This document shows positions 1 to 64,000 of a stretch of DNA of 64,000 nucleotides, in pieces. Every line of letters starts with the position of its first letter. Positions within the stretch are counted from its first letter, which is position 1. The position numbers and the translations under genes are program-made. The notes below the pieces were generated by a model. The model did no database searches and was not told where the DNA came from. It worked only from the letters and a program-made list of their open reading frames with translations. Source of the stretch: Chiloscyllium plagiosum (Eukaryota); NCBI RefSeq assembly GCF_004010195.1, contig NC_057719.1, positions 34,969,537 to 35,033,536 on the forward strand. Reading direction: 5' to 3'.

Positions 1-1177
1 GTGGGCCAGGAGGGTGCTGAGAGATAAGTGGGAGGGGGCGGTGGGGCTGGGGGAAGGTAGCTGGGAATGTGATAGGTAGATGAAGTTGGGGATGAAAGTG
101 AAAAGTCAGAAACGAGGGTGGAGTGGTTAGGTGGGAAGGAAGATGGACAGGTCAAGAGGGCGATGCCGAGTCGGAGGCTTGGGACTGGGATAAGGTGGGG
201 GGGGGGAAATAAGGAAACTGATAAAATCCACATCGATCCCATGTAGTTACAGGGTTCCAAGGCAGAAGATGAGGCATTCTTCCTCCAGGTGCTGGGTGAT
301 TAGGGTTTGGCGATGGAGGAGGCCCAGGACCTGCATATCCTTGGTGGAGTGGACAGGGCAGTTGAAGTGTTCAGCCATGGGGTGGTGAGGTTGGTTGGTG
401 TGAGTGTCCCAGAGATGTTCTCTGAAACGATCTGCAAGTAGACGTCCTGTTTCTCCGATGTAGAGGAGATCACATCGGGTACAACAGGTACAGGAGATGG
501 CGTGTGTGGAAGTACAGGTAAATTTCATTCTGGATGTGGAAGGATTCTTTGGGGCCTTGGATGGAGGTGAGGGGGGAGGTGTGGGTAGAGGTTTTGCTCT
601 TCTTGTGGTGGCAGGGAAAGGTGCTGGGAATTTGGTGTGGGCTGCTGGAGGGCATGGATCTGAAATGCTGATGGGGTGGGTAGGGAAATATATCGAATGT
701 AGGTGGGGAATACCTGGCCTAAGGGAGACAGGATGGTGTCAAGGTATGCAGCGATGAGGGGCAGGAGCAGGTTCAGACAATGGTACCAACCAATTCCACT
801 GCCCCATGGTTGAACACTTCAACTCCCCCTTCCACTCCACCAAGGGCATGGAGGTCCTGGGCCTCCTCCATTGCCAAACCCTAATCACCCAGCGCCTGGA
901 GGAAGAATCTTCCTCTTGGGACCCTGCCATCACACAGGAACAACGTTGATTTCACCAGTTACCTCATTTCCCCTACCCCCCCCACCTTATCCCAGTCCTA
1001 GTCACCCCCTCCCATTTATCTCTCCGCACTGCCCCTCATACCCCTCTTCGGCCCACAAGCCTCATTCCTGATAAAGGGCTTTTGCCCCAAAACTTCAATT
1101 CGCCTGCTCCTTGGATGCTACCTGACCTGCATCACACTCTCGACTCTGCTCTCCAGCTGCAGTTCTCACTTTCTCCT
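1..1177. mobile_element. Penelope-like retroelement remnant, family A: GIY-YIG end on - (about 1-625) plus inverted copy of the 3' end on + (about 785-1177)
   Basis: ORF 247-528(-) has CTRCDLLYIGETGRLLADRFREH...EHFN...EEECLIFCLGTL, a PLE GIY-YIG pattern. 785-925 is the reverse complement of about 250-400. Decayed hammerhead motif at 1068-1093. Confidence 0.8.
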
Positions 1178-1627
1178 AGTGTGAAGCATATACCTGTCTT
1201 CTAAAATTGGACAAAAAATTTAAGTGCTTTAGTATATACGTTGCAATGTCTGTTCTGCTATTTGATACATAATTCTGTTTTTATAGGAAAAGCAGCAGCA
1301 CATAATGAGAGAGAGAGAAAAATAGGAGGCAGATAGGCCAAATCATCTTGCCATTTTTAAGGGCAATCCACTTAAATACGTGAACAGGACTTTGTAAAGT
1401 AAACATGAAATGGGAATATAAGACTTGGCTCCAGATCATAGGTGAAGTTTAGTGATAGTTTGAGCAAACTGAATTATGCATCGCCCTAATGAGTGAGGAT
1501 GCATCCATAAAATCTGAAAAATGCACTGTGCCACACTGCTTTTAATTACTAAGTTTTCATGTAGATACCAGATAATCGATGTGAAGGCTTAGTTATGCTG
1601 GGTGATGCATTTTCTTTTACTTTGTAG

Positions 1628-1760
1628 GTTGTGCTTAGACTGCATTGCAAAAAATTCCACAGTTTTGCAAAATCAACTTCCATGGTTACCTCATCAATTG
1701 TTTTCTCAAGTGCAAAAGAAAATCACTTTCTGGGTTTCAGCTGGACACCAAGAGAAATAA
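1628..1760 (+). CDS. KLHDC1: KLHDC1 terminal coding exon (kelch domain-containing protein 1; rest of gene lies upstream of the window)
   Basis: Acceptor tttgtag|G at 1627/1628. Reads (R)LCLDCIAKNSTVLQNQLPWLPHQLFSQVQKKITFWVSAGHQEK*, matching recalled human KLHDC1 RSCLDCIGKNSIMLESQISLLPPKLLQQVLKKITFW. Position just upstream of KLHDC2 fits known synteny. Confidence 0.9.
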
Positions 1761-2001
1761 TAATGTATTTTAAACTGCAAGTTTAATTCAAGAAGGTTTG
1801 CGTACATAACATTTAATGATGTATTTCACAATATACATCATTGCAATGAGCAAATGTAATATTTGAGATGTACAAACCCAAATTGGGTTGATTATAAACG
1901 TGATTGTTGTTCTGTTGTACAATATTTTATTCAGTTTTGTAGACTAATTAACATAGCTACTATGTTAATACATTTTATATCATTCTGGAACTAGATTTGG
2001 A

Positions 2002-2007
2002 AATAAA
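2002..2007 (+). terminator. Candidate KLHDC1 polyadenylation signal AATAAA
   Basis: AATAAA about 240 nt after the KLHDC1 stop, in an AT-rich 3'UTR, followed by a T-rich tract at 2038-2045. Confidence 0.55.
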
Positions 2008-2156
2008 TTGTTTCATGTACAAACCAATAGTGATGGCTTTTTTTTAAACGTAAACCAGTAAACCGAGACCTCTTATATTATATTCCAAGACAAATGAAGA
2101 TTTTAGGTAAGTACTGAGTATCCATTTTTATACTCGCTGATCTAATTCTTATTTTT

Positions 2157-2260
2157 AGATTAGATTAAATTACTTACAGTGTGGAAACAGGCCCTTCAGC
2201 CCAACAAGTCCACACCCACCCGCCGAAGCGCAACCCACCCATACTCCTACATTTACCCCG
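2157..2260 (-). mobile_element. SINE/LINE 3' end fragment (HE1/HER1-like)
   Basis: (TTAGA)n tail plus cagtgtggaaacaggcccttc...; same 3' end as the SINEs at 26068 and 54835. Confidence 0.7.
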
Positions 2261-2374
2261 ATTTGTTCACAGATTTAGATTATTCTCACCAATACAAGAT
2301 CAATTAATGCACTACAATGGTTTTTGTGGCTATTACCAAATCCCCTTTCTTTAATATATTGGTCCTAAATACGT

Positions 2375-3655
2375 ACGGGTGGTGGTGGAGGGTTGCCTTT
2401 CAGACTTGGAGGCTTGTAACCAGTGGTGCGCCACATGGATTGGTGCTGAGTCCACTGCTTTTCATCATTTATGTAAATGATTTGAATGTGAGCATAGGAG
2501 GTATAATTAGTAAGTTTGCAGATGACACCAAAATCGGAGGTTTAGTGGACAGTGAAGAAGGTTACCTCAGAGTACAACGAGATCTTGATTATCTGGACCA
2601 ATGAGCCGAGGCGTGGCAGATAGAGTTAAATTTAGATAAATGTGAGATGCTGCATCTTGCAAAGGCAAATCAGGGCAGGATTTATATACTTCATGGTAAG
2701 GTCCTGGGGAGTGTTGCTGAACAAAGTGACCTTGGAGGACAGATTCATAATTCCTTGAAAATGGAGTCGCAGGTAGACAGGACAGTGAAGAAGATATTTG
2801 GTAAGCTTGCCTTTAGATTAGATTAGATTAGATTATTTATAGTGTGGAAACAGGCCCTCAGTCGCCCGAGTCGGGAATTGAACCCGGGTCTCTGGCGCTG
2901 TGAGGCAACAGTGCTAACCACTGTGCCACCGTGCCGCCCACTTTACTGGTCAGAATATTGAGTAAAGGAGTTGGAAGGTCATGTTGTGCTGTACAGGATA
3001 TTGGTTTGGCCACTTTTGGAATATTGCGTATAATTCTGGTCTCCCTCCTATCGGAAGGTTGTTGTGAAGCTTGAAAAGATTCAGAAAGGATTTACAAGGA
3101 TGTTGCCACGTTTGGAGGATTTGAGCTATGGGGAGAAGCTGAACAGGCTGGGGCTGTTTTCCCTGGAACGTCAGAGGCTGAGGGATGATCTTATAGAGGT
3201 TTATAAAATCTTGAGGGGCATGGATAGGATAAATAGACATGGTCTTTTCCCTGGGGTGAGGGAGTCCAAACTAGAGGGTGTAGGTTTAGGGTGAGAGGGT
3301 AAAGATTTAAAAGGGACCTAAAGGGCAACTCTTTCACACAGAAGGTGGTGTATGTATGGAATGAGCTGCCAGAGGAAATGGTGGAGGCTGGTACAATTAC
3401 AACATTTAAAAGACATCTGGATGGGTATATGAATAGGAAGAGTTTGGAGAGTCGATAAACGTGGCATTGGAAAAGCACCAGGTCAGGCAGCATCCAAGGA
3501 GCAGGAGAGTTGATGTTTTGGCTATAAGCCCTTTTCAGGAATGTGGGATATGGGCCAACTTCTGGCAAATGGGACTAGATTGGGCGAGGATAATTGGTCA
3601 GTATGGATGAGTTGGACCAAAGGGTCTGTTTCTGTGCTGTACATCTCTTTGACTT
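2375..3655 (+). mobile_element. CR1-clade LINE 3' portion (RT C-terminus and 3'UTR), with nested SINE (2812-2940) and PLE fragment (about 3452-3543)
   Basis: WRLVTSGAPHGLVLSPLLFIIYVNDL...KFADDTKIGG and KLEKIQKGFTRMLPRLEDLSYGEKL motifs, broken by stops and frameshifts. Confidence 0.9.
2812..2940 (-). mobile_element. Internally deleted tRNA-derived SINE (HE1-like)
   Basis: Pol III A/B-box head (tggcacagtggttagc...gggttcaattccc on -) joined directly to a (TCTAA)n tail; CTTTA on both flanks. Confidence 0.75.
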
Positions 3656-5079
3656 TAATTGTTATTGATTATAAATACAAACTGTAATATCTTTATTAAT
3701 GCTGACTAAATTTGAGTAAAAACTATTAGCTATTGCTTGGAGACTTGTTTCATTATTTCACCTTAATTCATTTTAGGTATTGTGCATTCCTTTGTAGTTT
3801 ATATTTCATTGCATTTTTAGATTCAATATGTTCCTATTTAGTTTTAATCTTTATGAATTGTTTACTGTTCTTATTTCAGACTGACATGAAGTGCATTGAT
3901 TCTGTGCTGCAAAATATTTAGGGAGCAAATTCCTTTCATGGTTTAAGTGTTAGAATATTTAAAACTATTCTTTACACTTTTTGCAGAAGTATCTCTTCAC
4001 CAATTCAGTTGAAATCATTAGGAACCATATAAATGCTCAATTCCCTTTTCTGAATAGTTGATATGCTCCCAGAATGTAATAATTCAATGAACATTTGTCA
4101 CCACATTGCATGATTATTTTCTGTTCTTCACCATAACACCTAAATAATGCTATTTTTGTGACTTCTGTTGTCATGTGTTATTCTCCTTTTGAACTTCTCC
4201 ACTTCCTATTTTGTCACGAGTGATTTTGTGCTGATTTGTGTTCAGTTCAAGGTGTTTTTCACCAGTTCTTTGCCGATTATTGTGATTTCTCACTTGTGCA
4301 GTGTAACTTGGTCCTGCCAGGAGATGCCAAAATCATCAAATAGTTGGTGATGTTGGGCTCAAAGAAATAAATTGCCCCATACCACTTCAGCAACTCACTG
4401 CTGGGCAAGAGGTTGAATAGGTGGTCTTCTTGGCTCACCACCAAATAAGGCTACCAGCAGTCAATTAACAGGGAATCAATGTTATGGGAAAAATATGGGT
4501 AAGTGAATGTAAGGAATGTTGGATCAGTCATAATCCTATTGAATGGCGGGGATGGGGGGGGAGCATGAATGTCCTACTTGTATTCTTGTTTCTTATGGAT
4601 AGAAGCCACATAAGAGCTTCAACCCACCAGTGGCTTGAATCCAATATGAGAAAAGTTTGGGTAGGGCAGCAAGTAAATGACTACTAGAAGGTCTGCAGTT
4701 CACCCTATGAGCTGGCTCTGAGCTAGCTGGGTTCGTGTCATGTACTACGCCTGTGTAAATAAAGGATCACTGTGATGGAATACTGGCCTTGTGGAATTAT
4801 TTCAGAGGCCATTCAACTTGAGATCAGTTCAAAAATCATAAACAAAAAACAATAAGCAGAATAAGTGAGAATATGAGCAACACTGATACTCCAGTTTGTA
4901 TCTATTAGCCGCAGATCCCTGATTGTCCAGGTTATTAGCCCCAATAAGGAACTCATACTTTGAGATCCAGCTATCTGACATTGTTCCAATCACTACATTG
5001 TCTATTGGATAGAGATTGTGCAGATTTATGCTTTTGCTTTACAAGACTATCCCATTATGTAAAGTGAACTAGAAATGTT

Positions 5080-5420
5080 GGCCAGGACCATCGTGTGTTG
5101 AAGTGGTAGGCAACTGGAAGTCCAAGTCATTTTTGCAGAACACTTATGTTCTGTCCATAAAGCAGTTACCCAGTCTGTGTTTCCTCTCCCAATGTAGAGG
5201 ACACCAAGTTATGAGCAGTGAAATAGACTAGATTGAACAAATCGGAAGAGAATAATCTCTAGTTCACTTGGAAGGTGTCTGGACCCTTGGATAGCGAGAA
5301 GGAAAACAGGTAAGCTTTCATCTTTTGCAATTAGATGGGCAGTTGGTGTGTGGGAGTTGTTTGGAGTGAATCGGAATGTCCTGGAGGGAGTGTTCCTTGC
5401 AAAACGATGCTTAGGCGGGG
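5080..5420 (-). mobile_element. Old Penelope-like GIY-YIG fragment
   Basis: ctctcccaatgtagagg...gactagattgaac...gttcacttggaagg resembles the YIGE region of the element at 247-560; heavily decayed. Confidence 0.5.
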
Positions 5421-5639
5421 GAAGGAAATAATGTGCCTGATAGTGGCAGAAATGGCAGCTAACGATCCTTTTGAATGTAAAGGCTTAGAGGGTGGAAAAT
5501 GAGGACTATGGGGCCCTCTTGCTGTTGTCGGAGCGAAGAGGCCCACTTTCCCACTCTTCTATCACGAGGCTTGAATTCCGCCACAGACAGGATCAAATTA
5601 CACCTGGACAGTGGGGGAAACAAACTTCTCTCGCTTATC

Positions 5640-5735
5640 TGAAAGCAAAACAAAATGCTGGAAATCACAGCGGGTTCGGCAGCATCCACGGACAGAAAGC
5701 ATGCTAACGTTTCGATTCTAGATGACTTTGTCAGA
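5640..5735 (-). mobile_element. PLE-derived short repeat, family D, with decayed hammerhead motif
   Basis: Minus strand CTGACAA-AGTCATCTAGAATC-GAAACGTT followed by ggatgctgccgaacccgctgtgatttccagcattttg. Confidence 0.55.
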
Positions 5736-5744
5736 GATTCCCCC

Positions 5745-6075
5745 TCAGGTTTGTTTACTCACAAAACCCAATCCAACCGTGTGTGTTTTGCTGCTGCAAT
5801 TAAAAGGCCTTCCTCACCTGCGGTCATGTGACCGGAAATCTTCGACGCAACTTCCGACATCCCGGGTCCCTCTTGGAGTTTGTAAACAAGCGGCGGCAGC
5901 GGGAATGCGGTCATAGGTACACGGCTGGGGGTCCTGGGCCTGGAGAGCGAGGGAGTCTTGCGGGAGGCTCGGCAGTTTATGTAGAGGCCTGCGGGATCCC
6001 TTTTACTGGCTTAGCCCGGTATTGGAGGCCGCTGCTCATTGGGGTATGCAGCGGAACGTATGTTGGCGTTAGGCC
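5745..6075 (+). promoter_or_regulatory. CpG-rich promoter and probable non-coding first exon of KLHDC2
   Basis: Local CpG/GC enrichment in an otherwise CpG-poor region. Contains GGTCATGTGACC (E/M-box, 5822-5833), ETS-like CCGGAA (5832-5837) and CTTCCG (5851-5856), and forkhead-like TGTTTAC (5752-5758) and GTAAACA (5882-5888). Possible donor AG|GTACAC at 5916/5917. The ATG exon has its own acceptor at 6444/6445. Confidence 0.65.
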
Positions 6076-6456
6076 CTTCAGTTAGTTTGAAATTCTGTGC
6101 CAGTGCAGATTGCTAACAACCGCAGTATTTTGCTTTTATTCGGGGAATGTGTTTGATTTATGCGGATCTCACTCTTGTTACGCAGACTGCCTAATCATCT
6201 CCAATGTGTGAATGGACTTTATATCCTGATGGCTAAATGTAGCAATATCGACTAATTAGTGATATAATACATTAATAATTCAATTGGTTATTTACTTTTA
6301 ATTGCAATACTTTTTAGATATTCTATTCAGGTTGTAATAAGCTTTGTGACTTTTTTCCACTTACTGAAAGCTTATTTGGGGCCAGGTGAAAAGTGCACTC
6401 AGTGAAGTTACATTGCAGTCAAATGTTGACTATTTTTTGTCTAGAAATTGTGAAAC

Positions 6457-6651
6457 ATGGCAAATGAAAATGAAGATTTGAATGACGGCCTACCTGTGGT
6501 AAATGAAGAAGAAGAAGAAGAAGGAAATGCTCTTGATTATCACCAGAATAGGATGCCACTCCCAATTTTTTATGATTTGGTACCAGAAGAACGTAGTGGC
6601 CATGTAGCTGTAGCATATGGAAGTTATATGTATATCTTAGGTGGTTACAAG
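6457..6651 (+). CDS. KLHDC2: KLHDC2 coding exon 1 (exon probably starts at 6445)
   Basis: MANENEDL...PEERSGHVAVAYGSYMYILGGYK resembles human MADGNEDL...PAERSGHVAVSDGRHMFVWGGYK. Donor AAG|GTAAGA. Confidence 0.95.
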
Positions 6652-7569
6652 GTAAGATAGTACAGAATACATGAGTTGCTCATGTAAATTTTATGAATTT
6701 GTGTTCTGTTTTCTTTGGATGACTCAGTACCAAATGACTGTTGTCTTTAAAACCTCTGCAAAAAAAAACATCTTCAGGGAGTCCTGAACATATTTACTTA
6801 AAGTAGTGATAGCACAAAATGAAGTTGTTCAACTCATTGTGTCTATGTCAGTGTCTGCTGTCTCAGGTAATTCAGTCAGTCCCATTTTGTCTTTGTCCCA
6901 TTGTGCAGCAAGTTTATTTCACGTGTGCCTATGCAATTTCCTTTAGGAGTCATTGACAATTGCTGCTTCCACCATGTATGTAGGTGACAAGTTGAAGGTC
7001 ATTACCATTTGCTCTGTTTAAAAGAACTTCCTTACGTTTCCTAATATCTCTTGCCAGAAGCTATAATCTATGTCCTCTCATCCTTTATCATCAGCTAATG
7101 GGAACATTGTTGTCTGCTTTATCTTAGCCTGGCATAATTTTGTCCATTTTATGATATGCTTGCTCAACTCCTTTGCTCCAAGGAGAAAGCTCCAACATCT
7201 CTGACCAAAGCTTGTAGCTAAATTTCCTCATTCTTGAGCTAGTCTGGTAAATAACTCTTTCAAAAGACTTCCACATCCTTCCTAAAATATGTGCAATAAC
7301 TAGGTAAAGTACTGTACTATTGGTCTGCAAATGTCTGCATTGCTCTTCTGCTTTTGAATTCATTGCCTCTACTTATGAAACCTGAGTTCCCATTTGCTTT
7401 GTTAACTAATCTTTCAGCGTGCCCTGCAAGCTTCAAAGATCTTTGTTCATGATTCCTCAGGACCTTACTGTTCCTATGAACTCTTTCTAAGTTAAGTAAA
7501 TGTTGCCTCTTCCTTCTCCAAAATGCATTGTCTCTTATTTCCCAAATCAAATTGCATCTGCCCTTTATC

Positions 7570-7790
7570 GAGGCAGAAGTGAGGACTGCAGTTGCTGGAG
7601 ATCAGAGTCAAAAGTGCAGTGCTGGAAAAGCACAGCAGGTCAGGCAGCATCCAATGAGCAGAAGAGATGATGTTTTGGGCATAAGGCTCCATTGCTGATT
7701 TAAGGGCTTCTGCCCGAAATGTCAACTCTCCTGCTCGTCGGATGCTGCCTGACTTGCTGTGCTTTTCCAGCACCACACTCTCGACTCTGC
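7570..7790. mobile_element. Fold-back PLE-derived element, family A
   Basis: 7605-7682 is the reverse complement of about 7705-7788. One-sided tail at about 7572-7604. TCTGCCCTT on both flanks (7557-7565, 7786-7794). Inserted in a minus-strand CR1 remnant. Confidence 0.8.
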
Positions 7791-8637
7791 CCTTAGCTGC
7801 CTATTTTGCTAGTCCATGTCCTGTTGCTGTTGATTAGTATCATTCTTATTGTTTACCTCACTTCTCAAATTTAATATCATGACAGATTTTGAAATTTTAC
7901 TGCTTTCCAATATACACATTCTCTATGTATCAACTAAAAAATGTGGTCTAGAACAGACCTTTGGGTCTGTTTACTAATCTCCACTGTGAAAAAACATCCA
8001 TTTATCACTACTTGTTGCCTTTTGACCTTAAGCTAAATTTTATTTCAAGCTGACACTGACCCTCATTCTGAGACTATCAATTTTGTTCACCAGACTTTAA
8101 TGTTACACTTTGTCAAATACGGTCTTAAAATACATATCACAGGCATTCCAAAATGGTAGATCATCATTCCTGATTTGATTTATTATAACCATATGTACCA
8201 GAATTAGGTGAAAAGTATTATATTGCATACTAACCAGACGAATCATACATTTCGTAAGTACATCAGGTTAATAGAACAGAATGCAGAATATAGTGTTACA
8301 GCTACAAAGAAGCTGCAGAGAAAGTGGCATGTTGGCTCAATGGTTTACTCCCGTAGTCCTAACGTGCCGATTAGGTGGAATGGGAAATGCAGGATTACAA
8401 GGATAGGTTAGGTGTTGAGAGTCCAGATGGGATGCTATTTGGAGGGTTGGTGTAGACTTAGTGGGCCTGCTTCCACACTGTAGGGATTCTATGAAAGTAA
8501 AATCTTTAATCAAAAAGGTCAGGATTTTTATCAAATTGAAATGGGACTGTAAAATCACAGTAAAAGATGTATCTTAATTACTTTGTGTCGCTGTTGTCTT
8601 ATTACTTTTTAGGAATTATTTTACTTTTGTTTTTCAG

Positions 8638-8717
8638 AATGCTGCAGTTCAAGGCTACAATGATTTCTATTTGCCAAGAGAAGAACTTTGGATCTACAAT
8701 ATGGAAACTGGAAGATG
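8638..8717 (+). CDS. KLHDC2: KLHDC2 coding exon 2
   Basis: ttttcag|NAAVQGYNDFYLPREELWIYNMETGR(W)|gtatga, 80 nt. Confidence 0.95.
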
Positions 8718-9690
8718 GTATGAGCAGTGTTTTTCTCTACATTTGGCATGTTGACATTAAAAAGAAATGAAATAATTCACACAGATGGTTTGTTGTGATT
8801 TAATGTCTTAGAGTGCATAGATAAATATGACATTACACAACCTTTTACAAGAGAGTTTATGTCTGGTAATCCTTTTGGCTTGATAGCCAACACAAATCGG
8901 CCCCCAAGTGAGATTGTTTTCTGTGCGTGTTCACTTCTCAAAATGTCACTTTCTGCGACCAAGCAAACGAAAGGTTAACACCTGCAGTCACTGGAGTTAG
9001 ATTTTCTGATAGTATCAATGTAAGGTGTGAACATGGAGCCTGCGGATGAGCAAGTCTCCAATTATATCGTTCAGCCGTAACCAAGGCAGCTGCTTCTGTT
9101 TATCATGTTCATAGAGCTAGGTTAATGCATTCATCTGAATTCTCTTTTTACATTCGTCTTTATCTCTTTGGCTGTAAAGATGCTGAACGTTATAGATCTA
9201 TAGGACATTGCACCTAAATGTGACAATATTGTAGAAATAACATTTTCTTCTTTTTTGACCTCCATGGCATTAATAAACTTAGTCAAATATGTGCACATGC
9301 CCATCACCTTGTTCATACCATTCTGCAAAATGTTGTGCTCTTTGCGATTAGCCCTTGAGCTGAGGAATTCTTGAGGCTGGATATCTGTATTTCACAGTGC
9401 TTGTCTGCATCCCAAACAACTTACTCACTTTCTTGATATAGCACTACAGGATGGATTATAGGATTTCCCAAGCCTTCCGTATGACACCTTAGTCAGCTCT
9501 CGCAGAAAAATTGTACATTATATCTTGTTAACATTTCCTTTTAGCTGTCCATTACTGCTGATCATTGATTCAAGTATCAGGGTCTGAAAGAGCATTATTG
9601 AGAGTACATTAATGATGCCACACAGACTTGGGTAGGGTAACCGTTTAGGATCTCAGAGGAGTGAATGTGACAATTTCTGACATGCTCATA

Positions 9691-10029
9691 CAGGTGCACA
9701 ATCCTTTATCTGAAATGCTCGGGACCAGCTGGTTTTCGGAATTCAGAATTTTTCGAATTTCAGAGTAAATGGCAGTTTGGTGAAATTTTAAATCTTACTG
9801 GAGGAGCATACCCGCTAAGTAAAATGGGGCCTCGAAACAGAATTGAGGCCTGCTGATGCTGGACCACGCCCTCCACATCACATCTGAGTGATGCATTGAG
9901 TGGGCGTCAACTTGGGTTAACTGTTTGCACACCAAACAACCTTGTTAATGAGAAAAAACTTCACAAAAATACCTTCAGACTTTGGAGATTTTTGGATTTC
10001 AGGATTTCAAAGAAAGGATTGTCTATCTG
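9691..10029. mobile_element. Tc1/mariner (Tigger-like) non-autonomous DNA transposon
   Basis: TA|CAGGTGCACAATCCTTTATCTGAAAT ... ATTTCAAAGAAAGGATTGTCTATCTG|TA: imperfect 26-bp TIRs with TA TSD. Confidence 0.8.
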
Positions 10030-11094
10030 TATAATTTGATAGTAACTTAACAATATTAGTTAGCTATCCTCCAAAAAATCCTCCAAAAAACACCATGTTT
10101 CTAAAAACAGGAGTCCATTCACATTAGATTATCAAGAAGTGATTTTCCTCTACCATACTTGGCCAAGAAGACCCTGTTGATCTCTTTCTGAAAGTGGATG
10201 GCAGCATGGCAGATAGGTGGAGTGACTGACTACCTATACACATCTGCTAACTCAGTTTTTCTATCGAAATGGTTAGCAAGAACATTGTTCCGTTTATTGT
10301 ATGCTTCTGGCTGCCCAACAAATAGTCTACTTCCTACTGCAATCCTTAGGAAGGGGTTACCCTCTCAATGGTGTCAAGTTTAAGGTTGAGTGCTTCTGAT
10401 CATAAAAAATGAAGGTCAGTTAGGGTTCCTTCTGTTTGGTATAGGCATAAATGCATCCCATTGTTCTACAATCCAGGTCTGGTTATTATCTGGGTCCCAC
10501 CATAAGGTCTGCAAAGGATTAATTAATGCTGCTGAATGCTATAGAATTCACTTTTTAAAAAAAAAAAGTGCCACTGTGCTTCAAAAGCCTGTAAATGTTG
10601 CCAGTGTCCCTATCCCCGGATTGGGAGTCCCATGTGCTCCAGGCTGATTAGAAAAATAGCAAAAAAATCTCTTCTCTGGTGAGAAAACTGGTAGAGTTTA
10701 AAAAGTCTACTATTCCTTGTGTGATGTGACTCATGGCATTAAGAAAGAAGCGTGACTGTAGCAGTCCAAGAAAACAGTGACAATTGGAGTTTAGTATTAG
10801 AATTGCACTCACATATGCAGTGACAGTGCTAGTCCTGTAAGGCTTGATGTCTTACAGAGACCATTGATTGCTCATAAACTTCAGTTTCAAATTAGTTGAT
10901 GTAGTTTCCAGCCAAAACTTTAGTTGTGGGATCATGCTCTTAACGAGCTTACATTTAAACAGCCTCAAAATCTCATCCCCACCACTTCATTCACCCTACC
11001 AACTTACCTTTGATTCTTGTTGCTTTTTTACATGCAAGATGTTATTTATTAGGATATTCTATTGTAGGAGACACTAGCTTTAGACAGAGACTCC

Positions 11095-12530
11095 TATGGA
11101 TATAGGTTTGCTCACTGAGCTGGAAGGTTCGTTTTCAGACCTTTCATCACCAAAATAGGTAACATCAGTGAGCCTCAGGATGAAGCCCTGGTGGTAGGGC
11201 CCACTTTCTATTTGTGTTTAGGTTTCCTTTGGTTGGTGATGTCATTTCCTGTTCTCTTTCTTGGGGGATGGTAAATGGAATCCAAGTCAATGTGTTTGTT
11301 GATAGAGTTCCGGTTGGATGCCTTCTAGGAATCCTTGTCAGTGTCTCTGCTTGACTTGTCTTCTGATGCATGTGTTGTCCCAGTCAAAGTGATGTCCTTC
11401 CTCATCTGTATATAAGGATACTAGTGAGAGTGAGTCATGTCTTTTTGTGGCTACTTGATATTCATGTATCCTGGTGGCAAGTTTTCTGCTTGTTTGCCCA
11501 ATGTAGTGTTTGTTACAGTTCTTGCAAGGTATTTTGTAAATTACATTAGTTTTGTTGTCTGCATGGGGTCTTTCAAGTTCATTAGCTGCTGTTTTTAGTG
11601 TGTTGGGGAGGGTGGCTAAGGTTTCTGGACATGTTTAGTTTGGGTTTGTTGGCAGACTGTGTTCATTGGCTAACCGTTCTTTTTGAATACTCTGTATAGG
11701 TGATTTTCCTCTGCTCTTCGTAGTTCCTCTGCTGCAGTGTGTGGAGGCTCATTGAAATAATGTTCACATGCAGCATCGTTTGTGGGTGTTGGGCTGATTG
11801 CTTCTGAAGAAGGGCTTATGCCCGAAACGTCGATTCTCCTGTTCCCTGGATGCTGCCTGACCTGCTGCGCTTTTCCAGCAACACATTTTCAGCTCTGATC
11901 TCCAGCATCTGCAGACCTCACTTTCTCCTCAATGATTGCTTCTGTAGTTCAGTGTTTGGTCTGTATGTGGTGTTTTCCTAGAGATGCTGGTTTGAAGTTC
12001 CCCATTGGCTGTTTGCTGTACTGCAACATCTAGGAATGGCAGTTTGTTGTTGTTTTCCTCTTTAGTGAATTTTATGCCAGTAAGAATATTATTGATGGTC
12101 TTGGAGGTTTCCTCTAATTTGTTTCGTTTAGTGATAAAGGTGTCGTCTACGTAGCGGACCCAAGGTTTGGGTTGGATGGTTGGCAGAGCTGTTTGAGTCT
12201 CTGCATTGCTGCCTCTGCTAAGAACCCTGATGTCAGAGATCCCATGCGTGTTCCATTGGTTTGTCTGTAGGTTTTGTTGTTGAAGGTGGAGTGAGTGGTA
12301 AGGCATAGGTCCACTAGCTCGACAATACTGTCCTTGCTGATGAAGTTGGTGGTGTTTGGTTCTTCTACTAGTGTAGCCATTGTTTCCTTGGCCAGGTTGA
12401 TGTGGATGGATATGAACAGGGCTGTTACGTCAAAGGATACCATTATTTCATCCTTTTCTGTCTTGGTGTCTTTGGTCTTCAGGAATTCTTGGGTAGCGTG
12501 GATGGAATGGCGTTAGTCTTCTACTAAGTG
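11095..12530 (-). mobile_element. Penelope-like element, family C (RT and GIY-YIG, 5'-truncated, frameshifted)
   Basis: MVSFDVTALF, DLCLTTHSTFNNKTYRQTNGTRMGS, WVRYVDDTF and LPFLDV RT motifs. VIYKIPCKNCNKHYIGQT endonuclease motif near 11490-11550. pLTR with decayed hammerhead near 11135-11172. Confidence 0.9.
11804..11831 (+). ncRNA. Minimal type-I hammerhead ribozyme motif (family A insert 11807-11932)
   Basis: CTGAAGA-A-GGGC-TTAT-GCCC-GAAA-CGTC: intact core, 4-bp stem II, palindromic ACGT stem III, GUC triplet; stem I weak. Confidence 0.6.
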
Positions 12531-13298
12531 TTTTTGTCTTTGATTATAGCTCCTTGGCCAGTCTGTAAGTTGGTATTCCAGGTAGCGAGACTATGGGTCA
12601 GAGAGTATTATGCACCAGTCCAACTTTATTACTTTTTTTCTTCCCACTTAGCAAATTGCAAGAAAAGTGATTTTTCTAAGCATTTAAGGGTCATTGTCTT
12701 TAGGGAGGTTCTACTGAGCAGCAAATTGGACAATTAATTCTTTTAGATACTATGTGGTGAACTTCAAAAGTTGGCTATACCACATATAACAGAAAACCCC
12801 AAAATTACTCTCCGTTTGAAGCATACATGTGAACTTATCAGCTAATCTCAGTAGATACAGCCAGGAAAGTCACTTTTAGCTTTTCCCTTTCCTAAAACAC
12901 ACCAACTGAAATCAGTCAACTCAATTTTCAGTACTTTCTTAAATAATGCTGGAGACGGTAGAAGTTGTAAGGTTGAAGACTTTTTTCACCATGATTGTCA
13001 TAGCAGCCTGGGAAAAGAAGTCAGCTAAGTATCCCATTGGGTCTTTGTTTTGTGGAATTTCACGGTTGAAGATGCACAGCATGTGAAGAGGTAGCTACCT
13101 GAGCTAGTTTCTCAGGCACTGGCATTCATGAGAAACTTCATGAAGAGAGGAATAGGAAGAAATGGCTACATGACCTTCAGTTAGACAAAATGACAGTATA
13201 GACAAAGATTAAAAATGGTTAAAATTTGGCAACATCTGTTTTAATAAACAATTTTAAAAAACTAACTATTTTCAGACAAAATATTTAATTTCCTACAG

Positions 13299-13416
13299 GA
13301 AGAAGAAGTACACAGAAGGTGATGTTCCTAAGTCCATGTCAGGAAGTTGTGCTGCTTGTGTGGATGGAGTACTATATCTGTTTGGAGGACATCATGTAAG
13401 AGGGAACACTAATGAG
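13299..13416 (+). CDS. KLHDC2: KLHDC2 coding exon 3
   Basis: cctacag|KKKYTEGDVPKSMSGSCAACVDGVLYLFGGHHVRGNTNE|gtaaca, 118 nt. Confidence 0.95.
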
Positions 13417-13663
13417 GTAACAGCTTTGGACTGTTGAGCAAATGTTCTAATATAGTTAACTACAAAGTTGTTAGATTGTAATCTTTTTTGAAAACTGACT
13501 TGTCAAATGCTTAAATGCAGATATTTATAAAACCATTGTTAATGTTGATTAATTCCATCCCTCTCATTGGCAGCAATCTCCTTCCATGCCTTAACTATCT
13601 GAGATTTGACTTTTCCACTGCTGTCCTGGCTGGTCTCCCGGACTCTACCTGCCTTGCACTTGA

Positions 13664-13842
13664 TGTGGAGGTGCGGGTTTTGGACAGGGATGGTCAAAGT
13701 CAGAAGTCACATGACCCCAGGTTATAGTCCAACAGGTTTATTTAAAATCAGAAGCTTTTGGGGCACTGCTCCTTCGTCACTTTGCTTGATGAAGTGAAAA
13801 TAAACCTGTTGGATTATAACCTGGTGTCGTGTGACATGACTT
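13664..13842. mobile_element. Fold-back PLE-derived mini element, family B
   Basis: caggttatagtccaacaggtttattt (13718-13743) is inverted as aaataaacctgttggattataacctg (13798-13823); same family as the ends of 29379-31639. Confidence 0.75.
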
Positions 13843-14339
13843 TTGCCTTATGCTTGAAGTTATTAAAAATTCTGCTGCCCTTGTCTTAACTCTCGGCAAG
13901 GTTTGATCCTTGTTCTCACTGATCTACCTTGGCTACTGATCAAGCAATGTCTTGATTTTAAAGTTCTCATCACTGTTTCTAAAATTCCTCTTGCCTTGCT
14001 TATCTTTGCAATCTCAAGCCCTACTGAGACATCCGTGTTCCTTTTTAGTTCTGATTTGTTATGCATTCCCAACTGGGCCATGACCTAAGTACAGGAAATA
14101 ACAGCAGCCCCGTTGACACTGCAAATTCCTCTGTCAAAATTGGTTGAGTCCTAAAGAATGTAGCTACTAGACTCTGTCTATGACAGCTGGTGGAAGAACC
14201 AGAAGGAGTCAAAAGCACACCGGATCTCAGCCTCAACAGTCTGCCTGCAGGTGATGCATATGTTAAGGAGTAAAAATTGCATGGTCCTTGTGGAAACAAA
14301 GTCTATTGAGAATACCCTCCATCATATTGTGTTGCATTG

Positions 14340-14953
14340 TGTTAAGACGGACCCGCGGGGTCCCGTCTTTGCGTGTTCTTTCGGAAGGAGAGACTCACAC
14401 TGGCAACTATGGTTAGACGCAGACAGCCGTTTATTTACAGAATCTTAACTGGTACAACGAATCTACAAGCATGCATTCGTTGGAGAAGGCGTTCTCCCTT
14501 CTCGTTCAAACTTGACACAATTATACTTCGCGCTGCCAGGAGTCCCTGGTCAGTTCACCTTCCCCATTGGTCCATTCATCTGCGTGCGCTGGGGATCCGT
14601 CCTCCTATTGGCCGCATCAAAGTGCCTGTCCAGCTCCTGCTGTGCTTGACAATGGCTCAGCCATCCCCGGGAGCGGTTCCGATCCCGTATTCAATAGTTC
14701 ATTGTTTCAAGGAATTACTATGTGTCTGACAGGCTAGCCATTTTCAATAGTTTCCGTTTAACTAAATTGTCAATTACACTTATCAACTTTAGACTTAAAT
14801 AGAGCCATTCACACTTTACAGTTACAGGTTCCGATAGAGCAATTCACACTTGTCTAACAGTTACAGATTCCGATCGGTTTCTTTATTAATCCCGAGTTTC
14901 GAATGGGCAATTGATACTGGCTGGTATTTACAGGCTCCAAGATTTAATTAACA
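14340..14953 (-). mobile_element. Probable solo LTR (ERV- or gypsy-like)
   Basis: TGTTAA...TTAACA inverted termini, CpG-rich, 614 bp. On -: two CCAAT boxes (14607-14611, 14566-14570), TATAAT (14520-14525), AATAAA (14430-14435) in U3-R-U5 order. No clean TSD. Confidence 0.65.
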
Positions 14954-14959
14954 TTATGC

Positions 14960-16230
14960 ATATCCCTTACAAGCTCCAGCCAGGTAGTCATGCAGTCGCC
15001 AGCAGCAGCTCACTTGGCTGTTGTTAACCATTTCAGGGCTGGAACTAGAAGTGTCTGTTGCAGAACTAGTGTCACCCTCCCTAGCCCTACATTAAACACC
15101 CCAGTGAAATCTCCCCAACAATTGCCATCATAGGACAGATTTCAAACCAACCATCAATAAATGCTCTTTGAACAGCCTGACACCACCTACACCCTCATGG
15201 CCTGACTTTAGAAATGGTACCTCTGCTTTGCCTCAAACCACTCTGTTCCAATACAGCTGCTACACTGAGATCTACTCAACAATGTTCCAAATTGTCCAGA
15301 GAAGCAAGACAAATCCAAGTGGCTCTCAGTCTACTCTTGGTGATGGTGAGGCCATCAACACTGCTATTAAGCAGTATTGCTTACCAACAACCTGTTCCCT
15401 GATGCTTTGTTTAGATTCTGTTGGGGCACTCAGCTGAATCATTCGCAATTGGGGAATGGGAAGCTGTTTATTGATTTGGAGTCATAACTAGCACAAATAA
15501 AGATGGCTGTTGTTGTTGGAGGTCAGAGATCTCAGTAACTAATTGCAGGAATTCCTTGGAATAGTGACCTCTGCTCAAAATCATTAGCTGCTTCATCAAT
15601 GACAGTCCTTCTATCATAGATCAGAAATGGCAATGTGCAACTTTGAGCAAAACAATATTCAGTACCATTCATGACTCCGATGGATATAGGCTGCTTCACT
15701 AAGTGCAGAAAGATCTGGACAATGGCCAGGCTTAGGCTGACAAGTGGCAAATTAATTTGGTGCCACACAAGTGCCAGGCAATGACAATGTCTGACAAGTG
15801 TCAATCTCATAGTCTCTTAATATGTCATTGCATTGCCATCTCTGAATCACCCATTGTCAACATCCTGGGTGACCATTGACCAGAAACCGAACTGGCCATA
15901 TATTTTGTTGCTACAAGAGCAGATCAGAGAGGCTAGAAACCCTGCAATGAGTAATGCATGTGATGACTCAAAAGTCTGTCCATTATTAACATGGCACAAA
16001 TTATTGTGATGGAATACTTGCCACTTGCCTGGATGAGTGCAGCTCCAACATCAATTGAGAAGTTTGATATCATCCAGGACGAAGTGGTTGGCTGATTTGG
16101 CACCATATCCACAAATACACATTCCCTGCACCATCAATGCACAGTAGCAGTACTGTGTACCATCTAAAACTACACTGTGAAATTCACAAAGCTCACATAG
16201 AGCACTTTCCTAAACCAAGATCATTACCAT
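14960..16230 (+). mobile_element. Decayed CR1/L2-group LINE
   Basis: Degenerate RT-region sequence (gctgacaagtggcaa, caacatcctggg...ccattgaccagaaac), similar to 61080-61965 and, inverted, 23520-25620. Confidence 0.65.
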
Positions 16231-16239
16231 GTAGATACA

Positions 16240-16830
16240 AAAGTGAAGAAGGCACACCAACACCACCTTCCTCAGGTGGCTCAGGAAATTTGGCATTTCC
16301 ATAAGGACCATCACCAACTCTTACAGATTTACTATTGAAAGCATGCTATCCAGGTGCATAACAGCCTTGTATGGCAACTGCTGTACCCAGGACCGTAAAA
16401 CAACGGAAGGTTGTGTGTACGACCCAGACCATCATGGAAGCCACCCTTCCATCCATGGACTCCGTTTACATGGCTTGTTGCAGTGGAAAGGCTCCTAACA
16501 TCATCAAAGACCTTGTGCACCCGGTAATGCTCTCTTGCAATCTCTTTTGTCAGGCAGAAGATCCAGGAGCTTGAACTCTCACACCAGAAGGTTCAGGAAC
16601 AGCTGTTTCTTGGCTGTTCTTAGACTGGTGAATGAACTTTCTAGCCTCATAATGTAGATCTTGCTAACCTTGATCTTGCCTAGTGTACACCCTATGTAAC
16701 GCATGCCTCAGTTTTTTTTTCAACCCTATAATCTGCACCTCCTTGCTTACTATAATCTGCCTGTACTACTCGTAAACAAAGCTTTTCTCTGTACCTGGGT
16801 ACACATAACAATAAATAAATCAAATTTAGA
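16240..16830 (+). mobile_element. Rex1/RTE-like LINE 3' end
   Basis: TIESMLS.CITALYGNC-like RT C-terminus, ending in acaataaataaatcaaat; same family as 47730-48480. Confidence 0.65.
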
Positions 16831-17569
16831 AAGACAAGAGAAGCAGGTACATAGGAATATCATCATCTTCACCTTCAAGTTTCCCTGTAAGTTACTCTCC
16901 ATGCTAACTTGGAAATGTATTATCTCTACTTCAATATTGCTGGGCCCTCCTCAAAAGCTTTTTGGGTCTACCTACACAAAATGTACTGCAACAGTTCAAG
17001 GAGACAGCTCATTGCTGCCACCACCACCTTAACAGTAGCTAGGGATGGAAAATGAGTCTTGGACCATCCAATGAAGCACACCCACTATGGATGAGTTTCT
17101 AAAACAAAATTACTGTGTCTTCAATTGTCTTGACTCACAAAGCTCTTGAAATTACTTCTCATGCCTGTCCACCTGTTTTTGTTTTCTCATTGACGATATT
17201 TCTTGAAATCTATAGTTTTGACCATGCTTTTAGCCATCTAATTTCATATCTCCTTTGTTAATACTTTTTGCCATTGGCTGTAATGGGTATCAAAATTGAA
17301 TTAAGTTGTTTCCTCTTTGCTGCTTGTAATGCATATTAAATGTGTCGTTGTTGAAAAATGGCATTTGTCTTGTGGATTTATGAAGCCAATAATGTTTAAA
17401 AACACTACTTTTTTTCATCTCAAATATTTCTCCTATTGGTGGTAGGGGCACAATTTTTTTTCCCCCCATCTTTTAAGTCATCCTGTGCATGTTGTAGTAA
17501 GCTTTTAACTTGAAATGCTGCAATTCCTATGATGGGTGCTGCATATCATTTGAAGGGCGATCAATGTAA

Positions 17570-19930
17570 TGTAATTTGGAAATACATAAGCAGAGTCAGC
17601 ATGGCTTCATGAAGGGAAAGTCATGCCTCACAAATTTACCAAGATTCTTTGAGGAGGTAACTAGCAGGATAGATAAAAGGGGAAGCAGTGGATGTAACTT
17701 ATTTGGATTTTCAGAAAGTGTTTGTTTGATAAGATGCTAAACATTAGATCATTTAAGCCAAGAGCCCATGGTTCTGAGGTAGTCTATTAGCCTGGAAAGA
17801 AGATTAGCTAACAGATAGAAGGTGAGTTAGGATAAGTGGGGCTTTTTTATGATGGCAATCTGTCTCTAGTGGAACGCCACAGGGATCAGTGCAGAGACCA
17901 CAACTATTTACAATATATCTGAATGATATGGCTGAGGAATATGAACGTACAATAGCCAAGTTTGCAAATGATGTGGGAAAGCAAATAGTGAAGACAACAG
18001 TCTAAGATGAATATAGACAGGCAAAAACTTGGTTAGATGGGACATAATATGGAAAGTTTTGAGGTTTAGCAGGAGTAGAGGAGGTGAATATGTCCGATAA
18101 ATGGACAGTGTGTGGGGCTTGTTTTCTGATGTGTGTGATACATCAAAATGACCATCTAAGCCTCCTGTGTTAACTAAAATTCAGCTACTAGAATTCTTCA
18201 AATAAAAGGACAATGTAAATTATTTTGGTGCAGGTGTACAGGACTTCTCAGGGGTTTCCAATGTGGAGTAAGACATACCAAACTGATCGCTGTGAGCTCT
18301 TGCATTGATTAGACCAATGAAAATTTAGCTACTCTGTTCCCCCAATTAAATAGAATTTATTTGTCAATCTCTTAGCTATGAGAGTACTGTACTTGGAATA
18401 GTGCCAAGAACAGAAATAGTTTAGGGGAGCAATAATCAATTTGTAAATTTGAAGTGCAGAAAACTGGGAAAAGAGTATCTCCTTTACTTCTCCTATATAA
18501 GTCTCTTTTCAATCAATACTTGAAGAAAATGGAGCATACTTGAAGTTGTCTTCCAATTGGCCATGGAGAAAGTTTCTGCAAGCAGAGTAATATCTGTGAC
18601 AACAGCCTGAGACTGTACAGTACTGATGCTGCTGTGGCAACTGATCTTCATGTTTCAAGTGTGGATGATATGGCAATTTGTACTGGCCTGTTCTTGATTA
18701 TGGCCATGATGAGTCGAGATTGTGGTGCTAGAAAAACACAGCCAGTCAGGCAGCCTCCGAGGAGCAGGAGAATCGTCGTTTTGGGCATAAGCCCTTCATT
18801 CCCAATGCTTTGCAAGCACCACATTCTCAACTCTGATCTCCAGCATCTGCAGTCTTCACTTTCTCCTGTGGCCATGATGAGAGCTGCTTCTGTGAGGCAT
18901 CACTGGATACTAATCCTAGTAACTGGTCACAATAAGTGATCCCTGACACTCATCTGAGCAACCGTGCTAACGGCTCCCATTCAGTGTAAAAATCAACGCT
19001 ACAACTTTGGTGCAATGGACCAACAGGTCAACTAATTATTTAATGGAGAAAGAGGCTACAGGACAGGGGATATGGGATTCTTTGTGCATGAATCCCAAAA
19101 ACCTAGCATCCGAGTTCATTGAGTAATTGGACGGCAAATGGAATGTTAGCTTGGGAATGGAGTTTTTAAAAACAAAGGAGCAAGTTTTAGCAAATACCAT
19201 GCAAACACTAGGAAGAAAAATAAAAGTTATGATGGTGAACAAGAAGAAAGATTTGCATTCAAATCCTATTGGAAAGAAGAGCAGAACTTCAAGGTAGACA
19301 TACCTCGAACAGAGGTAGTTGTGGATTACACACAAAACTGAAATAAAGAACTGCAAGTGCATGAGACCAGGACTAACTCTGTTCTTTTGTTTTATTATTA
19401 AAGTAAGAAAGTTTTGCTAAAACTGTACATAGTGCTAGACAGACTACAGTTGGAATACTGAGAGTTGTTTGGGCCCTTTTCCAGGGAAAGATATTCTGGC
19501 ATTGGAGGAAGTCCAGAGAAGGTTCACTACGCTGTAACAGGTATTGAGGAAGTTTTTTCTTTTATGAGTAGAGTTTGATTAGTTTAGGCCAGTACTCATT
19601 GCAGCTCAGAAGAATGAGAGGTGATCTTATTGATCCATGCAGGATTCTTAAGGGACTTGGCAGGGTAGATTTGGAAAGGTTATTTCCCTTTATGGTCTAG
19701 GTCCAAAGGGTATATCTCAGAAAAAAGGGGTTGTACATTTAAGACGCAATTGAAGAGGGATTTCTTCTGAGGGTAGTGATTCTGTGGAATTCTTTACAGC
19801 ACAGTGTTGTTGAGACTGTGATAAATTTAATCAAAGCTAAGGTGGAGAGATTTTTAATTAGTTACAGAGATAAAGCGGGAAAGTGGAGTTGTGGGTTATC
19901 AATTCAACCATGATCTTGGTGGATGGCAGA
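17570..19930 (+). mobile_element. Fragmented CR1-clade LINE remnants
   Basis: agtcagcatggcttcatgaagggaaagtcatgcctcacaaattt, ttggattttcagaaag and gtccagagaaggttcact segments, interrupted by other sequence. Confidence 0.7.
18714..18868. mobile_element. Fold-back PLE-derived element, family A, with 13-bp TSD
   Basis: TGGCCATGATGAG at 18701-18713 and 18869-18881; minus-strand arm followed by a plus-strand end with tail. Confidence 0.8.
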
Positions 19931-20482
19931 AAAGACATGGCCTGAAAGGATCAGAGTTAGGCCAGATTCTTATGGTGGTTCTGACAATGAAAAAAGAAAG
20001 ATGATACATGCGCAAGTCAGTGTGTGACTGAAAGCAAAGTTGATGGTTTTTCCAAAATGATACTGAAAATGTTGTCCTCTTTGGTTGAAGTCACAGGTAA
20101 AATGGTGTTGTTGGCAAAACCTTAGTACAGTGTGTTCTGTAGATAGCTGTTTTGTTACTCGAAGCACAGAGATCACTTGGCATTAATGTTGTATCACTAA
20201 TTCAATATAATTATGCAACATCAATTTAGCAATTAATTAGAATTACATCTTTCCTAATAAGAAATTATGATTGGGGATGTTTAAGAATTCTACACATAGG
20301 CTGAATAGACATTTTACTTCCATCTATTTGCCTTTCATATTATTGTCCAACAACCCACTTAGCCAAAATACGTTTGAGGTTGATTGAGAGAATTCAATTA
20401 TTCTAGTGAGTTCTGAGCTCAATCCTGAACAGCCTAGCCTTAAAATTAAGGTCACACCCCTTGCCTGGATTTAGTATTTACC

Positions 20483-20578
20483 AGCTGAAAATGTGTTGCT
20501 GGAAATGCGCAGCAGGTCAGGCAGCATCCAAGGAGCAGGAGAATCGACATTTTGGGCGTGAGCCCTTCTTCAGGAATC
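20483..20578 (-). mobile_element. PLE-derived short repeat, family A
   Basis: Minus strand attcCTGAAGAAGGGCTCACGCCCAAAATGTCgattctcc; the GAAA core has decayed to AAAA. Confidence 0.75.
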
Positions 20579-21779
20579 AGTCACCCCACAATAAACTAAC
20601 ACTATTAATAACTGAAGTTGGAACCTCCAATGTAACAAATCTGCTGTTAGTGATATTTTTTTTTAATGTTCATTCATGTGATATCAACTTTGATTAGTCA
20701 GCCCCTTGAGTTTGCTGTGCCATTTAAAACGGTCGTGGCTGATTTCATCTTTGTCCCATCTCCCTTTTCCTGTCCATTCTCCATAGCCCTTTAACTCATC
20801 ACTAATTAAAAATCTGGCCATCTCCTCATATTTACTCAATGTCCCAATTGCACCACATTCTGGGACAGTGCATTCCACATGTCATGCTCATTTGAGAGAA
20901 GTAATTTCTCCTCATCTCTTGTTTTCAATCTGCCAGCCCTTATTTTAAAGCTTTGACTTCTCATTTCAAATTGTCGCGAAGAGAAAACATCCTCGCTAGA
21001 TCAACTTTGTCAATCCTCTTTAGTATCTTTATATACCTTGATTAGACCTCCCATTCTTCAAAACGCAAGAATATAGACCTAAACTGCTCAATCTGTCTTC
21101 TGGAATCAATCAAGTAAATCTCCTCAACTGCCTCCAATGTAACTACATCTCACCTCAAGTAAGGGGACCAAAATTGAACACAATACTTCTCCCTAATTTC
21201 CGTGGAGTAGATAATGTTGAAATTCTATCTTTAACTGCTACAGTTATTTGGGTTTCTCAGTGCTGTTAGGAAAGCAGTTGCAGGGTTTTCAGTCTGTGAC
21301 GGTGAAGTAACAACAATATAGTTCCAAGTCAGGATGGTGTGTGACTTGGGCTTTTGCAGGTGGTGATGTTCCCATGTTTCTTTCATCCCTCCCTTCCAGG
21401 TGGTAGAGAATACACATTTGGAAAGGGCAGTCAAAAGAGCCTTGGTGAGTTACTGCAATGAATCATGTAGATATGCATGCACTGCTGCCACTGTGAATTG
21501 GTGGTGAACGGAGTAAATGCTGAAGGTGGTGGATATAGTGCCAGTCAAGCAAGATGACTTGTCCTGGAGGCAGCCTGCTTGATTAGTATTTTTGGACATG
21601 CACTCATTCAGGCATGTGGAGAGTGTGGTCAGATTACCAGCAGCAGCAGAAATGCCTTTGAGACTGGTTAGGAGCTACAATGCTGCATGCTGGGATCCTT
21701 GGTCACGATAGTTTAAATCTGACCTTGATTAAAGCTGCAGCCAGAACTGTAAACTGTCACCTGCAGCTTCCTGTGTTAT

Positions 21780-22890
21780 AAAGTCATAAAAGCTTACAGC
21801 ATAGAAACAGTGCTTCAGTTCAACTTGACCAGATCTCCTAAACTAATCTAATCCCATTTGCCAGTATTTGGCCCAAACCCTTCATATTCAGATGCCTTTT
21901 AAATATTGTAATTATACCCACTTCCACCACTCCCTATGCTAGCCCATTCCATACTTGCTTCACCCTCTGTGTGGAAAACGTTACCCCTCAGTCTTTTTTA
22001 AAATCTTTCCCCTCTCGCCTTTTAGATCCAGATTCCCCCACCCGAGGACAAAGACTTTGGCTATTCACTCTATTCCTGTCCCTCATGACCTTATAAACCT
22101 TTCTTTTTAAGATCACCTCTTAGTCTCCGAAGCTCCAGGGAGTAAATCCCCTCCGCCTCTCTCTGAGCTCAAACCCTCCAGTCCTGGCACCCTCTCAAGT
22201 TTAACACCATCGTTCCAAAGCAGGGTAACCAGAATTGAATATAATATTTCAAAAGTGGCCTCGATGTCCTATATAGCCACAATAACATGACATCCCAACT
22301 CCCATATTCAAAGCACTAATCAATGAAGGCAAGGGCATCAAACACCACCTCCACAGTCCTGTGACTCAACTTTCAAGGAACTGTGCACCTAGGTCCCTTT
22401 GTTCGACAACACTCCTCACAGCCCTACCATTAAGTGTAAAAGTCCTGCTCTGGTTTGCCGTACCAAAATGCAATACCATCTGTTGGTCCTCAGCCTGTTG
22501 TACTCGGTGATAACTTTCTTTGCTGTTCACTATGCTATCAATTTTGGTGTCGTCTGCAAACTTGCTAACCATACTTCCTATATTCAAGTCATTTGTATAA
22601 ATGGCGAAAAGCAAGGGACCCAGCACTGATCCTTGAGGCATATCTCTGGTCACAGACTCCAGTTCAAAACACAATCTTCCACCACCACCCTCTGTCGTCT
22701 TCCTTCAAGCCAATTTTGTATCCAATTAGATAGCTCTTCCTGGATTCCATGTGATCTAACTGTGCTAACCAGTCTACCATGTGGAACCCTGTCAAACGCC
22801 TTGCTGAAGTCCATATAAACAACATCTGCTGCTCTGCTTTCTTCAATTTCCAAGGCCCCTAAAGAAAATTCGCTAAGTTAGTGAGATTAA
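21780..22890 (-). mobile_element. CR1-clade LINE (HER1-like) 3' portion
   Basis: DVVYMDFSKAFDRVPHGRL and PQGSVLGPLLFAIYTNDL...KFADDTK motifs. Confidence 0.9.
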
Positions 22891-23519
22891 GTAAGGGAGG
22901 TTTTATGGTTGTCAGACTGGCACCATATTACCTTATGGACCATGGAATGTGTCATTTACAACTTAATATAAACATTTACGAGTTGATTACCAGTAAACTC
23001 CATTAGCTGGGATTGAATGTTGTGATCAGGGTTTGGTCAGATCTTTGTGCCAGCTGAATTTCTGTAATTAAGCACATATTGTGATAAAAGTCAGCAGAAC
23101 ATAACATTTTGCAGGAATGAGCCTTTGAGACCACATTTGAGAAGCATTTGCTCCAAAGTCATCTTCAGAGAAGAACTAAGAACCACAAGGCCAGATCTAT
23201 AGAGAGCAAAAGTTGGCCATTTCACTTGAATTGGGGTTGTATTTGTTTCAAGTCAAACTTAAGAGTTAAAGTTAGAATTAGAGTTGAATGTGAATTAGGT
23301 TGAAGTTAAAGAGAAGTTAAATGAAGTATTAAAGTTGAACTTTGAGTTAGATGAAGTAAGAAGTATATGTTGGCAACTACATAAAATGTTTGTTTTATAA
23401 TGAGTATTGGTACTTAGAGTTAAAATAAGGAAGGGTTTATTTAATTAAAGTCAGAGTCTACTCCCTGTCTTTGTCACACAAGGTAAGAACACCTGGGTTA
23501 AAGGTTTGAGGACTGTTTT

Positions 23520-25620
23520 CTGGTAACAAGAGTATCCCATGACACTCCTAATTTTGTGCCTTGTAGATGTTGGACAGGTATTGGGGATACAAGTTGAGTT
23601 GCTAACTAGCATTCCGATTGTAACCTCAGTATTTATTGGTTGGTCCAGTTCAGTTTCAGTGGTAACCCCCAGGATGTTTATTGTAGTGGATTCAACAACG
23701 GTAATACCCATTGTTCATTATGGAGCGAGTGTTAAATTTTTTTTTTTGACGAAGGTGGTCTGGCACTTTCTGGCTGTGAATGTTACTTCCCCCTTGTAAG
23801 CCCTAACACGATTATTGTCCAGGTCTCGTGCATATGAACAAGGACTGCTTCAGTATCTGTGGAGTAATGAATTGTGATTAAAATATTGTGTGATCGCCAG
23901 CAAACATCCTATCAAGGGAGTGCCATTGATGAAGCAGCTGAAGGTACTTGGATCCGAGCCTGAGGAATTTCTGCTATGATATCCTCTGGCTGAGTTGACT
24001 GACTTTCAGCAACCACAAATATCCTGCTTTGTTAAACATGACTCTGACTAAGAGAGAGGTTTTGCCCTGATTCCCATTTTCTTCAGTTTTGCTAGGGCTC
24101 CTTGTTGCCACATTTGGTTAAATAGTGCCTTTGTGTTATGCAGTCACTCCCACCTCACTTCTGGATATCATCTGTTTTTCCCATATTTACAAGATTGTGA
24201 AATGATCAGGAGTCAAATGACTATGGTGAATCCTGCTGAGTGTCAGCAGGTTGTTCCTTTGGAAGTACCTCTTAATAGCACTGTTGATGATCACTTCACT
24301 TCATCACTTTCCTGATAGTGCATAAATTGTTTAGGTTGGATTTGTCCTTTTTGTTGAAATGGGTAATTTTATAAATTATTGCCAGATGCCAGTATGTAGC
24401 TGTACTGGAACAGCTTGACTAGGAACATAGCTAGTTCTGGAGCACATGTGTTCAGTACAATTCACAGAATGTCATCAAGGACCATAGTCCAGAATCCAGT
24501 ACATTTTGCCATTCCTTAAAATTATATGGTGTAAGTCAGGTTCCTTGAAGATCAACATCAATAATTTTGGTGATCTCTGGAAAAGGCCAACACATCAATA
24601 ACTTGGTGCTTCTAGCTGAAGAGGGATGCCATTGCTTCAGCCTTGTCTTTTGCATTGATGTGCTGTGCTCTCCTATCTTTGAGGATGAAGATAGTGTGAA
24701 ACTTCCTTATCTTGTTAGTTGTTTAATTGTCCATCACCATTCAGGACTGCTTGGTTTATATCTGCAATGTGAAATTATTTAGCTCTGTTTATAGCATGCT
24801 TATCCACTTTTTGGCATGCGAATGGTCTTGTACTTGAGCTTCCCAGGTTGACTCCTCATTTGGAGGTATGCCTGGCACGGTATACTGCACTCTTCATTCA
24901 ATTAGGTTTGATCTCCTGGCTAGATAATAAGAGTGGAGTGTATACAATTGTGGTTGAATAGAGTTAAACTGCTGCTAATAGCCCACAGCACTCAATGAAT
25001 GTCTGGTTTTGAGTTGCAAGATCTGTTTGAAGTCAGTCCCATTTTATCACCATGTCTCTCAATGTATTGAAGGTATTCTCAATGTGAAGACTTTTTTTTT
25101 ATATCTCCATAATCACACTCATACTGTTGTACTCAAACACATTTCTGATAGACTGGCAAGGATAAGGTCAAGTAGATCTTTCCCTGTCATTAATTCCCAG
25201 ACCAACTGTAACTGAGAGAGTCTGGTAGCTATGCTCTTTAGGATTTGGCCAGGCCAGTCAGCCCGTGGTGCTACTGAGCCATTCATGGTGATGGGCATTC
25301 AGGTCCCCAACCCATAGTACAGACTCTGCCGCCATCTTTGCTGTTTGGATAAGACATACCCAGAGATATTGATTTTATCTGGGACATTGTCTGATTGTAA
25401 GCTGTGATACGAAGAAAAAAACTCTCAAGTAGACAGCTTTCTCAGTGTTGGCATAAGATATTAGTAAGGTGGACTTTGCAAGATCAACAGGTTTGGGACT
25501 GCCATTGTCATTTTCAGTGCCTAGGTCAAGGCCATGTGGTCCATCCAGTTTCATCTTTTGTTCAGACTTTGTCGTGTTTTGATACTACAGCGTTCCTTAC
25601 GAGGTCATTTTCAGAGGTTG
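23520..25620 (-). mobile_element. Decayed CR1/L2-group LINE
   Basis: Reverse complement resembles the elements at 14960-16230 and 61080-61965 (INILGVT motif). Confidence 0.6.
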
Positions 25621-26067
25621 GTTAAAATTCAACTACAATCGTACAGCAGTTTGTTATGGATGAGGAGAACAGTATTTGTCACATAGTGCTTATTCAGAGA
25701 ATTGGTGCAGACACAATGACTTTGTGCAATTATCTGCCTTTTCCCTGGAATATTGTTTCTATCTAAATCATCTCATTCTCTCAAATCTCAATTGAATCTG
25801 TCTCTACAACTCTTTTAGGCACTGGACTCCAGATTCAAACTACAGATTGCATAAAAGAATATTTTTCTGAGATTGCATTTGCTTGCTTTACATAATATGT
25901 TCTGAAGGTTTCTCTCTTTGCATTTTGTTCAACTCCATCATAATTTTGAAAGCTTCTATCAAATCTGCTGTGAGCCTTCTTGCCAAGGAAAGATTAGAGA
26001 AGTTGAGGATTCTATCTTCACCAACTAAGTTTTGCATCCTTTAAACCATTCCCAAACTACTTGTTTT

Positions 26068-26620
26068 TTTAGATGAGATTAGATTCCCTACAGCGTGGAA
26101 ACAGGCCCTTCGGCCCAACAAGTCCACACCGACCCTCCGAAGAGTAACCCACGGTGGCACAGTGGTTAGCACTGCTGCCTCACAGCGCCAGAGACACGGG
26201 TTCAATTCCCGCCTCAGGCGACTGACTGTGTGGAGTTTGTACATTCTCCCCATGTCTGCGTGGGTTTCCTCCCACAGTCCAAAGATGTGCAGGTTAGGTG
26301 AATTAGCCGTGCTGAAATTGCCCGTAGTGTTTAGGTGAAGGGGAATGGGTCTGGGTGGGTTGCGCTTCGGCGGGTCGGTGTGGACTTGTTGGGCCGAAGG
26401 GCTTGTTTCCACACTGTAAGTAATCTAATCCCTCTGACTAATGCATCTAACACTAGGGGCAATTTAACATGGCTAATTCACCTGACCTGCACATCTTTGG
26501 ACTGTGGAAGGAAACCGGAGCGCCCGGAGGAAACCCACGCAGACACTGGGAGAATATGCAAACTCCACACAGACAGTCCCCTAAGGCTGGAATCGAAACT
26601 AGGACTCTGATGCTGTGATA
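26068..26620. mobile_element. Nested HE1-like tRNA SINEs: + copy (26151-26430) inside a - copy
   Basis: acggtggcacagtggttagcactgctgcctcacagcgccagagac...gggttcaattccc head and taatctaatc tail, flanked by the two halves of an opposite-strand copy. Confidence 0.85.
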
Positions 26621-27180
26621 ATCCTAGGATACAGTATGCTTTATTAACTGCCTGTCCTCCGACCTTCTTGCACTTTATGCATGTCTGTTAACCACAGTGC
26701 CCTTTAGTTTATGTTGTCTCTTTGTTGTTTTTGCCAAAATGTAATTTCTCATAAATTTTGTATTATCCACAAAATTGACCCTGAGCAGCAAGTTCTTAAA
26801 TAATCAAAATATATTTGGAAAAATAAGGATCTTAAGACCCCTGGCAGACTCCACTACAGACCCTCTTCTGGCCCAAAAGGTATCCCCACTAACTGACATT
26901 TTTACTGTCCTGGCACTCAGTTGATTTTGTATCCATATTGGTATAACATTTCTTGCGTGTTCTGATGTATGAAACTGTATCGCGCACCCTTTGGAAGTCT
27001 AAGAACACCACAAAAACATTAGTCTCCTGAAAACCAGCTGTTGTCTTTTCAAAGATGCCAGAAATTTAGTTAGCGTCCCTTAACTTTTCTCTGAAATCCA
27101 TGCTGGCTTTACCTAATTAACTCTCATCTTTCCAGGTGACTATTAATTCTCTCCTAATTACTTGAAGACATTTCCCAATA

Positions 27181-27306
27181 CAGAGGAACCTCGATTATCT
27201 GGCAAGATTGCAAGGTTCTGATGCTTGACTAAACTGTTAATTGGCATTGGGTTAACTGAATGAAATACTCCCCGCCCGTGTCCTTCGGATAATCGAGGTT
27301 CCTCTG
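27181..27306. mobile_element. 126-bp Tc1/mariner-type MITE
   Basis: Perfect 19-bp TIRs CAGAGGAACCTCGATTATC / GATAATCGAGGTTCCTCTG; TA on the left flank, AA on the right. Confidence 0.8.
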
Positions 27307-29378
27307 AAGCTCAATTGACAAGTTTGTAATTGCTGGGCTTATCCTTACAAGCCTTTTTTTTTTAAAAACAAGGATATTGTATTTGTAATTCTCCTGGTCT
27401 CCAGAACCACCCTGGAGTCGAGCTATTTTCTAATCAACCAATTCATACGTTGTGAAATACCTCTGAAGCAGATGGGACTGTACCATGAGAGGCCCTACCA
27501 GTCTAAGTAATAGTCAAAGATTATTGCCAGTTTCCCTGGAATTTCCTCCCCATTTCAATATATTTGTATGTGTTTCATCTAGTCATGGTGCCTTAAATTT
27601 TAAGAACGAATAGTCAATCCAATATCATCTCCTTATTCAGTTGAAGAAGTTTAACTTGATAAGTTTCCTTTTCTGTCACCATGGACTGGGCAGCAGCTTG
27701 TTCCTCGATGAAGACATATGAAACATCTCAGCTTTGCCCATTACCTTCATGTGTTAGTACCTATAGTTTTTAGTCACTAATCAGCCCTACTCTATTTACA
27801 ACGCTTATGCTGTTTAAATGCCTACTGAATACTGGATTTTCCTGTTAGCTGCTAGTCTTCTTTAAGTGTTGCAAAGATGAATTTTTATTTACATTTTTAC
27901 CTCTGTTCTGAACCTTCTATAATCAGCTTTATTCTCAAATGTCTTTTTTATATGGTTCCTGTTATAAGGATACCTTATTATTTCTTTATAATTATCTCTA
28001 TCTCCTTTCTCATTGAGGGCTCTTTGCTGACTCACCCTTTTTGTTTTGAGTGAATATTCTTTAACATACCCAAACGATTTGTATTTTTGAAGATAACCCA
28101 TTGTTCAGCTGCGGTTTTTCCTGTTGGTTCTAGTCTATTCAGCACAGCTCTGTTCTTGTCCAATTGAAGTCAGCTCTCCCCCAGTTAATTATTCTACCTC
28201 TAGATTTTCCTTTGTTCTTTTTTTACTGTCACCCTAAACCTTACGATACAGTGAGCGCTACCCTCTCTGCTCATTGTTTTCCCACTTCATCTACTTTGTC
28301 CTCCTCGACCTGGAAATCAGGGCCAGCAGTGCCTCCTTTCTTGTTGGATTGAACAGATACTGCTATAGAAAATTTCTCTGAACACTATCTAGGAACTTTT
28401 CTGCTTATTAACTGAATATAGACTAGACTAATGTAATCGAAGTACCCATTATAACTACTATGATGTCTACACTTCTCTGTAATTTCTGTGTGTTTGTTTC
28501 TGTACATTCTTCCCACTAATTTGTTATTGAGGTGTGTCTGGAGACACATTTAGGTCAAACTAGCAGTTTCCTTCTCTAAAGGACATTAGTGAACCAGGTT
28601 TTAATTCCAGATTTCTTTGAATTCAAATTTCATCAACATTTCATCCAGAACATTGAGTTGTGTATCTGGATTACTAATCCATTGACATTACTACTCCTCC
28701 ACCTCCCTTTTGTAAGTAAGTGTCTCATCAGTTTCTTCCTGTTTAGATTTTTTGAAGTTATTTGGAATCACTTCCTTACTGTGATAGTGTAGTATAGCAC
28801 AAATTGTTGTAATGTGATTCATTGATCATAACAGAAAGAAGGATCTTTCATCATAAACTTCTGTAATGTCAGTAACTCTATTAAGAAATAGTTCTATTAT
28901 TTTGGCATTTTACTGTGGTTCCTTTTTTACATTTTGATAATTATGAAAATAAAACCAGATCGAACACCTAGCATCAAATGATGTACCACAAATGATCAAA
29001 ACACAAAATCCTCCTCTGTGATATCTCTGGACTTGTGGCCAAATGGGAAAGCACTCACAATGTTGCGTTGAGCAACAGCCTGAAATGGTCATGCTCACTG
29101 AATCATACCTTACTGCTAATGTGTCAGACTCCTTGATCATCATTCATGACTATGTCCTATCTCACCATCAGGAAAGACCCATCAGAGGTGGCAGCACAGT
29201 GGTATACACTCAGAAGAATAAGTTACTGAAAGTTTTCAACATTGATTCTTGTCTTTATAAAGTTTCATGTCAAGTCTGACATGGGCTTTAATATTCAGGA
29301 GCAGAATTAGGCGATTGAGCCCAAGTTTGCACCATCATTCAAACATAGCCGATATGTTTCTCAGCCTCATTCTCCTGT

Positions 29379-31639
29379 TTTGGAGATGCCGGTGTTGGAC
29401 TGGGGTATACAAAGTTAAAATTCACATGATACCAGGTTGTAGTCCAACAGGTTTATTTGGAAGCACTAGCTTTCGGAATGTTGCTCCTTCATCAGCTGGT
29501 ATATGATCGTAAGACATAGAATTTATAGCAGAAGTTTACAGTGTGATGTAACTGAAATTATATATTGAAAAAGACCTGGATTATTTGTAAAGTCTCTCAT
29601 CTTTTAGAAAGACCATGTTGGTTTCAGTTCTTTCATATGTAAAATCGCAAAACTTTGTTAAAAGTTGCATTCTCAAATGAACTTTCTCGGCTGACATGAC
29701 ACCAATTGTTCATGCATTGAAGGTGTGAGATTGTCTGTACCACAATGGTCAGACTGATTCTAATCTAAAAAACAGATTTACAGAATTTTACGTGGATTCA
29801 TGCAGTTTTTTTGCAAAGTAAAATGTAATTCTGCAAGTACAAATTCACCCACAAACTTGTTTGTATGTATGTTGGGGGGGTGGTGGTCGTGGGGGTGTGA
29901 ATGTCTGAGTGTGTAAAGGGTACAAGTGTGTGAGGGGGTGTGTGTGCAAGTGTATGTGTGAGCGTATGAGAGATGGTGTGTAGGAGTGTGTGTGTGTGTA
30001 GTGCAATGGGGTCACCTGTTGTGTGACATGAACCCAAGATCCCAATTAAGGCCATCCTCATCAGTACCAAACTTGGCTATCAGCCACTGCTCGTTGTTAC
30101 CTGTCCCGAAATCCGCCTTGGAGAACGGTCACCCGAAGGTCCGAGCTCTAATGTCCAGGATCGCTGAAGTGTACTTTGACTAGGAGAGAACACTCCTGTC
30201 TGTTGGTTGTTATGCGGTGTCCGTTCATCCGTGCTGTAGCCTCTGCTTAGTCTCGTCAGTGTACCATGCCTCAGGGCATCCTTGCCTGCAGCATATAAGA
30301 TAAACAATGTTGGAGGAGTCGCATAAGTACCTGCCACATACGTGGGGGAGGTGGCCCCACACGTAATGATGGTGCCCATTCTGACACGTCTTGCAGCATC
30401 TACCGTGACAGGATTGTATGGTGTTGCCCTGAAAGCCAAGCAATTTGCTATGAACAATGATCTGTTTGAGGTTTGATGGTTGTTTAAGGGCGAGAAGTGG
30501 AGGTGTGGGGAAGATCTTGGCGGGGTGTACAACCTCATTGATAATGTATTGCAGGCTGTGAAGAACATGGCATAGGTTTTTGGCTCCTGGGAAGTACTGG
30601 ACAACGAAGGGCACCCTGATTGGTTGCAGCTCGTGTCTGTCTCCTGAGGAGGTCATTACGGTTCCTCGCTGTGGTATGTCGGAACTGATGGTTGATGAGT
30701 TGAGCATCGTACCCTGTTCTTATGAGGGCATCCTTGAATACTTCCAGGTGCCTGTCACATTTCTCCTCATCTGAATAGATCCTGTGTGAAGCGTAGGGCT
30801 TGCTCATAGGGGATGGTTGTTTTAATATGTTTCAGGTGGAAGCTGGAAAAGCATAGCATTGTGAGGTTATCTGGGGTTTGCAGTACAGTGAGGTGCTGAA
30901 GTGCCCATCATTGATGGAGATGCATGTGTCCAAGAATGAGATAGATAATAGAGAGTAGTCCATGGTGCGTTTGGTGGGATGGAACTCATTGATATCACTG
31001 TAGTTGTTTCAGTGACTCCTCGCCATGGGTTCAGAGGAAGAAAATGTCGTCAGTGTATCTGGTGTATAGTGTTGGTTGGAGGTCCTGCGTAGAGAAGAAA
31101 TCTTGTTTGAACCTGTGCATGAGAATGTTGGCATATTGGGGTCACATATGTTTGTGGGATGAATTTATACATGCAGAATTACATTTTACTTTGCTCAAAA
31201 GCTGCATGTCAAATTCTGTAAATCCATTTTTTAGATTAGAATCAGTCTGACCATTGTGGCACAGACAGACAGCCTCACACAGGGCAGCTCACACCTTCAC
31301 TGCATTATCTGGGTCGACATGACCCCAATTGTTAAAGTTCATTTGAGAATGTAACTTTTAAAAACGTTTTGCGATTTGCATATGAAAGAACTGAAACCAA
31401 TGTGGTCATTCTAAAAGATGAGAGACTTTACAAACAATCCTGGTCTTTTTTCAATATACAATATCAGTTATATCACACTGTAAACCTTTGCTATAAAGTC
31501 TGTGTCTTACAATCTTACACACTGGCATCTCCAAATCAATCTTATACTCCACAGCCAACTGATGAAGGAGCAGCACTCCAAAAGCTAGTGCTTCCAATTA
31601 AACCTGTTGGACTATAACCTGGTGTTGTGATTTTTAACT
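29379..31639 (-). mobile_element. Penelope-like element, family B, with inverted pLTRs, RT C-terminus/GIY-YIG and 12-bp TSD
   Basis: TCATTCTCCTGT at 29367-29378 and 31640-31651. About 29413-29850 is inverted at about 31150-31639. Coding remnant PFVVQYFPGAKNL...CKTC...YLCDSSNIVYLICCRQGCPEAWYTDETKQRL. (GT)n-rich tract at 29865-30000. Confidence 0.9.
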
Positions 31640-33859
31640 TCATTCTCCTGTATCCTCCCCATAGGTTCTTGATTAGCATGGGAATCAAGGCTTATCTGTC
31701 TTAAAAACACTTAGTGACTTGATCTCCACATCCCTCTGCAGCAGTGAGTTCCATAGTTTTCACCCTCTGGTTGAAGAAATCCCTTCTTATCTCAATTCTG
31801 AAGGATTGTCCCTTCACTGAGGCTGTGCCCTTGGCTACTTGTCTCTCCTACAATTGGAAATACCTTCTCCATGTCCACTCTATCCAGGTCTCAGTCCTGT
31901 AAGTTTCAATCAGATTTCTTACCTCATCCTTGTAAACTCCAATGACTACAGACACAGAGTCCTCAACCACTCCTAATATGATAAGTCCTTCATCCTCAGG
32001 ATCATTCTTATAAACCCTACAAGCTAGCACATCTTTACTCAATTACAGGGCCCAAAACTGCTCTCAGTATTCCAAAGGGAAGGGGATCTCCCAATGATTG
32101 CCATCTATTACCCTTCTGTCAGCTAATGAAACTATACTCCATGTTCAACAACACTTCCAAGAAGTACTGAGAAACAAGGTCATAAAATATATTCTAGTTG
32201 GGAGCTTCAATGTCCATCACCAAGAGTATCTTGATTACATCACTACTGTTCAAGCTGGAAGGTGGTAAGAACCAAGAAGAAGAAAAAAACCCTTGTCCTT
32301 GCTTTCATTAAAGTACTTGTCGCAGATGTATCTGTCCAGCAAGGTATTAGTAGAAGTCACCACCACCCAGCCCCAAAGACAAAATCCTGTTTTCACACTG
32401 AGGATACCATCCTTCATCTTGTGTAACACTACCACGATGCTAAAAGAAATAGATTCCGAAGAGATTTAACAGGTCAAAATTATGCATCGTTGAGATATTG
32501 AAGGCCATCTACAGCAACGGAATTGGGTTCAGCCACAATGTTACACACCGGACAAAGTTTCAATGGTACTTTCTTATTGAACTGGCTGTAGGGTGGATAT
32601 ATTATGGTAGAGGTCCCATGACTACATCAAGCCAGGAGACAAATTAATATAGGATTGCATTTCTATCCCAAGCATCTCCCTTTTCTACAGAAACAAAGGA
32701 TGCATTATCCATTGCACCATGAGTTACCTGCTATACGTACAACTGTTTTCATACACTAGCAGTTTGTTATTCTTGTTAGTCTTGCACATGCATTGTGTAC
32801 ACAATCTTTAATTTATGTTGGCACTTCATGGTGCTTGTTGTCATTGGCTATTTATCTGGATATGCTCCTTGGGAGTGTTGTTTTTGTGCCATATGTTGCC
32901 ATGGTAACTGTGGTTCTGTTTCCATTTTTTGGGTGCTGTGAACCTCTGGGACTAATGCTTGGTGTATGCAGATTGTGAGTTTACATCTTGTTTAGCCACT
33001 TGTAGTGAAGGAACAACTTCTGTAGTTGTGCATATCTCTCCACTATTTTAATGGTATATCTGTCCTTTGTTTCCACCGCATGTGATCAAGATGACCACTG
33101 CTCTATGTAGATCTCTTTTTGCTCCTTGCGATTTCACCTTCATTTTTTCACGTCATTGTGACATCCGTTCCTTTTTTGCTCTGAGAAGAGAAATTTGGTT
33201 GTGGTGTGTCATTAATCTTCCTATTGGTCTATTTTCCATTTCTACACCCTGTCTTATATGCTTCTTCTTGAATTTGCTTAATTTTTTTTCAAGAACAGTT
33301 TCTTCCCTACTATTAGACTTCTGAATGGACCTTTTCAGATTTCAAGCCTAATGTTGATTTTGCTTTTGTGTACAGTCTTTGTAGCCATAACTTTGTATTC
33401 TTCGCTCTGTTCAGTCACCCTGTAATCTTTGTATGGTATGAAATGCCTGTACTGCGCACAAAACAAAACTTCACTGTAGCTAGGTACATGTGTCAACAGT
33501 ATATCAAATCAAATGGATTCATTTCATGATTTTCACTAACATCTGCGCTTTCCCATGTGACTGTGGGAAGTGATGTATGGTGTTTAAATTTTCAAATCCT
33601 TTATGAAGTGACTGACTTTACTTATGAATGGAAAGCCATTGTCACATTCCACAACTTCACCTGTAATAATTGAAGTCAGCTAGTTTATTCTAAAGTCCAT
33701 GGCAATTAAAATCGTCAGTTTCTGCCAGAATGTAAAGGTTTACTCCCAGCTTCATTCGTACTATGTCTGGACTGTCATGTGTCATCAAAAAAGCTTGAAA
33801 TTGTGCCTAAACTTATGTAAGGAAAATTTTATAACTTTGTGTCTTTGATCTTTCTCCAG

Positions 33860-33978
33860 TTCTACATTCTGAACTTAGGAGCCAAAGACAAAGTACTGCA
33901 CTGGGAGAAAATAAAAGATTTTAAGGGGGTGCCACCATCACCCAAAGACAAGCTTGGATGTTGGGTATATAAGAACAA
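33860..33978 (+). CDS. KLHDC2: KLHDC2 coding exon 4
   Basis: tctccag|FYILNLGAKDKVLHWEKIKDFKGVPPSPKDKLGCWVYKN(K)|gtaagt, 119 nt. Confidence 0.95.
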
Positions 33979-34581
33979 GTAAGTATACGATTACTTCTAA
34001 TGCAATATTGCTTCGTGAACAGCAACTATTGGCATTGGCTAACACAGGTGATTGCACAGAGAGTCTGTAAGTTTTAACTGCTGTTTTATCATGCTCATAC
34101 CAGACTTTACTGAACGATTTTCAATTGTTGCTTATGTTTTTTTTTAAATCAAGAACATTTAAGCCACATTTGTAATAAAAATTAATTTTTGAACTTCAGT
34201 TTTACTTTTAAAGTAATTTAACGCAAATGAAAGGAAATCTAATGACTCTGCATTTTTGATTTCAACCTATTTTTACAGTTTTTAAAATTATTTTCAAATG
34301 AAAATTTAAGCTTGACCTATCAAAGCGCGAACTGTAGAACCAGAGAATAGGCAGCTGTTGACATTAGGCCCCTATTCCATTGAGCTCTTGGAAAGCTATA
34401 GCTAGATTGATATGCTTAAAGTTTACCTATTAAGCACTGCATTTGAAGAGAACCAGAACAATTTATTCATTGGTTCAGCTAGGTTCTAATTAATAAATAA
34501 AGTTTCATTCTTTTCACATTAACTTTACAAATGTATTTTTCCACATCCACAGTAAATTCTATTATTAACTTTTCACTACAG

Positions 34582-34663
34582 ATTAATTTTCTTTGGTGGC
34601 TATGGTTACCAACCTAGAGAACAGTATCATGGATCATTTGAATTTGACGAATCATCATTTTGG
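34582..34663 (+). CDS. KLHDC2: KLHDC2 coding exon 5
   Basis: actacag|LIFFGGYGYQPREQYHGSFEFDESSFW|gtaagt, 82 nt. Confidence 0.95.
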
Positions 34664-34751
34664 GTAAGTAATTCTCTATATATTACTTTACCTTATGTGA
34701 AGAAATACAAAGATAATGAGAATGAATTGAGTGTTACTTTTTTTTTTCCAG

Positions 34752-34835
34752 AATGCAAGTCATCCAAGAGGCTGGAACAATCATGTCCACTTCATTGACC
34801 TTGAAACTTTTACATGGTATCAACCTATTACAAAG
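34752..34835 (+). CDS. KLHDC2: KLHDC2 coding exon 6
   Basis: tttccag|NASHPRGWNNHVHFIDLETFTWYQPITK|gtatta, 84 nt. Confidence 0.95.
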
Positions 34836-35027
34836 GTATTAATACTGTTATATTGTGCTGCTCAAGAAATGGGTTTGGCTTTTCTATGTTGTAGTACTTT
34901 TCACTTAAGTGATGACTTTTTGTTTCTTTTGTGTGTAATTTTGATTTGGATAATTTTACCAGAACATAGTACTCCTCCAAATAATAGAATTTAATGATGA
35001 GATATATTGTGCTGTTGCAACCAACAG

Positions 35028-35108
35028 GGAAAACCACCTTCACCTAGAGCAGCTCATGCTTGTGCTACAATTGGGAACCGAGGCTATGTGTTTGGAGGAA
35101 GGTATCAG
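35028..35108 (+). CDS. KLHDC2: KLHDC2 coding exon 7
   Basis: ccaacag|GKPPSPRAAHACATIGNRGYVFGGRYQ|gtatgt, 81 nt. Confidence 0.95.
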
Positions 35109-35842
35109 GTATGTTATTTGATTTTCTGCACAAGGAAAACGTTTTTCACTAATTCAGTAATACTTGTAATAGCATCCTATATGTTACATTTAGTGAAATT
35201 ATAGTGTTTCTGAAGAAACTGCTTTGTGCAATTTTAATCTGACGATGACATGATCATTTTTACCTTATGGGAGCTCTGTTTCCTAAGAATTAACCTTTAA
35301 ACTATTGTATTATCTAAATCTTTATACAGTTTATTTATAATTATGTATAGTGCATAGGAAGAACAGAAAAATCAGGATAGCCATTATAACTATTTCTGTA
35401 GCTTTTCTTGTTCAAATAATTATTTAGGATAAGGTAGTATAAGTGATAATAATTATATCTCTTGCTTGAAGCACAATCAGGCACTATCAGATGAGGCCTG
35501 AAAGGACAAGATGTGGAGTACATATCCCACCATCAGAAAATAATTTAATTTCCTCGACTGTTTGGCTTCATCAGCTATCTTGCCTTGCCATTTTTTACAA
35601 GATAATCAACCTGTTCTATAGAGAAAGAAGTTACAAAGTATGGAAACTAACAGTAACTTTAGAATTATTAAATCTTTGAATACAAATGACATTTGTTTTA
35701 CATAAGTAGTGTCTAATGTTTATGAAAGGTCATGCCTATAACAAATATCAAAATGCTTCCAACAATTAATCTTGCATTACCTGTCAGCTACAGATAAATA
35801 TTTTCATGTACTCTTTTTTTTTTTCCACTATCTCTACCAAAG

Positions 35843-35901
35843 GATGCCAGAACCAACGACCTCTATTACCTTGATTTGGATACTTGGGAATGGAATGAAG
35901 T
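35843..35901 (+). CDS. KLHDC2: KLHDC2 coding exon 8
   Basis: accaaag|DARTNDLYYLDLDTWEWNE(V)|gtatgt, 59 nt; human DARMNDLHYLNLDTWEWNE. Confidence 0.92.
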
Positions 35902-36954
35902 GTATGTTACAGATTTCATACATTTTTTTCATGATTATGAATTGCTGAATTAAGAACTCCCATTTCCTTTTTACCTTTCTCTCAACCTCTGATAAATTTG
36001 CAAGGAATTTCTTTAGCACTGAATGTAAATGGATTTTGGCTACCATTCCCCATGTCCAACTTGTAGAAATGACCATTTTTCATTTATGAATATTATTAAT
36101 TAATGTTATTAAGTTATTCAAACCTGTAGAGCATCTCAGCCAAGCCTGATGATTGCGTATCTGAGACCCACATTGGACTTGGGGTGTGACGTTTCTTGAT
36201 GTAACTGTGTATGAATCCAATTCGTGACTTCTGGAATGGTGGCAATAGTTATCGGACTAACTACAACAGAGGCAAGCCAACAGTACAGATGAGGATTCAA
36301 CTGAAACCTCAATACTCTGTGATTTTACTTAACAACAGGAGTAACAAACATTTTCACCAATCAAAATCCATTTGATTCTTCCTAAATGATACCAAATGAC
36401 TGTTAAATTTGATATGTCATTTTTAAAAATTATCCTTACTGCATGAGTGAGCAGATGAGTAACTCGGATATCTGCCACTGTCAGTTTATAGTCAGTTGTC
36501 CAAACATGTATGGCAATAAGCTGTAATAAATATTATTTTTATTTTGTAATTTTTATTGCTTAAGTCCCCACACTTAGTGTTAAATTGTCTTTATTCAAAT
36601 GGTAATAAACCTCGCTGGAAATAAGTTTTATTTCCAAGATTTGTACTTTTTCTTTTTAGTTTTTGCCATACTAATCTTAAATAAAAACAACTTCCCAAGG
36701 CTTATGTTTATATCATCATTGCTAGTCACAAATGTAGTTCCTCCTCTTTCTTCATTTTTGTGACAACACTGAAACATGTAAGACAATATGTGATATCACC
36801 AGGCCAAGCTGTTAATTCATGTGATTTTTTTTTTCCTGTGGTTGAGATTTGGTATATGCAGTGTTGTATACAGGAATGGAGTGTTTAGGCTATCCATGAA
36901 TCAACACACTTCCATCAGGAACATTGTCTATCACTCAAAACTTTTATTTGCTAG

Positions 36955-37067
36955 GGTACAATCTCCTGATCAGATTCCTGTTGGCCGTTCTTGGCATTCA
37001 CTTACTACAATCTCAAATGACCATCTGTTCCTTTTTGGAGGTTTCACGACAGACAAACAACCGTTAA
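36955..37067 (+). CDS. KLHDC2: KLHDC2 coding exon 9
   Basis: ttgctag|VQSPDQIPVGRSWHSLTTISNDHLFLFGGFTTDKQPL(S)|gtatgt, 113 nt. Confidence 0.93.
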
Positions 37068-37546
37068 GTATGTTTCAACTCTTGTTTTGTTGCATAAATA
37101 ATTTAGTATCAGAATTTAGCTTGCCTTTCATGTATGATTGTCAAGATGATGTTATTTCCCATTGTGTATCCTACTCTAGGTATTTGTGCTTGCGCTATTA
37201 CATATTAAATGTATATTTTAAATTTTTCTGGAAATTATTTGTTAAGGATTTAAATATCTGCATTAAAGTCTTTAATCTAGTGTCAAAAATTGCACTTGAT
37301 AAAGAATTATCTCACTCTTAAAAATATTCACATTATACAATACCATATTTAATGAATATTTCACCTTGATGACAAGGTTACAGAGTAATTTAGTCAATTT
37401 CCCAATGACACAAAGGTTAAAAGTTTTTCTAATGGGACTAAGAATGGAAATAGACTAAAATTAGCAGTATAATTATTTCTGAAAAATATGTAAGGGGCTG
37501 TATCAAGATTTCACAATTGATCGCACATTATCATTTTGCTTTTCAG

Positions 37547-37619
37547 GTGATGCTTGGATATACAGTGTGAGCACGAATGAATGGTTAAAAGTAGAGCACC
37601 AATATTCAGACAAACCAAG
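37547..37619 (+). CDS. KLHDC2: KLHDC2 coding exon 10
   Basis: ttttcag|DAWIYSVSTNEWLKVEHQYSDKP(R)|gtaagc, 73 nt. Confidence 0.95.
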
Positions 37620-37699
37620 GTAAGCAGCATAAATTGACAACCTAAAGTTTCCTTGTGAATTTTGTGTTGGTCAGATAATGATTGACTATTATTATTTAA

Positions 37700-38135
37700 G
37701 GCCATAAGACATAGGAGAGGAAGTAAGGCCATTTGGTCATTGAGTCCACTCTGCCATTTAATCATAGCTGATGGGCATTTCAAATCTACTTACCTGCTCT
37801 CTCACAGTAGCCCTTAATTCCTTGCAAGATCAAGAATCAGTCTCTGCCTTGTAGACATTTTAATGTCCCGGCCTCCACTGCACTCCGTGGCAATGAATTC
37901 CACAGGCCCACCACTCTGGCTGAAGAAGTGTCTCCTTATTTCCATTCTAAATTGACCCCCTCTAATTTTAAGGCTGTGCCAAGGGTCCTAGTATCCCGCC
38001 AAATGGAAACAACTGTCCAACGTCTACCCTTTCTAAACCACGCATTATCTTGTAAGGTTTGATTAGATCTCCCCTCAACTTTCTAAACTCTAATGAATAC
38101 AATCCCAGGATCCTCAGCCATTCATCTTATGTTTA
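37700..38135 (-). mobile_element. CR1-clade LINE 3' end
   Basis: cataagacatagga tail; gaattccacag...ctctggctgaagaag; attagatctcccctcaac. Confidence 0.7.
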
Positions 38136-38136
38136 T

Positions 38137-40490
38137 TTGGGTGGAATTGAGAAATAAGAAAGGGATGATTACCTTATTGGGATTGTATTATACACCCCCC
38201 TAATAGTCAGAGGGAAATTGAGAAAAAAACTTGTAAGGAGATCTCAGCTATCTAAGAATAATAGGGTGGTTATGGTAGGGGATTTTAACTTTCCAAACAT
38301 CAACTGGGACTGCCATAGTGTTAAGGGTTTAGATGGAGAGGAATTTCTTAAGTGCGTGCAAGACAATTTTCTNNNNNNNNNNNNNNNNNNNNNNNNNNNN
38401 NNNNNNNNNNNNNNNNNNNNNNNNNNNNNNNNNNNNNNNNNNNNNNNNNNNNNNNNNNNNNNNNNNNNNNNNNNNNNNNNNNNNNNNNNNNNNNNNNNNN
38501 NNNNNNNNNNNNNNNNNNNNNNNNNNNNNNNNNNNNNNNNNNNNNNNNNNNNNNNNNNNNNNNNNNNNNNNNNNNNNNNNNNNNNNNNNNNNNNNNNNNN
38601 NNNNNNNNNNNNNNNNNNNNNNNNNNNNNNNNNNNNNNNNNNNNNNNNNNNNNNNNNNNNNNNNNNNNNNNNNNNNNNNNNNNNNNNNNNNNNNNNNNNN
38701 NNNNNNNNNNNNNNNNNNNNNNNNNNNNNNNNNNNNNNNNNNNNNNNNNNNNNNNNNNNNNNNNNNNNNNNNNNNNNNNNNNNNNNNNNNNNNNNNNNNN
38801 NNNNNNNNNNNNNNNNNNNNNNNNNNNNNNNNNNNNNNNNNNNNNNNNNNNNNNNNNNNNNNNNNNNNNNNNNNNNNNNNNNNNNNNNNNNNNNNNNNNN
38901 NNNNNNNNNNNNNNNNNNNNNNNNNNNNNNNNNNNNNNNNNNNNNNNNNNNNNNNNNNNNNNNNNNNNNNNNNNNNNNNNNNNNNNAGGGAAGTGATTGC
39001 TGGGCCTCTTGCTGGGATATTTGTATCATCGATAGTCACAGGTGAGGTGCCGGAAGACTGGAAGTTGGCAAACGTGGTGCCACTGTTTAAGAACGGTGGT
39101 AAGGACAAGCCAGGGAACTATAGGCCAGTGAGCCTGACCTCGGTGGTGGGCAAGTTGTTGGATGGAATCCTGAGGGACAGGATGTACATGTATTTGGAAA
39201 GGCAAGGACTGATTCGGGATAGTCAACATGGCTTTGTGCGTGGGAAATCATGTCTCACAAACTTGATTGAGTTTTTTGATGAAGTAACAAAAAAGATTGA
39301 TTAGGGCAGAGCATTAGATGTGATCTATATGGACTTCAGAAAGGCGTTCGACAAGGTTACCCATGGGAGACTGATTAGCAAGATTAGATCTCATGGAATA
39401 CAGGAAGAACTAGCCATTTGGATACCGAACTGGCTCAAAGGTAGAAGACAGAGGGTGGTGGTGGAGGGTTGTTTTTCAGACTGGAGGCCTGTGACCAGTG
39501 GAGTGCCACAAGGATCGGTGCTGGGCCCTCTACTTTTTGTCATTTACATAAATGATTTGGATGCGAGCATAAGAGGTACAGTTAGTAAGTTTGCAGATGA
39601 CACCAAAATTGGAGGTGAAGTGGACAGCGAAAAGGATTACCTCAGATTAGAACAGCATCTGGACCAGATGGGTCAATGGGCTGAGAAGTGGCAGATGGAG
39701 TTTAATTCAGATAAATGCGAGGTGCTGCCCTTTGGGAAAGCAAATCTTAGCAGGACTTATACATTTAATGGTAAGGTACTAGGAAGTGTTGCTGAACAAA
39801 GACACCTTGGAGTGCAGTCTTGAAAGTGGAGTCGCAGGTAGATAGGGTAGTGAAGGTGGCATTTGATATGCCTTCCTTTATTGGTCAGGGTATTGAGTAC
39901 AGGAGTTGGGAGGTCATGTTGCGGCTGTACAGGACATTGGTTAGGCCACTGTTGGAATATTGCGTGCAATTCTGGTCTCCTTCCTATCGGAAAGATGTTG
40001 TGAAACTTGAAAGGGTTCAGAGAAGATTTACAAGGATGTTGCCAGGGTTGGAGGATCTGAGCTACAGCCTGAGGCTGAACAGGCTGGGGCTGTTTTCCCT
40101 GGAACATCGGAGGCTGAGGGGTGACCTTATAGAGGTTTACAAAATTATGAGGGGCTTGGATAGGATAAATAGGCAAAGTCTTTTCCCTTGGGTCTGGGAG
40201 TCCAGAACTAGATGGCATAGGTTTAGGGTGAGAGGGGAAATATATAAAAGACCTAAGGGGCAACTTTTTCACACAGAGGGTGGTACGTGTATGGAATGAG
40301 CTGCCAGAGGATGTGGTGGAGGCTGGTACAATTGCAACATTTAAGAGGCATTTGGATGGGTATATGAATAGGAAGGGTTTGGATGGATATGGGCCGGGCG
40401 GTGGCAGGTGGGACTAGATTGGGTTGGGATATCTGGTCGGCATGGACGGGTTGGACTGAAGGGTCTGTTTCCATGCTGTACATCTCTATG
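38137..40490 (+). mobile_element. CR1-clade LINE (HER1-like): endonuclease end, RT and 3'UTR; pseudogenised
   Basis: VVMVGDFNFPNINW, PEDWKLANVVPLFK..NYRPVSLTS, YMDFRKAFDKV, GVPQGSVLGPLLF, KFADDTK. In-frame stop at about 39302 and frameshift at about 39820. Confidence 0.95.
38373..38986. other. Assembly gap (614 N)
   Basis: Run of n inside the CR1 copy. Confidence 1.
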
Positions 40491-41353
40491 ACAGTCCCAG
40501 ATGTTGATGTTAGGTTGGAATCCTACCCTCTTGTGACTTTCCCAAAGATGGTTATGGGTTTGGCTAGAAATTTCCTGAGTATGGTGGAAATGAGATCTTT
40601 TCAAGGTGGCACCCTGCAATTGGGTTACGGTTTACAATGTATCACAGGATCAATCAAGCCAAGTTGTTTATTGAATGACATTTGTTACTTCTGCAGAAAT
40701 TTTTAATATTAAATTTACTTCAAAACAAATGAAGCTCTCTCTATTAAATTACATTTGTCATTGAAGGATTTTTTTCTTATAAGTGTATTGCCTTGGCTTT
40801 CTCCCTAAATCTTCAGCAACCTCAAATCTGTGGTGTGGTCTGCTATCACGAGGGATTGATGTCCCTGGATTGAAACCAACCAGTCTAATTGCTTATTGGT
40901 TAATGGCTAATATAGCTAATGGTTTAGCATATTTGTGGTCTTCCTGATGAGAGGAAATCAATCTACGATCTCTTCACCTACCCTCTTTCTCACATCTTGG
41001 AAACTGAATAAAATGGTTATTAACAATAGCAATGCCCTATTAGCAAAGGAGGTACAGGATTCACGTAGTACTTAGATATACTGGGTATTTTTTTTTTGAA
41101 GGATAGATCCTGTACTGTCTAACTGCTTCAACCTGTTGAGAATTTTTGCTAAGTGTCATATAAGGACTTTTCTTTCTGTAACTTTAAAAGCGCCTTATCC
41201 AAACATTGGGAGATGATGTTTATTGCTTCCTGTGATAGTGAAAGTAAAATATAGCTTGTGGTTGGTCCATAATTCTTTTAAGCAACATTACTGATTGAGT
41301 AACATTTTTTCACAAAGAACTGAATAATGTTATGCTACTTTAATTATCTTCAG

Positions 41354-41441
41354 GCTTTGGCACTCTGCTTGTACAAGCGACGAAGCAGAAGTGATTGTTT
41401 TTGGTGGATGTGCTAACAACTTACTGGCTCATCAACAAGCT
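41354..41441 (+). CDS. KLHDC2: KLHDC2 coding exon 11
   Basis: tcttcag|LWHSACTSDEAEVIVFGGCANNLLAHQQA|gtaagt, 88 nt. Confidence 0.95.
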
Positions 41442-41489
41442 GTAAGTGTCCTTTTTTTGCAGTATGTTAAACAATGCTCTGCTATTCTC

Positions 41490-41895
41490 GTTAAGACAAT
41501 AAGACACAAGTAGTGTTGGGCACTTAACCCATTTGAGTCTTCCTCCATTCTAGGAGATCATAGCTGATCTGATTATCCTCAACTCTGCTTTTCTTCCATT
41601 TCCCTTAATTCTTGATTTTTACTAATTTTAAAAAATAGTCTATCTCAGTCTTGAATAAACTTAATTACTGAGCCTCAACAGCTTTCTGTGGTCAAGAATT
41701 CCAGATTCACTACCATCTGAGAGAAGAAATTTCTCCTTCAGTGTATTAAATGTGTAACCCCTTATGAGGTTACACCCTCGAGTCCTAGACTCTCCCACAA
41801 GGGAAACCATCATTCCGCATCTGTCCTTAAGTCCCCTAAGACTTTCTTTTAATGTTTCAATGAGGTTTCCTCCCATTCTTTTAAGTTCCAATGAT
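41490..41895 (-). mobile_element. CR1-clade LINE 3' end
   Basis: MELKRMGGNLIET...VGESRTRG C-terminal remnant plus 3'UTR. Confidence 0.7.
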
Positions 41896-42583
41896 TAAAT
41901 ACCATTTGCTGAGTGAGCGTATTGAGGTATAAGTTCAGCAAAAGTCATGGTTGTGTAATATAATGGTTCTGCAAGGACTAACTTTGGAGACTGCACTAAG
42001 CTTCACCCATGTTGATGCCACGTGGGCACGAGCAGTGATGACACAGAGCATCTTAGGATCTTGTTGACTGGAAACCTATATCCTAGTTCTTCCAGTCGTC
42101 TGAATCACCAAGTTTTTTACTGAAGTAACTTGTACCTGATCCCTATCATGCAATAAACTGCATCCTGTTCAAGACAAGAGCTTCTTCTCATTGAGACCTT
42201 ATTGTTGATAGTAACCACCCCTAACCATAAGCTGCCAGTGATTGGCATCCCAGAATATACAACATCCAGAATACAATAACTCTTTTTTACCCTCATGGAG
42301 CCCTGCAGCTCCACATCAGAATGTAAGTTTTTGGAGGACACAACTCAAATCTATTTAAAACCAAACTTCTTATTTGCATCTTCACAATTTAAATGATATT
42401 CACATGTAAGTGAATTTTTCAAAAAAAAAATTAGTCTTCTGAAATTAAAAATGCATTATAGTGAGTTATGAAGTTCCCATATCTTTATAAAAGCATAATC
42501 TGTTACTAATATTTTACTGGGCTAAAAATTACAATAAGTTTCCTTCAGCTTTAGACAGGTTAAACATCTGTACAAGAGAGTAG

Positions 42584-42645
42584 GAGAAAGTGAGGACTGC
42601 AGATGCTGGAGATCAGAGCTGAAAATCCAGCAACACGTTTTCAGC
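42584..42645. mobile_element. About 62-bp minimal family A PLE insertion (tail plus short inversion)
   Basis: Flanked by TCTGTACAAGAGAGTAG at 42567-42583 and 42646-42662; the interior matches the family A 3' end in both orientations. Confidence 0.75.
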
Positions 42646-43280
42646 TCTGTACAAGAGAGTAGCTAATTAATTAATTTGTTAAATTATTTCACTATGTTCC
42701 TGCACTGTAGCCATGAAAAGTATGAATATAGAGCCTCTGTGTAGGTTTTAGCATCTAATATTTATTTGGATGGAAATGTTGTGCAGGAACGGAGGAAAGG
42801 CAGGTGATTGGCACCGAGTAATAGAACAGATGCAAATATAATCGGCCACATGGCCCCCTCCTATGCCATGACCGTTCTGCGATTTCATGGTAAATGAGTA
42901 AAATGAAGTGTTAAGGAATTTTAAAAAAAAAAATCTCCATACTCATTTGTTTAACTTCACTGCCCAGAACTTGGTTTCTGCTTCAATGCAGCAGAAGATA
43001 TTGCTAGTGAGTGAGTAGCAAGTTACTTTACCCATAATAAGTAGCCTTATGGTCTTATACTAGTAGGAATTTTGGTTCCTCAGAATAATATAGTCAGAGC
43101 CAAGTCAGTGGCACAGGGACAAAACAGCTGTACAGGAGCTGAGGAAGAATAATAATGGAAGAATAGTGCTTCTAGAAGCATAGAAACGAAGAACAGGAGC
43201 AGGCCATCCAGTCCTTCAAGTCTGCTCTACTGTTCAATGTGATTGTGGATTATCCTCTATCTCAATGCCATTATACCCAG

Positions 43281-43730
43281 TTTTGGATGTAGGTTTGCTC
43301 ACTAAACTGGAAGATTCATTTTCAGATGTTTCATCACCATACTAGGTAACCTCTTCAGTAAGCCTCCCGATGAAGCACTGCTGATGATTCCTGCTTTCTA
43401 ATTAATGTTTGGGTTTCTTTTGGTTGGTGATGTCATTTCCTGTTTTTTCTCAGGGGGGTGGTAAATGAGGTCCAAGTCAATGTGTTTGTTGATTGAATTC
43501 CGGTTGGAATGCCATGCTTCTCGGAAATCTCGTGCAAGTCTCTGTTTGGCTTGTCCTAGGATGGTTGTGTTGTCCCAGTCGAAGTGGTGTCCTTCCTAGT
43601 AGTATGTAGGGATACTAGTGAGAGAGGGTCATGTCGTTTTGTGGCTAGTTGATGCTCATGTGTCCTGGTGGCTAGTTTTCTGCCTGTTTGTCCAATGTAG
43701 TGTTTGTTACAGTCCTTGCACGGTATTTTT
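43281..43730 (-). mobile_element. Penelope-like element, family C, 3' part (GIY-YIG and pLTR)
   Basis: Clearly homologous to 11095-11535. Minus strand CTGAAGA-G-GTTACC-TAGTAT-GGTGAT-GAAA-CATC at 43324-43358. Confidence 0.85.
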
Positions 43731-46159
43731 TTGCAGCTCCAAACATGATAGTATGTTGTTTCCCTGGTGCCAGGATCAAGACTTCCACATCACTCTCTTC
43801 CACCAGAAGAATGTCCTGAAGGCATAAACAGCCAAAGGTCATAATTCAAGTTAGGAAAGGAGAGGAGGTCCTGAAAGCCAATTTCAGAGAACGAGGAAGA
43901 TTGAAAAGCAGTTATCTCACAATTACTACCAGTCCCATGTGCACGTGAGCACAGAGACAGAATTAAGCAATTGAACATGTGGCTGAAAAATTAGTGCAGG
44001 AAGGGTATCAAATTTGAGGTATTGGTACCAGTTCTAGGGCAGATGATACTTATCCCAGGATGAACAAGTTGCATTTTGGCAGGACCAGAGCTGACATCCT
44101 TGCAGGGAAATTTTGTGGGAAAATGGTGCTGTTTGGAATGATTGTCGGTAGATTGGGAACTCAGAATACAAATTTATTGTCACATGTACTTTTACATTAA
44201 AAATACAGTGAAAACATTTACAATTTACCCCACAGTGGCACCTCTAATGACAGAAGTCATATTTAATAATGAAATTAAAGTAAAATAAAGACAAAAGTTC
44301 ATCAGTTTAGTTCATGGCTCCTGGGCTTGAGGCAATACAGATTTTTAAAAAAAAACCTGAAGATGCAGCCAGGACGAGACCACCCAGCTGGGCCGCTGGA
44401 ATGTTGAGCCAGAAGCCCCTGCTGAAGATGACCATCATGGTGGGCCAAACTCACCTGCCAGGCTGCTGGAGTACCTGGAAGTTGAAGATGAAGGAGACCA
44501 TCACACTGGGGATAAGCCGTGCCAGGCTGAGAATGCTTTTCTCCTCCTCCAGGTTCCTGGGCCACAGCTTACCCTGCCAGTCATGGTTGAGGGATTTATT
44601 CTGGCACCTGTTCTTTGCTCCCCGCAAGACTCTGCACTGGAGTTCGGCACGTCCTAGCATTTTTGCTGCTGCCGCCGGAGGCTGCCTCTTTCGTTCTCTC
44701 CTCTACAAGCTTAAAAAAAGAGAAAAAAAAAGGGGGAGACAAAAAGTAAAAGAGCAAAAGCAAATAGAGGGGGGAAAAAAAGCTGACGGGAGCAGATGAT
44801 CCCTGGGCTCAGACCACTTACTCCACCCCCATCTTGAATTCAACCTTGAGAGGGATCGCTGATTCAGGGGAAACATTAGTAAAAGGAGTGAGCAAGACAA
44901 TAATAATGAGCAACTTCAATTTGCATAGATTGGATTAACAGGTCAGCACTTATGTTCTGGACAATGAATTTCTGGAGTGTACAAAATGGGTTTTGGGTCC
45001 AGTATAATGAAAAGCCAACTGGGCTAGTTTGCATTTGGTATTGTGTAATATTAAAGGGATAATTCAACCTTGTTATAAAGGGGCTCTGGGAATTAGAGAC
45101 CATGATATAATATTACATGGTGTATGAATGAAAATAGGGTGTTAAAGTTTGAGCAATAAAAACTGGATGAGTATGAATGGAAAGCTGGCTGGCATCTATT
45201 GGGAAGATAAATAAAAGGATTTGACAGTAGACAGGCAAGGGCTGAGGGGAAACCAGTGTTTAAAGAAATATTACAAGGTGTATAACAAATTTATAACATT
45301 CTTTTAATTCCCAGAACCCCAGAGCAAGGTTGAATTCTCCCTTTATGTTTCCTTCAAGGCACAGTCACCTAAAAGGGAAAGGTGAATCAATCATGGTTCA
45401 CAAAATTAGTGTAAGATTGCATTAGATTGAAGGAAGTGGTTGAGGGATTTATTCTGGCACCTGTTCTTCTCTCCTCGTGAGACTCTGCCAGAATGCTAGA
45501 AATAGTACATAAACAGCCTGAGCATTGAGTACAAGAAAGTGCTCAGGCTAAATAGACTGAATGGCCTACTCCAGTTCCGACAGAACTTCAACTAATTCAC
45601 TCTTGCAAGTAGCAATCTATTTCAGCACCATTGGATACAACAAAGTTTGTTTTTATTTCCAGTACAAATTGTTCCACATACAAATATTCTGGCAGTACTA
45701 ACTGGTATCAAACTACTGTCCAGATATACTGTCACACTAGTCCTTTGCCAGTTTTTTAAGACTCCATGTGTAAAGCAGGTTAGGTTATATGACTATCTGC
45801 AATTTTTTTTTTCCCAGTGCAGGTCAAGCTAAATGTAATAGAGAATCTGAGTACTTTATAATTAATATTTAAGTTGAAAATTATTCAAAATTATTGGCAT
45901 CAGTGGTCTTGAGAAGGAATGGTCTCTGCATTTTTTAAAAATGTGCAGCAGGTCACTTAGTGGATTATTCGGTTCTTTTAAAAAAAATGATATGGACCTC
46001 GTAGGTAGTCTTGCAAACCTTTTAGTCTTATTTGGAAATTTAAACAAGTGATATTAGGATTGTTACAATTTGTCATAAATGCTTCCTTTACTATCCATGT
46101 AGTTTAAATTATTTCAGAATTCTGTCTTCTATATCTAAATTTCTGTTACTTTTCTGCAG

Positions 46160-46212
46160 GCCCATAGTAATGACATCCTTATCTTCTCTGTCCAGCCAAA
46201 GTCACTTGTCAG
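46160..46212 (+). CDS. KLHDC2: KLHDC2 coding exon 12
   Basis: tctgcag|AHSNDILIFSVQPKSLV(R)|gtaagg, 53 nt. Confidence 0.95.
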
Positions 46213-47729
46213 GTAAGGCCATGATTTTGTTCATAAACAGTTGCCATGTATAGTGAATTAGAACACTAGTATTCATCTTTGAGTCTCTTTTTTTTTTCAT
46301 ATGAATTAAAGTCCAGACCACACTGGAGTTAAAATGGCTACAAGGATCTCTCTCTTTGATTTCAGCACTAATTAGTAACCTATCTTAGAGGTTGCTCTGG
46401 TAAAATGCAAGAACTGTTGCTTTCCAGTTTGAAGCTGAAACATGAACGGGTAACTTAAAAAGTAGCTTTGTTCCTATTATTATTTTTAGCAGCACTGAAA
46501 TGTAAATGTGTCCATATCAGCATTACCTGAGTAAAAAGGAAGCAAAATAAATTGATCCCAGTTAGATCTTTTGATGAAAAATTACTAACATTATAATTGA
46601 CTTCTCCAGATTCCAACGATTTTTGGAAAATTACAACCAATTCATCCACTGAGTCTGTAACTACCACTTTTAGGATCCTGGGATGTAAGCCATAAGAGCC
46701 AGGAACTTATCTGCCTTTAACACCATTAGTTTCTCTTAATACTATTTCTTTGGTACTGAGTTCCTCACCTTTTGTTTTAGTGTTAATGAAATGTTTGAAG
46801 TATAGTCCACCATAAAGACTGATGCAAATCATGTTTACTCCTGCTGTTTCCTTGTTCCCTAGACCATCTCCCAGATTCATTTTCTAAGATGCCTATGTTC
46901 GCTTGTCTTCCTTTTCATATATTTAAAGAAGCTCTTATTGTCAGTTTTCAAATTCCTTGCAAGTTTATGCTTGTAGTTTATTTTCTGTCTTTAGCTTTTT
47001 AGTTCTCCTTTGCTGAATGCTGCATTTATCTTTGGGGCTCTCACTGATTTTGGTCTCCATATGGGTTTTTCCTTTCAACTTAATATTCTCAATTTGCTGA
47101 ATAGCCATGGTTGGTTTATCCCTCGTTTTGAATATCCTCCTTGCAGGGATATATTTTTGCTGAGAGTCATTAATTGTCTCCTTAAATGTCTGCTACTGCT
47201 TGCTTACAGTCATTCCTACTAATCTATCCACTCAGTTCACTTGACCTAACTATTCTTGTTTCACTGTAATTCCTTTATTTAAGTTAAACAGTTGTTTCCG
47301 ACCTGGGGGATCTTTTTCTGAGGTCCTTTTCTAAACACTCCTCATTACCATCTCCAGATCCACGCTATCCTGCTGTCTGGCTGTCTCCATGAATCTATCC
47401 CTAATACACTCTACAACAATGAATTCAGTTACCCTTTCCAATTTGATTAATTTCAACATAAGATTAAAGCCACCTATAAATTATTACTCTATTCTTTTAT
47501 ACCCTATTACTTGTTGATTTATAGCCTTTCCCACAAAATTACTACTGTTTGGGGGTCTGTACAGTACTCCTACCAATGACTTATTTTTTCTTGCTGTTTT
47601 TCACCTCTGCCCAAATGCATCATCCAAGTCTCTAGAACCTCTCAATGTCCTTGTTTCATTTCTTAAGTGCTCCCCATTGTCTGTCTATCCCTCGCATTTC
47701 TCCATAATGTCAAGTTCCCAGTTTTAATT

Positions 47730-48480
47730 TTTTTGTAGTCACGTACCCAAGCTTTGTTTTGTGAGCAGTACAGGCAGATCATAGCAAACAAGGACATACT
47801 GATCATAGGGTGCTCGGACAGAGCAAGGCATGAAGTTCCGATTGCACAGGAGGTGCACAAAGCAAAATCAACATTATTTGAAATTAGATAGGTCCATTCA
47901 GCAGTCAAATAACAGCAGGGAAGAAGCTGCTCTTGAACATATTGGGTGCATGTGTTCAAGCTTCTGTAGCTTCTGCCTACCTGACCGAAGTGTTTGGAAG
48001 AGAGCATTACTGGGGTGGGAGCAATCTTTCATGATGTCAGCAGCCTTTCTGCGGCAACTGGAAGTGTAAATGGAGTCCATGGAGGGAGGGGGGGGGGGCA
48101 GTTGGCTTCCGTGATGGTCTGGGCTGTGCACACAACTTTCCATTGGGCAGAGCAGTTGCCATACCAGACCACTAAGCACCATAGAATGCTTTCTATGGTG
48201 CATCTGTAAAAGCTGGTGAGGGTGCTTATGGACATGCCAACTTTGTTAAGCCACCTGAAAAAGCAGCAGCATGTGTTTTATTGACCGTCGCATCTACATG
48301 GGAGGTCCAGGACAGATTGTCAATTATTGTCACTCCTAGAAATTAGACGTGCTCAAACTTCTCCACCTCAGCTCTGTTGATGTAGATAGGAGTATGACCT
48401 CCTGTTTCTTCCAGAAGTCAATGATCAGTTCTTTTGTTTTGCCAACATTGAAAGATGATTATCATTGAACCATGACACCA
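47730..48480 (-). mobile_element. Rex1/RTE-like LINE 3' portion
   Basis: MSISTLTSFYRCTIESILWCLVVWYGNCSAQ and IMKDCSHPSNALFQTLRSGR motifs. Confidence 0.75.
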
Positions 48481-50922
48481 AGCACTCATCTCCTTTGTAT
48501 TTACCTCAAAGTGTGCCATCAGTTTGTCTGCCTTATTCCAAATGCTTAGTGTATTAAGGTACAAATCCTTTGAGTTTTCTACACTTTGTGATTCCTTCGG
48601 TACAAAATGGCATTCACAGACTGTCCCTTCTTTTTATTTTCTGGTAATAATTAACCCCATCCCTAGCAATTCTACTTTCTTCTTTCTTTGATTTATACTT
48701 TTCCATGCAACTGAACCCACTCTCACTCCCCACTATTTAGCATAAAGCCCTAGTTATGAGATTTATCAGGACTCTGGACCCAGTGTGATATAGGTAGACC
48801 CAATCCAATTGTTCATCCTACTGATGCCAATGTCCCAATAATTTGATCCTGTTTCTCCCACACCAATCTTTGAGTCACAGGTTTACCTCTTTAACCCTGT
48901 TAACCCTGTGCTAATTTCTTCATGGCTCAGGTAGTAATCTGGAGATTATTACCATTTTAGTGCTGCTTTTTCATTTAGCGTCTAGCTGCTCATATTCCCT
49001 CAGTAGAACCTCTTTCCTGTTTCTGCATATATCACTAGTACCTATGTGGACTATGCAAACTGGATCTTGCCCCTTCCACTCCAAGTTTCAGGGAGAGCCT
49101 GAACCTAGGCAACACTATCTTTTGAGACTCTCTGTCCTGGCCCCAGAGAACAGTGTCTATTCTCCTGACTATACTAACCTCAAATAGAAAAATGTTTCAC
49201 TTTTTTCTCCACTCTTTTTTGGCTCCCTGTGCTATGGTCAGTTTTCTCATCCTTCCTCCAGCCCCCAATCTCATCCACACAAGGAGCAAGAATCTCAAAC
49301 TTGTTAGACAAACTCAAAAGTTAGAGCTGCTTCACTACCTCCTGGATCTCTCTACCTGCTTTGCTGGTAGTCATATCGTCCTGTCCCTGACCACTAACTG
49401 AATTCAAGGGTGTAACTGCCTCCTGAAACACTGTTTCAGGAAACTCTTTCACCCTGACTTCTGTGTCGCAGGGTTCAAAGCTCAGACTCCAACTCGTGAA
49501 CTGAGATGGAGGTCCTCAATCAAATAGTGACCACATCTATAGGAACATCTATGAACCACAATGGGGTCCAACCAGATCTTATATCATGCAGGTACAAAAA
49601 AAAAAAATCATCTGGCCCTACTGCTGTTTTTATTACTTAGTTCTTAATTTGTTTTTAAAAATTTCCTCCTAGTTTTTGTTTGAATAGAAATATTTACAGG
49701 TTACATTCTGAAAGTGACCTATAATATAGTCAAATTAGCAGCAATTACCAACCAGTGAACTTCGTTTTTCCTGTGATATTACTGTTTTGCGCTGAGCCCC
49801 CAATCGTGGGCTTCAATTTATTCTCTTAAAAAATATGAACTTTAAAAAAAAGCTAAAACCTCTTTCCCCCACACTGAATTCCCACATTGCCTCCAAAATA
49901 CATACTCACGCAAGCTGTCTCACTCCAGACATGATGGCTCCTTAGTTACAATGGAAAGTTTACTGAACAGCCCCTTTCTTAAATAGGGCTGAGGTGAGCT
50001 GAGATCACTCTCACTTAGTTAAGATTCAATAGTAATTAACACCTGTTAAAGCTGTAATTAGGTTTCAGGTGATTGATCACTATCCCTCAGTCAGCTACCT
50101 TATTAACCTTTCCACTAGACTACTGAATGTTAAACTTTTAAAATGGAGGAGGAGAAGAAATGTTTACCAAACCTATTCCCATGCTGCCTCCAGAATCCCT
50201 GAGCTGTATACTCTTGGTGTGATATCTCCTTCCTGACCATGCAAAGCTTACTTTTGGAATCAATTATTGAGGTAGTGCATTTTGGAAATCATAATCTAAT
50301 CAAGCAGTCCCTGCCTGGCTTCGTGAAAGGGAACTCATATCTTATTGGAATTTTGAGGAAGTCTCAACCAGAGTCTAAAGAGTGGGGATAAATGTGTTGT
50401 ATCTGGACTTTAGGAAGGGGTTAAAAAAGGGAGCTCACAAAAGTTTGTAATAAGATAAGAGCCCATCACATTGCAGGTGGTATATTAGCATGAATGGAGA
50501 ATTGGCTCATGGGCAGGAAACATCAAGTGGGAATAACGGGTTTTTATTAAACTGGTTGGTGACTTGTTACTTTCCACAGAGATCATTGCTGGCATCACAC
50601 TGTATACAATATATGTTATAGTGGTGCTGCTGCACATTGTGTGAAGGAATATTGGTCAACTTCAACATCCCATTCCACCCAAACACAATTCCCTGCATCT
50701 TTTTAGTAAAATAGAAAACTACCTGGCAGTCATATGGATCCTTTATATTATATGTTAAACTTTTATGAATTATTTGCTATGTTTTTTCAGAGTGCTGATT
50801 GAATTGTTACATTGTGGGATGAAGTTAATGTAAGATTGAAATAAAACTTACAAAAAAAACTTTAGTATGGAGAATAATTTCTATAGTTTTCAATTGATTT
50901 TTGTATTATTTTCATCCCTCAG

Positions 50923-51046
50923 ACTTTGTCTAGAGGCAGTGATCCACTATAAAGAAATGTTGGCCAATATATGGGACTGTCTTCCAAAACATCTGCTTCT
51001 TAGTATTAATCAACGAGCTGGGAGTAGTAACACATCTGGATCATGA
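50923..51046 (+). CDS. KLHDC2: KLHDC2 coding exon 13 (terminal; BC/Cul2-box region and C-terminal SGS)
   Basis: ccctcag|LCLEAVIHYKEMLANIWDCLPKHLLLSINQRAGSSNTSGS*; human LSLEAVICFKEMLANSWNCLPKHLLHSVNQRFGSNNTSGS. Confidence 0.95.
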
Positions 51047-51243
51047 ATTCTGAACACAATTACTGTTTTAGCAATCAAAGTGTGATTTAGTTATTCTTTG
51101 TTCTACCAGTCAAAAATACTGGTTTGTGACAAGGTTTGGGCAAGGCGCAGAGAAGCATGACATTTGTTTTTTTTATTGGTACCTGCATTTTTTGCAGGCT
51201 TTTGATTTGCTTGTACTGTATGTATAGAAATCTTATTGTTTTT

Positions 51244-51400
51244 AATAAATGTGAAGCAAAGAAAACTAGTTTACTTTAAACATCTAAGTGTGTCATCAAC
51301 TTCAAAATAATGCTCAGTTTGATATGTTGAACCTTATCTACCTGAAACAACTTGTTTTTCATTCAGCTATTAAAAAATAAACAGGTGCATTTTCAATAAA
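51244..51400 (+). terminator. KLHDC2 candidate polyadenylation signals
   Basis: AATAAA at 51244-51249, ATTAAA at 51369-51374, AATAAA at 51376-51381 and 51395-51400. Confidence 0.6.
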
Positions 51401-52017
51401 GGGCAAAGAATTTCATGAAATCCATCCTTCATGATTTGTCATTTCAGGATAAGTTATACATGAAATTAGTATTGGCATCGCAAGTGCTAGGTAATAACAA
51501 GCCATCAATGTTGATTCCCACATTATCCTGGGAGTCACTAAGGTGGGGCAGCGGGGGAGGAGAATATAACATTACACAACTGAAAACCATAGTGGCAGTG
51601 AATACTGAAATCAGAGGCAAAATTGGGAGTGAGGAAGAGTATGGCAACTAATGTCACTAATCCAAAGAAATGAGTATGAGATTGATTCAGGACCAAAAAG
51701 ACAAATGTTTGGAGGCTGAGTGTACATTTGAAGTATTTAAATATTTCTTCCATTCTACCTTGAATAAAAATTACTTTTCTGGATTTGTACCTGAGCTGTT
51801 TGACTGATCAACCAAGTGCCACTGCTCTAAACTTAGACAAAATGTTTCTCTTTGCTATGCAAATCAGTTTGATTTTTACTGCTCACACTTTTGGCATCAT
51901 TAATCCACACTAAGTTTCAGCTATTCATGAAGGGTTATAATAAATAATCAATGCTTTTCTTGTTTGGAAAGGCAGCTTGACTGTTTCTTTTCACTAAGGA
52001 ATTTGAACATTTTACCA

Positions 52018-52156
52018 AATTACAAATCACACAACACCTGATGAGAGCGGTGCTCTGAAAGCTCATGCTTTCAATTTAACCTGTTGGACTATAACCTGGT
52101 GTTGTGTGATTTGTAACTTTGTACACCCCAGTCCAACACTGGCATCTCCAAAATCA
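52018..52156 (+). mobile_element. Family B PLE mini element with hammerhead motif and 13-bp TSD
   Basis: GAACATTTTACCA at 52005-52017 and 52157-52169. CTGATGA-GAGC-GGT-GCTC-T-GAAAGCTC at 52038-52064. Short 5' inversion and 3' tail. Confidence 0.8.
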
Positions 52157-53144
52157 GAACATTTTACCATATTTGTGGAAAGAGAAACTGAGTCACTAAT
52201 TGGTACATAACAGTATTATCATCCCTTAGATTTTTATGCCACTTTCAGCAGAGAGATAATGGAGTGGGATAGTAATTAAGTCATCTGTAGCTGTTGTAGA
52301 GGGCATTTAAGTTAGCCACCTTTTATATTACTAATTAGTGCTAGTTTCAAATAAAATGATCTGTCAAATCTTTCTTGGTCTTTGTGTATCCATCCACATA
52401 AGTACAACAATCTCATCTGCCACAGTTAATGATCATTTCTAGAGAACAAAGTTAATGTTCTGCTCACTACATAGAGAGATTGAGAAAGGTACTCATTGTA
52501 TTTAGTATCAGGAAATTATGCATTGAATAGTTTTGTGATGAGCCAATTAAAATGGGTTGAACATAACGAATACAATTTTATTTACAGTTGAAAAAAAACC
52601 TAATTTTAGAACTGATCTTTGTTATTGTAGGACACCCATGAAATTGCTGAGGGGGCTAGCTCAGGATAGCAGTGCTCATGTGTATTGTTCCTAACATTTA
52701 TTTTTCTGTAAGTAGAGGAGTACTGACCCACAGCTATTTTTCTGATGATGTCCTTCAAGTTTCATCTTCTGTATCTTAGTAAGAAAATACTAAAACTTTC
52801 AAAATAAAACTTAGAGCATCAGAATCTTACTGCAAGGTTTAATTATAATCCATTCTACTTTACTTTTCAAAAAAAATGAAACAACTGACAGAGGGAGATT
52901 CATCCAGTTAAGAACTTGCCACATTGCTGTCTTCAATTATAGACTGAGAAGTTGAATAATATGACAAGGTATGGCCACCCAGGCAACTAGTTTCTTCATG
53001 TGCTGCTGATTTATAGAGGAGGCCAGAAGAACACAACAAGCCAGGTGGCATCAGGAGATGAAATAAATGTTTTGGGTGGAACACTTTGTCTCTAGCTGAC
53101 TTATAGAGGACAAGTTTGCTCACGAGTGAGCCATCCATTCTTAA

Positions 53145-53740
53145 AAGGATTTCAGAATGCTCGAAGGTAGAAGGCAAAGGGTGGTGTTGGAGAATTGCCA
53201 ATCAGACTGGAGGCCTGTGACCAGCAGTTTGCTGCAAGAATCTGTGCTGCATCCGCTGATTATCTTTTATATAAATGATTTGGATGTGAATAGAGGAGGT
53301 ATTGAAAGAGTTCAGAAAAGATTTACAAGGATGGTGCAAGGGTTGGAGGTTTTGAGCTATAGGGAGAGGCTGAAAAGGTTGGGGCTTTTTTCCCCAAGAA
53401 CGTCAAAGTCTGAGGGGTGACCTTTTAGAGGTTTATAAAATCATGAGGGGCATGAATAGGATAAATAGAAAAGGTCTTTTCCCTGGAGTGTGGGAGGGCA
53501 TAGGTTTAGGGTGTGAGGGGAAAAATACGAAAGGGACAACTTTTTCACACAGTGGTGTATGTATGGAATGAGCTGCCAGAGGAAGTGATACAATTACAGC
53601 ATTTAAAAGGCATCTGGATGTGTATACGAATAGGAAAGGTTGAGAGGATATGGGCCAATTGCTGGCAAATGGGACTAGATTAACTTAGGATATCTGGCAA
53701 CTTGGACCGAATTGTCTTTCTGTGCTGTACATCTCTGACT
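53145..53740 (+). mobile_element. CR1-clade LINE 3' portion with internal deletion
   Basis: LEGRRQRVVLE...YINDLDV joined directly to IERVQKRFTRM. Confidence 0.85.
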
Positions 53741-54017
53741 CTAAGTCAATAGTCTAAAGTAAATTGGTCAAGAAGAAATAGGTAGAATTTCCCAGCAATG
53801 TTTCCTACATGTTTTGTACCTAGCCTATTTGCAATATTAGAGGCTGAAAGCAGCATGCAGTGCAGTCAAACTAGAGGCATCTCTCTAAATATTTGACATA
53901 ATGTTTTAAATGAATTACAGCTAATTGATGAATATTGATACTAATGTCAAAAGTTTGATGCAATACTCCACTCTTTCCTCTCTACAATTTCCCAGTAATA
54001 ATGCTTTGATGATCAGA

Positions 54018-54130
54018 TTTATTGAATGAATAAATGATATTTCTAAATAAATGCATGAATATGTGTTTTAAAAGAGTTAAATCAGTCACTCTGGATAAAG
54101 TGCACATCAATGTTCAACAGCAGCTTTATT
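54018..54130 (-). terminator. NEMF candidate polyadenylation signals
   Basis: TTTATT on + (AATAAA on -) at 54125-54130 and 54018-54023, about 170-280 nt past the NEMF stop. Confidence 0.55.
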
Positions 54131-54301
54131 TCTAAGCTTCAAGCAGCACAAAACCAAGTACACAGACACGTGTTAATCACTTATTCTGGTCATATTTAAA
54201 TTTTTAATCAATCAGCTCTCTGGGGTTTTCTTTAGATGTTCTACATATTAATATCTCCAAGGACTGTCATGTAAATTCAAACCAAAGTAAATCCCATGTA
54301 A

Positions 54302-54379
54302 TTACTTCCGTTTATTAGCTAATAAGTTAGGTGCTGAAACCTTCACCTTGCCAGGTATGTTTCTTGACAAATCTGTATC
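54302..54379 (-). CDS. NEMF: NEMF terminal coding exon (ribosome quality control factor, Rqc2 orthologue)
   Basis: Minus strand tatttag|[25 protein letters not shown]; recalled human [25 protein letters not shown]. Confidence 0.93.
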   Translation of the reverse strand, partial: [25 protein letters not shown]

Positions 54380-54834
54380 CTAAATAAGAGAAAGATAAAA
54401 GTTTTTAGTCTACAGTTATCACCAGAACATAAACTCAGTTTCTTCTCCAAGTTTTCTAATGGATTCTGGGGTGATAAGGGAGAGAAATTAAAAGTTTAAA
54501 AAGGTTTATTTTTAAATTGTCAGATGTCTATTAACATAATCCTGCAGTAGCAGGAGTGATTATTTTTCATTAATGAATAATGTAGACTTAATTCACAAAT
54601 GAGGCACTTAATTATATTTTATTATGGTTAATTGTGAAACATGAAAGAAGGAAACAAGGTTTACAGTTATTTTTATGGCTCAAGCTAATGTAGATTTAGG
54701 CTAACAAATGTGAAAATGCTTTAGAAGAGATTGCAGCTTTTACACCAGAACAAAGATGAAACAATTATGATCATATTTTAAATTTAACATATATAACAGG
54801 CCCCTGTTTGTTTTGTAGTGGTTAGTTTGAACTT

Positions 54835-55135
54835 GGCAGCACAGTGGCTCAGTGATTAGCACAGCTGCCTCTCAGCACCAGAGTCCCAGGTTCGATTCCA
54901 GCGATTGTGTGGAGTTTGCACATTCTCCTTGTGTCTGCGTGGGTTTCCTCCGGGTGCTCCCGTTTCCTCCCACAGTCCAAATGTGTGGAGGTCAGGTAAA
55001 TTGGCTATGCTAAATTGCCCATAGTGTTAGGTGCATTAGTCAGAGGGAAATGGGTCTGGGTGGGTTACTCTTCAGAGGGTCGGTATGGACTGGTTGGGCC
55101 GAAGTGCCGGTTTCCACACTGTAGGGAATCTAATT
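54835..55135 (+). mobile_element. HE1-like tRNA SINE in the last NEMF intron
   Basis: ggcagcacagtggctcagtgattagcac...ggttcgattcc head; gtttccacactgtagggaatctaat tail. Confidence 0.85.
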
Positions 55136-56819
55136 TGGTTTAGGGATCAGTTAGTATGGAACCACACATTGTTCTTGGAATTTTAGAGGGGGATGATTCT
55201 AAATCACTGGGGGTTACATTACACACTCAAAACAGACATGCAGCATAGCACCAATGACTCTGTTTAACTTGGTAAGGATCCATGGAGTTATTAAGCCAAG
55301 AGACACAAGGTGTTACAAAAGTGATTGGCATATCAAAGACTGAAGATAGTTGGAAGTGAGATGACTATTACTTTTGAAGAAACTAATTAGGAATACACTG
55401 CTTAACTAATCAAAGATTGTTCATGCCAGTTAAAGTTCAGAATGTCTCTGATCATGGTTTGGTTAGTGGCTCGCAAGGGATCAATAAGTGGCGATTCTTA
55501 GTAGTTCAGTGCTGAAGAACAAGCTTGAAGACAGAAGAGAAGAAGAATAGTGTGTCCAGTCAACCAAGTTGTGATCAGATATTCATCTGAAAAATGACTG
55601 CTTTTATTAAGTATCATATCTTTTCTACTTCTGATCAACATATGTTTTCACATATTTTGCAGAATTTATGTATTTTGTAATTAATCAGGTCATTAAACAA
55701 TGAACCTTCTTGAGCATATTAATGAGATGCCACTGGAGCAGGTAGGACTTAAACCCAGAAGACTGCGCCTCAAGACACTCTAGTGAAATTTTAGGCTGAG
55801 TTTAAGAGAACCAATTTAAAACAATAATTGACTTGGGGATTGTAAAGTGAATCCTCAAATCTACTATTATTAAAATTGTTCGACTTATAAATTATAATAT
55901 TTAAAGAATGGTCTCATCAAAGTCCTGCAACATTGTAGGACTCTTGTACTCCAAGTCTTTTGCTATTAAGGTCAATGTGACACTTGCTGTACCCCTGTGC
56001 TAACTTCCTGTGCTCCTCAAACAGCGGCATCCACATTTCTTGAATGATTAAGTACAGTTAGATAACTAATTAAGTAACATCAGCTTTTGCAACAGTTTTA
56101 TTCAAATTACTATAATAAACTATGGCAAGTGTACACAATCTATTCCAAGTTCATTTAATTTTAGATTTATTCAATGTCTGAATTTCCTTCAAATAGTATA
56201 TTTTTGTGTTCAACTATGCAAATCTCATGAATTTTATAGGTGTTCATTGATCATTAATCTTGACTACAACTGCCTCCTCCATGCATTAACAACTTGCCCT
56301 GACGTAATGACCACTGCTTGTGAATTAATTCATAAAAGGGAATAAAAGTAAACATGTTACATTTAACTATAATGAACAAGAGGCTTTCTTATAACCTGTG
56401 GCTTGAAAGGTGTGTTCTGTATTAATAAATCTTTTTAAAGAAAACTCATCGCACACTGGGCCAGCATTAAACAGAGGTCAGTTAAGAGTCAACCCCATTA
56501 TTGCAGGTCTGAAGTCACATATAGGTCAGACAAGGTAAGGTTGGCAGATTTCTTTAAAATGATATTACTGAACCAGATGAGTTTTTACAACAATGGGTAC
56601 GTGGCTATTTTAAATTCCAGAATTAAGTCTCTCCATCTGCCATGATGGAATTAAAACCCATGTGCCCAGAACATTAGTAACCAGAACACCAGCTAATGTC
56701 ATTCAGTAACACTGTCACTGCCTTCCCAAAAAATTCATTTCTAAAATGTTTTTGTTAGATACCACTCCTAAAAAAGTAGTAGTTTCATTGAGCAGAAACT
56801 ATTCTGAAATGTGTTTTAC

Positions 56820-56899
56820 CTTTACACTGCGTAATAAATCTTTTTCCCGTGGCACGGCTTCTTTGGAATGCATGAAGTTATGCAAGGCTGTTTTAGCCG
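56820..56899 (-). CDS. NEMF: NEMF penultimate coding exon
   Basis: Minus strand tttatag|(A)[26 protein letters not shown]|gtaaaa, 80 nt; human [27 protein letters not shown]. Confidence 0.93.
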
Positions 56900-56983
56900 C
56901 TATAAAAAGAGACAAATCAAAGAGTGTTTACGTCATCAATTCAAAGCAAATTTGTGAAGAAGCATTACCATAAATTTACATAC

Positions 56984-57027
56984 CCTTCCCTTTTTTCTGT
57001 GTTCCAGGTGTGAGTTTCACCTTGTAT
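56984..57027 (-). CDS. NEMF: NEMF third-from-last coding exon (further exons lie beyond the window)
   Basis: Minus strand atttcag|YKVKLTPGTQKKGK|gtatgt, 44 nt, phases compatible with the next exon. Confidence 0.92.
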
Positions 57028-58331
57028 CTGAAATCGAACAATACAAATTAAACAGTTTAGTTCATGTGTGTCAAATATACTTGTCTCTATTAACTGAATT
57101 TCAGCTACCTCAAAAATGTCAACAGTGCAATGAGTGTTACTAAAATTGCAAAGGTTTCATTCAAGTACAAAACAATCAATATTTGCAAATACATTCTGGT
57201 AAATTAAGTTTAACTTTTTGATTTAGAGACCAGCTGTTTTGTTTAAAGCAAATTTCTATTTGCGCCGTTCTAAAGGGTCACCCGATCCATAATGTTAACT
57301 GATTTCTCTCCACAGATGCTGCCAGACCTGAACTTACTCAACAATGTTTTTTGTTTCTATTTGTGCTTTTGATTTATTCCCCTTAATTACTACATTGTTT
57401 CAAATTTTCTTTCAAACGTTCTTTCCATTTTGTTCTGCCGTTTTGCAACAGACATTTTTTGGGGGGTCAATTGATCGTGGTCACCATTCGGTAGCTTTTA
57501 ATTTGTTATAAACCAGGGAGTGTTAATTGGGAAGAGCTATTATTTCATACGTGGGAATTATTTAAACACCTGCTGATGAGAGTTCAACACTGGCACATTC
57601 CAGTAAGGAGGGAGGACAAGAATGGCAAGGTAAAGGACCCTTGGAAAACAAGAGAGGTTGTGAATTTAGCCAAAATGAAAAAATAAGCAGATGTAAGGTT
57701 CAGGAAGCTAAAATCAGACAGGGCCTGCGAGGAATATAAGGAAAGCATGAAAGTACTTGAGCAGGGAATTAGGAGAGGAAGAAGGGGCCATGAAATTACC
57801 TTGGCAAGTAGAGTTAAAGAGAATTCCAAGGCACTCTATACATATTTTACAAACGAGAATAAACCAGGGAGAAGATAGAACTACTCAAGGATAAAGGAGG
57901 GAACTTGTGCTTGGAAGCAGAGAATGTAGGTGAAATCCTAAATGAGTACTTTGCATCAGTATTCACCCAGGAGAAGGATATAGAGGATTGTGAGATTTGT
58001 ATGGAGCTAATATGCTAGGATTAGTGGTGCTGGAAAAGCACAGCAGTTCAGGCAGCATCCAAGGAGTAGTTTGCTAGGGTATTTTGAGATCAAGAAAGTA
58101 GTATTGTTGGATCTCTTGAGGAGCATTAAGGTAGATAAGTCCCCAGGGCGTGATGGTATCTACTCCAGGTTACTGAAAGAGGCAAGAGAGGAGGAGATTG
58201 TTAGGGCCTTGACCAAGATCTTTGTATCCATGCTAGTCACTGGAAAGGTCCCAGAGGAATGGCAAGTTCCTTTGTTCAAGAAGTGAAACAGGGATGTTGT
58301 GGTTCTGTTCACCGAGCTGGGAATTCGTGTT

Positions 58332-58371
58332 GCAGACGTTTCGTCCCCTGTCTAGGTAACATCCTCAGTGC
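58332..58371 (-). ncRNA. Minimal type-I hammerhead ribozyme (sense in NEMF pre-mRNA)
   Basis: Minus strand GCA-CTGAGGA-T-GTTACC-TAGACA-GGGGAC-GAAA-CGTC-TGC. Confidence 0.72.
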
Positions 58372-58631
58372 TTGGAAGCCTCCTGTGAAGCGCTTCTGTG
58401 ATCTTTCCTCCAGTATTTGTAGTGGTTTGAATCTGCCGTGGTCGGTATATTGGGTCCAGGTCGATGTGCTTATTGATTCATCCACAGATTCAATCAATAA
58501 GCACATCGACCTGGACCCAATATACCGACCACTGCAGCGGACAGCTGGAACTGACAACTGGAAGCGGCAGATTCAAACCACTACAAATGCCAGAGGAAAG
58601 ATCACCAAAGCGCAAAACAGGAGGCTCCCAA

Positions 58632-58669
58632 GCACTGAGGATGTCACCTAGACGGGACGAAACGTCTGC
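58632..58669 (+). ncRNA. Minimal type-I hammerhead ribozyme
   Basis: GCA-CTGAGGA-T-GTCACC-TAGAC-GGGAC-GAAA-CGTC-TGC: stem I GCA/UGC, intact core, stem II, palindromic stem III, GUC site at 58664-58666. Confidence 0.75.
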
Positions 58670-61079
58670 AACACAAATTCCCAGCTCGGCGAACAGAACC
58701 ACAACAACGAGCACCCGAGCTACAAATCTTCTCACAAACTTTGAAATAGGGATAATTCAGGAAACTACAGACCAGCGAGTCTCACATTGGTGGTTGGGAA
58801 GCTATTGGAGAGAATTCCTAAGGATAGGATTTATGCACATTTTGAAAAACATGGCCTAATTGGGGTCAGTCAACATGGCTTTGTGCAGGTCAGGTCATGT
58901 CTTACCAACTTAATTGAATTTTTTTTCAGGTGGCAGCAAAGGTGATCAATGTGGGTAGAGTAGTGGATGTTGTTTACATGGATTTTAGTATGGCTTTTGA
59001 CAAGGTTCCTCATCGTAGAAGATAAAGATGCATGGGAGTCATGGATTCAGAATCGGCTTACCCATAGAAGACAGAGGGTAGTGGTGGAAGGGTGTTTTTC
59101 AGGCTGAAGGTCAGTGATTTGTAGTGTTTTGCAGGGATCCGTACTGGGACCTTGGCTGTTTGTAATAGATATCAGTGACTTAGATGAACATACAGATGGG
59201 TGGGTTAATAAATTTGCAGATGATACAAAGATTGGTGGAGTTGTGGTTAGTGAAGGAGGCTGACAGGGTACAGCGGCATACAGATCAGTTATAGATATGG
59301 GTGGAGAAATGACGGATGGAGTTTACTCTGGTTAGTGTGAGGTGCTGCAGTTTGGGAGATCAAATGTTAAGGTAAAGTATACAGTTAATGGCAGTACTCT
59401 GAACACTGGTGTACAGAAGGATCTTAAAATTCAAGTCCATAGCTCCCTGAAATTGGGTACTTAAGTAGATAGGGTGGTAAAGGCGGCATTTGGCATGCTT
59501 GGTTGGGGAAATGAGTATAAGCGACATGATGTCATGTTGCAGCTTTATAAGAATTTGGTTAGACCACACTTAGAGTATTGCATTCAGTTCTGTTCACCAC
59601 ATTACAGAAAGGATGTGGAGGCTTTGCAGAGAGTTCAGAAGAGGTTTACCAGGATGTTGCCTGGATTAGAGAGAGTATGAGCTATAAGGAGGCTAGAAAA
59701 ACTCAGGTTGTTTTCTTGAGGCTGAGGGGAGAATAGAAGATAATAAAATTATGAGATGCATAGACAGGGTTGACAGTCAAAGTTTTTCCCAGAATTGAAA
59801 TGTTTAATACTAGGGGCATGCATTTAAGGTGAGAGGAGGAAAGTGCAAAGGAGTTGTGAGGGGCAAGTTTTTTTTTAAAATGCAGAGAGTTGTAGGAGTC
59901 TGAAACGCACTGCCAGGGGTTGTGGTTGAGGCAGATACAATAAGGGCATTTAAGGGACTTTTAAATAAGCACATGAATATGGAGGGATATAGATCAAGGG
60001 CAGTCAGAAGGGATTAGTTCCATTTGGTATGATGTTTGGCACAATATCATGGGTTGAAGGGCCTGTTCCTGTGTTGTATTGTTCTATGTTCTCCTACTTG
60101 AAAGCAAAATTAAAAACCTTCCGGACTCTGTGAGAGCTCTGACACCACCCACTCTTGTCTCATTTAAAAAAAAACACCCAGGGAAAATTCAAAAGCTGTT
60201 TACCAACTGTCTGAAGGAGACATTCTACTCCCACTGTGGCAAAAGTCCTCTACAAGAGAAACAGCACTAAACACTACTCTCTTAAAGACATAATCTCATC
60301 ACAAATTCCAGATTATTTTTATTTAATTCAAATTTTACCCTCTGCCATGGTGGTTCTGGGTAACTGGTCAAGTGACACTGCTACTACATCACCCACCATT
60401 TAAGGTTTATACACTCTGTCCATTAATTTCCTTTCTCAGTGCTTTATGGTGGCATTGTCACTTGCCTAGTAATCTAGAACCAGGTTTCACAGACAGTGAA
60501 ATGTGAATTAAATAAAATCTGGAATTTACAACTACCAAATGGTGACCATCCTTATCTGGTCAGCCCTACAAGAGACTCAGGGCTTACAGCAATGTGGTTG
60601 ACTCTTAAGTGCTTTCTAAAACGTCTGAGCAAGCCATCTGTTCAAGGGAAGTTAAGGATGGGCAATAAATGCTGGCCAAGCATGATGCTCACATTCCATG
60701 AACAAATTTAATAACAAAGTATTTTTTTAAAAAAAAACAATTTTAATAAAGCTTCAGTGGACCTGAAATGTTAACTCTCTCCACTGTAATTCCAAATGGC
60801 AACAGGATTAGGCCAGTTGACTCTGCTTGTTTAATACAACTGTGATTGATGGAACAATTCAATGCCTTTTACCCACATTATCCTCATAACCCTTTATGCC
60901 ATTGGGAGTTAGAAATCCATGAATATCTACCTTAAACATATTTTAAACGACTGAAGTTCCACAGCCATCTGAATTATTGAATATTTGGAATTCTGTATTT
61001 ATCTGTGAACAAATGTGTCCTCATCTTGGTCCTTAATTTCATATTTTGCCCCATTCTACATTCCCCAACCAGGACAATC

Positions 61080-61965
61080 ACCACCAGGACATCGCTGTGG
61101 GAGTTCCTCAGACTAGTCTCCTCGGCCCAACAATCTTCAGCTAATTCATCAATGACCTCCCTCTATCATAATGTAGGAAGTGGGGATGCTTGTCAATGAT
61201 TTCCCAATGTTCAGCACCATTCACAACTCCTCAGATACTGAAGCAGTCAATACATGTCCAAATGCAGCAAAACAACATTCATGATTGGGCTGAAAAGTGG
61301 CAACATGTTACACAAATGCCAGGCAATGACCATCTCTGGCAAGAGAAAATTGAACCATCACCCCATGACATTCAATGGTGGTTCCATTATTAATATCCTG
61401 GGGGTTACCACTGACCAGAAACTCAACTGGACTCTCCATATAAAATGCAGTGATTACAAAAGCAGGACAGAAGCTAGGAATACTGCAGTGAGTAACTCCC
61501 ATCCTGACTCCCCAGTGCCTGCTCACCATTTACAAGGAACAAATCAGGAGTGTGATGGAATAATTACCACTTGTCTGGATGGGTGCAACTCCAACAACAA
61601 AAATTTTTGACACATTCAGAACAGAGCAGCTTGCTTGATTGGCACCACATCCACAAACATCAAACCACTCCAACACCAAAGCTCAGTGGCAGCAATATGA
61701 ATTATCTACAAAATGTACTGCATAAATTCACCAAAATTGTTAGTAGCCCCTTCTAAACTCACAACCACCCCCCCCCCCTCCATGTCGAAAGATAGGGGCA
61801 GATCAGCAGATACATGGAAACACCACCACCTGCAAGTTCCCCTCCAAGCCACACTTGGAAATGTTGCTGGGTCAACATCCTGGAATTCCCTCCCTAATGG
61901 CATTTTGACTCTACTTATAGTATATGGACTGTGATTCAAGAAGGCAGCTCACCACCAACTTTCAA
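61080..61965 (+). mobile_element. Decayed CR1/L2-group LINE 3' portion
   Basis: DWAEKWQ, KCQAMTIS and INILGVTTDQKLNW motifs. Confidence 0.7.
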
Positions 61966-61999
61966 GGTAAACAGACCAAAATTCCATTCAGCTTTTATA

Positions 62000-64000
62000 C
62001 AACTGAAGCAAGGCTTCAATATTCCTGTTTCTGGATTAGAGGTGCTGAACTCAAATCCTGCAATAAAGGCTAACATTCCATTAGCCTTCCTTATACCTTG
62101 CTCCATCTCTATGACAGCCTTCAGTGGCTTGTTGAATACAATAACTTTGTACATCAACATTTTCCAACTTCTTGCCATTTAAGAAATTCCCAGTATATCT
62201 GTCTCTCCTGCCAATGTGGATAACCTCACATTTTCCACATTAGATTCCATTTGCCATGCTCTTGCTTACTTATTAAACCTGAAGCAACTCTGCATCCTCT
62301 CCACAGCATGTTTCTCACTTAGCTTTATATCAACTGCGAATTGGGAGATATTACATTTGAATCCTACATCCAAATCTTTCAATATATATTATGAACATCT
62401 GGGGACCAAGTACTGATCCTTGCAGTATCCCACTAGTCATGGGCTGTTGACAGTGTGGTGCTGGAAAAGCACAGCACGTCAGACAGCATCCGAGGAGCAA
62501 AAGAACAGAGGTTTCGGGCATAAGCCCTGCATGAGGGCTTTCCTCTAGCATCTGCAGTCCTCACTTTATACGAGTCATAGGCTGCCAATGTTAGAATGAC
62601 TTGTTTATTCCGACTGTTTTCTGCCTAGAATCACTGAGTTTCATGAAGAGATACAAAAGCAACCCCAGCCTATCTAGCCTCTGTTCATAGCAGGAACACT
62701 CCAACCAAGGCAATTTCCTGGTGAATCCCCTTTGTACCCCATCTAATGTAACCACATCATTCCTAGAGTTTAGTAAGCAGAATTGCACAGCTGTAACCCA
62801 ATTGTCTTTATAGGTCCTTCACAACCTCCCTGCTTTTTAATCAATGCCCTGACCAATAAAGGCAAGTATCAATCCCCACCAGAAAAAAATGCCTCCTTAA
62901 CCACCTCATTCACTCAATCTGTTGCCTTAAAAGGATCTATGAACATGCACACCAAGGTTCCTCTGATCCTTTTACTTCCTAGGATTCTACAATTCATGGT
63001 GTACTCCCTTGCCTCTCACTTGTACAGATTAAATTCCATTTGCCACCTGCTGTGCCTCATCTGACCAACCTGCCTGTATTATTCTAAGGCTTTCCTCATT
63101 GGCATTTACCATTGGCACTGGCATTTTCAGGTCACCTGATCAAATCTTTTATATTTGTGTCTAGGTAATTATGTGCACTATAACAGCAAGGGACTCAGCA
63201 ATGAACACTGCAGATGCCACTGGACATAGACGTCCAGTCACAAAAGCAATCTTCAACGATCTGCCTCCTTCCATTAAACCAGTTTTGGATCCAATTTGCC
63301 ATACTGCCCTGTATCCCTTGGGTTGTTACCATCCTGAGCAGACTCTTATGCAAGACTTTATCACTGTCTTACCGAAGTCACTGTAGACTACATCAACTGC
63401 AGTACCCTGAGCCACACCTAGTCACCTCCACACAACTCAAATCAAACCTGTCAGAGAAGATCACCCCCTGACAAAGCTAGACTGACTATCCATGATTAAT
63501 CCTGATCTCTTGAAGTGTAGACTAGTTCTGTCCTTAAGAACTTTTCCCAGAAGTTTCCCTACCAGTGATACTAGACTCACTGGTTTCTAGTTCTTTGATT
63601 TATCCTTACCACAGTTCTTGAATAATGCTATCACATTATTGTCCTCCAGTACCTCTCCAGTGACCAAAAAGATAAGCCTATTAACCAATCCTTAATCCAT
63701 GGTGGTAAATTACCCACTATCCCATGTACTTTAATTTTGCCAAACAATTTCTTTTGGGAGGTGGGAGAATCGTATCAAAAGTCTGAAGATCCTAGTAAAC
63801 TACATCCCTGTATCAATTTTATTAATAACCTCCTCAAAAACTCCAACAAATTTGTGAAACATTATTTCCTATTTACAAATCCATGCTGACCATATCCATC
63901 AGATTATTATTATCCAAGTATTCAGTTATTTCATCCTGTATAATATATTCTATTGTAGCCCTGTTGTTGATGTACGGCTAACAAGTCTACAGTTCCTTCT
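62000..64000 (-). mobile_element. CR1-clade LINE fragments
   Basis: SGILQGSVLGPQMFIIYI and LDGVQRGFTRKLP remnants on -. Confidence 0.7.
62447..62572. mobile_element. Family A PLE mini insertion with about 12-bp TSD
   Basis: AGTCATGGGCTG (62435-62446) / AGTCATAGGCTG (62573-62584). Confidence 0.75.

Follow-up and report, generated by a model that had tools for sequence, protein, structure and literature searches.

Four families of hammerhead-bearing Penelope-like elements in a shark genome, and a probable origin of their short inserts by run-off reverse transcription of uncleaved RNA

Hammerhead-bearing repeats of the window and their parent elements

The window analyzed here, a 64-kb (64,000-nucleotide) stretch of the Chiloscyllium plagiosum genome, contains repeats that are the 3′ ends (pseudo-LTR, or pLTR, plus tail) of four Penelope-like element (PLE) families bearing a minimal type I hammerhead ribozyme (HHR). 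A preliminary description, made from the letters alone, had placed a recurring hammerhead motif at 16 sites and sorted them into families A to D. All 16 belong to these families, at or near the positions assigned (A 7, B 4, C 4, D 1), and the shark-like host that it proposed agrees with the best protein match, a shark protein at 87% identity. Family C, treated there as one family, comprises two lineages, C1 and C2. Two family A inserts without a hammerhead, at 42582-42649 and 58020-58070, were absent from the earlier list. Most copies in the window are decayed: CTGANGA and GAAA are both retained at five of the 16 sites (11804, 29495, 43358, 58368, and 58635), and a strict descriptor (core, stem II of ≥4 bp, palindromic stem III, NUH, and stem I of ≥2 bp) is passed by three (11804, 58368, and 58635). 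Because the copy at 11804 begins at the core, its stem I is a chance pairing with the flank.

Table 1. Copies of the four families in the window
Feature	Position	Strand	Details
Family A long copy with 5′ inversion	19..1177	mixed	GIY-YIG remnant on − (247-504); + part (785-1177) with EN end, 3′ UTR, decayed hammerhead (core 1068), tail
Family A stub, decayed hammerhead	3468..3546	−	core 3538; 5′ end near −8
Family D stub, decayed hammerhead	5653..5734	−	
Family A head-to-head pair	7577..7789		one partner with tail, other without; 9-bp target duplication
Family C1 Poseidon-type copy	11097..12620 (upstream end approximate)	−	broken RT, thumb, GIY-YIG, hammerhead with deletion (core 11168)
Young family A stub	11804..11931	+	intact core from exactly C3, tail, 12-bp target duplication; nested in and interrupting the C1 copy 11097..12620
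Family B head-to-head pair	13662..13843		decayed hammerhead, core near 13780 (−)
Family A head-to-head pair	18711..18867		13-bp target duplication
Family A stub without tail	20483..20580	−	core 20573, G12 altered
Family B long insert	29376..31640	− part; inverted + copy	− part: RT thumb, Cys linker, GIY-YIG, TATA box, hammerhead (29495), tail; + copy: hammerhead (31559), no tail; 12-bp target duplication
Tiny family A head-to-head pair without hammerhead	42582..42649		17-bp target duplication
Family C1 GIY-YIG end, 3′ UTR, hammerhead	43279..43729	−	core 43358, stem III palindrome broken
Family B stub with tail	52030..52153	+	13-bp target duplication; stem II deletion
Family A fragment beginning 3′ of hammerhead	58020..58070	−	
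Family C2 head-to-head pair	58295..58745		complete hammerheads 58368 (−) and 58635 (+); tail on + copy only
Family A head-to-head pair, decayed hammerhead	62446..62567		

The strict descriptor gave 18 matches in 464 kb of unselected sequence, against 0 in each of 30 shuffles. Genome-wide, and on both strands, tens of thousands of copies carry the CUGANGA / GAAA / NUH core in exact form (A 52,878; C 4,952; B 2,906; D 29, a count that understates family D because that family is old), with 0 for reversed-core controls. Scanning the sequence with Rfam returned no hammerhead family match at E ≤ 10; the genome thus holds many thousands of near-complete cores undetected by Rfam.

The claimed covariation of stem II was upheld, with intact exact cores in all four families and stem II pairing kept. 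Since MAFFT misaligned the motif across families, pairs were counted by descriptor. In 153 long copies, pairs 2-4 of stem II vary among A, B, C1, C2, and D and remain paired, the exception being an A-G mismatch in C2; the stem carries a G10.1-C11.1 pair and an extra 5′ base, and it is present in the predicted fold of five of six natural copies. Stem III is palindromic and loopless (ACGU in A, C, and D; AGCU in B), its palindrome being broken by CpG decay in many old copies. The first pairs of stem I are C-G/U-A in A, where the stem is only 2 bp plus a U-U mismatch, C-G/A-U/C-G in B, U-A/C-G/G-C/A-U in D, A-U/C-G followed by U-A or C-G in C1, and A-U/C-G/G-C in C2. All three stems (I, II, and the palindromic III) covary from one family to another, and H17 is C, A, or U depending on the family, the family D motif terminating in GUU. 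In fold predictions, the active hammerhead is not the minimum for monomer or dimer.

The GIY-YIG/RT linkage proposed for A, B, and C is confirmed, and it extends to family D, elsewhere in the genome; linkage to the hammerhead is seen in natural copies. Pfam RVT_1 and GIY-YIG matches, several of them under the curated cut-off, were obtained in seven of 11 element fragments. The order is that of PLEs (RT, C-terminal GIY-YIG, pLTR), and the protein relatives are RT+GIY-YIG proteins of ∼900 aa. A CX2-5CxxC linker lies upstream of GIY-YIG in A and B, is partly decayed in D, and is absent from C1 and C2; family C has an ATG where stem II begins and a frame that stays open through the tail, so that the ORF starts inside the hammerhead, while the A2 ORF appears to begin ∼40 nt after the tail. 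Judged by these sequence features, A, B, and D are Neptune-type and the two C lineages Poseidon-type; the RTs of A and C2 share 28% identity. No intact full-length element was recovered from the long copies (eight loci, then 30), which carry assembly gaps or deletions, and the long open frames among them are mostly N gaps. A PDB sequence search with the C2 RT gave 0 matches. The proposal of several parallel PLE lineages with minimal hammerheads is supported, as are the common core with covarying stems and the GIY-YIG/RT linkage.

Ends of short and long copies

End positions are numbered relative to C3 of the core, such that a template cleaved by the hammerhead would begin at +28. Most copies of A, B, and D are stubs of 60-135 bases that begin just before the motif and not at the cutting site. 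Among copies reaching +10, those ending between +10 and −20 number 86/113 in A, 29/50 in B, and 7/9 in D, against 1/23 in C (Fisher tests versus family C, 7e-11 and 7e-6), and the pattern was repeated in core-selected loci (A 15/27, B 12/29, D 16/29, C 1/27). When the first 100 listed young A cores were tallied by eye, 65 ended ≤7 nt upstream and 35 ran on, with a sharp drop after −4, a pattern confirmed on 67 fetched copies. In young A copies the ends scatter over ∼8 nt, and in old copies more widely. A second cluster of B ends, at −44..−47, may reflect divergence of the reference. Two other readings of the 5′ limit were rejected: a splice acceptor, since A has no AG before −4, and cleavage by a permuted hammerhead, for which there is no room for stem I.

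The preliminary description regarded these lineages as ribozyme-processed; on that view, the inserts would be copies of RNA cut by hammerhead self-cleavage. Core and stems are indeed conserved with compensatory changes in five lineages, which indicates that the hammerhead is under selection in master elements, and related minimal HHRs are reported to cleave weakly as dimers (PMC4209133). However, a cleaved template would start at +28 without the core, which most stubs keep; 5/126 family A copies end in +20..+29, and neither genomic nor RNA ends gather at the predicted cleavage site. An apparent peak there was rejected, the bump at +28..+46 consisting largely of older sister families: of 14 ends at +28..+34, eight belong to such families, which share only the downstream part, and one is a true A copy ending exactly at +28. 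Self-cleavage as the main source of the inserts is refuted by this distribution, although it may make a minor contribution, and we consider it very improbable that it makes the template.

At the other end, copies of all families stop at two 3′ sites. Among the 67 young A stubs, 44 are flanked by target duplications of 9-17 bp and 35 have a head-to-head partner, with exactly one tail in 34 of the 35 pairs and two tails in none; their 5′ ends show microhomology. One locus (L360) begins at about −2, reads into the ORF's beginning, and then switches to a second copy that begins at about −5, a single target duplication enclosing the whole, and another (L359) is a partial tandem. Copies are dispersed, and no head-to-tail tandem hammerhead units were found among seven close pairs, which are local duplications, partial tandems, or separate inserts.

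These data also bear on another possible origin of the stubs, as SINE- or retrozyme-like lineages that are separate and non-autonomous, having short master genes of their own and being mobilized in trans by PLE proteins, in line with the separate tiny noncoding lineages of the preliminary description. The very high copy number and near-identity of young copies would fit such an origin, as would the preponderance of short copies in subfamily A1 relative to A2, whose copies are more often long, and pLTR-derived retrozymes have been published (bioRxiv 10.64898/2026.07.22.740005). Against it, short and long copies carry the same diagnostic haplotypes: of the eight commonest A haplotype classes, seven contain long as well as short copies (the youngest, 10 long and 56 short), and in family B the nearest neighbor of 25/38 short copies is a long copy. 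The 5′ ends are variable, no tandem arrays occur among the few close direct repeats examined, and the stubs lack the upstream TATA-like box. Separate lineages are therefore disfavored and, in our estimation, quite unlikely, although solo long pLTRs that retain the TATA box could serve as donors for one generation; the stubs have the appearance of inserts made by the autonomous families.

A predicted promoter and the template of the short inserts

Upstream of the 5′ limit, the long copies carry a TATA-like box: TATAAA at −40 in family B (37/56 matches, in 69 long copies), CATAAA at −35 in family D (5/9, in 14 long copies), and TTATCT, a noncanonical box, at −36/−34 in family A (27/35, in 40 long copies). 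In all three families the limit lies ∼31-32 nt below this positionally fixed box, although the box-to-core distances differ. Family C also has a TATA box (−48/−53), yet shows no 5′ pile-up. In family A the limit is the A of TCATTC, which, set against the initiator consensus, we take to be initiator-like. Of the five cases in which a single untemplated base could be resolved at the −4 junction, four have a G, the remaining Gs being explained by target or partner sequence; a count of 24 G of 53 was set aside, as long A2 copies and Gs derived from the partner are included in it.

RNA reads were likewise inspected; in one of the runs, 0 reads matched. The one informative run, whose reads cannot show molecule starts, revealed no pile-up of starts, and, as 92% of 3,990 placed reads continue into unlike sequence, in both orientations, they are mostly passenger transcripts. 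Their commonest listed 5′ loose end at a true junction, −4 (177 reads), only mirrors the genomic junctions, and a second, at +15, is due to private changes in the reference.

We therefore favor, with a probability of roughly two in three, a model in which the repeats are PLE 3′ ends and the short inserts are made by a reverse transcriptase that begins within uncleaved RNA of the element and continues until it runs off that RNA at the predicted capped 5′ end, just before the core. Pol II transcription, directed by the TATA-like box, would begin 4-9 nt upstream of C3, and the RNA would thus open with the short 5′ strand of stem I. The element protein would nick both target strands and prime inside the RNA at two places, ∼60 and ∼98 nt beyond the site of cleavage, in the manner demonstrated in vitro for the anole Poseidon element. 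Long, EN-bearing inserts would come from priming at the downstream pLTR copy, whereas priming at the 5′ pLTR copy would give a run-off cDNA of 95-135 nt that integrates either singly or with a head-to-head partner. Promoterless stubs, without the TATA box, would be dead ends. The hammerhead would be selected in the masters, probably for dimer- or protein-assisted cleavage, with cleavage not setting the ends of inserts. Weighing against this model are the spread of the 5′ ends, the RNA run with no pile-up of starts, the TATA box of family C that occurs with no pile-up, the noncanonical box of A, the five-case basis of the cap-G signal, and the failure to recover an intact full-length element.

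The 5′ limit might instead mark a stall or a cut, with the RT dropping off past a protein-bound hammerhead or the endonuclease cutting new DNA at the ATT before the core of A. The anole enzyme prefers ATT (PMC11167929), the limit in A lies at one, and the ends are spread over several bases with microhomology. No ATT lies at the limit of B or of D, however; a structural stall would be expected 3′ of the stems; the untemplated G is not predicted; and the limit keeps its ∼31-32-nt distance from the TATA-like box in three families with unequal box-to-core distances. A stall or cut thus appears unlikely.

Returning to run-off from uncleaved RNA, we lean, by a modest balance, toward a broader reading: shark Neptune elements may make a cDNA akin to the "strong-stop" product of retroviruses, the stubs, in their tens of thousands, recording in vivo the transcription start, the two RT start sites, and two-strand priming of a PLE, with the hammerhead at the very 5′ end of the uncleaved capped template and insertion not involving its self-cleavage.

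Relation to known elements

For the questions of how PLEs are copied and for what purpose they carry hammerheads, there is so far a single in vitro system (PMC11167929). The record in the shark genome is very large and in part very young, it allows the copied RNA to be read at both ends with base resolution, and it supports internal two-site, two-strand priming in vivo and argues against ribozyme cleavage setting insert ends. In the literature searched, neither these families nor stubs limited by a start site were described; the families may be contained in Repbase, Dfam, or the supplements of a 2026 preprint.

The kind to which the families belong is already in print: minimal hammerheads in the pLTRs of metazoan PLEs (Xena, Poseidon, and Neptune) were published in 2014 by Cervera and De la Pena (PMC4209133). 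Those hammerheads share the loopless palindromic stem III, the extra base between A9 and stem II, G10.1-C11.1, and a short stem I, although the 2-4 bp of stem I here count among the differences; they likewise form many families per genome and are mostly single copies tied to truncated PLEs. The consulted parts of that study name no shark and do not map the ends of truncated copies, and family A, with its exact-core count as given above, compares with ∼4,000 in coelacanth and ∼9,000 in Xenopus.

Within the Neptune clade, as described by Craig et al. (10.1101/2021.04.23.441226), a C-terminal GIY-YIG with upstream CX2-5CxxC linker, 5′ truncation, an inverted 5′ copy, and a one-ended 30-40-nt tail all recur in A, B, and D. 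In contrast to that account, microsatellite targeting was not seen in the flanks inspected here by eye, and most copies stop at the 5′ edge of the ribozyme. Two published accounts count against the run-off model: a self-priming antisense model for head-to-head copies (PMC3846280), and the TATA-less internal promoter that the Penelope of D. virilis is reported to have (PMC2377424).

Non-LTR retrozymes (PMC7229834; bioRxiv 10.64898/2026.07.22.740005), reported by the latter source in its sole chondrichthyan, are also short, noncoding, pLTR-derived, hammerhead-bearing repeats. They are, however, described as tandem arrays bounded by cleavage sites, whereas the shark stubs carry minimal HHRs, have target duplications, and occur dispersed, as monomers or in head-to-head pairs.

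Family C most resembles the Anolis Poseidon element PAc (Frangieh et al. 2024, PMC11167929), which similarly lacks the Cys linker, has an ATG where stem II begins, and keeps an open frame through the tail. In vitro, the tail of this element is delimited by two internal RT start sites, priming takes place on both strands, and insertion does not require HHR cleavage. Its two 3′ end sites recur in all of the shark families, which differ from it in the run-off stubs of the Neptune-type families, absent from C, and in the apparent position of the A2 ORF after the tail.

Hammerhead repeats and their parent elements

All 16 sites that the preliminary description had assigned to four repeat families, A, B, C (here divided into C1 and C2) and D, proved to be members of these families, and it is close to certain that the repeats are the hammerhead-bearing ends of Penelope-like elements (PLEs). 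Both CTGANGA and GAAA are kept at 5 of the 16 sites, and 3 pass a strict minimal-hammerhead descriptor; elsewhere the motif is altered by small deletions or by substitutions, which often reflect CpG decay. The descriptor gave 18 matches in 464 kb of unselected sequence (the window, 200 kb beside it, and 200 kb of another contig) and none in 30 shuffles. Exact cores in the 3.56-Gb genome number 52,878 (A), 2,906 (B), 4,952 (C), and 29 (D), against 0 for controls, and a looser family B pattern has 11,464 matches. An Rfam scan (E ≤ 10) returned no hammerhead match. The inserts flank an exon that weakly matches a KLHDC2-type kelch profile and are themselves in non-coding sequence; a KLHDC2-like host gene probably covers much of the window. 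A family D stub, that is, a short insert starting just before the hammerhead core, lies ~100 bp from a GC-rich stretch containing E-box- and ETS-like motifs. One of the LINE remnants, presumably CR1/L2-like, contains the C2 insert.

As proposed earlier for A, B, and C, and in D as well, the motif is linked to upstream GIY-YIG and reverse transcriptase (RT) sequence in natural long copies. The Cys linker, a mark of Neptune in the accessible part of Craig et al. (10.1101/2021.04.23.441226), is present in A and B, decayed in D, and absent from C1 and C2. Stem II of family C starts with an ATG, a feature also reported from the anole Poseidon element. On these motifs, rather than on a tree, A, B, and D would be Neptune-type and C Poseidon-type. 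The family A RT is 87% identical to a shark protein, and its RT+GIY-YIG relatives of roughly 900 aa are many. Assembly gaps interrupt the long copies, and for this reason none of those examined is an intact full-length element; outside the window, too, such gaps often lie inside long PLE copies. One locus, L359, is a partial tandem: a pseudo-LTR (pLTR) from −48, a one-sided 3′ extension (tail), the ORF start, a deletion, and a second pLTR. In four others (L369, L371, L375, and L376), the inverted hammerhead stands at the same place with respect to the RT, which suggests that a composite insert was recently duplicated or amplified.

The claim that stem II differs by family yet stays paired was borne out in 153 long copies with a parsable core (A 33, B 42, C1 29, C2 34, D 15; counts conditional on an intact core), where stem I, stem II, and the stem III palindrome (ACGU vs. 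AGCU) all differ between families by compensatory changes. Within C1, the third pair of stem I, which is 2–4 bp long, changes from U-A to C-G in 6/29. The predicted fold contains stem II in five of six copies, with overall stability not unusual, and neither the monomer nor the dimer is predicted to have the three-way junction as its minimum fold. At least two more old hammerhead families, A/D-related but with other stem I and stem II pairs, occur elsewhere in the genome; the same probe found none in the window.

Coordinates of features in the window and at other loci (L numbers) of the same genome
Feature	Location	Strand	Remark
Kelch exon, weak KLHDC2/KLHL20/DRC7 match	window 36794-37321	+	profile match
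GC-rich stretch	window 5800-6100		possibly host-gene promoter
LINE reverse transcriptase remnants	window 2377-3658, 21795-22837, 39100-40490, 53145-53740, 58747-59986		
SINE-like interspersed repeat	window 2142-2244, 26057-26618, 54840-55134		nested inverted copies
Assembly gap	window 38370-38995		614 N in window
Long tandem array	L173:776-9901		short unit (multiples of ~14 bases); adjoins A GIY-YIG remnant
Further old hammerhead families	L067:200-260, L291:600-710, L365:590-650, L251:3080-3250, L004:300-520		probe matches
Second cluster of B 5′ ends	L236/L237 region (G000 C10 beside window) and G000 C3 stretch		

The 5′ limit of the stubs

We suggest, with a probability of roughly two-thirds, that the stubs arise by run-off. 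A pLTR promoter would produce an RNA beginning with the hammerhead, and the element protein would use both target strands to prime at two internal sites; long copies would result when priming falls in the downstream pLTR, and run-off stubs lacking the promoter when it falls in the 5′ pLTR copy. We numbered 5′ ends from C3 of the CUGANGA core and scored them by comparison with 22 natural reference copies. The copies scored came from unselected sequence or were bystanders in loci retrieved on account of another family, and those cut by N or a locus end were censored. Among copies reaching +10, 86/113 (A), 29/50 (B), 7/9 (D), and 1/23 (C) end between +10 and −20, and each 10-nt step farther upstream mostly loses a fraction <0.1. 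Core-selected loci, scored after duplicate removal (27/30, 29/30, 27/30, and 29/29 loci for A–D), repeat the pattern: 15/27 for A, 12/29 for B, and 16/29 for D. Family C, with 1/27, again shows no pile-up, despite a TATAAA box at −48/−53. Among the first 100 of 39,262 listed young A matches (one contig, tallied by eye, with one ambiguous run-on, two local duplicates, and a search pattern that drops some short copies), 35 run on for 15 nt and 65 match for 0–7 nt upstream (6, 14, 8, 13, 15, 5, 3, and 1, respectively); the fall is sharp, and the young A limit is therefore at −4. A second cluster of B ends lies at −44 to −47, just above the TATA box (6/15 at risk), and may be a genuine second limit or a sign that subfamilies have diverged. 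The inserts had been described as ribozyme-processed, a claim that finds no support here: neither unselected nor core-selected copies show a 5′ end peak at the cleavage site, which makes copying from ribozyme-cut templates highly improbable.

The other limits are ~−8 (B) and ~−4 (D), and each of the three lies ~31–32 nt, the usual TATA-to-start spacing, below a box fixed in place in long copies (TTATCT at −36/−34 in A, TATAAA at −40 in B, and CATAAA at −35 in D). A G precedes the −4 junction in 9/15 copies (p 0.007), but in several cases that G is part of the target or partner sequence; where a single untemplated junction base is resolvable, it is G in 4/5. Cap copying would add such a G; on this point the base is no more than suggestive. 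In the sections available, a TATA box and initiator are proposed for a rotifer pLTR (PMC3846280), and a TATA-less internal promoter is described for Drosophila virilis Penelope (PMC2377424).

One locus, L360, starts at ~−2, reads ~300 nt beyond the tail into the ORF start, and joins a second copy starting at ~−5, the whole insert lying within one target duplication; judged from its sequence, this is a putative run-off followed by a template jump.

A stall or an endonuclease cut might instead set the limit, which we consider unlikely. Slightly less probable again is that the stubs are separate SINE-like lineages: haplotypes are common to short and long copies, in a set that includes query-selected copies.

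3′ ends and head-to-head pairs

All families have two 3′ end sites ~35 nt apart, at ~+62 and ~+98 (A), +55 and +92 (B), and +41 and +76 (C) from the predicted cleavage site. Among 67 young A stubs (55 short copies among the listed young A matches, plus 12 others), 35 have a head-to-head partner; exactly one end is tailed in 34 of these pairs and both in none, and the untailed end falls at +57 to +70 in 26. This is the known one-sided PLE tail. Target duplications measure 9–17 bp in 44 of the stubs and 6–8 bp in 7, and none was found in 16/67. The pattern of 3′ ends fits the pair of internal RT start sites, and the priming of both strands, demonstrated in vitro (PMC11167929, in the portion available).

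Relation to known systems

The hammerhead-bearing PLE system is already known, and the shark families are new members of it; PLE-derived retrozymes appear in one chondrichthyan in the accessible text of a 2026 preprint (bioRxiv 10.64898/2026.07.22.740005). In the literature that we searched, most subscription journals and the Repbase and Dfam collections aside, neither these families nor start-site-limited stubs are described; such stubs are an insertion signature that is possibly unreported and open to testing. As predicted here, the shark motif matches the minimal hammerhead ribozymes that, in the part of PMC4209133 available, cleave weakly and as multimers only, and it also matches the protein-assisted ribozyme in the available part of PMC11167929.

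Follow-up and report, generated by a model that had tools for sequence, protein, structure and literature searches.

The window analysed here, a stretch of 64,000 nucleotides, carries the NEMF gene on its minus strand, with Pfam NFACT_N and NFACT-C matches on either side of a palindromic insertion at 58284-58753 (all positions are those of the window). The insertion lies in an intron of approximately 9.1 kb, about 1.27 kb from the 3' splice site as read directly from the exon ends, and the next NEMF intron is spliced out in runs X3 and X21. It interrupts a LINE fragment, which by eye we take to be CR1-like; the LINE frame is continuous across the site once the insertion is removed, and the right LINE flank gives a weak RVT_1 match (E=2e-4). 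The same LINE holds, at 58018-58066 and 230 bp from the insertion, a 49-bp fragment of another repeat, which is very abundant and has nine further matches in the window, one of them beside a hammerhead motif at 11804. A 32-bp piece of another high-copy repeat is found at 57299-57330, where loose contig ends run into sequence resembling the 3' half of a hammerhead.

The features of the locus are collected in Table 1. The palindrome is formed by two arms, 58296-58478 and 58492-58705, which are inverted copies of each other. They are separated by a 13-nt centre, representing the surplus 5' sequence of the longer (right) copy, and are followed on one side by a tail. The whole is enclosed by a target site duplication (TSD) of 12 bp with one mismatch; the opening 3-4 letters of the right TSD copy equal the usual 3' end of the family and are, therefore, ambiguous. 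The observed/expected ratio of CpG is 0.73 in the insertion vs. 0.11 and 0.22 in the flanking LINE. A preliminary description of this DNA had already reported the palindrome arms, the 13-nt centre, a 36-nt tail, the 12-bp TSD, the retained CpGs and the position in a NEMF intron, and all of these were confirmed. It also called the arms near-perfect, and they are indeed inverted copies, but this wording is generous since they mismatch at 12 of the 182 aligned bases (6.6%) and since, besides the 33 nt missing from the left arm, the right arm lacks 2 nt relative to its partner, a loss that had gone unmentioned. Compared with the family majority, the arms diverge by 2.4% and 3.8%, the left arm having 7 substitutions in 182 bases. 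The junction of the 33-nt deletion occurs only once in the genome search, and an origin of the left arm from a subfamily carrying this deletion was rejected on that ground. The clustered changes of the right arm, which form two clusters, were also found once in the genome and were discarded as a subfamily marker; they represent real multi-base changes or assembly errors. At 58605-58615 the family majority has a perfect 10-bp palindrome, which these two clusters break in the right arm.

Table 1. Features of the NEMF intron insertion and its surroundings (window coordinates).
Feature	Position	Strand	Basis
NEMF exon, 44 nt, next after the host intron	56984..57027	-	Spliced junction 56899/56984 in runs X3 and X21
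Left TSD copy, 12 bp, within old CR1-like LINE fragment	58284..58295	.	Flanks, LINE frame
Inverted, 5'-truncated copy of the element 3' end, without tail	58296..58478	-	Arm alignment, family comparison
Minimal type I hammerhead motif, NEMF-sense, predicted cut after C58335	58332..58371	-	Core, fold
5' truncation point of the longer copy and 13-nt unpaired centre, with 1-nt junction overlap	58478..58491	+	Family contigs with loose ends at 58478
C-terminal coding end and stop codon of the RT-GIY-YIG ORF	58478..58648	+	Frame 1 equals the ORF end in L041, L057 and L058
Minimal type I hammerhead motif, antisense to NEMF, predicted cut after C58666	58632..58669	+	2-nt deletion in stem II
Tail on one side, of 36-39 nt according to the TSD overlap assigned to it (58706-58741 if 36)	58706..58744	+	Stops at the common family 3' end
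Right TSD copy, 1 mismatch, 3-4 letters overlapping the family 3' end	58742..58753	.	Junction comparison

A genome search returned 1822 candidate copies of the sequence, 40 of which were scored, and apart from the 58284-58753 locus itself the scored copies are 94-96% identical. The right arm opens with the final codons and the stop of an ORF, and longer family copies, when followed upstream, carry a GIY-YIG endonuclease with CCHH residues as well as reverse transcriptase (RT) motifs, which we recognised by eye in the translations and take to be such. In the longer copy L057, which has the RT motifs, the match to RVT_1 has an E-value of 1.1e-6 and 29 bits against a cut-off of 29.6, and its RT region reaches Atlas scores of 0.94-0.96 to eukaryotic RT clusters. 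The endonuclease region matches the Pfam GIY-YIG family below the cut-off (E 0.04-0.13), and the Atlas neighbours of the family protein are characterized by PF26215 (96%) and GIY-YIG (15-24%); a PDB sequence search with the family protein gave no match. In the translations of the longer copies, examined by eye, a zinc-finger linker between the RT and the endonuclease is absent. Neptune and Nematis elements possess such an extra linker according to the description in PMC8557442, by which its absence points to the Penelope/Poseidon clade. The family would, on these sequence features, be an endonuclease-bearing element of Penelope/Poseidon type. Among 20 RT-region loci no full-length family copy was found, and none of the 20 revealed a full-length element with a direct upstream repeat, for which a hammerhead was sought within approximately 1.5 kb. 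In the literature searched both the family and the locus are unnamed, and the supplements of PMC4209133 and PMC11167929, Repbase or Dfam may list them. In run X21, family RNA reads at 58619-58719 run in one direction by about 10 to 1, which is probably the sense of the element, and derive from other copies.

The architecture of the locus is shared by many of its relatives. An inverted, 5'-truncated partner was encountered upstream in 22 of 30 loci (the 58284-58753 locus included), a proportion that is not an unbiased genome rate since similarity to the right arm was the criterion by which the loci had been selected. In 9 of these 22 loci the inverted copy stops, at its outer end, 36-38 nt before the 3' end is reached, and in none of the 22 does it have a tail. 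TSDs, mostly of 10-15 bp, occur in 19 of the 30 loci vs. 3 of 870 cross-locus controls, and the inverted hammerhead 9-mer is also present upstream in 9 of the 20 RT-region loci. In four loci (L011, L012, L013, and L029) the distance from the end of the inverted copy to the 3' end is 56-58 nt, which may mark a third preferred start point. An inverted 5'-truncated copy and a tail of 30-40 bp have been described for Penelope-like elements (PMC8557442; PMC3846280). The head-to-head palindrome is, thus, the norm in this family and the standard, already described insertion form of Penelope-like elements. With its long inverted arms, TSD and hammerheads, the locus is also reminiscent of a separate palindromic element (a MITE, foldback element or retrozyme) that would move as a unit of 446 bp. 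Such an origin is hardly conceivable, however, since no two copies agree in arm length and centre (the direct arm measuring 260-826 nt and the inverted arm 24-765 nt), both the junction of the 33-nt deletion and the variant of the right arm are singletons in the genome, and the arms are the coding ends of an RT-endonuclease ORF. Retrozymes, moreover, require tandem head-to-tail units by the account in bioRxiv 10.64898/2026.07.22.740005, and no such units occur here.

We consider it extremely improbable that the palindrome is an assembly artefact, i.e., a fold-back chimera. None of the contigs listed spans the centre or the right junction, and the two odd clusters of changes in the right arm, being unique in the genome, could be local consensus errors, both of which would fit an artefact. 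A fold-back would, however, copy one arm, while 12 substitutions and two deletions set the arms apart; the TSD encloses the whole insertion, and 21 of the 29 other copies show the same design. Contigs of two other samples also enter the inverted arm: the contig of X3 record 21 crosses the left junction by 10 letters with no difference, and that of X10 record 13, which belongs to a second species, reaches 25 letters beyond it and shows 9 differences in 279, both crossings being short of the 31-letter rule for spanning. It is the combination of the TSD, the independent decay of the arms and these left-junction contigs that makes an artefact so unlikely. The contig of X3 record 21 covers 58040-58305, with an exact match to the flank and the 10 left-arm letters, followed by 64 letters that do not match there. 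Since X3 holds the spliced NEMF junction at high depth, this contig may be RNA, and the 64 letters may reflect an allele, a heavily edited transcript, or sequence that belongs on the other arm. Splicing of the upstream NEMF exon to a cryptic acceptor at 58305 was considered for this record and rejected, because the AA at the end of that exon does not fit and the acceptor has few pyrimidines.

The preliminary description also called the insertion young. This holds relative to the host LINE, but the left junction seems to be shared with a related species, and, if it is indeed common to the two species, the insertion predates their split. No empty orthologous site was seen among the 15 of 252 joint rows listed. 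If the host is a shark, the rate of 7e-10 per base per generation given in PMC10587355 would make the divergence of the arms old in years. Of the six changes in the right arm, five belong to the two clusters that occur once in the genome and, consequently, the divergence may overstate the age.

Both arms retain the hammerhead core (CUGAGGA and GAAAC-GUC) and a stem I of 3 bp (GCA/UGC), and in both there is an extra base after position 9, a G10.1-C11.1 pair, and an ACGU palindrome (15.2-16.2) in place of stem III. Stem II of the left-arm motif, which is NEMF-sense, has 6 pairs including one U-G, and in the right-arm motif, which is antisense to NEMF, a 2-nt deletion has reduced the 6 pairs to 4. 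Each strand yields one hammerhead, one intact core per arm, in agreement with the preliminary description. An Rfam scan at the gathering score produced no hits in the whole 64,000-nt window. Minimal hammerheads paired on opposite strands at distances of 100-700 bp have been reported (PMC4209133), and for such motifs the same source describes no cleavage of the monomer and weak or little cleavage of the dimer. The ribozyme of the Anolis element requires the element protein and is dispensable for insertion, according to PMC11167929.

Within the window, no long palindrome other than 58284-58753 has two intact cores. The earlier designation of this locus as the best-preserved candidate does not hold for the family: the ribozyme is unaltered in 15 of the 29 other top copies, 25 of these 29 are closer to the family majority, and the arm divergence of the locus (6.6%) exceeds that of 18 of 21 other inverted insertions. 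Five of these 21 insertions likewise retain both cores together with stem I, all with a lower arm divergence. The fragment that had been proposed for a cleavage test, 58620-58680, contains the damaged motif with the 2-nt deletion in stem II, which is antisense to NEMF. Further hammerhead-like motifs, apparently of other repeat families, occur at 11804-11831 (+), 29467-29495 (-), 43325-43358 (-), and 61195-61234 (-), the first three with no inverted partner within approximately 250 bp. Other short-range inverted repeats in the window, 76-91% alike, are located at 182-998, 7603-7789, and 26077-26618.

Computed folding gives -334.5 kcal/mol for 58284-58753 with z = -30, and none of 100 shuffled sequences was as stable. 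In the computed fold the hammerhead core bases are paired with the other arm with a probability of about 1.0, and imposing the ribozyme fold inside the hairpin costs 69-73 kcal/mol; the predicted sequestration of the hammerhead in a hairpin of the NEMF pre-mRNA is, thus, borne out by these calculations. Relative to two monomers, an isolated double hammerhead is less stable by 5.5 (left) or 12.9 (right) kcal/mol, and the 9.1-kb intron contains no same-sense intact hammerhead partner, its one further motif, at 61234, being degenerate. The cost of roughly 70 kcal/mol, the missing same-sense partner and the penalty on the double hammerhead together make silence the best explanation, and the ribozyme in the NEMF intron most likely does not cleave and would be a neutral passenger. 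Editing of the hairpin by ADAR, or its dicing, is plausible by analogy, with a precedent in PMC5625713, where Penelope is described as heavily edited in a lizard and palindromic repeats as edited on their own in a frog.

This precedent could also be taken to suggest that the hairpin is a working regulator of NEMF, either because ADAR or a protein opens it so that the left-arm hammerhead cuts the pre-mRNA, or through small RNAs. In the NEMF-sense ribozyme the core and a stem II of 6 pairs are preserved, helices of 53, 41, and 37 bp occur in the minus-strand fold, and the left junction seems to be retained in the second species (X10 record 13), all of which would suit such a function. We nevertheless regard it as highly unlikely, given the energy barrier, the penalty of 5.5 kcal/mol and the lack of an intact same-sense partner discussed above, and the decay of the arms is no slower than in other copies. 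Read ends do not pile up at the locus, and in the DNA-type run X1 the listed differences of A>G and T>C type are present as well; both results concern reads derived from other family copies. The locus is swamped by thousands of such copies, and 99% of the RNA reads (2% of the run was read) continue unlike it.

Taken together, we interpret the locus, with a probability of roughly 0.93, as a dead, 5'-truncated insertion of Penelope/Poseidon type with an inverted, tail-less second copy, in which the ribozyme is predicted to be silent. It may have formed as follows. The GIY-YIG endonuclease would nick both strands approximately 12-13 bp apart, and reverse transcription would begin at the two start points already known, one at each boundary of the tail, with one copy produced per nick. 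Both copies would stop early and their 5' ends would be joined, resulting in a head-to-head pair with a one-sided tail and a TSD around the whole. Because the motif belongs to the terminal repeat of the element, each copy carries a minimal hammerhead. On either strand the ribozyme in the 3' arm would be made after its complement and is, consequently, predicted to pair into the hairpin. A second same-sense copy would be needed for stem III, of which the intron has no intact one, and incidental editing of the hairpin by ADAR may occur. Cutting and extension of both strands, and two RT starts bounding the tail, are described in PMC11167929, while self-priming has been proposed instead of two primings (PMC3846280); published accounts of the priming route, thus, diverge.

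Variants shared between the arms provide information on the number of templates. For 30 loci with an arm overlap of at least 40 nt, taken from 58 distinct loci and with gap-adjacent positions dropped, 21 of 45 variants (47%) at 15 non-CpG subfamily sites are common to both arms, whereas 2000 permutations gave 16% on average and 36% at most; of the private variants, 8 are common to both arms and 124 are not. The excess over the permutations indicates a single template or lineage as the usual source of both arms. In three of the 30 loci (L017, L028, and L051) two to four subfamily variants are confined to the inverted arm, which is as expected if two RNAs were used, a possible explanation; the same picture could arise from recurrent mutation, from conversion, or from repeats wrongly joined in the assembly. 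The arms of the 58284-58753 locus have no derived variant in common and are uninformative in this respect. A broader scheme, which we put forward as a speculation that is rather doubtful at present, is that a dimeric protein primes two cDNAs, one per nick, at the boundaries of the tail and possibly from two RNAs, so that the insertions bury their own ribozyme and supply a hairpin to ADAR. In primates, pairs of inverted Alu repeats are ADAR substrates. If this two-priming scheme is true, the hairpins may let thousands of insertions sit in introns.

The single locus matters little, given that at least 1,800 candidate copies exist and that it is among the more decayed. The architecture, the minimal hammerheads on opposite strands, the inactive monomer and the editing of Penelope RNA were all known already, and the locus is a new instance of them. 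The family as a whole is more useful: its thousands of lightly diverged, TSD-flanked inverted insertions allow a statistical test of the origin of the inverted copy, which could weigh self-priming vs. two primings and one RNA vs. two. It also forms a good set for asking whether Penelope hairpins are a main ADAR target in this lineage.

With the insertion units described for Penelope-like elements (PMC8557442; PMC3846280) the locus shares the head-to-head geometry, the one-sided tail, the enclosing TSD and the 5' truncation. It differs from these in that both copies are very short, which leaves an almost pure hairpin with a 13-nt centre, and the TSDs of the present family are mostly 10-15 bp vs. 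8-10 bp in the rotifer examples described. Non-LTR retrozymes, as presented in bioRxiv 10.64898/2026.07.22.740005, likewise contain a type I hammerhead of Penelope-like origin, although they are tandem head-to-tail arrays with at least two same-sense ribozymes, whereas the copies here are head-to-head with one ribozyme per strand. The editing targets described in PMC5625713, Harbinger in the frog and Penelope in the lizard, resemble the locus in that a single insertion forms its own long dsRNA with a short loop, here by predicted fold. The closest resemblance in the ribozyme itself is to the minimal type I hammerheads of metazoan Penelope-like elements described in PMC4209133, with which our motifs, known from their sequence, have in common the core boxes, the extra base between 9 and 10.1, the G10.1-C11.1 pair, a long stem II, the palindromic 15.2-16.2, the absence of loop 3 and the pairing on opposite strands. 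Stem I is 3 bp here vs. 4-5 bp in the schistosome motifs of that study, and stem II of the right-arm copy is 2 nt shorter. Poseidon of Anolis (PAc), as described in PMC11167929, likewise has an ATG at the start of stem II (here at 58641), and the cut site follows this ATG by 26-28 nt here vs. 26 in PAc. The 3' ends of the copies fall at +104 to +106 here, compared with RT starts at +111 to +118 in PAc, and a tail between two stop points is, likened by position, common to the present family and PAc.
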